Shown: piece by piece, positions 1 to 64,000 of the stretch
Layout: every line of letters begins with the position of its first letter
Numbering within the stretch: the stretch's first letter is position 1
From: the human T2T-CHM13v2.0 reference genome, Homo sapiens
Length of the DNA: 64,000 nucleotides
Reading direction: 5' to 3'
NCBI GenBank assembly: GCA_009914755.4
Contig: CP068257.2
Location: forward strand, 30,688,001-30,752,000
Translations under genes and position numbers: made by a program
Notes under the pieces: model-generated
What the model was told of the DNA's origin: nothing
The model's input: the letters and a program-made list of their open reading frames with translations, nothing else
Database searches by the model: none

Positions 1-399
1 GGCCTGCCAGTTTCCCTTGCCTCACAGACCACCAGTAAAGTGAGAAAAACCCAGGGAGGCCCTGGGACAGTGTCACCACCCACGGCCAAAACCTGATGAC
101 CACCAGGAGGAAAAAGATCTCCCTGAATTCCAAGACAGTTAAAGCCTGTAACATCAGTTCCACACAATTGTAAACATAAAACCAGTATTTTAAATAGCAA
201 CTGGTTCTTAGACACCAGCATGTCTTCCGAAGATCCCTACATAGGAAAGGTTGACTATCCAGCACGGACTTAACAATTTGGTTTTGAACAATACAAAACA
301 AAAGGCCTTGTTCTTTTTATCAGGACATTTTTCCTTCTGAGATTACAATCCTCTTGCTACCAACCTTCTGGTTCCGGTTAGCATAACTTGGCTCCCAAA

Positions 400-511
400 T
401 CAGAAATAATGAGTGTACACAGTGTATTTTCTGTAACATGGTAGAATTGGAGGGAAATTTAGCTCTTCTGAGGAAACCAAAAGCATGACTCCAAGGGATC
501 GGAGGAAAATA
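400..511 (-). CDS. Candidate terminal coding exon. It would read (S)IFLRSLGVMLLVSSEELNFPPILPCYRKYTVYTHYF* with the stop at 400-402, and the 3'UTR would run off the window.
   Basis: Minus-strand acceptor gaatgtttcag|T at 512-513. The only frame compatible with the phase-2 end of exon 975-1172 is open for 36 codons, then TGA. No poly-A signal is visible within 1-399. Confidence 0.3.
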
Positions 512-974
512 CTGAAACATTCCAGAGAATTCATGGACAATGAGTCTTCGCAGGCTAATGAAGGCAGAGGCAAGTTTGGGAACACCCTGTCTTATGTTAG
601 AGTCACAGAAAATATTTTCTTTCTAAGAAACATCACTTGATTCAAGTGTTTGAATCACAGTATCAAGGCAGATGGCTCGCCAGCTAAAAATGACCTCGTA
701 CGATGCACATTAGGTGTTAATGTTAACAAGTATGTTAAGTTCTCGGGGTCTTGACAAGAAGCTTTATAAAATTGAAGGGCAAAGAAAGAGCTAATAAAAT
801 AGATGTTCTGACACTACCTACACCTGACACTGGTGCTCTGCCCCAATCCACAGCAGATCACGGCCCAGCGTCCCCCTGGTACAGAGTCATGACTGAGACA
901 TGGTGTCCACAGGTGGCAGACCAACACAGCATCCAAGAGGCCAGAAGGGCCCCCCTGGCGGGGGCAGGACTCAC

Positions 975-1172
975 CTCAGGTGCTTCATGAGCACGATGAG
1001 AACATAAAGGAACTCATTGACCAGGTGCAGGGCAAGCCGCTTGGCAGGCTCCTGGGAGCTAGGCTGGCAAAGGCGCTGGCTCTCCCACTCCACTGCCTTG
1101 TCCCCCAGGTTGGTCACCCACAGTGTGTGTAGCAAGGAGATCACATTAGACAGCAGCGGAGTCTCCAGAAAC
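975..1172 (-). CDS. Coding exon of the large minus-strand HEAT-like gene: FLETPLLSNVISLLHTLWVTNLGDKAVEWESQRLCQPSSQEPAKRLALHLVNEFLYVLIVLMKHL
   Basis: Acceptor ttggttttag|G (AG 1173-1174) and donor GAG|gtgagt (GT 973-974). Only one frame is open. The exon starts with 1 nt and ends with 2 nt, which fits the upstream exon 2289-2398. Confidence 0.8.
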
Positions 1173-2288
1173 CTAAAACCAAGCACAACAGCCTTCAATC
1201 CGCCACATCCTGACCTTTCAGCAGGATCAGACTATCGCCCTCCATAATCCTATCTGCTCATCCCCCTAGATAAGCATAGTCTCCAAGTAAAAACAGGGTG
1301 CTTGCTATACAAACGCAGCTTCCACACAGGACAAGGTGCACCGTCCTAACAGAAGATTGCCCTAAGTCCCTCCAAAAATTCAGGAGCCGCTGGGGCACAC
1401 TAATAAAAACTGTCCTGTTCATGACAACAACTCAATTTCTAAAACAAGACACTATAAGCCAGGAACATTAGCTAATTGTGCCTTTTATAAACCTGAAACA
1501 GTCTTGAAGTTGATGTCCAAATACACATTCTAATTTTGGATATTAATTTCTTCCCCCCACCCACTTTTTTTGTTGTTTGCAGATGTACTTGGATATATTA
1601 GTTTCTTTTAGAGAAATTTCAGGAAATGCTTTTAAAAAAATGCACAAAAGGGCCTGCATTCTCCCAGGCTTATTATAGTAGTTAGTTCTTTGTAAGACAG
1701 AGCCCTCCCGCCAAGTGCTGTCTGCTGTGACAGGGTCTTCATCTTTTCAGACAGTCTCAAACAGCAGGAGAATCAGGAATCACAATAAATCATCAAGTTC
1801 AGACCCCTGGTGCTGCTCCTCTAATGCGGGCTCATCACTGAGGACAGAGACCCTGCACTGACAGCAGAGCCCTGTCACCCGTCAGACCGGCCTTCCTGCA
1901 AGAGGGCTGCAGCTGCTAAAGCCTTAGAGAACAGGACATTCACTTCAGAGCACAGAAGGCTGCTGGGACACCGGGGAGGAGTCTGACCTGTGCAGAACAG
2001 AGCCAGACAGGCTGGCGGAGACTCTGCCAGATGTGAACAGCAGCTGGTGTCTGCTGTCCCATGGCAGACAAGAGACACTCAAGGAAAGGCTGTGAATGGA
2101 GGAAAGGCACTTTGGCACTGCCAGGAACGGGACTGCCAGGCATATGGTAGCATTGGAGGACACTGCATTTCAGAGAGCATGGATTTTACTGGACATTTCC
2201 AACCAACAACAGAGCTGGCAGCAGACGTCATCGTTTCTGTTCCTTTCCTTCCCACCTGACGCGCACCTCGCATGCAAAAGGTACTTAC

Positions 2289-2398
2289 TTGCTTTCAAGG
2301 ATGTGTAAAATCCATGTTAAAAGGCTATAGTCTCGTATGATTTCATACGCAGATCTGGCAACCTGGGCAGCATTCTGTAGAATTTCCAGAATCCAATT
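2289..2398 (-). CDS. Coding exon: NWILEILQNAAQVARSAYEIIRDYSLLTWILHILES(K)
   Basis: Acceptor tgtttggggttttcag|AATTGG (AG 2399-2400) and donor GCAA|gtaagt (GT 2287-2288). 110 nt, phase 0 start and phase 2 end, linking exon 3559-3702 to exon 975-1172. This exon is absent from the ORF track because stop codons flank it. Confidence 0.75.
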
Positions 2399-3558
2399 CT
2401 GAAAACCCCAAACAAGAAGTTACTCTTCAGTGAGAAAACCCACTTTACTTGATTAAAGAAACCGTTTTAAAAATTAATGGTATGGTGCCATTACAGGTGG
2501 TGGCTGCAAATGAAGCCTGCTTTGCTAAGTCCGTCAGAGCGGTGGCCATGTACGAACGTGCCCTTCCCTACAAGAGACAGCCAGAGGACACAGACTTCCA
2601 CAGCAATCTCTGGGCCCGGGGATCCCCACTTCCGTTAATCCATCATCTGGAACCCACCCACAAGCAAAGATGCACCACAGAAGCCAAATGGCCCAGATGC
2701 GCAGCCACCGGCACAGGGAGTGCGTGAGGGCCCGCCTCCAGGCCAGCTGCTGGCCGCCAGCCACGAGCCATGCGGCCCTGTGTTTACCACCTGGAAGGGA
2801 GGACATAAAAATGGGATGGTCCCCTGACTTGTTCATGGGGTGCTTCAGAATTCTCACATGCCATAGAAAACAAAAAGTTACTATACTCAAATTCAGTTTA
2901 TTCAAATGGGCTTCTTAATCTTGACTTACTCCTATTTACCCACATTTTACATATGAGAAACAAAAGCTGACTACGCTAGAAATTAATCAAAATACTAAAA
3001 GCTTTTCCTATTTCCTTCTACCACCTACCTGTAATATTTAGAAGGTACACACACCAGCTCTTGGTTCCTGACTGGCTAGGTGAGGCTGTCTGTTTCAACC
3101 TGACCCTTGCTTTCTAAATGAGTTCTGATGACCCCCAACTTCTGTAGTAGGTGGAATCCTGGTGATTCAAAAGTGCCTCAGAGTACCTCAGTCACTGACA
3201 GGGGGTTTCTAGACTTGTGACCACTCTGAAGGCTCATGATTACTGATCAGTACCCCCCACTGATGGCCTTCGTATATGCCAAGGGCCGTATACACAGTAG
3301 GAGGGTTGCAGTGAAGAGTATTTAGAGGACAAATGACACTGGGGGTCACAACACTGCAGCCTCAAGTGAATCCACCTGCTCTGCATGCAGGGAACAGGAC
3401 AGGCGCTCTCAACATCTCACTTCCCCTAACTGAGAGCCAGGGTTAGGTCGGTCGTGTCCAGGCTGGGAACTGAATTCATACGGACTTGACTTCCAGATAA
3501 AATCTTAAGAAGGGGCACAGACCTCTCGCTCTCAAATAAGCTTGCGGAACCCATGTAC

Positions 3559-3702
3559 CTGTGCTGCCTCGTCACACAGCGGGCTGTGGAAGAAGGACAG
3601 GATGATGTGGAAGATGCCACGCCGGGCACACAGTTCGTAGCACTGCTTGTCACGGATCCCCTGCCGCAGAAGGCCAAACACCCACTTCTGCTCTGTTTTT
3701 TG
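3559..3702 (-). CDS. Coding exon: QKTEQKWVFGLLRQGIRDKQCYELCARRGIFHIILSFFHSPLCDEAAQ
   Basis: Acceptor ttaaag|CAAAAAAC (AG 3703-3704) and donor CACAG|gtacat (GT 3557-3558). 144 nt, phase 0 to phase 0. It lies within minus ORF 3532-3717. Confidence 0.75.
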
Positions 3703-4235
3703 CTTTAACCCAGGCACACAAAAAACTGTTGTTAATAAGTGAAAGTCCTTTCATCTGACAACTGTTCAAACACCACTATTTTAAGTGGTGGCAAAAGTTG
3801 TAACACAGCAGCCCTGACCTCCATGTCTGATTATGAAAAATCCCTGATCTCATCTTTGATTCCATTTCTTCAGGTCAGAAATAGAGGATCGAGTCAAGTT
3901 TAAATACTGAAGTCAGATAAGTATTCTATAAAAGAATATTTAATATGAATATCTAAAAACAGAATTTAATATTTAACCCAGTGATTCACCAAGAAAATAT
4001 GAGAATGTCGTAAAACTCAGGACTCTGAAGCAGTGTTTTTAAGGTTTGAGGCGCCATGTAGAAGTGAGCCAACAGCACGGAGACATTCCGAAGTGCAGGC
4101 CTGCGTGGCCACCGACTGCACAATCGTGTTGGCCGTGCAGCATACAGGATCCATGGGGAAATGTCAGAATGACAACGGTGGCTGCATCATCAATTCAGGG
4201 GCCTGCAGAAAGCCGTGAGGACTCTGGAAGCATAC

Positions 4236-4342
4236 CTCAAAGTCGGAGCTGTAGAAGAACTGGTAGAAGCCTGGCACTTTGTCCATGTTCAAGTACTCAT
4301 GCGACAGCAGGAAGTTGCTGACCTTCAGGTACATGTGCTCCT
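4236..4342 (-). CDS. Coding exon: (E)EHMYLKVSNFLLSHEYLNMDKVPGFYQFFYSSDFE
   Basis: Acceptor ctgcctgtgttctcag|AG (AG 4343-4344) and donor TTTGAG|gtatgc (GT 4234-4235). 107 nt, single open frame, starts with 2 nt and ends in phase 0. Confidence 0.8.
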
Positions 4343-5423
4343 CTGAGAACACAGGCAGTCAGTCAGTCATGGCAGGCCCCAGCAGGACGCCCCCTGGTCT
4401 GGCAGCACTAAGAGGCAGGCATTCTGGGTATCAGACATAAATCCCCTCCCAGGAACTTTTGTGTCCTGACCCAGAGGACTGGCTCTTGAGAATGAGAACA
4501 GAATTCAACACGTCAGCTCCATACCACACATGGGCTTGCTCTCCTAGCTCTGAAACCACTGCTGGATGTTGAGTCCTTCAGGGACCTCGCACCCTCCGCC
4601 TCCCCAGCTACCATCCTACAGCACAGGCTTCAAACCAGCCGGTGGGAAGGGTGGGACTTGGTCACACATCCCACAGATCAGGGCTGACACCACACCCACC
4701 CGCTGCACCTGCCTCTAGCTTCTCACTGAAAGGAACCGTCACAGCGGGGGAGGCTCAGACACTACTGAGTGCCTCTGGAATGCAGCAACGCAGAGGGCAA
4801 CGGACACCCTAGCTCCTGCTACCTCCTATCCTTGGATCACCAATGAGTCTACCCCATGACCATGCTGCCCTGCACACGCTCCACCCCGACATGAGCACCG
4901 GTGTGGGACACAGCCACACCCAGGACCAAAACCATCATGGTCTCTGCCAATTATTTTCTTCCCCTTCCAAATCTCCAAGGCAAGTAAATCCATGGAATAA
5001 AATGAAATGGGAGCAGATGAAAATGAGATCTGAATTCTAATAGCAACTTGACTGTGAACTAACTGTGGGGCCTTGACAAGCTATCTACCCTTGGGAGCCT
5101 CAGTTAGTGAGTATGGGGGATACAGGTGGAAACAGCACCCTGTGGTCCCTGATGGTACCAACTTTCTATGATTTTTCTCTCAATAACCAAAAAAAGTCTT
5201 AGAATGAGCTAACTTCTAGTCACACTATCTTAGCAGTGGTACCCCCATTCCTGTAACAAAAAGGAGCCTTGTTCTAACAGCGTGGATTACACATGTGCAG
5301 TACTCACATACCAAAAGCTTTGTAGCTAAGGACCCGTGAGCCTAAGCATGAATCAATGATGAATAATGGCGGTGATGGTGACGGCAGCTATCACTGATGA
5401 GTTTTTACTGTGCCAGGCACTTA

Positions 5424-5736
<313 letters not shown>

Positions 5737-6596
5737 TGTGTGATCCTCATCACCCTCACAGCAATGCTAGAGGCAGTGAGTCCGATCATCACCCCATCTT
5801 AGAGGAGGAAACGGGCATGGGGAAGTCCAGGACCGTCTGGCTGTGTCCACGCTTTCAGCCCCTGGGTTCCAATCCCTATGATGTGATTGGCCCACATTTT
5901 AACTTCAGTTTTATTTGCTCTCACCACAGCTTCCTATAACTACAAGCGAATATGAATATATACTCTTTCCCTCCATTATAAATACTGTTCTGCACTTTGC
6001 TTTGCCATCTACTTTTTTCTGGATTTCACCCCCCAGGGGTCCATGACGAGCTTCCTCATAGCCATCACCTATTTACTGTCCAGAGCTGATGGGGACTTCG
6101 GTGGCTCCTCATCTTCCACAATCATGAGCACGGAGTGGCCTTGAACACAGATGTGTGACCCACTATACCTGTGGGACTAATCCCTAGAAGTAGACTTGCT
6201 CAGCTTCAGCTTTTCAATTTCCCCTCAACCTAATTATGTCAGTGGTACCTGGTTTCAAAATCTGCAGGGCTGCTTTGGCAATGAAGAGAGCCAAGGTAAA
6301 AGTAAGTCTCATGTCCTGAGTTCGAATCCCATTCCGGACTACATCCAACAGGTAAAGTAGCTTGAAAACAGAACAGAAAAGGAAAATGTAAGATGAGCGT
6401 GTTCAGAGCTATGGTCAGTCCTCTCTGGTGCAGCCGAACCAGGGCTCAGCAGGGTGTGCCTGCTTCTCATATCCCAGGGGCCACTGAAGACGAAGCTCAC
6501 AGGAGCAGACACACTACTTGCCAGCATCTCTGGAACGCTTTTCGTTTTTATTTTAGGAGTCAGTCAGGTGCACAACAGCAGAGAGAAGTCTGGCAC

Positions 6597-6692
6597 CATG
6601 CCCTGAAAATCTAATCTGCTCTTGTTCCTCCAGCACCATGGGGTACAGGTTTCTAAGGTTCAGTGTGTCGTGGATAATAGCCACCTTAACCA
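6597..6692 (-). CDS. Coding exon: (V)VKVAIIHDTLNLRNLYPMVLEEQEQIRFSGH
   Basis: Acceptor tttctttggtctaaactcag|TG (AG 6693-6694) and donor CATG|gtgcca (GT 6595-6596). 96 nt, starts with 2 nt and ends with 1 nt. Phases fit both neighbours (6775-6829 and 4236-4342). Confidence 0.65.
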
Positions 6693-6774
6693 CTGAGTTT
6701 AGACCAAAGAAATACTCAGTAGAAGTCATATAATTTTGTCTACACACAACACAAGAAAGCCTGTAAGGAGAAAC

Positions 6775-6829
6775 CTTTCTCAACCTCCACGGGGGGTTGT
6801 GGATCAAAGGCGACCTCCGGGATCACCTC
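6775..6829 (-). CDS. Short coding exon: EVIPEVAFDPQPPVEVEK
   Basis: Acceptor gtctgttcccttag|GAGGTG (AG 6830-6831) and donor GAGAAAG|gtttct (GT 6773-6774). 55 nt, phase 0 start and phase 1 end, which is exactly what exons 6987-7147 and 6597-6692 need. The donor is moderate. Confidence 0.6.
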
Positions 6830-6986
6830 CTAAGGGAACAGACTTTTGCTCTTCAGCAGAGATCTCCCGGCAACATGCCACCTCCGTGTTCCCTAGTAAA
6901 TCCTTCTACCAAACCGGGTGGACAGCCAGCTCTCTGAAGTCCGCCAGGCCCACCCCCACAGTAGGATGTACGCTCTTCCTACTTAC

Positions 6987-7147
6987 CTGGGACTGCTCTT
7001 GGAACCGTGCGCCCTCCAAGTGCGAGTAGTAGGCCGCCAGGACATGGTAGGCTATGGCTCGCATCTGGGGGTCATAGCTGCTGAGGGCTGTGACAGTTAG
7101 GCCCAGAGCATTTGAATCCAAAAATTTTCGACAATCCACCACAAACT
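6987..7147 (-). CDS. Coding exon: (E)FVVDCRKFLDSNALGLTVTALSSYDPQMRAIAYHVLAAYYSHLEGARFQEQSQ
   Basis: Acceptor tatttcatttcctgcag|AG (AG 7148-7149) and donor CCCAG|gtaagtagg (GT 6985-6986). 161 nt, single open frame. Confidence 0.85.
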
Positions 7148-8261
7148 CTGCAGGAAATGAAATACAGCATGAAACACACACAATATGATTTTATTATTCT
7201 TGTTAACCTGGAGAATTAAATTTCCTCTTGTGTCTTACCAATAGCTACATGTGCCAAGCACAAGGAATGCAAGTCTCTCTCCAACTCCTCCTAACTTCTG
7301 CTGAAGTTAGACAAAAAAACCTCTTCCTTTATGTGGCAATAATGACCATACCTTCAGTTTCTAAAATGCTCATACATCCCAACCAGGATAATTTCATTAT
7401 TTCTCATAAACACCCAATGAGTCAGGATATTGGAGGTGACACTGAGACCCACTGCGGAGACCCCAGCATGCCAGAGGCCTGGGGAACACAACTGGGAATC
7501 AGCAGAGAAAATCAGTCCCCAGCTTCCACCTTGCTCAGCCCTCCACCGCGGGCGCCTGTCTATAAGCATCACCGAGGAAAGCACACACAGCAGTGAAAGC
7601 AGGAAAAGGCAGCTGATGCCAACCAGCCCGACAAAGGACTCACTCACACCCACTCTGCAACCCTAGCTCTTCCTTCAAATAAACAACACAAGTCTCACAG
7701 AAAAGTGGCTCATCAAGCTTAAGCAAAAGCTACGGTCCAGAGAGCCTGTTGGCTGGTATCCATTTGCCATTTGTGAGGCCGAGAGAAGCTGACAATCACT
7801 AGAGGAGAGGAGAAGACTCACAGAGAGAGGGAGAAGGTCAGACACATGAGGGGATGCGCCTTACCACAACCTAGAGGGCTCTTCACTAACGAAACTGAGG
7901 ACACCTTCCCACTCCTTAATAAAAACCCAGGCTATTCTACAAGATAAATACTGTCAAGAAGAACCTTAGAATAGGAATTAATTATTAATGATTAAACTGA
8001 TCATGATAATTATCCACAATGATGTTCTCGAGATAGAGTGACCAGTGGCCTAATTGGGAACCAAACACAAGCCAACTGAAATGACTACTCCAAATGAGTA
8101 ATCATGGAATATAACATCAATAAGAGATAGTCCATTGATGACATTTTTAAAAGTTAAAGAAAGATAAAGCATTTTAAGCAGGGACACAGAAGATACAAAA
8201 ACCCAAAACCAAGCTTCTAGAGATGAAAACTAAAATATCTGAGCTGAAAAATGCATTGGAT

Positions 8262-8640
8262 GGTGAAATGGTTTGGATTTGTGGCCCTACCCAAATCTCA
8301 TGTTGAATTACAAACCCCCATGTTGGAGGTGGGGACTCCGGTGGGAGGTGATTGGATCTCGGGGCAGATTTCCCCTTCCTGTTCTCATGCTAGTGAGTTC
8401 TCACAAGAGCTGGTTGTTTAGAAGCGTGTGGCACTGCCCCACTTCCTCCTGCTCTGGCATGTAAGATGTGCCTGCTTTCCCTTTGCCTTCTACCATAATT
8501 GAAAGTTTCCTGAGGCCTCCCCAGCCATGCTTCCTACACAGACTATGAAACCATGAGTCAATTAAACCTCTTTTCTTGATCAATTATCCAGTCTCGGGTT
8601 CTTTATACCAGTGCAAGAATGGACCAATAGAGATGGGATT
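8262..8640 (+). mobile_element. MaLR (THE1/MST-family) solo LTR nested inside L1 ORF1
   Basis: atggtttggatttgtggccctacccaaatctcatgttgaa ... ccatgagtcaattaaacctcttttcttgatcaattatccagtctcgggttctttata matches the ERVL-MaLR LTR consensus layout. Confidence 0.75.
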
Positions 8641-9134
8641 ATCAGTGATTAGACACTAGACCAAAAAGGATTAGCGAACTTAAGACAGCAATAGAAACTA
8701 TCCAAGCTGAAAACACAGAGAGGAAAAATATGAACAGAACATCAGTGTCCTGTGGGTATGTGTAATAGGGGGTCCCTGAAAAAAATCCGAAGAAATAATG
8801 GCCAAAACTTTTTGAAATCTGACCAAAAAAAACTATAAACCTAGACAGCCAAGAAACTCAAAACATAAAACATTAAGAATATCATGCAAGCATCATCACA
8901 AATAAAGCATATATATTTATATATAAAAGAAAATCACACGAAAGCACATTGTGATCAAATTGTTTGACACCAGTGATTTAAAAAAAATCTTAAGAGCAGC
9001 CACATGACATACAGAAGAATGAAGATAAGAATGGCAGATTTCTTGTCAGAAATAACTCAATTCAGAAACCAGAGGAGCAACTTCTTTAAAGTACTGTAAG
9101 AAAAAAAACTGTCAACCTTGAATTTTATACCCCA

Positions 9135-9266
9135 TCAAAATCTTTCAAAAGTTAAGACTTTTTTCAGACACAAAAAAGCTAAAACAATTGGTCACCAGTA
9201 TCAAAATCTTTCAAAAGTTAAGACTTTTTTCAGACACAAAAAAGCTAAAACAATTGGTCACCAGTA
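9135..9266. repeat. Perfect tandem duplication, 2 x 66 bp, inside the L1 ORF1 remnant
   Basis: tcaaaatctttcaaaagttaagacttttttcagacacaaaaaagctaaaacaattggtcaccagta occurs at 9135-9200 and again, identical, at 9201-9266. Confidence 0.9.
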
Positions 9267-9907
9267 GACTTGAACAATAAGAATTCTTAAAGGAAGTATT
9301 TTAGGAAGAAGAAAAATGATACCAGATAGAAATCTAGATCTACACAAAGGAATGGTAACAATATGGCAAATATCAAATATTTACACTTCTTTTAGAAATA
9401 ATGACAATTTGAAGCAAAAACAACACTATATTGTAGGGTTTATAGCATACTGAAATGTAATGCATGACAAGAATAGCAGAAAAGCCAGAAGGGAGGAAAT
9501 GGATCTATACTGTTACAAGGTCCTTATACTATACATGAAGTGGTATCATCTCACTTGAAGATAAACTATAATAGATTGAAGATGTGTACTATAAACCCTA
9601 AAGCAACCAGTAAAAATATGCATGCATGCACTCATACACATACAAAAGTTGCAGGTAAAAGTCAACAAGAGATAAAATAGAGTCAGATCAATAATCACAT
9701 TAAATATAAATGATGTATGCACTCCAAAATAAAAGGCAGAGATGGTCAGATTAGATAAAAAGCAGAACCTAGGTACATGCTGCCTTCAAGAAACCCATTT
9801 TCAATATCAAGACATAGACTAAAAGTGAAAGGATGAAAAGAGCATAGTCAGATGACTCTTGGGCATAGCAGTTTAGGAACAAAATTTTCTAATTCTCTTA
9901 TCTCTAC

Positions 9908-10195
9908 TTTTTTAAAGCCAGAGTCTCCTTTGTCGCCCAGGCTGGAGTGCAGTGGCACAATCTTGGCTCACTGTAACCTCCACCTTACGGGTGCAAGCGA
10001 TTCTTGTGCCTCAGCCTCCTGAGTAGCTAGGACTACAGGCATGTGCCACCATGCCCAGCTAATTTTCTTATTTTTAGTAGAGACGGGGTTTCACCATGTT
10101 GGCCAGGCTGGTTTCAAACTCCTGGCCTCAAGTGATCAGCTCGCCTTGGCCTCCCAAAGTGCTGGGATTACAGGAATGAGTCACCGTGCCCAGCC
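9908..10195 (-). mobile_element. Alu SINE nested in L1, with a target-site duplication
   Basis: Poly-T start ... ggcctcccaaagtgctgggattacaggaatgagtcaccgtgcccagcc. Flanking direct repeats ctaattctcttatctctac and ctaattttcttatttctcac. Confidence 0.85.
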
Positions 10196-10732
10196 TAATT
10201 TTCTTATTTCTCACAAGTGACTGTTTTTGATAAGAGGGAAAAAGAAATCCAAAAGCTTTAAAAGCACCAAACTAGATACAATTATATTGTTTTACAAAAG
10301 ATGGAAGAAATGTGTTTAAGAGACACCTACATAAGTACATAACAAATATAGGTAAATGGAATACATTTGGGAAAGAGAAAAGTCTAAACATTTAGTTTAT
10401 ACTCACTAAAAGCAGCTAATACTCAGCTGGCTGGGATATTTTTAGTAATCACTGACATTCTAAGACAAATGGATTTTCCACGTGTCCATGAGGAAAAGTC
10501 AGTTTCCTGTTTTGTGCTCATCTCTGCTACTCTATGAAAATCTTGGCTTTGTAACACTTATGGAAAAGAGCCGCCCTCAGAATGCTGAAAACATGATAGG
10601 CTATTTAAAAATAGTTATAAATGCCATTCTCTTTGTTTCAAGAACCTCATGAATAGCAACGTGGCCTTAACAGACCTTCAGATCAAAATGGCTTAACCAG
10701 GACAGTTATCAAGGATTAAAATTAAAACTGCC

Positions 10733-11034
10733 CCAGAACTGGGTGTAATGGCTCACCCAGCCTCCCAAGGTGCTGTAATCCCCCAGCAACTTGGGAGGCT
10801 GAGGTGGGAGGATTACTTGGGGCCAGGAGTTCCCCTGGCAACATAGAGAGATACAGTCTCTACCAAAAAAAAAAAATTAGCTAGGCATGGTGGTGCACAT
10901 TTGCAGTCCTAGCTACTCAGGAGGCTGAGGCAGGAGGACGGCTTGAACAGGAGTTTGGGTATACAGTGAGCCATGATCATGCCACTGCACTCCAACCTAG
11001 GTGACAGAGTGAGACCCTGACTCTTAAAAAAAAA
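10733..11034 (+). mobile_element. Alu SINE, older and diverged
   Basis: gggtgtaatggctcaccc ... gcctaggtgacagagtgagaccctgactcttaaaaaaaaa. Confidence 0.8.
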
Positions 11035-11958
11035 TGTGCCCCAGTATTAGTGGGCTTCAGTAGCAGTGTAACTGCTGTTGGAGCATCAGAAATCTTCCTT
11101 ACACCTCTTTTTACATAATATCCCCCAGAGGCACCCCAATAGGCTAGACTCATCACAGTGAGAAGAGTCAGAGGAGCCTGCGTGCTCTGGTCATCTAGTG
11201 ATGAGGCTCAGAGAATTGCAAATGGGGCTTCCTGTTCTGGCTGCCTTGTGGCATGTGTGAATTATGAGCTGTAGATTTCAGCCCAGTTCTGTTGAGGACA
11301 AGAGTTTGCTGTGGAAAAAGCATTTGTCACTGCCATTGCTAACAGCCTTGGCTGGCCCTGTTTCTTGGCCAAGGACTCAAAGAAGGGAAGGAATAAGGTT
11401 AAGAAAATAGGTTCCCATTTCCAGCAAAGGGCTGAAAACGGAGCAGTGGGACTGTAATTACTCTCAAGACTGGCAGCCACATATAAAAATTAATTGGATG
11501 CTCAATTTAGGATTGCAGTTAGTTTAGCAATATCTGGACCCAGATGCCACCGCAGGAAGTAAAAACATACAGTTGAGAACTTCTGCTACACTCTGCATAG
11601 CTGAATCTCACAAATGTAACATGGGATAGATGCAGCTTGGCAGCAAAGATTACATCATGTGTATCGCCATTTACATGAAGTTCAAATACAGGATGCTGGC
11701 CCCTTCTAGGGAGGAAGGGGCTTGAGGAGCTGCTTACTGTTCTATGCCCTGATCTCACTGGTGGTGTCACCACTACTGACTTTTCTATGTGTCACACTTC
11801 AACTATTTTAGTGCCAGGAATTTGCCTCTTCCAATGAATGAGTGTGCTTCCTTTCAGCAGTCAATGAAATCTGTTTAAAAACCAGGCCTCCATCTTTCGT
11901 TTGGGATGACAAGATGCTCAGAGCAACATCTAAGAAATGTACTTTTTGGGGAGTGTTT

Positions 11959-11979
11959 TTTTTTTTTTTTTTTTTTTTG
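11959..11979. repeat. (T)21 homopolymer
   Basis: Direct read. Confidence 0.95.
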
Positions 11980-13879
11980 GGTATATCCATTTCCCTCTCC
12001 ACCTGTATGCCTTTTGAAATGTTCTACTTTGATATGAATTTTTCGTGTAAATTTTTGACTATTGCAATTCCTTTTCAAATTGGGATAGGCAAGCTCTGCA
12101 AATTTTTCTACCTGTATTAAACCAATAAAACTTAAATAGTCGTATTTGGAAATTTAAGGTAAGGAAACTGGTACCTGGTACATTTTCCTAATTTGAAAGA
12201 CCATTTACTAATGACAGCTCTTCAAAAAAGTCCTCCCAGACCAAGGGAAAAAAAAAAAAAAAGCACAGTACTCAAGATTTCATGAAAATTAACATCCTGA
12301 TTTTGCTATTAAACTTTTTCCAAGCCTTTTTCTCCTGAAAGCTCTATCTGTTATAATTCACTAAAGTTAAAAGGTCCAGTAGTCTTGCATTTTTTTAGAG
12401 TATGGAAACTTTATTTCCATGTTTGATGAGTAACAGATTTAGCAGCACCACTGAGGCACAGGGGAAATCAGAAGAGCTTCCTGGCCACTGACTAGGAGAT
12501 CTGCTGCAGTTAGCCTGCTGCTTAAAATCGCCATCAGGGCAATTAAGATATCCATTTGCTATTACCGTAATCTGACATTTGTATGAAATGCCCCCTGCTC
12601 TCTTGCAAACAAAATCCAGCTTCAGCAACAGAGCACAGTGCTCACCATGGGGAGCTAGAGCCAACACAAAGGCCTATTGATGGGAAGATCTCTATGATAT
12701 CCTAGCCTCTTTGATCTTTTTAAAAGGGATACAAAGGGCACTGATAGAGGATTGGCAAATCTATTCAGAAGTAGGAGCATTTGTTGAGAAAATAAAATTT
12801 CAAGTTTAAAAAGGAGGAAAACAGGATGAATAGTGGAACAATGTCTCCCCAGTGCACCTAAATCTCCCCAGTTGTGAAGTCTGGGAGTCCATTCAGGGAT
12901 CACGCGAACCAGCACAGAAGCAAAATGTGTGCCGCCACACCCCCAGCACACCCCACTGGAATCTCAAGCTGGACCTAGGAAAACATGAGGAACTGCAACA
13001 GTTCTCCCTCTAGAATGAGGAAACTGTGGCCAGAGGTAGGGCAGGAAGTGCATTTTCCCTGTATACCCTTCAGCACCTGCTGAATTTCAAACTGTGAATG
13101 TATTACCTAATGTTAAAAATTAATGAACTTAGACTTCCCAATTCTGGCAAGATGGAGTAGACATGCTTTTTCCTATTCTTCCTATCAAGTAGAACTAAAA
13201 ATACTGAGCATCATATGTAGAACAAATATAAGATGATTCTGGAAGGTAGAAAGAAAGCAGACCAGTCAGAGACCTTGAGACCCAAAGAACAAGGGAGTGC
13301 GTTCCTGGGTTGTCTTCTTGCCTCATTTGTCCTAGACTTAGAACTCAAGTCAGCAACCTGGAAACATCGACAGGCTCTCACACACACAAAGGCCGGAACA
13401 AAAGCCTGTTCTCTCTAACAAAAAAGAATGGAAAAAGGGCTGCCTAGCAAGACAGAAAACTGTGAGCCAAGAGCGGCGATACTTCAGCCAAACACTTCAC
13501 TGTGCCCCACTCCCAGCCACACCAGCAAAGGTGGAGCCTAGACTCCCACCCCTGCCAGGCTGGAAAGAGGAGCCCCAAATCCCCTGTTGGGGTGGCATGA
13601 GAGAAGGCCAAGTAGGGAGGCAGGATGTTCCTCTCCTGGGCAGTGACAGTACACTCCTCCTGCCCCCACTGGGGTGTCAGAGGAAGCCTAGCAGAGAGTA
13701 AGGACTTTCAGCATGCCCAGCAGTGACTGGGCAGCCCCCACTTCTACCTGTCCCCGCCAGGAAAGACCTGCAGAGGCCCAGTGAGCAGCTGGGACCCCCA
13801 TCTCAACCAACAGTCACAAGCGGGACAGATGGACTTTTCAACACACAGAGGCTGTAACAACTGACAACAACAGGTGAAG

Positions 13880-14575
13880 CAGTATGAATCCAGACCTGGA
13901 CATCACACCTCACAGAAAAGTGAGCTCAAAACAGATCACGGGCTTAAATTTAAAGAGTAAAACTAGAAACTTTTAGATAGAAACATAAGAAAAATTCCTC
14001 AGGATCTAGGAGTAGACAGAGTTCTTAGATGCCAAGAGCATGATCCGTAAAAGGAAAAACTGACCAAATGGGCTTCATCAAAATTAAAAGCTTTTGCTCT
14101 GTGAAAGAACTTGTTAAAAGGATTAAAAGATAAGCTACGGATTGTTAGATATTTGCAAACCACAAATCCTTCCAAGGACTAGTATCTGGAATATATAAAG
14201 AACACTCAAAACTCAATAGTTGAAAAAAGAAAGACAAAAAAAAAAAAAAATCCCCAAACTCAAGTTAAAAAAACAAAAGACAAAAAAAAAAAAAAAATCC
14301 CCAAACTCAAGTTAAAAAAACAAAAGACAAAAAAAAAAAAAAATCCCCAAACTCAAGTTAAAAAAACAAAAGACAAAAAAAAAAAAAAATCCCCAAACTC
14401 AATAGTTAAAAAAACAAAAAACAAAAAATCCCATTAGAAAATGGGCAAAAGACATGAACAGACATTTCACCAAAGAGGATGTGCAGATAGCAAATAAGCC
14501 ACAGGATGTTCAACATCATTAGCCATTAGAAAAATGCAAATTCAAGCCACAATGAGCTATCCCTGCACACTGTCA
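13880..14575 (+). mobile_element. L1 ORF2 3'-region fragment carrying an internal 47-bp VNTR
   Basis: cttcatcaaaattaaaagcttttgctctgtgaaagaacttgttaaaaggattaaaagataagctacggattg ... aaaatgggcaaaagacatgaacagacatttcaccaaagaggatgtgcagatagcaaataagc ... atgcaaattcaagccacaatgag parallels the L1 ORF2 C-terminal coding region. Confidence 0.65.
14231..14420. repeat. Minisatellite of about 4 copies of a 47-48-bp unit: aagacaaaaaaaaaaaaaaatccccaaactcaagttaaaaaaacaa
   Basis: Direct read. Three near-perfect units and a fourth, diverged one (actcaatagttaaaaaaacaa). Confidence 0.85.
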
Positions 14576-15121
14576 GAATGCTCCCAACCAAGAGACCTGA
14601 CCAGCCTGGGAAGATCAATCTCAGTGTTTCTCAATGTGCGTTACATGGAAGTGTTTCTTTCTCTCCCCACAACCCATTCACCCACAAGGACTCCCACTCT
14701 GAGGCTACTAGACACAAAACATAATTTCCAAAATGTACTTAAGCCAAGAAAAAGGCAACCTCAGCAGGCTGACCCATTATCAGGACTAAAATCTCTCATT
14801 TCTGTTGGTATTTGACCAGTAACTAATAAAAATGCAGAAAATGTTCATCATTAGGAATTAGGAAAACATCAAAGACAATTGGACATTTCCAGATTTTAAA
14901 ATTACAATTTTTTTTTTTAAATCACTGTATGTTCAAAATACTAACTGTGACTTTGCTGAAAATCACTGGAATGAACAGATGAGGATGGCTGAAGATCCTT
15001 TAAGAATTATTTCCAAGATTCAGGTCCTCATGTGGTAATTATGGCAATAATTACCATAATCAACCTGACCTCTGAGAAGTCATGCATAGCAAGCCCTGAC
15101 CCAAGAGAAGACTGCAGTTAC

Positions 15122-15224
15122 CTGGCCTGGTCAGCTCACTGAAGAGCTGAAGGAGAAAGCAGGGGTCATAGAGGCCATCAAGATCCACCCTGCTTTTGTC
15201 TTTGAATATCAGCTCCTGTGTGTC
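15122..15224 (-). CDS. Coding exon: DTQELIFKDKSRVDLDGLYDPCFLLQLFSELTRP
   Basis: Acceptor ttttggctctttcag|GACACA (AG 15225-15226) and donor GGCCAG|gtaactgc (GT 15120-15121). 103 nt, phase 0 start and phase 1 end, matching exon 6987-7147 across an 8-kb intron full of L1/LTR/Alu. Confidence 0.8.
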
Positions 15225-15967
15225 CTGAAAGAGCCAAAATCAACAAAAACGTGTGATTCAACCTCACAAAGGTAATACAGGTTGAGTATCTCTTATCTGA
15301 AACACCTGGGATCAGAAATGTTTCAGATTTTGGAATATTTGCATACATAATGAGATATCTTGGGGATGGGAGCCAAGTTTAAACACACAAATCATTTATG
15401 TTTCATATGCACGTAATATACATAGCATGCAGGTAACTTTATACAGGAATTTAAGATAATTTTGTGCATGAAAGAAAGTCTCTGTACACTGACCCTCAGG
15501 AAAGCAAAGGCGTCTCTATCTCATGTTAGTGCTCAAAAAGCTTCAAATTTTGGAACATTTCAGATTTGGGATTTTCAGATTAGAGATTCTCAACCTGTAT
15601 GGCATAACTGTTTACCCTCTACTGCCAGAGCTCAAATTATTTTGAATATTTAAGGGCATAAAGCAAAGTGCTTGTGTAAAAAGCAGTGCTTGTACATGAA
15701 ATGATAGGATCCTTGGGATGTGCTGCAACATAATCTCCTTGGGGGCAGGGGAACAGAGTGGTATAAACAGAACAAGCGTGGCCAGTGCAGATCATTGTTG
15801 CAGCTGGGCGGTGGGCTTATGAGGGTCTGGTCTCTATACCTTTATATATGATAAGATTCTTACTTAATAAAAAGGTAAATAACAAGAAAAACGAAGCTGA
15901 GGGTGCAGATGGAGCCCCTGAGGCTGGGGTGAAGGGGTGGGTAGGGACAGAACAGCAGCAGCCCAAC

Positions 15968-16139
15968 CTCGGGGGGCAGCAGCCTCCGGTTCTGGGGGAA
16001 GTGCAGGATGGTCTGCATCATCCGGTCCCGGTCCAGCAGGCGAAGGATGTCCCCGACACTCGGCTGCTGCCACAGTGACCTGCCCAGGCTCCGGCACGTC
16101 TTGTGATGCTCCACGGCCGCTGGGCCCCACAGCAGCACC
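15968..16139 (-). CDS. Coding exon: (R)VLLWGPAAVEHHKTCRSLGRSLWQQPSVGDILRLLDRDRMMQTILHFPQNRRLLPPE
   Basis: Acceptor ttttcccttttctggctctag|G (AG 16140-16141). The donor CCCGAG|gttggg (GT 15966-15967) is weak but is the only phase-compatible one. 172 nt, within minus ORF 15860-16138. Confidence 0.7.
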
Positions 16140-16239
16140 CTAGAGCCAGAAAAGGGAAAAGAGACTGGTCACAGAGCCCCCCGGGAACAGAATTAATCAT
16201 GATAACAACAACAGGTAGCAGTTGTCAGGCTGCCAGTTC

Positions 16240-16620
16240 ACACCAGGTGCTGTTCTGAGCATGCGACGTGTTATATCACTCAATCCCATCACAGCTTACG
16301 AAGTGGGTGGTGGTGATGGTGAGGCTGAGGGTGGGTGACAGTGTCAGTGATGACGACAGAAGCTGGTGTCTACTCAGCTGGCCCTATTCTAAGCCCTTCA
16401 TGTAGATCAATTCACTCAATCTGCACAACATCTCCATCAGGTGGGTACTATTATTATACCCCTTGTGCAAATGGGGGAAAGAGGTGCGGAGAGGATTAAG
16501 CAAGTTGCTCAGCTGCTCACCTGCTCAGATGGTATGTTGCAGGGCTGGGATTCAGACTCAGGAAGTCTGGCTCCTGAGTCCATGCTAGAACATAGCGGCA
16601 GAATTCTGATCTCTCACTGC
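16240..16620 (-). mobile_element. MIR-family SINE(s), with a partial internal duplication
   Basis: ggtactattattataccccttgtgcaaatgggggaaagaggtgcggagaggattaagcaagttgctcagctgctcacctgctcag ... ggattcagactcaggaagtctggctcctgagtcc is the reverse complement of the MIR core (ccccattttacagatgaggaaactgaggc...). Confidence 0.65.
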
Positions 16621-18898
16621 TCACATGTGGCCACGAGTGAACCAGGTCTGCCTACACAAGCCTTTCGGCTAAGCCCACCATGTGTGTGCTATGGACAACC
16701 TTCATACCTCAACCGCCACCACAGCTGTCAGAGGCCACCTTGCCTTCCTTCCTCCTAGAAAATGACTCCAGCCTAGCACTTCCCCCAACTCTCCTCCTCC
16801 CTCCCCCATCCACTGCCCTGCTGCTGCCCCGCTGCTGCCAGGCCGCTCCCCAGAGCCCAGCTGTGACGAGGAATGCTTCCCTGCTGTCTCCCAGATGGAA
16901 TGGAAATGCTTCCATCTGGTACTTTCACCCTCCACTGGCAATCCACGTGGCCTTCCCATTGCCTGTTTCCCTGCACACATCCAATGACCCCGATAAGCCG
17001 GGCTACTCACCCTTTCCCCAAATGTCCTGAGTTTCCACTCCTGCATGCTGTTTCCTCCTCCTGCTGCCCCAGGCCCCTCTGCCCACCTCACCTCAATTAA
17101 ATCCCTCTGACTCGCCAAATGCCAACCCTGGCACGAATCGGTCTTGAGCACATAGGGCCTGGCTCTTGGTGCTCCTGTAAGAGCTGGTTTATATCACGGG
17201 GCGTGAGTCAGCTGCCACTTTAAAAATGTCTAAATTTCTCACAGTCTGTTACCCTCAGCAGATGGGAAGACTGTATCTCATTCCCATAGGTTTTCCTGAG
17301 AGCACCAAGCCCAGCGCCTCCAGGCAATCAAGGAACATTATCTATAGAGCTAAATACTTCTAAACAAAATTCTTCTAAATACAGGTTCGCTTCTGTGCAA
17401 GTCGACAACAGTCACTAATGTCAGAAAAGGAAAGAATCATCCTTTCAGGAATGCTCGCTGTTCACCCCAGTTTCTGGCAGGCAGAGAGCCCATGCGCCAG
17501 GCACACCCGGCAGACTGCCCATCACAGACCGGCGGGAGAGCCGCCACGTAGCGTCCAGGATCCCCAGCTCAGCTCCCCGAGCTCAGGCCTGCTCCCTCAT
17601 CTAAGGACGAGATGTTTATTTTGTTTGCGGAAATGCTCTGTGCCCCTTAGAGCCACAGTGCCAGTGAGCGGCACATCCTTGATTCGCTCTTCCCCGGCAG
17701 CTGAAACTAGACTCCCTTCACAGCCAGCCCTGTCCTGTGACTCCCTGGGCAGCCTCGCTTGGCGTTCTCTGCTGTGTTAGAGGTCGTTCTGCAGAAATGG
17801 GTAGCTGGAACAATGCTGCACTGTGATAAAACCCGCCTCCGACTTGCTCTCCCCTCTTCCTCACATAAGAAGGGCTATTCTACTCCAGAAAGGACATAAC
17901 TGACATAGCACCAGCTCCGACGTCAAAAGAGCGAGGCTGCCGCAGGAGAAAGGAAAAGAGCTTCTATGCAAGCCCTGGGCATTCTTAAGAGACAGAAAAA
18001 AATGTTTTCATTTCCTTTTTCTTTCTTTTTTTTGTGGGGTGGGGAGGGTTGGGAGATAGCTTCTGGGCTGATACAGCTCTAATCTTTAAACAAAGTACTT
18101 TGACGTGGAAATTGTTTTCTCCTCCCTGCAAGCTCTCCTGAACAATCTTCCTTGGCCCAGTCAGCCCGCCTCCTGGCTGAACACACACACACACGTACAT
18201 ACTGAGCAGATGTTCCAGTGCTAGTCCCAAATGGCAAGGAGAAAAGAAGACTCTAGGGCAGCAAAGAGGATCCAAAAGTGCATTCTATCAATGGCACATT
18301 TGATCAAGCTCCTGCTTAGGTGCGGCACTTGTAAAGGTGAGGCAGGGCCCACAGGGAAAGGTGTCACACTCAGCCCTGCAGGACCAAAGCCCATCTGACC
18401 AAAAGACTGGGAGCCCAGGAAAGACAGACATGTACACCCACACCCACCTACATACACGCATGCACACACAGACACAAGCATGCATGCACATACAGACAAA
18501 AAAAAAGAGATTTTATGTACAGTTGAGCCCCCTGACACTTCCCCTGAAATCCCTATGGCATAAGTCAATCTACCTAAAGGCATGAGCAGAAAAGTTTTCA
18601 GAAAAATCAACCAAATGAGACACCCCAGTCCAGCTGACAGTGCACAACAGGGGCAATTCCAGACAGACAGGCACCCATCAGTCAGCTGCAGTGGCCCTGC
18701 CCAGATGCCTTATGGCATAAGGCCAAGCTTCCCCAGAGCACCCTATGCAGAAGCCAGTGTGAGTCAGGGGAGTGCTGCCTGCCTCACTCTTTCCCTGAGA
18801 ACCAAAATGGAATGAGAGAAAATCTCGAGTCTGGAGCTCACTGTGTGGAGAGCAGGCTGTGACCTCAAGGCCTAGTCTACCTCTAGCCCAACACTCAC

Positions 18899-18962
18899 CT
18901 GAAGTTGATGAGGCTGAGCTTGTTCTGCTCATACGCTCGAAGCAGAAGTAAAATCTTCTGAT
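18899..18962 (-). CDS. Short coding exon: (D)QKILLLLRAYEQNKLSLINF
   Basis: Acceptor ctgctttgacttgtag|AT (AG 18963-18964) and donor TTCAG|gtgagtg (GT 18897-18898). 64 nt, starts with 2 nt and ends with 2 nt, bridging exons 19209-19319 and 15968-16139 in frame. Confidence 0.7.
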
Positions 18963-19019
18963 CTACAAGTCAAAGCAGGATCGGTTTAGGAAGATGAACC
19001 CCTGACACCCTCCTGCTGC

Positions 19020-19208
19020 TCCCACCACCTGCCCTCATACCCTCCCTGCTCAAATGGCCCGGTCCTCATATCTTCACCCTGCTTGCACCGCCTGGTCTCA
19101 CTGTCTCCTCCTGCTCACATCCCTCCAGCTCTCATTCCCTATCTCTGCTCACACCCCCGGCCCTCACTCCCTCCCCCTGCTCACACTACCCAGCCCTCAC
19201 ACCCTCAC
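19020..19208. repeat. Degenerate tandem array with an approximately 35-40-bp C/T-rich unit (..ccctcac.ccctcc..ctgctcaca..), about 5 copies
   Basis: Direct read. Recurring ctgctcaca and ccctcac motifs at roughly 35-bp spacing, immediately 3' (in the gene sense) of the exon 19209-19319 donor. Confidence 0.6.
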
Positions 19209-19319
19209 CTAGGACGCTGAGAGTGGCGCCATAGGCCCCGAGAAGCACTGCAAAGTGGCTGCTCTCACAGACAGAGGGGCACATCTCCACCACCGTCAGC
19301 ATCAGGTCCACCAGCGCTT
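19209..19319 (-). CDS. Coding exon: (E)ALVDLMLTVVEMCPSVCESSHFAVLLGAYGATLSVL
   Basis: Acceptor gttgttttcttgcag|AA (AG 19320-19321) and donor CCTAG|gtgaggg (GT 19207-19208). 111 nt. Confidence 0.8.
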
Positions 19320-19494
19320 CTGCAAGAAAACAACCCTGAAACACATGGCATGGTGGGGCAGACACACTGAATACCAGAAGAGGAGAGAGCCTTCCAGGCA
19401 ACATTGAAATGCTGGAAATCTCCTCCTCTGAATAATACTGGTGTTTGGACTGCCATCTAATCCCTTCCCCGCTTATTTTTTTGTTATTATTATT

Positions 19495-19627
19495 TTCTTT
19501 TCTTTTTTTCTTTTTTTTTTTGAGATGAGGTCGTGCTATGTTGCCCAGGCTGAACTCCTTAGCTCAAGCAATCCTCCTTGGCATCCCAAAGTGCTGGGAT
19601 CAGAGGCATGAGCCACCGCGCCCAGCC
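19495..19627 (-). mobile_element. Alu fragment, right arm
   Basis: Poly-T ... gagatgaggtcgtgctatgttgcccaggctg ... cccaaagtgctgggatcagaggcatgagccaccgcgcccagcc. Confidence 0.8.
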
Positions 19628-20511
19628 CCCCACGTGTTTTTCAATTAAGACATCTCCACAGTCACCTTTCTTCCTAGGCCTTTGACAAGGCTGAATTCAG
19701 TCCCTGCGCATTCCCCCTCCCAAATGTTAAGCCAATACAGATTTTCAATCCAGGCATGTTTTCCCCATGACTGTGCTACCAAAGCCTCTACTCTGTCTAC
19801 TCTTGCCTGAATTGAATGGCGGAGCCCTTTTAGTTTTTCTACTACCCATACCAGTGATGTGGCTAATGGCTGTCTTCGACTTATTAATAGCAGTTTATTA
19901 CAGTCTGACCCTGTGGTGATTGCTAATACTTCCGGGTGTGAATTTTATCTGTCTAAACAGAGCGTGGCGTCAGGAGGGCAGGAACCCTCGGATTATCTTC
20001 TCTGACATCCGACCTGTGAGCACTAAAGTGAATCCTTACTGAATTAGGGATGGAGCCTAAACTTAGGCTTTTGAAGTTCTTTACCACTGAACTGTCAATG
20101 GGCAAGTTCCAACCGTTTTCCCTTGATAAAAGTTTCAGTCTTCCCAAGCAGAAATTTCATGCAACTAATCAATTTCTCTCAGGTTAGACACCCACACTTT
20201 TTTCCCACGCGTGACTTCCCCTCGATCCCAGATTTTAACATGAGCCCATGATAACGGCACTAAGATCTCAAACACAACTTCTGTAAGCCAGTTAAGGCCT
20301 TGAAAACAGGTTTGTATTTGCTGTTTGACCACAAGTCAGAGGAGACATTTCTTCACCCTGGATTTGACAGAAATAAAACATTCTGACACTGTCTTGGCAA
20401 TGCTTCCTTAGCTCCGAGAGCCGGAGGGAGATGAGCCTCAGTGCAGCCAGTGTAAGGAAATCAGGAGATAAAATCTGGATACGGAATGGAAGGGCTGGGG
20501 TGAGGGGTCAC

Positions 20512-20705
20512 CTTTTACTTGGCTGTCCGGGCTCTCCTCTCCGTCAGACGTCAGTAGAGTCGGCAGAAACAGCGAGTGCTGCATGAGCATCACGTAGACC
20601 ACCGGGAGCTGGATGAGCTTCGTGCGCACGGAGCTTTCTGGGCTGTACAGGAGCTGTACGGCGGTGAGGAGCATCTTTAAAAATGTGTGGTCCTGGTACC
20701 GAAAT
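20512..20705 (-). CDS. Coding exon: (K)[64 protein letters not shown]
   Basis: Acceptor ctctcgccgcctag|A (AG 20706-20707) and donor GTAAAAG|gtgacc (GT 20510-20511). 194 nt, within minus ORF 20438-20674. A second acceptor, cag|GACCAC at 20693-20694, is phase-incompatible with the upstream exon. Confidence 0.8.
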
Positions 20706-20796
20706 CTAGGCGGCGAGAGTCAAACGGAAAAGAGCTTTGCTAAAAGGAAAATTTATTTTACAGGAAACAATAAAGATTCTTTTTCTCAGTATTTTA

Positions 20797-21088
<292 letters not shown>

Positions 21089-21146
21089 GCGCCCGGCCAT
21101 TTTCTCAGTATTTTATTAAGAAAATGTTCAAACAACACCAAGTTGA

Positions 21147-21595
<449 letters not shown>

Positions 21596-22067
21596 CAGTG
21601 CATTTGTTTTCTTTATGACTCAAACACCAAAAGAACTTCCTGCTTAGTGGAAACGCCAGGAGGCATGAGAACAGCTGCGCCTGAGAAAGAGGCAACTTAG
21701 TGCCTCCCAGGTCACCTTGCCCGGCCTCCCTCCTTCCTCACTCTCCTCTACTCAGAACTTCCATCAAATGGTTCAGAAGCCTTCTATGTCCTAAATCCCT
21801 TCAAAACCCACTAAGGAAAGGAAAGCAACACGCTCTAAAGAAAGTGTTTTTCAGTCCTATACGAATAACTTTAACCTAAGATGGAAAGAAATATCATAAT
21901 TCTGTGATGGTAACCTATAGTTGTCATTAACCTGGCACCCACTCTCACTTCTCTCTCTCCTCTTGTGTGAAATACTTTTCTCTGTTTCAAGTTCATGGGA
22001 TGGTCAGGGAAATGAAAATAACGCATGACTATCTGATTGCCCCAAACTGAAGAGCTGGAATGTATCA

Positions 22068-22436
<369 letters not shown>

Positions 22437-22439
22437 TTT

Positions 22440-23080
22440 GCTCAACAACTTTGGAGAGCAGTTTGAGCATCTAGAACTGAAGATGCACCCACACTAAAAG
22501 CTAGTAAGTCCCCAATCCACCCCAAGAGACATGATAGAGACTGTAAGACTATAATGGGAGAGAATGAGAGAATGAGACAGAGAAAGAGAAAAACAGAGAG
22601 GGAGGGAGAGAGAGATGTGATGTAAAGGGGAGAATAGGGAGAACAGCCTAGACATTTGTCAGTAGAGGACTGGCTAAGTAATCTGGAATATAGTCAAAAG
22701 ACCGAATATTCTACAGCAGTAAAAATGAATGACTTAGATCTACAAGTATCAGTACGGGTAAATTAGAAACATCTCAGTGAACAAAAGGATGTATAAAGAA
22801 TGATACATTAAAAAAAAAAGAATGATACATTAGTGTAAAATGTTAAACATGCTAAATAATACTGTTTAACAACATACTAACACTCAGTGTATGAAAATAC
22901 AAAATAAGATACTGACGAGACAAAGCAGAACCTCAGAAGAGTGTTGACCTTTGGTTACAGAGGGATGAGAAAGAAACAGGACAAACACAGAAAACTGTCA
23001 GCATGTATTAAATGTGGGGGCTACTATTATTCTCTGCACATTTCTGTATTTCTTTAAATAGTTCTTTTAAAAGACTGCTT
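22440..23080 (+). mobile_element. Old L1 3'-end fragment
   Basis: ctggaatatagtcaaaagaccgaatattctacagcagtaaaaatgaatgacttagatctacaagtatcagtacgggtaaattagaaacatctcagtgaac ... cagagggatgagaaag ... resembles the L1M/L1ME 3' terminal region. It contains a short internal duplication of gaatgatacatta at 22797-22835. Confidence 0.5.
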
Positions 23081-23270
23081 CTCTCATCATCAGAAGCACC
23101 CTGTGTCAAGAGGCAAATCATTTAACTTCTCCAACTTCTATCTCTAAAAACGAGGTGACATCGGCTCCACCACGTGGATTATGCTAATAACAAGCTATAA
23201 AAGAGGCTTTGCATGCTGAACGACATTCACACCTTTACCGAAGGGCACCAAGAAAATAAAATCAACTTAC

Positions 23271-23329
23271 TTGAGTCCCTTCTTCACGAATTTCTGCCAG
23301 TCACCAGGATCAACTTCATTAAGTGCATG
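23271..23329 (-). CDS. Short coding exon: HALNEVDPGDWQKFVKKGL
   Basis: Strong acceptor tgtttttcttacttattttattcatag|CATGCAC (AG 23330-23331) and donor CTCAA|gtaagt (GT 23269-23270). 59 nt, single open frame, phase 0 start and phase 2 end. Confidence 0.7.
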
Positions 23330-24274
23330 CTATGAATAAAATAAGTAAGAAAAACACATGAAACATCTCAGTCTACAAAACACTAAAAGGCCCCAGCTGC
23401 AGAGCCTTCAGAAAGGCATCTGCCTCCATGGCCTGACTACCTCCTCTGTAAAACCCATGATCAAAGGGTTGAAAAGAGGAGCGCTGGTGTCCCCTTCTGC
23501 TCTGACACTTGTGATTCAACCCAGCAGCTGCTCTGTTCTGGACTCTCTGTGCAATGATTATTTTTTTTTAATAGAATAGGCATACAAATTTATTAATGTG
23601 CGTGGGAAAAATCACTGAGCAGTTACTCTTGTTTGCACAATTCTTGACAAGCATGTGATAGCTCAAACTTACAGGGGCAGAGAGCAGAACCAAGATTAAT
23701 CTTAAAACAAAAACTAAAATGCAGAATATGAAATTACACTTAGAGCACTTAGAGCCATGTAATATGAAATTACACTTAGGGCCATTCAGTAAATATGAAA
23801 CACAGTCATCCAAACAATCCACAAGAGCATGAAGGTTTTGGATTTTTTTTTTAACTTAAAAAAATTGTTTGGTTATTTCTGCTAGTAGCTCTGACATTTT
23901 ATCAGCATAATTGTGTTTATCAAATAGTCAAAGGAAATTTCCTGAGTAGTCCTGTTATTTTTTTCCTTTGTCTATCATTTCAAATAGCACTAATAGATTT
24001 GTAATTAGCCTTTTATTAAATAGCCAATGAAAACTACTAGTGTGACACCTTTACCCAGCCTCCAGGACACAGGGTTGGATGACATGAAGAGGTCTGTGGA
24101 ACTGGATGATCAATGCTGGCTCCAGAGAGACCAGCTACAGGCCGTGTGTGTGCAGGCTGCTGCCTCCCACCAGGCTGGCTGTGCAGTGGAGGCCACAGTT
24201 CCAGAAATCACAAGGAAATCCAAGGAGATCCTGGACCCATCAGCTGAGGTATATCTCACACTCGTGACTTTTTT

Positions 24275-24590
24275 TTTTCTTTTTTAAAAGAGATTGGGTC
24301 TTGCTAGGTTGCCAAGGCTGGAGTGCAATGGTGCAATGGCTATTCATAGGCGCAATCCCACTACTGATCAGCACAGGAGTTTTGACCTGTTCTGTTTCCA
24401 ACCTAGGCCAGTTCACCTCTCCTTAGGTAACCTGGTGGTCTCCTGCTCCAGGAAGTCACCATACTGATGCCAAACTTAGTGTGGAAACCTGATGGGAATA
24501 GCCCGGAACCTCTGGGCTCAAGCGATCCTCCTGCCTCAGCCTCCAGAGCAGCTGGAATTACAGGCGCGTGCCACCATGCCTGGCTCATCA
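24275..24590 (-). mobile_element. Two Alu fragments (about 24275-24345 and 24490-24590)
   Basis: ttgccaaggctggagtgcaatggtgcaatggc ... ctgggctcaagcgatcctcctgcctcagcctccagagcagctggaattacaggcgcgtgccaccatgcctggc. Confidence 0.7.
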
Positions 24591-25109
24591 CATTTTTATA
24601 TACATGTTCTCTTTCCCCCAGCATTTCCTGCAACTGGACATAAATGGCCAAGTGTGCAAAAATGGACCATGCAAAGATGTTTATCACAGCATTCTTTATC
24701 ATAATAAAAAACTGGAAAACCACCCACAGCTCCAGTATCATACAACTGCGTGATACATGATGGTACATTTACCCATCTACCACTGACCACTAACAAAGTC
24801 ACAGCAGGTCCGCAGTCATCGGGTGGGGAAAAAAAATCTCTAAATATGGTATTATGCTAAAAACAAACAAAAGACCAGGCTACACACAGCATGCATAATA
24901 TCCTATTAATATATAAAATTATACATAATTTTATCACACACACACAGATATATAACAAGGTTTCTACAGGGAAATTCACCAAACTTATAATGAGATAGAC
25001 TCTGGGTAATGGGAGTTTTTTTTTTGTTTTCTTCTCTATTTTTTGCAGTGTGAATACTTGCAATGAGTATGTCTTTTAGCCCTGTGATCACAAAAACCAG
25101 TAATTCCAA

Positions 25110-26250
25110 ATTTTATGAGTGGTAGAGGAGAGTGGACATCATACAGTAGAATTCTACTCAGCAACAAAAAGTAAGAAACTACTTATTCCCACCACATGGA
25201 TGAATCTGGAAAGCATCACTGAACTTAAAGAAGTGAAACGCATCACAGTTGACACACTATATGATTATACTGCACGGTTCCAAGTATACAAAGGTCTCAA
25301 ACAGGCAAAACAACCTCAGGGTTACAGAAATCAAAAGAGTGGTTGCTTTGGAGGGAAGGGGATTTTGAGAAGATGCACAAGAAACTTTCTGGGATGATGA
25401 AAATCTTCTTGGATAGGAATGTGGGGTACACAGATACATGAAGTACACATATTTCTGTATATTTCAAAATATGTAAACTTACCTCAATTAAAAGAAAAGG
25501 CAGGTAAGGAGGGAGGCAACCCTCTAAAAGAGCCCAGTCTGTCATTCCATCATCAAGCCACCCACTGGATGGAGAGGAATAATGGCCAAATATCTCTAAA
25601 TTTTGTGAAAACTATAAACCTACAGACCACGAAGCTCACTGAACCCAAAGTACAAGAAACTTGAATAAAACTACCCTGAAGTGTATCATTATCAAACTGC
25701 TTTAAACCATGTAAAAAAAAAAAAATCCTAAAATCAGTCAGAGAAAGAAGACACAACACACAGAGAAACAAAGGCAAGAAAGGCAAGTTTCTTACTGGAA
25801 GCAAAGCAGGCCAGAAGACAGAAAAGCAACAAGTTTGAAATACTTAAAGGAGGAAAAAACTATCAACATAGAATTTTATACCCAGTGAAACTTCCCAACT
25901 TGTTTTATAAGGCCAGCATTACTTAATCCTTAAGACCAAAGACATTGCAGGAAAATAAAATTACAAATATCCCTCATGGACACAGATGCAAAAATTCTTA
26001 ATGAAATATTAACAAATCAAACAATATATAAAAATAACACATCAAAATCAAGCAGGCTTATCCCAGGAATGCAAGGTTGGTTTAACATTCAAAAATTTGT
26101 TAATATAATTCATCTTATTGGTAGACTAATCAAAAAACAAGACATTATACAACATCTTGAAATGGAAAAAAGCACTTGACAAAAAGCATTTGACAAAATC
26201 CAAACATCCATTCCTGATAAAAGATGGTTCATCAATTCTGGGGTTATCCA
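25110..26250 (+). mobile_element. Two L1 fragments in reversed order: the 3' terminal region at 25110-25510, then the ORF1-end to ORF2-start region at 25600-26250
   Basis: The first resembles the L1 3' end (tactcagcaacaaaaagtaagaaactacttattcccaccacatggatgaatctggaaagcatcactgaacttaaagaagtgaaacgcatcacag ... tacctcaattaaaag). The second resembles the ORF1 end and ORF2 start (ctgccactctgccccagacac..., gcaaggttggtttaacattcaaaaatttgttaatataattcatc... aaaagcatttgacaaaatccaaacatccattcctgataaaag). Confidence 0.55.
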
Positions 26251-26401
26251 GTATCTGCCACTCTGCCCCAGACACAGCCCCTCTCATTTCCTACAGGGCC
26301 ATATTCATGCCACCTGGCTTGAAATGCATCTATAGCTTGGTTTGTCTAGCATACTCTTTCCCACAGAAATTTAATCTGGATCTCTAAGAAAAGACACTTA
26401 C

Positions 26402-26588
26402 CAACAACGCATTTAATCTAAGCAGCATTTCCTTCTCCTGATTCTGAGTATTATCATCATCTTGCTGTCCACCACTGAAAGACACGATCAGCCACTTCAC
26501 ACAGGACTCCAAAAGGGTCCTTCTCCAGGCACACAGCTCTTCTGCTGACCCTTCCAGAGCTGCTGAAATGGAGTCGGCCACGATCCAC
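26402..26588 (-). CDS. Coding exon: (R)WIVADSISAALEGSAEELCAWRRTLLESCVKWLIVSFSGGQQDDDNTQNQEKEMLLRLNALL
   Basis: Acceptor tctcatctcctgctgcag|G (AG 26589-26590) and donor GTTGTTG|gtaagt (GT 26400-26401). 187 nt, single open frame (minus ORF 26384-26581). Confidence 0.85.
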
Positions 26589-26825
26589 CTGCAGCAGGAG
26601 ATGAGAGTCAGAGACAGAGAGCAGGTTTAAATCCTTCTGACTTTACGTATAATCCAGCATCACAAAGAGCCATATGGGATAGATGCTGAGTCCTGCTCCC
26701 CACACTACCCACTCACAGGAATCACAGGCTTCCCTGGACTCTTACTCAAATGCCAAAGATATACCAAAATTTTTACAAGCAAGGGAAATACTATTAGTAC
26801 ACCAGGAAAAGGACACGTATGTCCA

Positions 26826-27010
26826 GACTTTTTCTAAATCAGGGTTTCTCAACCTCAGTGCTACTGACATTATGGGACAGATAATTCTACCCTTTAGAAG
26901 CCAGAAGCAACACCCTCTCATCCTAGTTGTGACAATAAAAGATGTCAGACATTGTCAATTGTCCCCTGGGAGAAAATCACCCCCAGCTGAGATCCATGGC
27001 TCTCAGGGAA
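26826..27010 (+). mobile_element. MER-type DNA-transposon (MITE-like) fragment, homologous to the copy at 56487-56700
   Basis: cagggtttctcaacctcagtgctactgacattatgggacagataattct ... agttgtgacaataaaagatgtcagacattgtcaattgtcccctgggagaaaatcacccccagctgaga. The motif block is shared with 56487-56700. The family assignment comes from memory of the 'gtgacaaccaaaaatgtctccagacattgccaaatgtcccctggggg' motif. Confidence 0.5.
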
Positions 27011-27205
27011 CCCGACCCAGCCATCTACTTGTGGAGATGTACAAGCTCCAGGCAGGATGGCTGGAAGTAGAGTTCTCATAGGAACTGCCTGATCACAGAT
27101 GGGGCACAACAGTAATGCAGCAGTTTTTCAATGACTTACTCTATGAATTAAAAAAAAAATGACACCGAGAGTGGAACATCCTGCAACCAACCTGAGCCTT
27201 CATAC

Positions 27206-27407
27206 CTCTTGTGACTGCTTGGGGTGTGAAGCAAGCTGGGCAGGCGGTCCATGAGTACACTGAGATCCTTGGCTCGTGCAAACGGGACCAGCTGTGCCAG
27301 GATCTCCTGGTACAGCCCAGATGCTGGGGGACTGTCAGTGCTAAGAAGCCTGCTCTGTAGCTGCCTCCACAGGGTCTTCCTCAAGACAGGAATGACAGCA
27401 GAAGACA
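27206..27407 (-). CDS. Coding exon: (V)SSAVIPVLRKTLWRQLQSRLLSTDSPPASGLYQEILAQLVPFARAKDLSVLMDRLPSLLHTPSSHK
   Basis: Acceptor tctctgccctag|TG (AG 27408-27409; an alternative cttgag|G lies at 27380-27381). Donor CACAAGAG|gtatga (GT 27204-27205). 202 nt. The phase matches the end of the 856-bp exon. Confidence 0.8.
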
Positions 27408-27749
27408 CTAGGGCAGAGATACAAAGGAGAAGTCATCACACCCAATGGTGGGCTGCAGCCAGCTTGGACCAGCTCCTAGGAACTGGTTGCTATATTTTAG
27501 GTATCCTGTGACCCTGGTGATGCCACACCGGTGGCCTGAAATTGGTCACGGCAGGAGTACTGACACCATGGAAACTGGCACACCTGTCTCCTTCAAGGGT
27601 CCTCCCCTATCTCATCAGTCAACACTCTTGATGGATACTCTTCAACACAGGGGGCCCTGGCTATAGATGCTATTTCTAAGCTCATGATGAGACCATGAGT
27701 GCCAAGGTTCTCAATTCATATGGGATTCATTCTTCAAAGCCATGGAATA

Positions 27750-28180
27750 GGGAGGGTAGCTGCTATGGTTTGGATGTCTGTCCCCTCCAAATCTCATGTT
27801 GAAATGTGATCTCCAGTGTTGGAGGTGGGGTCTAATGGGAGGTGTTTGGGTCATGGAGGCAGGTCCCTCATGAATGGCTTGGTGCAGTCCTTGTGGTAGA
27901 GTGAATGAGTTCTGGCTCACCCTATTAGTTCCCAGAGTGCCAGGTGTTAAAAAGAGCCTGCCACCTCCTGTGCCTCTTGCTTCCCCTCTGGCCGTGTGAT
28001 CTCTGCAGAGCTGGCTCCGCTTTTTCTTCCACCATGAGTGGAAGCAGCCTGAGGCCCTCACAAGAAGCAGACGCTAGCTCCTTGCTTCCTGTACAGCCTG
28101 CAGACGCATGGGCCAAATAAGCCTCTTTTCTTTATAAATCACTCATCCTCAGGTCTTCCGTTATACCAATGTTAAATGGA
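27750..28180 (+). mobile_element. MaLR (THE1/MST-family) solo LTR
   Basis: gctatggtttggatgtctgtcccctccaaatctcatgttgaaatgtgatctccagtgttggaggtggggtctaatgggaggtgtttgggtcatggaggcaggtccctcatgaatggcttggtgc ... ccaaataagcctcttttctttataaatcactcatcctcaggtc. Confidence 0.8.
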
Positions 28181-28787
28181 CTATGACTAGAAGACTTGCA
28201 GGGCACTGTCTTACTTTTTAAAACCTCTGTCATCAATGATAGGAAGTTATGCAAAACAGAGGCAAAGTGGTGAGTAAAAATCACCCATGCATTCAACAAA
28301 AGGGAATTACATTAAATTTGGGGTAATTGAAAAGTGCCTCAGCTCTGAAACCCAGTGAGTGGAGACAGAAGAGAGAGCTGAACCCAGGCTGCCTCGACTC
28401 AACATCAACTCATCAACATCTCCCCAGAGGGCAGGGAACCCTGGGACATGGGATGGATTGGCACCCAAGAACTCCTTCAACGTAACAGGACAGCCCTAAA
28501 TAACCCCCGCTACTGTACCCAACTCCCGCCAGCTTCATGTGGGGGAACTCAGACCTGATGGGGCACAATGGGCTGTGCCTCAAGCCACAAAGTAGGGAGA
28601 CTGAAGGGAGACAGGGTACTGGGGAGAATTACTCCACCTTTCTCCATCTTCAGAGTTGTGTCAGACACTGGAAACTAACCCACATCCCAGAACCTGAATT
28701 TCTAGGGTTTAAAAATGGCCATGCAGTTCACCTTCTTAGCCCGTGCAACTTAAGACCCCAGCTGCCCAAAGCTAGCCTTTCCCTTAC

Positions 28788-29643
28788 CTCCTGCTGGGCG
28801 TGTGAAGTGGCTCCGTGTCCTGCACTGGAGGTACACATGGATGAGGGGAAGGAAGTCGTCCAGGTCCCCCTGGAGGCCGAGCCCTGGGCCAGCCTGCAGG
28901 CACCACTGCTCGAACCACAGCAGGTGGGTGCAGCTCTCCTGGAGGAGCAGGGCAGCGATGCTGAGGGCCGCCTGTGTGCGCCGGGCCAGGCAGTAGTCAA
29001 GCAGATCAGCCCCGACTGCGGGGGCCAGCACAGGGTCTCTCTGCAGAGTGTGGAGGAGCACTGTGTCCAGCTCGTCCACTGCTAGCGTGGGCAGCAGAGC
29101 CCCCAGGCCTCTCACATACTCGGAGGACCACAGGAGCTCACCACTCTGCAGCTGATCCTGGGGGCTGCAGGTCAGCAGCTGCACCAGGGTCTTTCCAAGA
29201 GCATTCAGGTGTCTTTCTTTCCCGGGGGATTTCGTGGGTTGCTGGGTCACCAGGTGTGTCTCAGGCAGGCTCAGCAAGGCCAGGGTGACCTCACGGAGCT
29301 GGGCACCCTCCATGTATGGATGCAGCTCCTGCAGGGCCTCCAGCTGCGGCGGGGTCTTTGGTGGTGATGTGGCCGGGCCCGCCCTCCTGTTCTGAAGTTC
29401 CTTCAGCACACTCTGGGTGATGGCCTCTGAGTACCTGGCCAGAAGGCCCAGCTGCCCAATGTTCTGGAGGATCGGGGCACTTGCTGCCAGCAGCTGAAGG
29501 ACCCCTGCACTAAAGTGGGTGGCCAGGAGCTTCACGAGGACAGGGCTGAGCGTGTGCGGCGGGAGGGCCTGCTGCTCCAGGGCCAGGAACCAGCCCTCCA
29601 GGGTGGGGTGCCTGAGGATGGCCACAAGCACCTCCTCCAGCGT
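28788..29643 (-). CDS. Very long (856 bp) internal coding exon encoding about 285 aa: TLEEVLVAILRHPTLEGWFLALEQQALPPHTLSPVLVKLLATHFSAGVLQLLAASAPILQNIGQLGLLARYSEAITQSVLKELQNRRAGPATSPPKTPPQLEALQELHPYMEGAQLREVTLALLSLPETHLVTQQPTKSPGKERHLNALGKTLVQLLTCSPQDQLQSGELLWSSEYVRGLGALLPTLAVDELDTVLLHTLQRDPVLAPAVGADLLDYCLARRTQAALSIAALLLQESCTHLLWFEQWCLQAGPGLGLQGDLDDFLPLIHVYLQCRTRSHFTRPAG
   Basis: Minus ORF 28750-29631 (293 aa). Acceptor cctttcag|ACGCTG (AG 29644-29645) and donor GCAGGAG|gtaaggg (GT 28786-28787). Leucine-rich helical-repeat composition. Phase 0 start and phase 1 end, consistent with both neighbouring exons. Confidence 0.9.
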
Positions 29644-31135
29644 CTGAAAGGCAGTGACGAGGCACAGACGTCACATAGAGCACAGGGCTAAGACAGGGGC
29701 GGCAGCTGCCACGCAAGTATTCACTGTTGTTAGCGAGACAGAGAGCAGAAGGCCCCTTTCCTAATCCATTCCATCCTCAAGCCTACATTTCCATGCCCAC
29801 CTCGGGGTGCCCAAGGCATCGCAGCCAAGCCCAGCCAGAGCTGTCATCCAGTTATACCACAATCGCCTGAGACACTCCACCTGCCCCGGAAGGACTGGAC
29901 TGTGACCTGGCTGGTGCCCCACCCACATTTGCGAGCACGTGTCTGAAGAACCCAGCCTGGGTGAATTTCCAGCATGGGAAAAGTGCTCTCTATGGTCACT
30001 CAGTGTGGGGGGCGGGCCGTGCAGAAACACCACCATGTGAGTAAGATCAATCAGCTGCTGGCTTCTCCTCAGCGGCCTTGCCCTCCTAGATAAATCTGGT
30101 TGAGGGACAGGGGTGTCTACTTACAGCTGGGGTGATGTCAGTTTAGATGAGACCATGTGTCCGGGGAAAGTGGGTTGGGATTAAACCACCGTGTGTCTAC
30201 GATCCTGAATTGAAAGTAATCCTGTCTCCACTGTCAGGAGGAGACTGGGCCTTGAGTGACCCCACAAAACCCCCAAACTAGTTCTGACCTGGCCAACTGA
30301 GTAAACATTGAGCAGAATGCAGTTGAGCTCCCTTGCTGGATTAGAGAATAATTTCATTCAGTCATTCCTCACAGCCCTGCTGAACCGATTCCTCGCCAAC
30401 GACACTCCACCAGTTCCCAGAGACAGAAAGAAATTTTCTTTCCTTATTTATTCTTAGGGAAGGAAAGAGGAGCCTATCACAGTCTCCACTCAAGCTTTAC
30501 CAGTTAAAAACAGCAAAGCACGATTACATATTGAGAATGCTTTGCCTCACGCTGACTGGCTAATAATAGGTGGTCCCACCCAAGAAAATACCTCCCAGAA
30601 AGGCAACTCAGAGCTCAAAGGAAAAAAGTGTATATTTCAATTAGATTGTGCAACAAGGAACGTGTCTGCCTCCTGAACCCGGTAAAACAGGTTACATGGC
30701 AAACTGTGAAATAGTCATCTTGGCCCCAATTAAACAGCCTGCTTCCCAAGACTCCCAACAGGACAGAAAGGCTGCTGCTTCTCAGAGCAGTCTATTTCCT
30801 GTGTGTATTTCCTGTGAAAAGCAGCACCTGCTGCCCACCTTTCACTCAACACAAGCTGCAGCTATTCACACTGTTTCTCAGCAGGCTCACCTCACACAGC
30901 GTGAGAGAAAGCTGTCTGCAGGGAGGGTGACTGTACACAGAAAAGCAACGGGAAAGAGAAGCCCAAATTAAACCGCACGCTGGGCGGGTGCCAGGAAGTT
31001 TTTATGATCTCTGCTGTAGTTTCTGCATTTCCCAATTTTCCCACAATGGACCTATGTTTGTTTTTAATCAGAAGTGAAGAGAAAGCCACTGCCCATGACT
31101 CTGAGAATAGGCTACCAGGCAACCTGTGGCGGTAC

Positions 31136-31315
31136 CTGATCATTGGCCAACTCCAGCGAGGCCACGGACTCCATGTCCAGGAAGAGGTCGGCTTCGGCCC
31201 GGGCGGCCTCGCATCTCTGCTGGTTCTGGGCATCCAGCTGCTCACAGTGGACAACCAGGCGCCTGAGGAGATCCAGGAAGAGCTGCAGGAGGGGCGGGCC
31301 CACACTTCTGCCCAG
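31136..31315 (-). CDS. Coding exon: LGRSVGPPLLQLFLDLLRRLVVHCEQLDAQNQQRCEAARAEADLFLDMESVASLELANDQ
   Basis: Acceptor gtcctcacag|CTGGGC (AG 31316-31317) and donor GATCAG|gtaccgcc (GT 31134-31135). 180 nt, phase 0 to phase 0 (minus ORF 31112-31333). Confidence 0.85.
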
Positions 31316-31639
31316 CTGTGAGGACAAGAGCACGAGCCTCAGCAGGGAAGAGACGGGTTCACAGCCACCAGGCAGTGACTTCCAGGGCCCGTGTTTTCAG
31401 AGCAGGAGACTCGGGAGGCAGGCTGAGATGGCAACTCCTCACAGAGTGTGTGAGACACCCATCAATGCAATGCCATTTCTCAAATAAGAGATGTGTCTTC
31501 CTAAGCCTTGGTGAAACACAAAGGTTGTTTTGACTAAACTGAAAGGGACAGGCCCACCTCAAAACTTAAAAATCCCTTGAACCACATCAGGAACAGAAAT
31601 TCATCAGCCAGTTACTAAATTAATACACTTAAGAGGGAG

Positions 31640-31971
31640 GGCTGGGCCAGGCTCAGTGGCTCACGCCTGTAATCCCAGCACTTCGGGAGGCTGTGGCGGG
31701 TATATCACCTGAGGTCAGGAGTTCAAGACCAGCCTGGCCAACATGGCGAAACCCCATCTCTACTAAAAATACAAAAATTAGCCAGGCGTGTTGGTGTGCA
31801 CTTGTTATCCCAGCTACTAGGGAGGCTGACGGTTGCAGTGAGCTGAGGGTTGCTGTTGAGGGTTCAACAGCTTGAACCCGGGAGGCAGAGGTTGCAGTGA
31901 GCCAAGATCCTGCCATTGCACTCCATCCTGGGCAACAAGAGCGAAACTCTGTCTCAGAAAAAAAAAAAAAA
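31640..31971 (+). mobile_element. Alu SINE with an internal duplication, plus poly-A
   Basis: ggctgggccaggctcagtggctcacgcctgtaatcccagcacttcgggaggc ... aaaaaaaaaaaaaa. Confidence 0.9.
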
Positions 31972-31982
31972 GAGGGAGGGAG

Positions 31983-32261
31983 GGCTGGGTGCGGTGGCTC
32001 ATGCCTGCAATCCCAGCACTGTGGGAGGCTGAGGCAGGCAGATCACTGTGAGCCCAGGAGTTTGAGACCAGCCTGACCAACATGGTGAGAACCCATCTCT
32101 TCAAAAAACACAAAAATTAGCTGGGAATGGTGGTGCATGCCTGTAGTCCCAGCTACTTGAAAGGCTGAGAGGTTGGAGGGTGGCTTGAGTCCACTGAGGT
32201 CAAGGCTGTAGTGAGCTATGATGCGCCACTGCACTCCAGACTTGGTGACAAAAAAAACAAA
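31983..32261 (+). mobile_element. Alu SINE
   Basis: ggctgggtgcggtggctcatgcctgcaatcccagcactgtgggaggctgaggcaggcagatcac ... Confidence 0.9.
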
Positions 32262-32535
32262 GGCCCGGCAGGGCTGCCAACCCATTCTACTGTAGGAAGG
32301 GCTCTGTCTTGACCAGGCTGCCCTGAAAACAAAGTCAGGCTGACCTGGCTCCCATGGGCAGGGCTGAGGGACATGAAGAGTTTGCAGCTGAGGTCTGGAC
32401 AGAACAGCACTTAAACTGCCTCTGCAGTGAGTTCCAGGGAGCAAGAGTGTGCTGGGCTGTGGGCCCGACTCAGAGAAGGCTTAGCTCTCTGGTGGCAGAG
32501 CTCTGAAGCCTGTGGAGGATGGGGGCAACGCTGAC

Positions 32536-32754
32536 CTGGCCGAAGTTCTCCACAGTGCTCCGCAGGTAGAGCAACACCTGCTTGGCCGCGAGCAGGACCT
32601 GCTGCATGGACAGGTGTGGCATGGTGGCCTGCAGCTGCACCTGGATGTGCTCGTCCCGAAGCGCTTGGCTCTCGTAGGCTGCCTGCAGCAGGGCTGTGAA
32701 GGACGAGGCCAAGGGAAGGGCAGGGGGCGAGGGGCTGCCCTGTGCCTGCAGCAG
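32536..32754 (-). CDS. Coding exon: LLQAQGSPSPPALPLASSFTALLQAAYESQALRDEHIQVQLQATMPHLSMQQVLLAAKQVLLYLRSTVENFGQ
   Basis: Acceptor ctgtctccctcag|CTGCTG (AG 32755-32756) and donor GGCCAG|gtcagc (GT 32534-32535). 219 nt, phase 0 to phase 0. Three overlapping minus ORFs in the track are alternate frames of this GC-rich exon. Confidence 0.85.
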
Positions 32755-34541
32755 CTGAGGGAGACAGCAAAAGGCCGGGGAAGAGAAAGACACATCACCA
32801 CAGATGAAAACGGTCATAGGCACAGGTAACACACAACAAACGGACATTTCACAAAGAAGCACATGCTGAGATAAGACTAACGAATACGGGACCGTGTGGC
32901 ATTTTACTTCAGTAGAGTAAGTTCTCGTACCATGTCATGCGTACTTTCCTAGAGCGTTTCCACTGACCACATGTGAAGGCCCAAATTCATGCTGCATCTA
33001 CACCCCTTGGAGAACAAGGCAGAAGCCTGTCCCACAGGCAGGAGCCACGTGTGACAGAGGCAGGATGTGAATCACAAGAATCACTAGAAAGGGGGAAATC
33101 AGCCCACAGAGAAGCCCGCTCTGCGAGTGGCCTGCCTTCGGAAGACCTTCCCCAGGAGCTGCGGGTCGAATATCTTGTTAGAAGGACAGAAGATGGGCAG
33201 AACACAGAGAAATTTCTGGAGCCCTTCTGCCTCAAACTGAAGTTATTCATTTCTTCTAACATTACTACCAAGCTGCCTTCTTTATTTACTCCACGTGGCT
33301 TATGTTGCTATAATTCCATTTGACTTCCTTAGGCTAATAAAACCCAAGGCTGTAACATGCCCTGAAACTTGGTGGTTGTCAGTGTTCCCCAGGCCTGCAG
33401 CAGCATGTGTGAAATGCAAATTCTCAGGCTCCACCCAGACCTGCCGGGCCAGACACTGTGGCTGGAACCCGGCAGTCCAGTTTGAAAAGGCCCTCTGGGG
33501 AATTCCGACACACCTTGGAGGGTGAGAACCACTGCTAAGTCTTATTCCACAGAAGGTGGACACCCACTCCAAGCAACCACGAGGGGCAGGACAGAACCTC
33601 TAATACTGCCACATAAGTTGCTGTCTGGCTATCACTGTGGCCTACGTGTGGGGGAAGGTGGCAACATTATGGGTCAGGGCTCTGGAGCCAGACTGCCTGG
33701 GCCAAATCCTGACTCCGCCACTGACTGGTGTTGGAACCGCTCTGGGCCTCGGTTTCCCCATATGCATAAAGGATGGTGAGAGTCCCGGCCTACTTCTCAG
33801 AGTTACAGTAAGGATTAAACGGCCAAAAATACACATAGTACACTTAGTACAGGACCCGGTATGCCTCCAAAAAACACACAGAAAACATGCAATCGCTGTT
33901 GGCTATTGCTACCAATATCACAAGATAAGGAGGGTCTAAACTGACTGCTTTTTCGAATGCAGCTAAAATGAAATGAATGCACAAAAATGCATACCACAAA
34001 TTTCGTGCCCCACACAGCATTGTAAATACCCTGCACATTGGAGCCAGAATCCCATTAAGAGAATGTAGTCCCCAGCAAAAGAAAATATACTTTTTCCTTT
34101 CCTTCCCCAACTTTAACAGAAGAGACCCTGCTGGAGGCCTTGAGGGGCCATGTGTGACAGCTGAGCACAGTTTGTCTAGGGCCATGCTAAGGTCCGCAGA
34201 GGAGAGCCAGGAGACAAGCACGCACAGATAACAAGGTAAGGAAAAAAAGGAAGAGGCAACGCTCCTGCCCCAGGCTGGAAGAGGAATTAACCTATTATCA
34301 TTATCAGGGAGCCAATGGGGAATTTAATTTGGCTGCATCACTGAGTCCTGTGTGTTCAGTTATGTTAGCTGAGCACCAGGGATACTACTTAGCTTCCTCT
34401 CTTATGCAGGGGACTTTAGGGTAAGAAATTTCACCCTGCAGGCTGTCTGGCTACCCAACTGCACAGCTGTGGCCCAGCCAGCTGGGACCCTGGGAAGAAC
34501 CCTGCACAGCAGCAGTGACCACAGCTGTGGCTGCAGCTCAC

Positions 34542-34738
34542 CCAGGCCTCTCGGGCTTGCTCCGGGATCCAGAGGCTGTAGTATCTGTTAAACCGTGAGA
34601 GCTGCTGGCAGCAAGGCACCAGGCATGGAGGCTCAAGCTTATCATATGCCTGGAGCAGGAGACACAGAGCCAGGGGGTCCCTCTGGGTGTGGAGGAGGTC
34701 AGTCAGCACTGCCGTCAGATATGTCACAACGTTTTCCG
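34542..34738 (-). CDS. Coding exon: (A)ENVVTYLTAVLTDLLHTQRDPLALCLLLQAYDKLEPPCLVPCCQQLSRFNRYYSLWIPEQAREAW
   Basis: Acceptor tctcgttcctttgcag|CG (AG 34739-34740) and donor GCCTGG|gtgagctgc (GT 34540-34541). 197 nt, within minus ORF 34431-34820. Confidence 0.85.
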
Positions 34739-35764
34739 CTGCAAAGGAACGAGATGCATATGGGAAGAGGCTGGCTGGGCCCACCCTTCTGTGACCTACC
34801 AACACCACCTTCTTCCACATACAGGCAAGACCCTGAAAAATTCATGCAACTCCATGAGGGGACACATAACCACAGGGAAGGAATTGCTACTACTGGAGAC
34901 TGTACTAGGCTCTGTTTTATTAAACATATACAGCAAAGTCAGACATCCACTCCCGAGGCCCAGGAGTGAAGACCCAGGCATGTAAAAGGCCAGGCAAAAG
35001 CTACCTGGGACCAGGACTTGCTAGGTGCTCACCAATCCGTTTACTGTGCCTCGGCACACAAGCCTCTCTTGCGTGTAGGCTGGGACCACATGCCTGGTTA
35101 GTCACTTCCAGGCCATAACACCCCTTGCTTGACTGTCCACCCTTTCCAGTTCCCTTTCCATGGTGATCTTGGAAGCCATAAATTGAGATGGCATAGCTAC
35201 AAAACGGGAGCAGCCTGAATCCCTGACCAACCTCCTAAAGGACAGCCAACCAGAAGAGCCACCTGGCCTGTACTGGACCACAGCATGGTCTAGAAACAGA
35301 CCCTTATTTATTAAACTACTGACAAGTCAGGGCTTATTTGTTACTGCAGCAAAGCCTGAGTTCTCCCAACCAATCATGCTACTATAATCTGTGAGCACTT
35401 CCTTGGGTCTAAGTTGCCTGGAAAATCCAACAAGTATGAAGGATTCATCCTCTACATCAACGTATCAAGAATAAATGTTGACGAAAAAACATCAACGTTA
35501 CAGAGGCTGTCTGGGCAGCCAGGCAAACACATTATTTCAGACTCATGCTCAAATGACCAATTTCCCAAAAGCCTAGCCAGCCCCAAGATCCCTCCCACTG
35601 TGCTCCTAGCTCTGCTGGCTGGGTAGCTATCACTCTGGGGGTTCTGACCTCCTATTGCCCTGGATTCTCAGCAATTGATCCCAGAGCCCCTGGAATCCCA
35701 CCTCCCACCCTGCACAGACTAGCTGGCCAGGTGCAGCCAAGACATCCTGACTATACATAGGTAC

Positions 35765-35935
35765 CTGCTTCATTGCCTGTCCCAAGGAGCAACTTATTCC
35801 TGGCTTCCAGGGCCGCAGGGACTACCGCACTGAATGGGAACGTGAGCAGGATCATGTCTTCACTCAACGTGAACCCTATTTCCTCATCCAAGCCTTCACT
35901 GCCCTCCACCAGGACATCCACCATGTCGAGAACAT
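35765..35935 (-). CDS. Coding exon: (D)VLDMVDVLVEGSEGLDEEIGFTLSEDMILLTFPFSAVVPAALEARNKLLLGTGNEA. The acidic segment suggests a flexible linker.
   Basis: Donor GAAGCAG|gtacctatg (GT 35763-35764). The acceptor chosen is ttctcctctttctgtctcag|AT (AG 35936-35937) because it is phase-compatible with the upstream exon 36691-36829. A second strong acceptor, gtatttgcag|T at 35989-35990, would add ETLQWLSHQLDSPLSVS but breaks phase. Minus ORF 35751-36071. Confidence 0.75.
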
Positions 35936-36239
35936 CTGAGACAGAAAGAGGAGAATCCAGCTGATGTGAGAGCCACTGAAGGGTTTCACTGCAAATACCC
36001 ACAGGGAGGCAGAAGCAGAATACGTGCAAAAAGAAAAAAGCCAAATTCCTCTTGGGGGGAGCATTTAACATAGTTTGACCCTAAACAGACAAAAACATTG
36101 CCTATGAAATCTTTTGTATCTTTGTCTGATAAAATGCAGGATATTCAGCTGAGGTGGTAATAGGTTGAAGTTTCCTCAAGTGACACAAGAAGCCCAGGAA
36201 CTTTAACCCAGATATTCAGGCAAACAAGCCAAAATCTGA

Positions 36240-36420
36240 GAGGCAAAATAGTGTGAGGGTTAAAGCACAGGCCAGAGCCAGAGTACCTGCGTTCTAATCC
36301 TGACTTTGCTATGTAGTAGCTGTATGAGCTTGAGCAAGTTATTATACTAAACCTCTCTGTGCCCCAGCCGCTTTATCTCTATATAAAATGAGTAGAATAA
36401 TAATACTCTTTTCTCTTGGG
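36240..36420 (+). mobile_element. MIR SINE fragment
   Basis: ggccagagccagagtacctgcgttctaatcctgactttgctatgtagtagctgtatgagcttgagcaagttattatactaaacctctctgtgccccagccgctttatctctatataaaatgagtagaataataatac matches the MIR core. Confidence 0.7.
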
Positions 36421-36690
36421 GTTGCTTATGAGATTTACATGAGTTAGAACTTAAAAAGAGCTTAAAACCCTACCTGGCACCCAGTAAATACTATGCAAAT
36501 AAAACAACAAGTGTTTCCCATTACATGAACACATAAGGAGATTATTTCCAGAACAGGCTGGTCTTTGCTGCAAAGGGACTGTGTGCACTTGGCCTAGGGC
36601 ATTAGTGCAGTTCTTGTTCTCAATCTCTTAACACGTCACTGTGGCTTGGTCTTCAGACCTCTGAGCAGCGCAGAACAGAATGGAACATAC

Positions 36691-36829
36691 CGTCAATGTG
36701 GGAGATGGGAATGCTCATGTCATCGGCTTCTTGCTTCGTCATAGTGGCCTGCAGCATGCTTGCTTCTTGGACAAAGTCAGATGCTTTGTCTGTGTATGAA
36801 TAGGGATTCGCCACCAATGTCAATAAAAT
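36691..36829 (-). CDS. Coding exon: ILLTLVANPYSYTDKASDFVQEASMLQATMTKQEADDMSIPISHID
   Basis: Acceptor ctttaatgcccag|ATTTTA (AG 36830-36831) and donor TGACG|gtatgttcc (GT 36689-36690). 139 nt, single open frame, phase 0 start and phase 1 end. Confidence 0.75.
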
Positions 36830-37280
36830 CTGGGCATTAAAGAGCCAAATAGAAAGCATTCAGATGGTCACAGGTGAAATGAAGAAGCCAAAAAATGTCA
36901 CTGGTCAAAATCAAGGCAAGTGATAATATGTTCAATCCTTAATTAGAATAGTTTTACTATGAAATTGGGCCTAAACTTTTTATTGTGGAGTTAAAAAAAA
37001 ATCTCCTTTTACTATAGCACTGCTTTTAATACCACTTTTGGTTTACCTATTCCCCTATGCAAAAACAAATTCCCAAAAGGAAATGAAACAGCATGCTGTA
37101 ATATATACGTATTTTACAGATTCTAAAACTATGTAGATTCTGAAGTCTCAGCAAGAATTAGGAAGTAAGCCAGGACGAGAAGCCTTTTGGTGCTGGTGCA
37201 TCAAAAATGCCTCGATGACGCTAAGAAGTTAATATAATTATCTCTGAGCATGTTCCTTTATGTGGGAAATATGTGCTTAC

Positions 37281-37851
<571 letters not shown>

Positions 37852-37930
37852 TAGTCTTTCAACATAACATCCCCAATTGTTGAGGGAAACAAGCAAATCA
37901 TTCTATGCTCTCTCAAAGACAATATAATCT

Positions 37931-38238
37931 GGCCAGGCATAGGGGCTCATGCCTGTAATCTCAGCACTTCAGGAGACTGAGGTGTGAGAATTGCTTGAGC
38001 TCAGGAGCTTGAGATCAGCGGAGGCAACATAGTTGAGACTCTGCCTCTACAGCAAATAGTAATTAAAAAAGTAGCCGGGTTAGTGGTGGTGCGCACACAT
38101 GTGGCCCTAGATACTCAGGAGGCTTAGTTGGGAGGATCACTTGAGCCCAGAAGGTCAAGATGGCAGTGAACCGTGATTGTAGCAGTGCACAGCAGCGTGG
38201 ATGACAGAGCGAGAGCCTGTCTCAAACAAACAAAAAAG
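37931..38238 (+). mobile_element. Alu SINE
   Basis: ggccaggcataggggctcatgcctgtaatctcagcacttcaggagactgaggtg ... A-rich tail. Confidence 0.9.
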
Positions 38239-39575
38239 ACAATATGATCCCTTCTCTCAAGGCTACTTATCGTTTATCCTCATTTCCTAAATAAAAAGAA
38301 GGGAAAAAATTTGGCTGCTACTTAGGAGCCAAAGACCTCTGGATTTTCACAAAGACCCAGGTAAATGTGTAAAACTTGACCCCTCACAGCTACTCAACCC
38401 TTAGCCTGTATGAAATTCTCCAAGGTCACGAGCCAGTCACATCATATCACTTCAAATGCAGACCTCAAGACTCACTATTCCAACAGAAGAGAAACTGGTA
38501 TGAGGCAGGACTTGAATGTGCAGAAGTGACGAAATGATTTCCCTAAATGGTCTGAAAGCAGAAACTCAGAGTCTAAGAGGCCTCACGGCACAGAGCCCTG
38601 CAACAGCATGCACCAAAGGAAAGCCTGACTGTGCCAATTTCACCTATTTGCAGTCAGTGATCACGAAATCTGGCTGGGGTCAGGTTCACAACTGCACTAC
38701 CTGGAAGGAAATGGCAACCTATGGAGGTCAAGACTTAGACTGCCACATTCTTTAAGCAGCTCAAGAGAGAAGGCTGTAAGTGTAGCAAGGTTATCAGCAT
38801 TTCAAATAAAAGTGAAAGGTCAAACCTCTGTACCCTAAACATAGTGCATCCCCCAAGCTGTTTGTTGCAGAGCAGAAATGAGGACTAGATGTCCTACTGC
38901 TATCATAAGACCTGACATAGCTCTGGAAACATGAGTATCAAGGACAAAACAAGATAAGGAAATAAATTCCTATTCTCTTCCACTGGCTTTGATGACCCAT
39001 GTGCTGTGGGTGATGGATTCTGGCAAAAAGGCTGAAAGCCCTGGATAACGCCGGAGCCTGAGAAGGAGGAAAGAGGCACTGCCTAATAAACACCAAGAAG
39101 CCAAAATTTAGTATTGAGCCTACAACAAGCTAGAAATGACCTACCTAAAAAAAAAAAAAAAAACATTTTTCCAATGCACCAGGCTGCCTCCCAGGAATGT
39201 AGCTAAGTGTAAGACACAATAAATTAAACTGCCATAAAACCTTCTATTTTAAAACTAAAAACAATTCCAATACCTCCTGAATTCAATAACTGTTAACTAA
39301 ACACTTACCATAAGGAAGATCTATACAAAATGCTTTTCAGAGTTAGAAACTGGTAGAAAATGCTCACCTTCATGATCAGAAGTTTGGTCAATGACTTCAG
39401 TTGTAAATGGCTACTGGTCACAAACATTTTCATTAGTAAGTAAAATACTGATCGTTCACCTCCAATAATTTCTGCATCTGGGCCTTCCTAGAGTTTAAAC
39501 AATATTACGTATTTTTAGTATATATAATTACATATATAATTTTAATATATAGTTATATATTAGAAACATACCATG

Positions 39576-39877
<302 letters not shown>

Positions 39878-40593
39878 CATAACGTAGCAGGAGCCATCAC
39901 TTGCTGAACACACAGTATGCTGCCAGGTCCTTACCTCATCTCATTTTAACCACAATTTGGCAGGAAGAGTAGCAAGAGTAAGCACAGGTAGCCCTGTTCC
40001 TGTGCTGGAGCCGTCCCAGGGGCCCAGCTTACACTGACTCACTGAATCCTCCCAACACCCCTGTGAGGTGGGTACAGCTGCTACCCTATTTTACATATAT
40101 GGAAACTGAGGCACTGGGAAGGCACCTGGCTGTTTACTGGGAACCAAGGCAGATGCTGTGCTGTCTGGTGGATGGTGAGCAGGAGGGACCCCAGGCTGTC
40201 TGAGTCCATCAAATGATGTCCTTGTTACTTTCATCACGATGCCAGTGCTGATAGAACGGATTGCTTATGCATAATTTATCCTCCTCAAAAGGCTTTTGGG
40301 CTTTGAACAAGTCTTCAACAAGTACATGGAGCTCCAGATCCCCAATTCAAACTCTACTGAGCCTGTGTGTCTCACTACAGCCCTTGGCAATGAGGACAAC
40401 CCTGAAAATGGTGAGGTGCTGGTTAGCTTAGGCAGAGCCAGCAGATATAAGCATAAGGTGGGGCGCAGGATATAAATTCACACCAGCTCTTTCAAATTAT
40501 GAGGCCTCTGTTCACTTTCCAACTAAATTATCAAGATCCCATGAGCCTAGTTGAGCTGGAGTGAAAACCAATCAGCAATGCCCGAGCCTGTCA

Positions 40594-40743
40594 CCTCCCC
40601 AGGACTGGTGGCAATGAACTCACATCTCAGTGGAATGGTGGCAAGCAGAGCTCTAGGCAGCACCGCCTGGGTCCCATCCTGGACCCACCACTCATGGACA
40701 GGACCCTGCAGAAGGTTCTGACACACTGTGCCCAGCTGCCTTG
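40594..40743 (-). CDS. Coding exon: TRQLGTVCQNLLQGPVHEWWVQDGTQAVLPRALLATIPLRCEFIATSPGE
   Basis: Acceptor tcgtttcacgttacttaaag|ACAAGG (AG 40744-40745) and donor GGGGAG|gtgacagg (GT 40592-40593). 150 nt, phase 0 to phase 0, linking exon 41627-41739 to exon 37281-37397. There is an internal perfect gtgagt at 40625-40630, which could be a cryptic donor. Confidence 0.7.
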
Positions 40744-41626
40744 TCTTTAAGTAACGTGAAACGAGCAGCCACATGAAGCACCCGTAACCTGCCCAGCATG
40801 CGAGTAAGTTCTCAGTAAGAATGATCCTCAGCTACGATGCAGGGAAGCCTCAGAACGGGGACTCGAGGGAGAGACACATAGTCCCAGAGGCACAGCATTC
40901 TTAAGTCTTCCTGGAAATGTCGCGTGTAGAAATGCCAACATACATTTCCATACTACTGGTTCCATATAAGATCTAAGTCATTAAAAAGTACATCAGCTCA
41001 GATTATAAGAAACACTTGGACAATGATTAATTTTGCTTGATAATGTTCCCTCCTCCTCTTTGCATAGAAATGATGCAGCATCCTGGGCTTAAGCCCAGCA
41101 TAAATATACGTGGCATCCTGAGCTTCCCTTTATGATTTAACATTATGTTCTCCAAAAAGTTCTGGTAGATATTTTATTAAAGACCTAGAAAAAAATGCTG
41201 GCAATGTCTACTGATTCTTCCACCAGCCTCAACCCTCTCCTGACTTGGTTATCTATTCTCATCTCGTCTTTAATTCTTCCAGGATGAGGACAAAAGAAAA
41301 GGAATGTATTTTATTTTGTTTATTATTTAAAAATGAGAAAAATGTAAAATGTAAAACAGTTGAGATAAACAAGAAACTCCCTGGACCCAGCAATGTATCT
41401 GCAGCAAGGACATGTTAAGCACCATATTTTACAAAAGCAAGCAGGTTCCCAGGCCTCCTGGTTCATGAATCAGGACCTCTGCTGTGGGTCTCTCTAAAAT
41501 GAGAACTGTTAACCTCTTCCGTCTTGCCCCGTCAGGTTCTGAGCCAATTAGCAATTCATCAGGCCAAGAAGCCACCCGGCCCAGCAGGTAAGCTTAGGGC
41601 AGAAGACTGGGAGTTCTGCTTCCTAC

Positions 41627-41739
41627 CTGTGCCTTTAACCACAGAAACTTGCTGGCCGGCAGCTCCAGGGCCACCTTCAGCATGTGGTGCTGCAGAATGG
41701 GAGGCACCTCCTCTCGAAGGCCCTGCTCAGAGATGACAC
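41627..41739 (-). CDS. Coding exon: (G)VISEQGLREEVPPILQHHMLKVALELPASKFLWLKAQ
   Basis: Acceptor gcctctttttcacccatag|GT (AG 41740-41741) and donor GCACAG|gtaggaagc (GT 41625-41626). 113 nt, at the end of minus ORF 41594-42142. Confidence 0.85.
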
Positions 41740-42837
41740 CTATGGGTGAAAAAGAGGCAGGCTGAAAAAAGTCACATGGACGTGGGTGCCCAACAATTGC
41801 TGCCCTGGCCAGAAGGACAAGGAACTCACCATGGAGAAAGAAAAAGGGTGGATGCAGGGTTCTGTTTCTCTGTCCTGTGCTCACCCTCACATGGCACATC
41901 TCGCCTGATGTACCCCCACGCCCTGGTCTGTCCAAATCTTCCAACAAAAAGCCCAAATCCCACTTGCCTGAAGAAGCCCTCCCATGCCACACAGCCCACA
42001 CTGACCCCAAACAGCTGGAATCAGGCACCCACCAAGTGCCCTCCAGGGGTAGGCTCTCGCTAACATTCTCCCTGACTCCCCAGACAGCAAGCATTTTGTG
42101 GACAGAGACTGCAGCCACCTGCACCTGAGATTGGGTTCTCATCCTCTAGCCGGCTCTCTGGGCTTCTCCTTTGCTACCAAATACTAAATGGCCACATTCT
42201 AGTAAATTTCATATTTCCACAGCAAAGAGAACTTTTCACCTTCAAATGATTAAAAAGTGAATTGCAGCTTTTGAAAAGGAGTATTTCAATAGCTCATATA
42301 AATTCCAAGAATGATATTTTTGCAAGTCTTCTCCCATAGGCCCAATTATAAAGTGGATCAGACAAACTTTACCATCCAGGAAACATGACCAGACAAGCAT
42401 TGTTACTTTTACAAGTTTGAACCTGACTCAGTGGGGTAAAAGATGAAGTAACTATGTCAAAAGTGTCTCTGCATAAACAGGATGTCCCTTCTGCAGGCCC
42501 CTCATTTCTGCTACACCCTCTGCAACCCTGCTCCCTTGAAAAGTGACTTTAGAGTTAACGTCACATGATCGGATTTGTGGGCCATTCATGTAGGTTGCTC
42601 AGCACTCAGAAGCTGGCTGGCTTCTTCCATTGTTCTCACTGCTACCAGGTGTTCATCTGATATTTACTTAAGGAAGACCAGCTATTTAAAAAATACTGAT
42701 GCAAGTACAATTTCTCAGGCTGACGGATGAGCACGCAGCCAACCGTCCACCAGCCTTCCTGATTCTTGGCTGCAGGGCTCTGCTCTGGTTTATTGGCAGC
42801 AACAGTGGCGGCTTGTCTGCAAGACCTTGAAACCCAC

Positions 42838-42954
42838 CTTTCAGGAGCTTGCTGAAGTCAAAGTTGTACTGCATGACCACGTGGGGGACCACCTTCTGGT
42901 AGAGGCATATGACCTGGAGCAAAACAGCTTTCAAAAGAATGGTTTCTGCATCAT
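42838..42954 (-). CDS. Coding exon: (D)DAETILLKAVLLQVICLYQKVVPHVVMQYNFDFSKLLK
   Basis: The acceptor ...tttctttcttttttttgtgcag|AT (AG 42955-42956) is directly preceded by the (GAAA)n microsatellite, which serves as the polypyrimidine tract on the transcribed strand. Donor CTGAAAG|gtgggt (GT 42836-42837). 117 nt. Confidence 0.85.
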
Positions 42955-42960
42955 CTGCAC

Positions 42961-42991
42961 AAAAAAAAGAAAAAGAAAGAAAAAGAGAAAA

Positions 42992-43059
<68 letters not shown>

Positions 43060-43063
43060 AAAT
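42961..43063. repeat. (GAAA)n / (AAAG)n microsatellite of about 100 bp. On the transcribed (minus) strand it is a (TTTC)n tract immediately upstream of the exon 42838-42954 acceptor.
   Basis: aaaaaaaagaaaaagaaagaaaaagagaaaaaagaaagaaagaaagaaag... Direct read. It also produces the artefactual lysine/arginine-rich plus ORF 42827-43075. Confidence 0.95.
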
Positions 43064-43747
43064 AGCTTGAATTAGAAAACATACTGGTTCTTTGTCCTTG
43101 AGCAGCTGAACCAAGTGTGGCACCACACTGCAGCCAACTGCATGCTGTACACCGAGGCTGCAGACAGACTGCTCAGTACCTAGATCTAATGAGTCAATGT
43201 GGTAAAAACGTTAAAACTGTTCAGGGGGTCTGGGTTAAAACCTCATTTCACTGCTGTGACCTTAGACAGGTTCTGGTCACTCTGTCTCCCTGTGCTTTCG
43301 TGTCTTCATCTGAGCAACAGGGACATACAGCAGGGCCTACCCTTGCAGGGCTGCCGAAAGGATGAAATACGATACAGACATAAGACACAAACCTCAATGC
43401 CTGACCAACAACAAGGCTCTGAGCTCTATCTGCAAACCAAGAGACAGCACCCCCATACTGTCATCCCTGGAAAGGCCAGAGCACATGGCACCCAACACTC
43501 AAGTCTTCAGAGAGACACAGTGCTCGCATAAAGATGGGCACGTTTCTAACAGATACTAAAATTCAATCTATGATTCCTTTCCAATTCTTCTCCCTAAGCA
43601 AAAAAGGATATAGACACATTCACAGCCAGAGGTGCCTTGAAACAAAAACTGCTCCAGGACTCTCTGGATAGGAGCTATCCTAGGCTGCCAGTGTCAGCTC
43701 TGTCCCATGCAAAAGGCAGAGGGTCCCCCTCACCCCTGAGACCTTAC

Positions 43748-43877
43748 CGCACTGGTGAGCATCGCAGGCAGCCGGGGGCCCATCGCTCCTTTTCTGCCCT
43801 TTCTTGTCATCCTGTTTGGTCTCTTGCTTTTTAAGTGACTGCCAGACCCACACGACAGTGTTCAGGTCTGGCAAAAT
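43748..43877 (-). CDS. Coding exon: ILPDLNTVVWVWQSLKKQETKQDDKKGQKRSDGPPAACDAHQC. The lysine-rich patch could be a nuclear or nucleolar localisation motif.
   Basis: Acceptor tgcttctttttcccatttag|ATTTTG (AG 43878-43879) and donor GTGCG|gtaaggtc (GT 43746-43747). 130 nt (minus ORF 43680-43874). Confidence 0.85.
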
Positions 43878-44066
43878 CTAAATGGGAAAAAGAAGCAGAA
43901 CATTAGTTGTAGTCAACCACAAAGGGAGACAAATGAACTGAACACATTAACAAGATACAAAAAACAGGGAGGGGGGTGCGAGTCTAGAGGAGTGCGTGTA
44001 AGAAGGAGAGGGAAGAGTGGTGAGAAAACAGGCCCAAATCCACATAAGCTCTGCTCTGCAGTATAA

Positions 44067-44363
44067 TTTTTTTTTTTTTGAGATGGAGTCTCACTCTGTC
44101 GCCCAGGCTGGAGTGCAGTGGGGTGACCTCAGCTCACTGCAACCTCCGCCTCCCAGGTTCAAGTGATTCTCGTGCGTCAGCCACCTGAGTAGCTGGAACT
44201 ACAGGCACCCACCATCACATCCAGCTAATTTTTTGTATTTTTAGTAGAAGCAGGGTTTCACCATGTTGGCCAGGCTGGTCCTTGAACTCCTGACCTCAGG
44301 TGATCCACCCATCTCAGCCTCCCAAAGTGCTGGGATTACAGGTGTGAGCCACCGCGCCCAACC
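44067..44363 (-). mobile_element. Alu SINE with a target-site duplication
   Basis: Poly-T ... gagatggagtctcactctgtcgcccaggctggagtgcagtgg ... ggtgtgagccaccgcgcccaacc. Target-site duplication ctgcagtataattt on both sides. Confidence 0.9.
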
Positions 44364-45011
44364 ATGTTCTGCAGTATAATTTCTAGAACTATACACAGTA
44401 AGGATTTGGTGAACAGGCAAGTGCTGATCATTAAAACGAACCCCTTAAACCTCATTCACCTAAGCAAAAGACACAGGGAACAAAGAAAGACTTTCTCAGG
44501 AGCAGCTCAGGGAAAGCTGCCCTGTGTAACTGGGGCTCTCAGAGCAGCCGGTCAGTTTACAGAAGCCTGGTCTTCAGCCATAGGAAGCAAGAGGGGCTTC
44601 CTGAGCCACTGCATCCCTTCTCACTGGGCCACAGTGTGGTCTATGTGTGTGCCTGCAGCCATGGGTGAGGGGTAAGGACACAATCTACCCCTCGACAACA
44701 TCACCACGGCTCCTGATTGAACATGAGGTCCCCACCAGAGACAGAACCCCTGTGAGAGAACACATGTATCGTCTAAATTCTTACTCTGCACAAGGACTTT
44801 GGGATCATGCTCTGTGACATCACTGCCTACAATCACAAGTGGCAGGTCTTCTCAGCTGACCCTCAGCACCCACGCTACCACACTGCCCACCGGCCTGTCC
44901 AACCCTGCGGCTCCAAGGACACATCACTTGGCTTCCACCCTAGGGCTGCAGAATGGCCTTTTCCACCTGGTGAGGTCTGGAAGGAAAGCCCAAACCCAGA
45001 TCAGAGCCTAC

Positions 45012-45185
45012 CTTGCTCAGGGCTTCTCTGAAGAGCTGCACGAATTCTTCCATCATCACAGCTGTGTACACGCCTGATTCCTGCCACACCTCTTTATTCA
45101 GGCAGTGGTCAACAGTTTTTAATGCCCTCTTCAAAATGACAGAAATAAGGGATAAGGCTGTGTGCCTCACTGAGGTGCTGTCCAA
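45012..45185 (-). CDS. Coding exon: LDSTSVRHTALSLISVILKRALKTVDHCLNKEVWQESGVYTAVMMEEFVQLFREALSK
   Basis: Acceptor ctctttttcttcccag|TTGGAC (AG 45186-45187) and donor GAGCAAG|gtaggctc (GT 45010-45011). 174 nt, phase 0 to phase 0 (minus ORF 44940-45230). Confidence 0.85.
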
Positions 45186-45523
45186 CTGGGAAGAAAAAGA
45201 GTTAAATGCACACATGTCTCTAGGATACACAGATTTGCTAAGCTATGGGCTTGGCTGGCATTTGCCCCTCCTCAGGTCACTCACAGGGAAAGCTGCATGA
45301 AACTGCTGGTCTCTACGCTCTGAGAAGAGGCGACCTGGGTACCTCGCCCTCCTGACATCCTCTGGGTCTGACTTCAGCAATTGCCAGGAAATGACCACTA
45401 ATGGTGGCATCCAGCAGTAGTTTCATTTTTATCATCTGCTCTTTGGTAAGCCTTGAGACAACCACTCAGCTACCATGAAAGTTCTCCATTAACAACAGAT
45501 CTCACCAGAACCCACTCTGCCAC

Positions 45524-45870
45524 TATTTTTTTTTTGAGTCAGGGTCTCACTCTGTCGCCCAGGCTGGAGTGCAATGGTGCGATCATAGCTCACCGCAGCC
45601 TCAAGCTCCTGGGCTCAGGCAATCCTCCCGCCTCATCCTCCCAAGTAGCCAGGACTACAGGCACCTACTGCTTCTGGCTTTCTTTTTTTTTTTAAGAGAT
45701 GAGACTTAGTATGTTGCCCAGGCCGGCCTCAACCTTCTGGCCTCAAGCCAATCCTCCTGCCTCAGCCTCCCAAAGCACTGGGATTATGAGTGTGAACCAC
45801 TGTGCCTAGCCTTTTTTTTTTTCCTTTTGTAGAGGCAGGGTCTTGCTATGTTGCCCAGGATTCTACCACT
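45524..45870 (-). mobile_element. Cluster of three partial Alu copies (about 45524-45668, 45672-45811 and 45812-45870)
   Basis: Each starts with a poly-T run followed by gag(t/a)cagggtctcactctgtcgcccaggctggagtgcaatggtg... or gccaatcctcctgcctcagcctcccaaagcactgggattatgagtgtgaaccactgtgcctagcc. Confidence 0.8.
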
Positions 45871-46967
45871 ATTAAAAGCATTAGCATCAGGTGGAGGAAT
45901 GGCCAAAAAAAAATGCATCAGGTACTTTAGTATGAAAATCCACCTCCAAGCTCAGTGAGCAAGCAACCCACATCACAGGCCTGTGACATCCAGAGCTCTT
46001 GACTTCCAGTCAGAATGACACCTGGGAGAGTCACTCACTGCAGAGACTGAGTAGGGTTCAAGAACCTGTGCTACTACCAACAGTAGGAAAACAGTCCCTG
46101 CCCCTGCTAGTCACAGTGTGTTCTGGGGCCAGGAGGATCATATGATGGCATCTCCCGGAGCTCAGGAGAAATGTAGAAGCCCAGGCCCCGGCCCACACAA
46201 CTCAAGCAGAATCTGCATTTCACATAATCCCCAGGAGAGCCCTCCGACACTGAGATCTGAAAAGCCCTGGCTGGGACACTGCAGACTGACAGTGCGGTAG
46301 AAACAAAGAGCTTTTCTGGTTTACTTTCAGCTCAATAACCACGACACCCCAGAGCCCCAGCATTCCAGTCAGCTGCGGCTTCACTCTGTGTACACTGCAC
46401 ACTAAATCAGGACTACAGGAACTATCCTAAGCCAAGAATGGCCAGCCCCACAATCGCTTCAAAGGCAGGCCCCACACAAGCGTGCACACCACACCCAAGG
46501 GGCTGGGAGCACAAAGCTCAACCAACAGCCTGAGGCCCTGCTTCCAAACGCTTTCTTATTTCCTGTTTCTAAAATAGGCTAAAGCTTCTCCTCCTGACTC
46601 TAAAATGTATGCTTTAAAAGTTTTTTAGACAAAACCATAAGAAATAAAACAAAAAAAAACAAACATCATCCAACTCCAGTCCCTGGATGCACTCACATCA
46701 CTGGGTCTCACTTACATAAAAACACAGTCTTGGCTCTCGGAAAGGGCACCTGTGGAGGGAAGGCAAGGCTGGGCTCAGTGGCCCTGGCCCTGGCCCTGCA
46801 GGGCATGGCAATAGCCAACAGCGGGAGAGGAGGCTGTGTCCTCTGAGACTCCTTCCTTGGAGCCACTCCGTGCAGGAGCTAGTACACCCCTCTAGGGGCA
46901 CAACCCTTTGTCCTGAAACAACACTGTGAGAGGAGGAGGAGACAGGCTTTTCTCTCCCAGACTACTA

Positions 46968-47320
<353 letters not shown>

Positions 47321-48473
47321 AATTTTAATAAAAAATAAAAATAAATAAAAAATAAAGGAGGTTCATCAAACTAATCCTTTCAATCTGGTTTTCCTGCAAG
47401 CCCTCTGAGAAATGCAAATGTCTCCCACATTAATTAAAACAGCTGGGCAAGCTAGCTGGGTGCTAATTTTGCATACGATGATTTGACAAACACAACACAA
47501 AACCTTTCTGCCTACTCCCACACAGGCCTCCTCTCTACTCCTCACCCCATCATCACCCATGCTCAGCACAAACCCTGGAGGGGTATCAAAAAATGGTGAA
47601 TCTCACCATGTGGTCTCAGGAGTCCACCCCACTTTACAGTGACTGTGCGCATTACCACAGGGCCAACTGAGGCCTGTGCAACCCCTCACAGCCAACCTGT
47701 TCCTACTGAAGCCACACAACAACTCAGCCTGCCTGGAAGGACGAAGACACCCTTCTGAATACCTGTCCTCCCCCAGGTACCTCAGGCAACTTGGGGTTAG
47801 GAGGCACTGGCAGGGCCCAGGACCCACGTGTGCCAACAACCCACAGCCATTCACCTAGGCCCATGATGCTGCGGTGAAAGACATGTGAACCCCCCAGAAT
47901 GTGGCTTCTGATGGGACATGGGGACCTTTATGATAAATAATGATGTAAAATTTAAGTATCAATTTCTTCCATGAACATGTCCTCCAAAAATGCCTGAAAA
48001 CAGCTGGCCTTCAAAGTATATGTTTGCCAGGCATCTTAACACCATTCATCTAAACCATAAAAGAAAGAATTTGCTAGGCAAATTTCAGTCCTACCATGTC
48101 TGGAAATTCTAAACTAATGAGATTTTAATGATAAACTTTCTTTCTTCTGATTTAGACATTCTTTCATCCTCAGGCAGGACTAGAAAGGCTTGGAGGGATG
48201 CAGGGGTCCCTGCTGTGTGATGGAGCAGGGCCAAGGACATGAAGTCCGTTGTCCCTATAAGCAAAGTCTCTTTGCTCCAAGGTCCTTACCCAGGTGCGTG
48301 GACCTGTCACTTATGGGCTATTTCAAACTACAGCCTCTGTCCTGGAAGCCTCCGAGGCCCCCTGACAAAACACAATCAAACACATCCAGGCCAGTTCTCA
48401 GAATAATTACATCATGTAGCCAGCGAGTTTAGCTGGAGGCAGTTCCAGAAGTGGGGCAACCACATGCCCTTAC

Positions 48474-48611
48474 GTTTAATGCTTGGGTGAACATGCTCTT
48501 ATTGCACACCAGGGGCACGGTGGTCACCATCACCATTGCCAGGAGCCGAGGCAAGGGTATAAACTCTCTGGTCTGAAATGCCCGGGAAATCTCCGGCTGA
48601 GCCTCATAGAT
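48474..48611 (-). CDS. Coding exon: IYEAQPEISRAFQTREFIPLPRLLAMVMVTTVPLVCNKSMFTQALN
   Basis: Not in the ORF track. Found by scanning: acceptor ctcttttttgcttttcctag|ATCTAT (AG 48612-48613) and donor TTAAAC|gtaagggc (GT 48472-48473). 138 nt, unique open frame, phase 0 to phase 0, fitting both neighbours. Confidence 0.75.
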
Positions 48612-49049
48612 CTAGGAAAAGCAAAAAAGAGATTTAGGTGGTGCTAGAAGTAAGTTTCAAACCTGAGACTAGCTGTAGGCACCCAAAGGTGAAGCCATTC
48701 AATCAAATAATTATAGCGGTAAAGGTCCGAGACTCCCCACAAGGCAGAGTGGAAGATTAACCCTCAAATCTACTTGTCAAAGACAAATCAGGTCAGGAGA
48801 CTGGCTGTTAACAGAGAAAGGACCTTCAGAGCAGAACTTGACCTGTGGTCTGCAGAGTCTCTTAAAACCTCTGATGGCAAATAAATCACTGCCAGAACTA
48901 CGAATGGTACTACTTACCAGTTCCTGCTGCACTTGACAGGCACCTGACAAATGATGTCAGGAAGGGATGTCAAGAAGCCATCTTCTCAAAGCTTCCTCAC
49001 AACGCTTTGGGATAGGCACACTTTACATTAAAACAAAAATATATTCACA

Positions 49050-49150
49050 GATGACAAAATTGGACCTCAGTGAGGTTAGGTAATTTCCTTAAGGCCACAT
49101 AGCTAGTAAGCAGCCAAGTAAGGACTCAACACTGGGCCTGCAAAAACCAC
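49050..49150 (-). mobile_element. MIR SINE fragment
   Basis: gacctcagtgaggttaggtaatttccttaaggccacatagctagtaagcagccaagtaaggactcaacactgggcctg is the reverse complement of the MIR core. Confidence 0.6.
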
Positions 49151-49904
49151 ACACTCACCCCTCCCCTATCCTACAAATCAGATGTTTCATCAGATGCAGC
49201 TCCTAGTAGGGGTGCTGGCCCCAGGACTGTCTGTACCAAAACAAGGGGTGGAGTACATCCTCCTCATCCCAAGGGTAAATGTGGAGACTGTGCGCATAGG
49301 CACTCAAGCAGAATAAAAGCTGGTTTTATAGATAATGCCAGGCCCAGGTAGAGGCACAAGAAACAATCCCAGGTATTTTACCACTAGGCAAACCATGAAT
49401 CAGTGACAGAGAGTTCAAACAAGTCAGGCATTACTGCCAAAGAACTAACAGTAGGTACCTCTACTTGTAAAATGGGCAGATGCTGACACTATGATCAAAA
49501 GGAAGGTAACGCACATCCACTTAAACCAGCAGACCAACGTTCCACAGCTTATTTCAAGTTGTTCTAATTGAAGCAGCAACCTTTAAAAACTATCCTACAA
49601 GTCAGACATTTCATTTTATTTTACTTTTTATGAGCCCAGATGGAGAAGAGATAATCGGGCAACTCATCAATCCCAGTCTAACTGTGCTGAGACTCAACAA
49701 GATTTCACTCTAAGCAAAATCTTGATGAACAGGATAAATTGGCTCAAAAGATTCTAAATAAACCTCAAATTCAGCTCAGTGAAAGGCAAAATGCTATAGA
49801 AGATAAGGACACCAAATTTACATGGTCTAAAATATCCCTTTTTATCCCTGAAAGGTCTTCATATTGTATAGTTTACCAGATGAGAATGTCTGCCTGTCCC
49901 CTAA

Positions 49905-50217
<313 letters not shown>

Positions 50218-50251
50218 TAGCTAACAGACTTTTAAATATCATGTTTTTTAC

Positions 50252-50447
50252 CTTGTTTAGTAGTTTGATATTATTTAACCAAGTAGACTTCGCTCGTGGG
50301 ATAAAGGAAAACGTTACTTCCTTGAAGTATTTGTTCAGTAAGTCCGGGCACACTTTGAGGATGTTTACCACAAGGTCAGCCACCAGATCATCATCAGCTG
50401 CAGTTTTCAAACCCAGCAAGAAGTGCAAGAGTGTCAGGTTTCCGCCT
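50252..50447 (-). CDS. Coding exon: (R)GGNLTLLHFLLGLKTAADDDLVADLVVNILKVCPDLLNKYFKEVTFSFIPRAKSTWLNNIKLLNK
   Basis: Acceptor tgtctttctctaacag|A (AG 50448-50449) and donor AACAAG|gtaaaaaac (GT 50250-50251). 196 nt (minus ORF 50150-50464). Confidence 0.85.
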
Positions 50448-50793
50448 CTGTTAGAGAAAGACACATGGGGAGAGGTCAGCAGAAAATGGTCAAAGCACCC
50501 TGAGAGCTCATGGTGACGTGCAGCTCTGCAGAATTGCCCTCAGTGAACACAGCAATAACAACGTAGGGAATTTCCCCCAGGACGTAAAGTGGGGGTTCCG
50601 TGGCCTGGGGGTTCCAGCTCTCCACAGAGGGCTTCCCTCTCATCCTCTACTTCTGAGTGGCTGAAAAAGTCTCTGATTGTCCTGCGATATTTCTTCTTTC
50701 CTACTTCCCTCCCTTGAGTTCAATTTGCTTTCTAAAGAAAAGGAAGAAAACCATTTTCTCTCACTCTACCTCAGCCACCTACCAGTCTGCCTA

Positions 50794-51224
<431 letters not shown>

Positions 51225-51275
51225 CAGCACTATGTAAATACATATGTGAGTGTGAGTGTAAAAAAATGCAGATAA

Positions 51276-51850
<575 letters not shown>

Positions 51851-54357
51851 AAGAAGCAGGAAAGTCTGCAGAGACTAAAACTTGCATAAAGGGAGTAAAA
51901 CCCCAGGATCCACACAGCCAAAGCCCCAGGACACTAGGCTTCACCTGCCTCAAAGTCTTTTTAGAAAATATGCCCTTTCCTATCTGCTTGACCCTGTGAA
52001 GTCAAAACATCCAGAAAATCCTCAGACTCTGCCTCATGTGCACGACACAGTGATGGTTTCTAGGGTCCCCGGTGTCTCACATCCCCCTTATAAATTGAGT
52101 AAAACTACAATGCTATATGAGAGCTTTACATATAGTAAAAAAAGTTTTTTAAAAACCAAATTAGAAAGTATAATTTTGATCAGAAAAACTATCCTTTAAA
52201 AAAGGACATGAAAATATCCTTTCCTAATATGAAAATGTCATGAACAAAATAGTTTGTACTGTCAAATGAAAAGGATATTAAATCTACAAAGAGTGCTAAA
52301 AATACTACACATGCTTTATTTTAATCAACAACGTAATAAAATGGAGAGCATTAATATTTATGTAGTGCACAACACATGCCAGACACTGCTCTAAGCAGTT
52401 ACCACCACGTCTCTGCGACAGGCACTACTTTTATTCCCACTTTATAGACAAGATAATGGAGGCAGAGAGGATGCCTAACCCAGTGAAGGTCTCAGAGCTA
52501 AGTTGGGATTGAAGCCCAGCTGTCTGCTCTGTTAACCTATACCAGGGACTGGCAAAGTAGGGCCCAGCACCTATCAATGTAATTTGATTGGGACACAGGT
52601 AAACCTACTTATTTACATCTATGGATGCTTTGCTGGCACAACTCAGTGGTCACAACAGACTGTGTAGGCTGCCAAGCCCAAAATACAATCTGGCCCTTTG
52701 TAGAAAAGTTTGCCAATCCTTGCTCTATGCTCTAACACCAGCTTTCAGTGAACACCTACTATGTGCCAGGCACTGTCCTAGGGACTGGAGGCCCATAATA
52801 GACCGGCGCCCGTTCTCACCACTTCTCACCAATCTGATAATGAACAAGCAAATAAATAAATCAGCAAATAAATGTATGAACAGTCAGAAGCCTAAGCCAG
52901 GCAAAAAGCACAGTGACAGTGGAGGGACTATTTCAGAAAGGGCTGTCCGGGAAGGCCTCCCTGAAGTGGTGAGGTCTGCACAGGAACCTGAATGAAATGA
53001 ATGAGTGGGCCACGTGTCTACTGGGGAACAGGGAACGATGCAATTCAGTGTTCTCAAAGCTTTCTATCACCATCCACAAACAAATCTCCTTCCTTTCCCT
53101 TATGCACAAACACTTGTCTTTTGCCCATGGCTTCAAAATTCACATAAATCACAGCTTGCTGCAAAGAGACACACACCCACAAGTTGATTCAATATGCTCA
53201 TTAAATGCTCATCTATTTCATGGGCCTCGTTATGGAGGAAAAATGCTTTAAAAAGGGGGAACAATGCATGTGTTTTAAGCATGGTGTAATATTCTATTCG
53301 ACTATAAAAGTCTGCTGTTATGTTTTGGCAGGAAAATGAGCTCATTCTTACTGATGAAAGAAAAAAGAAATGATGTGACAAGTTAAATCACAGTGACCTC
53401 AGAATCAAAACACGTCCAAAGTCATAAGCAGACAGAAAAACTCCCACCATGTTATTCCATTCTGAAGGAATCACCTGATTTCCTGACTGGCTGAAATTAG
53501 AAGTAAATCAAACTGCCTAAATCCTTGTGATATAATGCTAGGATAGAATAACAAGGATTAAACAATAAATCATTTACACATTTACAATGACAAGAAAACA
53601 TGGCCAATATTTTTATTGTCAAGTGGGAAAAAAGCAGATAGGATGAACAGTAGTAAGCCATTTTTGTTATTAAAAAAAAAATCACATGGACCTGTATTAT
53701 ACGATTACAAAAAGAAAGTCTTAAAGAATATGATCAAAACCAGTAGATTTGAACTTAATATGTTTCCTTACTGATGAAATGTTACCACAATTGTGAAATG
53801 TGAAACAAAATGTTAAAAAAAAAAACAATTTTGAAATCGTGACTCATGGGCAGCCTGTCAAGGAGAGGGAGGACTGTTTTAGTATCAGTTTGGAGCTGGA
53901 CTTCCTGGATTCCAGTGCAACCTCTGCCATTTAACCAGTGTAAGTGTCTCGACCTCTCTAGAACTACTTTCTTCCTCTGCAAAGCTGGCATAACAATGGT
54001 ACCTGCGTCAGGACTGCTGTGAGGCCCATGTCAGGGCCAACCCTCTCTGGCAAGGCAGACGCCTTTTCTGAGCTCCAGCTGACGAACACTGTCTTTAGGT
54101 AAACATCCGCAGCACCTCCCTGGGTGAAATATCCCATGACCTAACTAAGTGCTAATAGACAGCTACCCTCAGAACTGCCCCTGAGGACATGCAACAAGGA
54201 GAAGTTCTCTGGGACTACAACTGTTCAACCCTGAAACGAGTTAGATAATGTCCACAATTCTAGTTCTAACCTACTACAGTTCCACTAGACACTCACATAT
54301 GTGGTGACTTCTGAGGAACATACACACCCTGGGGTCCACAAGAGTGTTATACTTTAC

Positions 54358-54482
54358 CTGCCAAAGGTACCCAAAGATGCATCGTAAAAATTAATTCCAT
54401 GCTTGAGTGAACAGCAAAGATCCATCAGGAAGTTATGAACAAGCTCCCGCACCATGGTTTTCCCTGCTTCTTCGGCAGAAAC
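54358..54482 (-). CDS. Coding exon: VSAEEAGKTMVRELVHNFLMDLCCSLKHGINFYDASLGTFG
   Basis: Not in the ORF track. Acceptor aatcttcatag|GTTTCT (AG 54483-54484) and strong donor GGCAG|gtaaagt (GT 54356-54357). 125 nt, unique open frame, phase 0 start and phase 2 end, which matches exon 50252-50447. Confidence 0.75.
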
Positions 54483-55497
54483 CTATGAAGATTTTTTAAA
54501 AATTCAATGAAAATCCCAAGCTCATACACTTTAGTAAGAGCTAGAGTAAAAACAAGGACAATATTAACTGCCGATGACAATTTAGAAAACATTTTAAATA
54601 CTTGGTGTCATTCCAAACAATAAATGAAAACAACAACAAAAAGATACACCGATCAAGATAAAAGAATACTCTGAAGAGGGGCAAGTTTAAACCTGTATTT
54701 TTAAAAGCTTTAAAGTGATCTAATTTCTCTTGTTCATTTGAATAAAATTCCATATTTGGGAGTGTTTTTATGCAGCCTCTGAGGCTTGCTGGTCTAGAGC
54801 ATACAAAAACATGTTCAAAACAAGAGGACCTGGGCAAGTCTCCAAGATAAAAGGAGGTGAAATATTAGGCTCTTGAGAGGTGAATTATTATAACGTTAAC
54901 AGGAAGTCTGTGCCTTTACTACTCTGGCCAAGTCCATGTTCAGTAACACCCTGAAGAAAATTAAAATATACACTGGCATTGGGTCGATGTTAAGAGCAGC
55001 TGTTTCAATTTAGCACGAGTTAACTAGCACAAAATAAATTATATATGTCAGTAGGTGAGGCTCCTAGACATTCAGGATCCTGAGGTTAAAAACAAACAAA
55101 CAAACAAAAAACACACAACAAGCCTTGAAACTCCAACAACTGGACATGAAAGAATGGAAGGATGGGAAGGCAGAGGTAAAGCAAGAGGAAAAGATGGCCG
55201 GGATGACCCTGCAGGTCTAACAGGCAAGTGCTGCAGGGAAAACTAAGATATGGCTCAGCCCAAGGAAATCATAGTTTTCTAATTAAAAAAAAAAATTATT
55301 AGCATGATTAAGAAATTAGGGGAAAAAAATCCTATTGCAGTTAGCAGAGGGTTAATACAACCATATAACCACAGTCAAAAGAAACAGATCAAATGAGGGG
55401 ACTTCAAGTCTGGTGCGGTGTTGAGAATTCTCCCTCTCCCAACCCTGAGGATCAAATTCCAACAACGAGGTCAACGAAAACCAAAAAGTGTCTGCAC

Positions 55498-55623
55498 CTT
55501 GACATTTTCTGGGTTCACATCGGTAATCCCATTCCAGTTGTACAGCGATGCTATGTGGTTCAATAACTGCCCCGTAAAGAAACGCACCTTCTGGGTTTTT
55601 GTGATATTTTTATTGTGAACTAC
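55498..55623 (-). CDS. Coding exon: VVHNKNITKTQKVRFFTGQLLNHIASLYNWNGITDVNPENVK
   Basis: Not in the ORF track. Acceptor ttttattattgtttcag|GTAGTT (AG 55624-55625) and donor GTCAAG|gtgcag (GT 55496-55497). 126 nt, phase 0 to phase 0. Confidence 0.75.
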
Positions 55624-56486
55624 CTGAAACAATAATAAAACAAATTATTAAAAAACAAATTATGAAAAAGTTCATGGAATTCAATTATTTTTTAAATGGT
55701 GCTTACTGTTTTCTCATCATTATAAAAATAATGCTTGCTAGTGGCAGAAAATTTGGTTTAAAAAAAGGAAAAACATAAAGGGAAATTCACCAATATTCCC
55801 AACCATCCTAGGATATCGTTACTATTTTGATATATTTCCTTTCAGTCACCACCCACACCCACACAATATACATGTGTATGTATTCATTATTTTTTGCCTG
55901 AGATTTTATTTATATATGATTACTTATGAAGCATAAGCCTTTTCCACGTCATTAAACATCCCTTTAGAACATTTTGGGGGGCTAAATACCATTCTATCCT
56001 ATGAGTGGACCACAACTTATCTAACCATTCCCCTGGTGTTTACAATTAGTTGTTTCTAAATTCTGGCTATTCTCCATAAAGCTGTGATTAGCATCCTTGA
56101 ACATAGTCTTCATTGCATCTGACTTTGGACTTGACACTGGTTCCTGCAAGTAGAATTGTGGCACAAATTCTCAGCTCCACCCAAACCTAACCCCAGAATC
56201 CCTATGGGTGTGGCCCAGGTATATATATTTCAGATACATTCCCCTAGAGGTTCTGATGCAACTCCCCCAGTTCAGAACAACCATACGTCACGGTCCATGA
56301 ACATATTTAAGACCTCTGACACATCCTGTCAGAACTGTTATCTTCCACAGGGGATACAACACTTCCTCCTCAAGAAAGTATCTGATTCAAAGCATCCTTG
56401 CTAGCACTGAACACCATTGTTTTTAAAAGTCAATGCTATTTTAGTAGGCAAAAAAATCTGTATGTCATTATTTGCTTTACTTTAAA

Positions 56487-56700
56487 TTAGGGTTTCTCAA
56501 CCTCAGCTCTATTGACACTTGGGGCCAGGTAATTGTTATGGGGGCCATCCTGGGCATTACAGGATGTTCGGCAGCATCCCTGCTGTCTCCCCACTAGGCA
56601 CCAGTTGTACCTCCCCAGTTGTGACAATGCAAAATGTCTTCAGAGATTGACAAATGTCCCGTAGAAGGCAAAATTGCCCCCATTTGAGAATCACTCTTTA
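56487..56700 (+). mobile_element. MER-type DNA-transposon (MITE-like) fragment, homologous to the copy at 26826-27010
   Basis: agggtttctcaacctcagctctattgacacttggggccaggtaattgttatgggggccatcctgggcattacaggatgttcggcagcatccctg ... ccccagttgtgacaatgcaaaatgtcttcagagattgacaaatgtcccgtagaaggcaaaattgcccccatttgagaatcactc. Confidence 0.55.
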
Positions 56701-57248
56701 AAATACTTCGAAAATAAAGTCCTTTCATGCTTATTAGCCATTTTCATGTGGACTCTGGACAACTTGTCATGTTGGGAGGGTCATAGTTTTTCTTACTGAT
56801 GATTTAAAGTGTTTCTGTATTAAAGGCAGTGATCTTTTTAGCAAGTTTTAAAATATCAATAAGATGCTTGCAAAAGGCAGAATATGGAACATGACACAGA
56901 ACAACATTTTGCTAGATATGTGAATGAAGTATTATTTATAATTTACAGCTCACAATGATTACTTTGGGTTGCTGTGAAATGTTGACCAGCAGCTTTTCTG
57001 CTGCTGTAATAAAACAGCAGCCATGTCTGGACATCACTGGCTGCTTCAGCTATTCTTTAACCTTCTAGTCCCAGGATATGCTCATCAACAAGAACAAGTT
57101 TCTGCTTAGGGAAGAGTTTTCCACTCAACCAATACAACAATCTATGTAAGATAAGATGTTGTAGCTCTACAGTCCTGTAAAACACCGGAGAATATCTCCA
57201 TTCCCAAGGGAAAACAGACAACAGAAACGCGGATCACCAAGCACATAC

Positions 57249-57312
57249 CTTTGTTTTCAGTGTGGATAATAAAATATTGATGGTAGAGATCCTATCTTCC
57301 TTTATCCCTGAG
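57249..57312 (-). CDS. Candidate short coding exon: (H?)SGIKEDRISTINILLSTLKTK
   Basis: Strong acceptor tttattccttgcatttttag|CTCAGGG (AG 57313-57314) and donor ACAAAG|gtatgtgc (GT 57247-57248). 64 nt, unique open frame, ends in phase 0 as exon 55498-55623 requires. Its upstream partner is unresolved. Confidence 0.45.
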
Positions 57313-57464
57313 CTAAAAATGCAAGGAATAAATTCTGAAAGTAAAAGTTTCAAAGCATTAAATTCAAAAATATTTTGAAAATGAGAATAGACGAGAGAAT
57401 ATTACTGTTTAGGTGGTACAGCAAACAATGCCATTTACTTTTTCAAGTTTTTTTTTTTTAACTA

Positions 57465-57836
<372 letters not shown>

Positions 57837-58438
57837 GGAAGAAAGAAAAGAAATCAAGAGCACCTACAAGCGAACCAATGACAGAACTTTTTAAGAAGTT
57901 CAGTAGGTCTTTAGTTCCATTTTACTTTTCTTTTCTCATATTAAAATTAACTAAATACTATTTGAAAGAGAATGTACGGTATAACAAACTAATACAATTT
58001 CTCTCTTGCTTAGACTTGCTGAGATGTGTTTAAAGAGATGGTCATGATTTTTTAAGTTGGCAGTAGAATTTTGGGTGATTTAGTTTGTTTACTTTTTGCT
58101 TTCTCTTCCTACTTTTCAATCCCCAAGGAAATGGCCACCAGAGCTTGACACTGTTATCATTATTAATGCAGTAGTGACAGTGGGCAGAAGCAGCAAAACA
58201 ATTACAAATTTCCTTGCTCCACACATGCTTACTGGGCACACAGAATTTCTACAAAAGCAAATTCATTATTTGTGAAAAAGGAAAAATCAGAAAATACCAG
58301 ACAAACCAAAAGAATAAGTCAAAGCTTCAGTACCGAGAAGTTAACACTGTTAACATCATCTGAGTTAACTATTACCCTTCTGATGTATTCATGCTACTCT
58401 ATTTGAGTAAAATGAGATCATACTTTATAGTTTTATAG

Positions 58439-58825
<387 letters not shown>

Positions 58826-60295
58826 TAATCGCTGCATTCCATCTTATGACCAGTCCCCAATTTGCTCAGCCAATCCCTTACTGGTGGATAGTTAGAAGAC
58901 CCATTTCCAGCTAATATAAATATTATTCCCTAACAAAACCTCTACTCACATCTTTAATTATTTCACTGGGATAAATGACTAGACATGGAATTGCAGGATC
59001 AAGTATCTTAAAAGTTTTTTTATCTTTTTTCTTTATCTATTGTGCAACCCACTTCAGTGCCAGCAGCCTACGGGCACAGAGGCCAGGCAATGGTTCAGGG
59101 CTACAGTTTGCTCTGGCATGGGGTACTATGAGAGGTCCAGGGGGACGGGCCCATCATAAATCCAAACCCATGCATAAGCACCTTAAAAGTTTTGATGTGT
59201 ACAGCCAAACTTCCCAGCAGAAACATTAAACTGTAGTATGTTCCAGCCCCCTTCAACAGTGTAAATGGTACCAACTGTCACTGAATAAAAGGCCAGACAG
59301 CTGAAATGGCCCACGGGAATTTGAAGAAACTACTGGCCCTGGCAGCAGCAAGATATCCTGAACCTAGTGCCTGGTAACAAGTAGGAAAAAAAAAAATCTG
59401 TCCGCTGCATTATGCAGAGACCACATCTCCACTCTCATGCTGCTCCACCACAGCAGCAATAGAGCGCCCCACACAGACCAGGCTGACCACATACAGGGTG
59501 ACCGCCACCTGCACTCTCCTCCTAAATCGTCCCGGCAGTCACGTTCCAGGGGCAGTCCAGATCTCCCATCCTGGGAGGGAGAAGAAGGGCTGGAGACCCA
59601 AACACCCTGAGTACAGCACCCTGCTACTCCTCCTCAATAACTCCCAGAGTTCCGGCCAGGACATGGGACTGCTCCTCACCTCCAGACAGGCCAGGATTCC
59701 AGGGAATCTTACCGAGCAACTGCCATGTGCTGAGCTAAGTGCTGCCATTTATCATCTTAGTGAATCTCTTGATAAAATGCAAGGGGCCCTGGCAGATTAA
59801 ATGATGCCAAGCCTCACTCTAGGGACACAGCCACCAAAAGGTGGTCAAGTTGGAATTCTCTGAAGCCCTGTTACTGATGTTCTCGTAACACAGGTCTAAG
59901 CCACCAAAGAAACTAACTTTGTTTTTTAAAACGACATCTCCCAAGGAAATCCAGGTAGCCAAGGCTATGAGTCTGAGTAGGTTCCATAGCCATAAAGCCT
60001 CCTTTGTTTGCCCGACTCTGCCTCTCTGAAGTCTGCATTTATCCTCTGTGACGGCATTGTTCAGCATTCCAGACGGCATAACAGGAACAACTCTGTTCAC
60101 TCTTGACCAGTGATATCAAAATGGTACTGACCAAGGCTTTGCACCCGCTCACCCACCTCCCTGCCCCACATCCTTCAATCTGGTGTACACAGCAACTGCA
60201 AAGGCTGCAGACTTTTTTTGAACTTGGAAGAAACGGTTTGCAGTAGGTTTTTCAAAACAAATGGGCTTTCCTAACGGACAAGGGAGTACACCTAC

Positions 60296-60392
60296 CTTTC
60301 ACTTCCAACACCTGCACTATAGTGCTGTCATCACCCGCAATTAAAAAGGAGAGAGCAAACTGAACGTAGGCCTGCCGAACGTCGTACACTCC
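60296..60392 (-). CDS. Coding exon: GVYDVRQAYVQFALSFLIAGDDSTIVQVLEVK
   Basis: Not in the ORF track. Acceptor gtaggtctcctttgtcctctag|GGAGTG (AG 60393-60394) and donor GTGAAAG|gtaggtgtac (GT 60294-60295). 97 nt, unique open frame, phase 0 start and phase 1 end. Confidence 0.7.
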
Positions 60393-61417
60393 CTAGAGGA
60401 CAAAGGAGACCTACATGTCACATGCATATTCCACATACAGCCAAAGGAATCAGCAACACAGTGGCCAAGCACACCCCTCCCGTCTCAACATCACCAGCCC
60501 CCCAGCCTTGTCCCCAGTCACCAGGGGATGCAAGTCTGAAACCAATGCTCATTCTCCATGGAAAGTAAAAAATTTTTTCCGTTCTCTTTCCCCGGTAATC
60601 TTCTCTACTTTCCTTCTCTTTCAAGCCCTATTCTCAATACAAAAGTATGGGTAAAAAATAGTAGTGTTCCCTTCCCTGACTATAACACATACATTTTCGT
60701 TTCTTGGCCACTTTGGTGTAGAGCAAGACTCTCAGCCTGCCTAGATCCATCTCCTCTCGCTTGCTGATGAAAATAATCTATGTTTTTGAAAATCCAGAGA
60801 TGATGAAATGGCTGGTACTGCTTTTGGTGAGACACCAATGTGGTGATGTCTGGTTTTTATGAGATATTATAAATAACTTATTAGCTCATACCACAAACCA
60901 AAGCACAGATGCTGTCACGTTACTAACCCTGTTAGGCCTTCCCAGGGTTGTAGCCAGCACTGTCCACATGCATCAGCCACCAACCAGGGCACTGGGCACG
61001 TTTGGGGAGGGCCCCAACACCGTGACAGCAGCCAGTGCCTCTAGGGAAGCCGCTGATCAGCTTCCCCTCCCAGTATCATTAAGACAAAGCTGTGTCACAT
61101 CACTCCTCGTTTTGTATCTAAGGAACTCAAGGCATGTGGTCATGTCAGTCTCTCATCAGCTGTTCCAGAACTAGCAGGTGTGCCTGGATCCTCCATTGCT
61201 TACACCCAGCACTATTCTCTACTTCACAGTTACTCCAAAGATACCTTCATTCACTGCCAAGAAATAAGTTAATATCACAACAAGTCACTGCCCCAAAATG
61301 CCTGGGAAAATTAAGGAGTAATCTCTGCCTTCCAGATAGTTCTGTTCCACTTAGTAGTAGCAGGAGAGGTGGTGGCAGTAGTAGTGATGATGATGAGGAG
61401 GAGGAGGAGAACAATGT

Positions 61418-61558
61418 TTACAGAGCACTTACTATGTGCCAGGCACTGTATCAAATGCTGCACATCCGTGATCTCATTTACTCCTCATAACAGCCTGAGG
61501 GAGAGATGCCCACACCACACCCATTTTACAGATGAGAAAACTGAGGGTTCAAAAATTC
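61418..61558 (-). mobile_element. MIR SINE fragment, truncated by the adjacent Alu insertion
   Basis: tttacagagcacttactatgtgccaggcactgtatcaaatgctgcacatccgtgatctcatttactcctcataacagcctgagggagagatgcccacaccacacccattttacagatgagaaaactgagggttcaaaaattcag. Confidence 0.7.
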
Positions 61559-61844
61559 AGCCGGACACGGTGGCTCATGCCTATAATCCCAGCACATTGG
61601 GAGGCCAAGGAGGGTGGATCACTTGAGGTTAGGAGTTCGAAACCAACCCGGCCAACATGGTGAAACCCTGTCTCTACTAAAAATACAAAAATTAGCTGGG
61701 TATGGTGGTAGGCGCCTATAATCCCAGCTACTCGGGAGGCTGAGACTTAAGCCCGGGAGGCAGAGGTTGCAGTGAGCAGAGATCACGCCACTGCACTCCA
61801 ACCTGGGCGACAGAGCGAGACTCCATCTCAAAAAAAAAAAAAAA
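61559..61844 (+). mobile_element. Alu SINE inserted into or abutting a MIR
   Basis: ccggacacggtggctcatgcctataatcccagcacattgggaggccaaggagggtggatcacttgaggttaggagttcgaaaccaacccggccaacatggtgaaaccctgtctc ... poly-A. Confidence 0.9.
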
Positions 61845-62830
61845 TTTCACTCGAGGTCACACAGCTAATTAAGTACCAGAACTGAGATAAGAAGTAATTG
61901 TACAAACATACGACTTATGTTCAACTACAGAGAAGTTCTTCCTTCTTCACAAGATTCTGTGGCATTTTCCATTTTCATTTCACTTTTTCTCAGGGTGCAA
62001 GGACCATACTTGGCATCAGTTAGGTCTCTGTGCAAGTCTTTAATTAATTCCATCTTATTTTGTTGGGTCTATGTTTCTTCTGGAGAAAAGGAAGGCTATC
62101 CAACCCATGCTCCCTAATATGTGGATCAAGGCCTTGCACACTCATTACATTTATTGAGTTTATCCCCATCCATGTCACACAGCATCTCAGCAAGACCTTA
62201 TTACACCAATGTGAGTTTCTTCCAAAACTGAGACCTTCAAACTATCCTCTCTGTTCTGAGGACCTATCTGTGTGTCTCATCACAATAAGGAGTTTGCATC
62301 CAATGATCACTGGTGCTGAGAATGTGCAGCACTTCCATAGTGTCAGCAACACTCCAGTGCCTTAACCCACCAATTCAGTTTTTATGAAACACTCATTCCA
62401 TTCAAGATGCCATCATCTCAGGCCAAGAGAGGGTGCAAAGTTTACCAAGATGTTGTCCCTGTCCTCAGGAAGCTTAAGCTGCTCCCAAGCCATCTCTATG
62501 CCTCATTGTTCAAATAAACATACCATCTAATTCAAGCAGTTAATTTTCTTGATCTACACACACCTTGTGTTCCAGATGAATGCTGGTAAAATGCTAAAAC
62601 TTGCCTGGCAAAATTAAATTAAGTTCTGTCTTTTCCCTGCTAGTGGAAAGTTCCTGTGCTTTTATTTTGTGTCCACTGAAGTAACAGTACTGGGAGTCAG
62701 GGCCCTGGAATGCTGGTCCAGGTTTTCTGCCATTCTACATCTTTCTATCCTGCTGGTACACAGCAGAACTAGACCTCCTGTGGGTCCCTCCAGCAATGAA
62801 TTTATAAATGAAAAGGGATTTAGTTATCAC

Positions 62831-62878
62831 CTCCTGGCTTCCATCTTTTATATCCCAGACAACTCCAAATTTCACGTC
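62831..62878 (-). CDS. Candidate short coding exon: DVKFGVVWDIKDGSQE
   Basis: Acceptor ccagttcctccatcatgtcag|GACGTG (AG 62879-62880) and donor CCAGGAG|gtgataac (GT 62829-62830). 48 nt, phase 0 to phase 0 in the frame that fits exon 60296-60392. A second frame is also open, so this is weaker. Confidence 0.35.
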
Positions 62879-64000
62879 CTGACATGATGGAGGAACTGGG
62901 TAAGATCCCCGGGACACAGCAGCTGCCCACTCTAGGCTCTAGGCTCTGCCACTGTCGTGGCCCCCTGGGGCTCCATCCTCTGTTTCCAGTCCTCTCCATC
63001 AAAGGCGTCCCACTCCTACTGCAAGTGGACCACATGCCTGCTCTTCATTCCCACCCTGTGACCTCACAGGGTTATTATTCCAGGAAGAAAACGTCCTGAA
63101 CTCTTCAGGGCTTGTTCTGCAAAACACTGTCTAAAACAGACCAAAATACACTTGGTAAAACTGCTCTTTGGCACAGGATTTTAACAATGCTTTCTTTGGC
63201 TGGATGAATATTATCTATAACCCTCCTTCTTCATGACGCTTTAATAATTTCCTCCAAAATGTTAACATATATTCATTAAAAAAAAAAAAAAAATCCCTGC
63301 CAGCACTTCAACAACTAAATAGCATTTAAAAAAAAAAAGCAGGGGATGGCATGAGGGAGAAAAACTCAAAGACGCAAAAGGGATCAAAGATATTTAAGAA
63401 ACATATCAACCAAATGCAATGTGGACTTTGTTTGGATCCCGATCTGAATCACAAAGTGTAAAAACATTTTTGAGACGGAAAAAACCTGAGACCAAACTGA
63501 GTAATAGATGATAGTGAGAAATTATTAATGTGTTAGGCGTGATAATGGCACTGTGGTTTCTGTTCTTTAAAAGGTCTTTTTCTGTTAGAGTACATGCTGA
63601 AATATTTATAGTGAAATATGATTCACGTCTGGGATTTGCTATAATCGACTGCCCCAGAGGAAACTGAAAAGGTGGAGGGTGGGGACAGTGGCTGAAGCTG
63701 GACAGCTGGTACAGGGGTTCCTCACGCTGCTCTATTTTTAAATGTTCCTAACAGTTCCTTATTAAATGTAATGTCTCAACTCCATTTCCTATAACATATA
63801 AGATATCTAAGATACTTATTACAGATTACACAATGAAAGTAAAAACACTTTCAACTTGACTGTAACTCCCATTTTACAGATCCTGGAGAGGTAAAATAAT
63901 GTGCCCTGAGACCCTGAGATGAAACGGCTTGTGTGTGGCCCTGCAGCCGGGGTTCAGGACGGGAAGCCCTTTCCCACGCTGTCTGGGCTCCTAAAGTCTA

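What the first reader, a model, noticed from the sequence alone, without database searches (positions are those of the whole stretch)
400..62878. One large minus-strand gene, rebuilt by hand as a phase-consistent chain of about 33 exons; possibly URB1, unverified
The consecutive exons at 55498-55623, 54358-54482, 50252-50447, 48474-48611, 45012-45185, 43748-43877, 42838-42954, 41627-41739, 40594-40743, 37281-37397, 36691-36829, 35765-35935, 34542-34738, 32536-32754, 31136-31315, 28788-29643, 27206-27407, 26402-26588, 23271-23329, 20512-20705, 19209-19319, 18899-18962, 15968-16139, 15122-15224, 6987-7147, 6775-6829, 6597-6692, 4236-4342, 3559-3702, 2289-2398 and 975-1172 each have a single open frame and canonical GT-AG boundaries, and their codon phases match end to start with no gap. 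A chance set of ORFs would not do that, so this is strong internal evidence for a real spliced coding sequence. Several of these exons are not in the six-frame track, because it only lists ORFs of 60 aa or more. The translation is about 1,800 aa, leucine-rich and predicted helical (HEAT/ARM-like), with acidic linkers and one lysine-rich patch. The gene runs off both ends of the window. The size, the exon count in 64 kb, the single 856-bp internal exon and the helical-repeat composition are what I would expect of the ribosome-biogenesis gene URB1 (chr21q22, minus strand, about 39 exons, 2,271 aa). I cannot recall URB1 sequence well enough to confirm this.
Basis: partly seen in the sequence, partly recalled or inferred. 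Interest (0 to 1): 0.55.

Follow-up and report, generated by a model that had tools for sequence, protein, structure and literature searches.

The report
Known ribosome-biogenesis gene URB1, exon model corrected

Summary
The minus strand carries the middle of URB1 (NPA1 homologue).

28 of the 31 listed exons are exact. Three have no support: 40594-40743 (no AG/GT and an in-frame stop as written; off by one base), 6775-6829 and 6597-6692.
- **Replacements:** the real exons are 39368-39487 and 6249-6360.
- **Extra exons:** two more lie upstream, at 57249-57334 and 60296-60392. Nothing supports exons at 400-974 or 60393-62878.
- **Corrected model:** 32 exons, 5225 nt, 1741 aa, all AG/GT, no stop.
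  - It is 96.3% identical to orangutan URB1 residues 190-1743 with one gap, and collinear end to end with frog URB1.
  - It matches Pfam Npa1 and the full NopRA1 profile.
  - A spliced RNA contig from a public run confirms 12 introns at about 100% nucleotide identity.
  - A published human URB1 siRNA matches exon 6249-6360 at 25 of 25 bases.
- **Intron content:** one intron holds a SNORA80-type H/ACA snoRNA, as at the human locus.

The gene is already known and interest is low.

The parts
60296..60392 (-).
   Evidence: AG/GT boundaries. tblastn hits from 24 orthologues. Junction to the next exon scored against Pongo URB1.
59038..59173 (-). H/ACA snoRNA of the SNORA42/SNORA80 family, inside the intron between exons 60296-60392 and 57249-57334
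   Evidence: Rfam RF00406: 159.3 bits against a gathering score of 70, E=5e-35, full model 1-136. An AGAGCA H box and an ACA three bases from the 3' end are visible in the alignment. SNORA80A is listed next to URB1 in the human 21q22 gene order (PMC12652779).
57249..57334 (-).
   Evidence: AG/GT boundaries. 23 orthologues. Junctions fit Pongo URB1 exactly.
55498..55623 (-).
   Evidence: AG/GT. 24 orthologues. Junctions checked.
54358..54482 (-). URB1 coding exon (125 nt); reader exact
   Evidence: AG/GT. 26 orthologues. Junctions checked.
50252..50447 (-). URB1 coding exon (196 nt); reader exact
   Evidence: AG/GT. 25 orthologues. Junctions checked.
48474..48611 (-). URB1 coding exon (138 nt); reader exact
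   Evidence: AG/GT. 25 orthologues. The donor at 48474 is used in RNA contig L001.
45012..45185 (-). URB1 coding exon (174 nt); reader exact
   Evidence: AG/GT. 28 orthologues. L001 block 45185-45012 at 100% identity.
43748..43877 (-). URB1 coding exon (130 nt) holding the lysine-rich patch; reader exact
   Evidence: AG/GT. 22 orthologues. L001 block.
42838..42954 (-). URB1 coding exon (117 nt); reader exact
   Evidence: AG/GT. 27 orthologues. L001 block.
41627..41739 (-). URB1 coding exon (113 nt); reader exact
   Evidence: AG/GT. 27 orthologues. L001 block.
39368..39487 (-).
   Evidence: AG/GT. 97.6% identical to Pongo residues 624-664. 30 orthologues by tblastn. L001 block 39489-39368 at 100% identity.
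37281..37397 (-). URB1 coding exon (117 nt); reader exact
   Evidence: AG/GT. 34 orthologues. L001 block.
36691..36829 (-). URB1 coding exon (139 nt); reader exact
   Evidence: AG/GT. 36 orthologues. L001 block.
35765..35935 (-). URB1 coding exon (171 nt); reader exact
   Evidence: AG/GT. 36 orthologues. L001 block.
34542..34738 (-). URB1 coding exon (197 nt); reader exact
   Evidence: AG/GT. 35 orthologues. L001 block.
32536..32754 (-). URB1 coding exon (219 nt); reader exact
   Evidence: AG/GT. 29 orthologues. L001 block.
31136..31315 (-). URB1 coding exon (180 nt); reader exact
   Evidence: AG/GT. 17 orthologues. L001 block.
28788..29643 (-). URB1 large internal coding exon (856 nt); reader exact
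   Evidence: AG/GT. 31 orthologues, and 96% identity to Pongo over 286 aa. The acceptor is used in L001, which then reads on into the intron.
27206..27407 (-). URB1 coding exon (202 nt); reader exact
   Evidence: AG/GT. 14 orthologues. Gap-free against Pongo.
26402..26588 (-). URB1 coding exon (187 nt); reader exact
   Evidence: AG/GT. 24 orthologues.
23271..23329 (-). URB1 coding exon (59 nt); reader exact
   Evidence: AG/GT. 4 orthologues by tblastn, as expected for a short exon. Gap-free in the full alignment to Pongo and frog.
20512..20705 (-). URB1 coding exon (194 nt); reader exact
   Evidence: AG/GT. 21 orthologues.
19209..19319 (-). URB1 coding exon (111 nt); reader exact
   Evidence: AG/GT. 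21 orthologues.
18899..18962 (-). URB1 coding exon (64 nt); reader exact
   Evidence: AG/GT. 16 orthologues.
15968..16139 (-). URB1 coding exon (172 nt); reader exact
   Evidence: AG/GT. 21 orthologues.
15122..15224 (-). URB1 coding exon (103 nt); reader exact
   Evidence: AG/GT. 19 orthologues.
6987..7147 (-). URB1 coding exon (161 nt), start of the NopRA1 domain; reader exact
   Evidence: AG/GT. 21 orthologues. NopRA1 domain match.
6249..6360 (-).
   Evidence: AG/GT. 20 orthologues. It turns the NopRA1 match into one full-length stretch: 203 bits against 153 bits in two stretches. A published human URB1 DsiRNA matches 6336-6360 at 25 of 25 bases (PMC13201660 Table S2).
4236..4342 (-). URB1 coding exon (107 nt); reader exact
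   Evidence: AG/GT. 16 orthologues. Junctions gap-free in 6 orthologues.
3559..3702 (-). URB1 coding exon (144 nt); reader exact
   Evidence: AG/GT. 15 orthologues. Junctions gap-free.
2289..2398 (-). URB1 coding exon (110 nt); reader exact
   Evidence: AG/GT. 10 orthologues. Junctions gap-free.
975..1172 (-). URB1 coding exon (198 nt); last exon inside the window; reader exact
   Evidence: AG/GT. 15 orthologues. Orthologues continue beyond it, and no further exon is found in 1-974.

Best explanation
The window is an internal 64-kb piece of the URB1 gene (nucleolar pre-ribosomal-associated protein 1, the homologue of yeast Npa1/Urb1) from a hominid genome, most likely human. It is transcribed from the minus strand.

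**What is shown here.** Thirty-two GT-AG exons inside the window encode 1741 residues, corresponding to residues 190 to about 1930 of the protein. These cover the second half of the Npa1 N-terminal domain, a strongly conserved central core, and the complete NopRA1 domain. One intron carries a SNORA80-type H/ACA snoRNA gene.

**What is inferred from published work.** None of this function was tested here.
- The protein is a very large alpha-solenoid scaffold.
- In yeast, the homologue Npa1 is the backbone of a complex with Npa2, Nop8, Rsa3 and the helicase Dbp6. [quoted passage not shown]
- In human cells, URB1 is needed for removal of the 3' external transcribed spacer of pre-rRNA (PMC13201660, citing Shan et al., Nature 2023).
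For: - **Exon model:** the corrected 32-exon model has AG/GT at every boundary, no stop, 5225 nt and 1741 aa.
- **Closest relative:** it is 96.3% identical to Pongo abelii URB1 residues 190-1743 with a single gap.
- **Distant orthologues:** it forms a single end-to-end alignment (1-1741) with frog URB1 at 56% identity, and long collinear alignments with bird, reptile and fish URB1. The C-terminal junctions are gap-free in 6 orthologues.
- **Domains:** Pfam NopRA1 scores 203 bits over profile positions 1-199 of 199. Pfam Npa1 scores 177.5 bits over profile positions 126-331 of 331.
- **Transcript evidence:** RNA-derived contig L001 (Logan, SRR23064443, 2933 nt) aligns in 13 blocks at 98-100% nucleotide identity. 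Its block edges fall on the model's exon boundaries from 48474 to 29643, including exon 39368-39487. Its protein is 99.9% identical to model residues 230-1100 with no gap, against 96.0% to Pongo.
- **Human reagent:** a human URB1 DsiRNA matches 6336-6360 exactly.
- **Intronic snoRNA:** a SNORA80-family snoRNA lies in an intron, matching the human gene order URB1, SNORA80A.
- **Strand asymmetry:** non-exonic DNA shows T>A (+0.105) and G>C (+0.061) on the minus strand in all eight 8-kb bins. By established knowledge this fits transcription of the whole window from that strand.
- **Genome type:** 21 Alu-like elements and a CpG observed/expected ratio of 0.25 indicate a primate genome.
- **Fold:** the AlphaFold model of an 86%-identical orthologue fragment is all-alpha, and its nearest solved folds are importin beta, CAND1 and CRM1.
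Against: - No human reference genome or full-length human URB1 protein was available in the tools. 'Human' rather than chimpanzee or gorilla is therefore an inference.
- The species of SRR23064443 was not given.
- Transcript evidence covers only 12 of the 31 introns. The rest rest on orthologue collinearity.
Its confidence is moderate (mean pLDDT 69.8), and the fold matches have low TM-scores (about 0.2).
- The function is taken from the literature and was not tested.
Confidence: 0.9

Rival explanations
1. The reader's own 31-exon chain, as written, is the true main transcript. It includes 40594-40743, 6775-6829 and 6597-6692, and lacks 39368-39487 and 6249-6360.
For: Thirty of the 31 exons have AG/GT boundaries, and the chain is phase-consistent. 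Shifted by one base, 40595-40744 is also AG/GT and open. The splice signals of the three exons fall within the range of the true exons.
Against: - As written, 40594-40743 has GA/TG boundaries and a stop.
- None of the 37 orthologues contains the peptides of these three exons, with the best E-value at 0.76 or worse. By contrast, 31 and 20 orthologues (blastp) contain the two replacement exons.
- RNA contig L001 joins 41627 directly to 39487, and 39368 to 37397.
- A human URB1 DsiRNA targets exon 6249-6360.
- Phase-compatible decoys are abundant, with 114 in one intron.
Confidence: 0.01
2. The window is URB1 of a non-human great ape (chimpanzee, bonobo or gorilla), not of human.
For: The tools held no human or African-ape reference. 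The 96% identity to orangutan fits any African hominid. A 25-nt siRNA match would probably also hold in close apes.
Against: - The RNA contig at about 100% nucleotide identity comes from a public sequencing run. By general knowledge, most such runs are human.
- The human siRNA matches exactly.
- Neither point is decisive.
Confidence: 0.08
3. The window is a duplicated, unprocessed URB1 pseudogene or paralogue rather than the functional gene.
For: None specific. It is considered only because the locus could not be placed on a chromosome.
Against: - All 32 exons are open and all 62 splice dinucleotides are intact.
- The protein is 96% identical to orangutan URB1 with one gap.
- Spliced RNA matches at about 100% identity.
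- The intronic snoRNA is intact and matches the full model.
Confidence: 0.01

Closest known systems
Human URB1 (NPA1P, KIAA0539, C21orf108), nucleolar pre-ribosomal-associated protein 1, 21q22.11
   Same: - Both Pfam domains are present, Npa1 and NopRA1.
- It is 96% identical to the orangutan orthologue.
- A human URB1 DsiRNA matches exactly.
- A SNORA80-family snoRNA lies in an intron, as in the human gene list.
- It has many short exons and one large 856-nt exon.
   Different: Nothing found. The window lacks the exons for about the first 189 residues, and for what birds, frog and fish show as a further C-terminal part (344 residues in P0003). These lie outside the window. Identity to the human reference itself could not be computed.
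Yeast Npa1/Urb1, backbone of the Npa1-Npa2-Nop8-Rsa3-Dbp6 complex
   Same: It belongs to the same Pfam families. It has the same alpha-solenoid scaffold architecture: the literature calls Npa1 an alpha-solenoid scaffold (PMC11879421 abstract), and the orthologue model here is all-alpha. Both act early in large-subunit biogenesis (PMC6136799; PMC13201660).
   Different: The relationship is detectable only at profile level. The reported human phenotype is a 3' ETS removal defect, whereas the yeast work stresses clustering of 25S rRNA root helices and recruitment of Dbp6. Whether the human partners are the same was not examined.
HEAT/ARM alpha-solenoids with solved structures (importin beta, CAND1, CRM1, RRP12, Pds5B)
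   Same: They share the general fold class. Foldseek gives E-values of 8e-6 to 7e-4 and probabilities of 0.96 to 1.00.
   Different: Sequence identity is 9-14% and TM-score about 0.2. No sequence-level relative exists in the PDB copy, either by single sequence or by profile. This is a resemblance in architecture, not family membership.
SNORA80A (ACA67), H/ACA snoRNA, Rfam RF00406
   Same: It matches the full-length covariance model at 159 bits against a gathering score of 70, has H and ACA boxes, and sits in an intron of URB1 on the same strand as the gene.
   Different: None seen. Its rRNA targets were not examined.

Membership tests
URB1/Npa1 family | Npa1 N-terminal domain (Pfam PF11707) | tested here: met
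   177.5 bits against a cutoff of 22.7, covering profile positions 126-331 of 331. The first 125 positions are encoded outside the window.
URB1/Npa1 family | NopRA1 domain (Pfam PF16201) in the C-terminal part | tested here: met
   203 bits against a cutoff of 29.6, in one stretch over profile positions 1-199 of 199, using the corrected model.
URB1/Npa1 family | Collinear full-length similarity to proteins named URB1 in other vertebrates | tested here: met
   96.3% identity to Pongo with 1 gap over 1555 aa. Single alignments covering 1-1741 with frog, and long alignments with birds, reptiles and fish.
URB1/Npa1 family | Alpha-solenoid (HEAT-like) architecture | tested here: met
   Tested on an 86%-identical orthologue fragment, not on the window protein. 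The model is all-alpha with mean pLDDT 69.8. The top solved folds are importin beta, CAND1 and CRM1. The precomputed Pfam family HEAT_URB1 (PF26140) is listed for orthologues.
URB1/Npa1 family | Nucleolar location and a role in pre-60S / 3' ETS processing | not testable with these tools
   From the literature only: PMC13201660 and PMC6136799.
Human URB1 locus | SNORA80A embedded in the gene | tested here: met
   An RF00406 hit lies at 59038-59173 on the minus strand, inside an intron. The human gene order lists URB1, SNORA80A, URB1-AS1.
Human URB1 locus | Identity to the human reference genome or RefSeq mRNA | not testable with these tools
   No human reference was available. Indirect evidence: an exact 25-nt match of a human DsiRNA, and an RNA contig at about 100% identity from a run of unstated species.
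H/ACA snoRNA, SNORA42/SNORA80 (RF00406) | Two hairpins separated by an H box, with an ACA box 3 nt from the 3' end, scoring above Rfam's gathering score | tested here: met
   159.3 bits against 70. Both hairpins align with standard pairs. AGAGCA and ACA-AUA-3' are present.

The most novel reading that the evidence does not exclude
The candidates are 40595-40744, which is frame-preserving at 150 nt, and the pair 6775-6829 + 6597-6692. My evidence shows they are absent from orthologues and from one RNA contig. It does not exclude rare use.
Probability: 0.03. Interest if true: 0.1.

Novelty: already known. Interest (0 to 1): 0.05.

Why it matters
Biologically this adds little, because it is a correct re-identification of a well-studied gene. 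Its value is methodological.

Reading exons by eye from raw sequence recovered 28 of 31 listed exons exactly, and named the right gene. Phase consistency with GT-AG boundaries still let three false exons through, because introns offer hundreds of phase-compatible decoys. Homology or transcript evidence is needed to settle short exons.

The corrected coordinates and the intronic snoRNA give a clean annotation of the window.

Tried and rejected
- **Solved structures:** sequence and profile searches of the PDB copy found no solved relative.
- **Structure prediction:** I used the 86%-identical orthologue P0035 instead.
- **Further exons at the window ends:**
  - tblastn of orthologue residues 1-200 against 60393-64000 gave only chance-level hits.
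  - tblastn of the next 120 orthologue residues against 1-980 gave only chance-level hits.
  - A profile HMM of the next 110 orthologue residues against 1-1000 found nothing.
- **Splice-signal scoring:** polypyrimidine content and donor consensus did not separate the three false exons from the true ones.
- **Junction script:** a first automatic junction-scoring script stopped on overlapping HSPs after six junctions. I replaced it by building the whole model and aligning it.
- **Literature:** a broad search for URB1 reagents returned mostly irrelevant papers.
- **Pseudogene or paralogue:** considered and rejected (see rival explanations).

Full report
**1. Checking the observation**

I extracted the 31 listed exons from the minus strand. 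Thirty have AG before and GT after at exactly the stated coordinates. The concatenation (5111 nt) is open in one frame except for a single stop.

The exception is 40594-40743. As written it is flanked by GA and TG, and it holds the stop.

The chain is therefore largely real as a sequence feature.
- The intron 37398-41626 alone contains 114 open AG..GT segments of 50-250 nt with the right entry phase and a length divisible by three.
- Across all introns there are about 358 open AG..GT segments per kb, adding the counts for the three phases.

**2. What it is**

The translation matches Pfam Npa1 and NopRA1. A search of the large protein collection returned 37 proteins. Nearly all that carry a name are called nucleolar pre-ribosomal-associated protein 1 or URB1, and the best is Pongo abelii URB1 isoform X4 at 96% identity.

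tblastn of all 37 proteins against the window gave 32 clusters of hits, all on the minus strand. Of these, 28 coincide with reader exons.

Three reader exons have no hit: 40594-40743, 6775-6829 and 6597-6692. Their peptides find nothing better than E=0.76 in any orthologue. Orthologues instead match 39368-39487 (120 nt) and 6249-6360 (112 nt), both with AG/GT boundaries. The replacements keep the phase (150 versus 120 nt; 55+96=151 versus 112 nt).

No exon is supported in 60393-64000 or in 1-974, even with lenient tblastn and a profile HMM. The finding's outer limits of 400 and 62878 are therefore not supported.

**3. The corrected model**

The model has 32 exons, 5225 nt and 1741 aa. Every boundary is AG/GT and there is no stop.
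- It aligns to Pongo URB1 residues 190-1743 at 96.3% identity with a single gap.
- It aligns end to end (1-1741) with URB1 of the frog Ascaphus at 56% identity.
- It aligns collinearly with bird, reptile and fish URB1.
- The last four junctions, beyond the reach of the Pongo isoform, are gap-free in six orthologues.
- The NopRA1 match becomes one stretch over the full profile at 203 bits.

**4. Transcript-level evidence**

The 90%-identity cluster of the Pongo protein also holds three unnamed proteins from Logan assemblies of public sequencing runs. They are 99.2-99.9% identical to my model, without gaps, and only 95-97% identical to Pongo.

The contig encoding the longest one is L001 (run SRR23064443, 2933 nt). 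It aligns to the window in 13 blocks at 98-100% nucleotide identity, with edges on the model's exon boundaries from 48474 to 29643. This confirms 12 introns directly. The contig begins and ends in intron sequence, so it comes from partly processed RNA.

Independently, the sense strand of a DsiRNA used to deplete human URB1 (PMC13201660, Table S2) matches 6336-6360 on the minus strand at 25 of 25 bases.

**5. Surroundings**

Rfam finds a full-length H/ACA snoRNA of the SNORA42/SNORA80 family at 59038-59173 on the minus strand. It scores 159 bits against a gathering score of 70, shows H and ACA boxes, and lies inside the intron between the first two exons of the window. A human 21q21-q22 deletion report lists the gene order MRAP, URB1, SNORA80A, URB1-AS1, EVA1C (PMC12652779).

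Other observations on the window:
- A second Rfam hit at 24288-24584 on the minus strand is a full-length 7SL-derived element. It has the S domain and an A-rich tail, so it is a retropseudogene rather than an Alu.
- The window holds 21 Alu-like elements.
- CpG is depleted, with an observed/expected ratio of 0.25.
- Non-exonic DNA has T>A (+0.105) and G>C (+0.061) on the minus strand in all eight 8-kb bins. By established knowledge, this is the transcription-associated asymmetry of mammalian genes. It fits a transcript that runs through the whole window.

No long ORF elsewhere suggests another gene.

**6. How it works**

What is shown here is the gene structure, the two family domains and the orthology.

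The architecture was tested on a stand-in. The AlphaFold model of P0035, a 909-residue mammalian fragment 86% identical to the window protein, is all-helical with a mean pLDDT of 69.8. Its nearest solved folds are importin beta, CAND1, CRM1, Pds5B and RRP12, at low TM-score. No solved structure is related by sequence.

The function comes from the literature:
- Yeast Npa1 is the backbone of a complex with Npa2, Nop8, Rsa3 and the helicase Dbp6. [quoted passage not shown]
- Npa1 and Npa2 are described as alpha-solenoid scaffolds (PMC11879421).
- Depletion of human URB1 causes accumulation of 3' ETS-extended pre-rRNA (PMC13201660, citing Shan et al., Nature 2023).

**7. Comparison and novelty**

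Every testable defining feature of URB1 is met, so this is the known gene. Species is inferred as human but not proven, and another African ape cannot be excluded with these tools.

Nothing here is new biology. The finding is a correct identification with an exon model that needed three corrections and two additions.

**8. Verdict**

| Question | Verdict |
|---|---|
| Observation | Partly confirmed (28 of 31 exons exact) |
| Interpretation | Supported (URB1, helical repeat, runs off both ends) |
| Novelty | Already known |
| Interest | 0.05 |

Noticed in passing
window 59038-59173 (-): A full-length H/ACA snoRNA of the SNORA42/SNORA80 family (159 bits, H box AGAGCA, ACA box) lies in the URB1 intron between exons 60296-60392 and 57249-57334. 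It is most likely SNORA80A.
   Followed up: yes
window 24288-24584 (-): A full-length 7SL (SRP RNA) derived element (Rfam Metazoa_SRP, 164 bits). It has the S domain, many CpG-to-TpG-type changes and an A-rich tail. It is a 7SL retropseudogene in an intron, not an Alu.
   Followed up: partly
window 1-64000, non-exonic DNA: There is a consistent strand asymmetry on the sense (minus) strand: T>A by +0.105 and G>C by +0.061, positive in all eight 8-kb bins. This is as expected for transcription-coupled mutation bias across a transcribed mammalian gene.
   Followed up: partly
window 4370-4408 (-): The C-terminal 13 residues of the predicted Pongo isoform X4 (VLPDQGASCWGLP) map just upstream of the acceptor of exon 4236-4342. 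This suggests an alternative upstream acceptor or intron retention that ends the reading frame early in that predicted isoform.
   Followed up: no
L001 (Logan SRR23064443), window 48612-48806 and 28721-28787: The RNA contig is spliced at 12 introns but starts about 195 nt inside the intron upstream of exon 48474-48611. It also reads 67 nt into the intron after the 856-nt exon, so it derives from partly processed pre-mRNA. It differs from the window by a few bases and by one amino acid.
   Followed up: partly
window 42972-43061: An (AAAG)n microsatellite of about 23 copies on the + strand. On the sense strand it reads (CTTT)n and lies 18 nt upstream of the acceptor of exon 42838-42954, lengthening its pyrimidine-rich upstream region.
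   Followed up: no
window 14209-14428 and 9134-9266: An A-rich tandem repeat (46/93-nt unit, 4.7/2.4 copies) and an exact 66-nt tandem duplication lie in the 7974-nt intron between exons 15122-15224 and 6987-7147.
   Followed up: no
window 17381-17720: A short CpG-island-like stretch (340 bp, GC at least 0.55, CpG observed/expected at least 0.65) lies inside an intron, in an otherwise CpG-poor window (overall observed/expected 0.25). A second such stretch, 20431-20740, overlaps exon 20512-20705.
   Followed up: no
model residues 470-680 (exons 37281-37397 to 34542-34738): This is the most conserved part of the protein across vertebrates, with dozens of invariant columns such as SIPISHIDDVLDMVD and FPFSAVVPAALEARN. 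It lies between the two Pfam domains, in a region where the scan of the local Pfam-A copy found no family.
   Followed up: no
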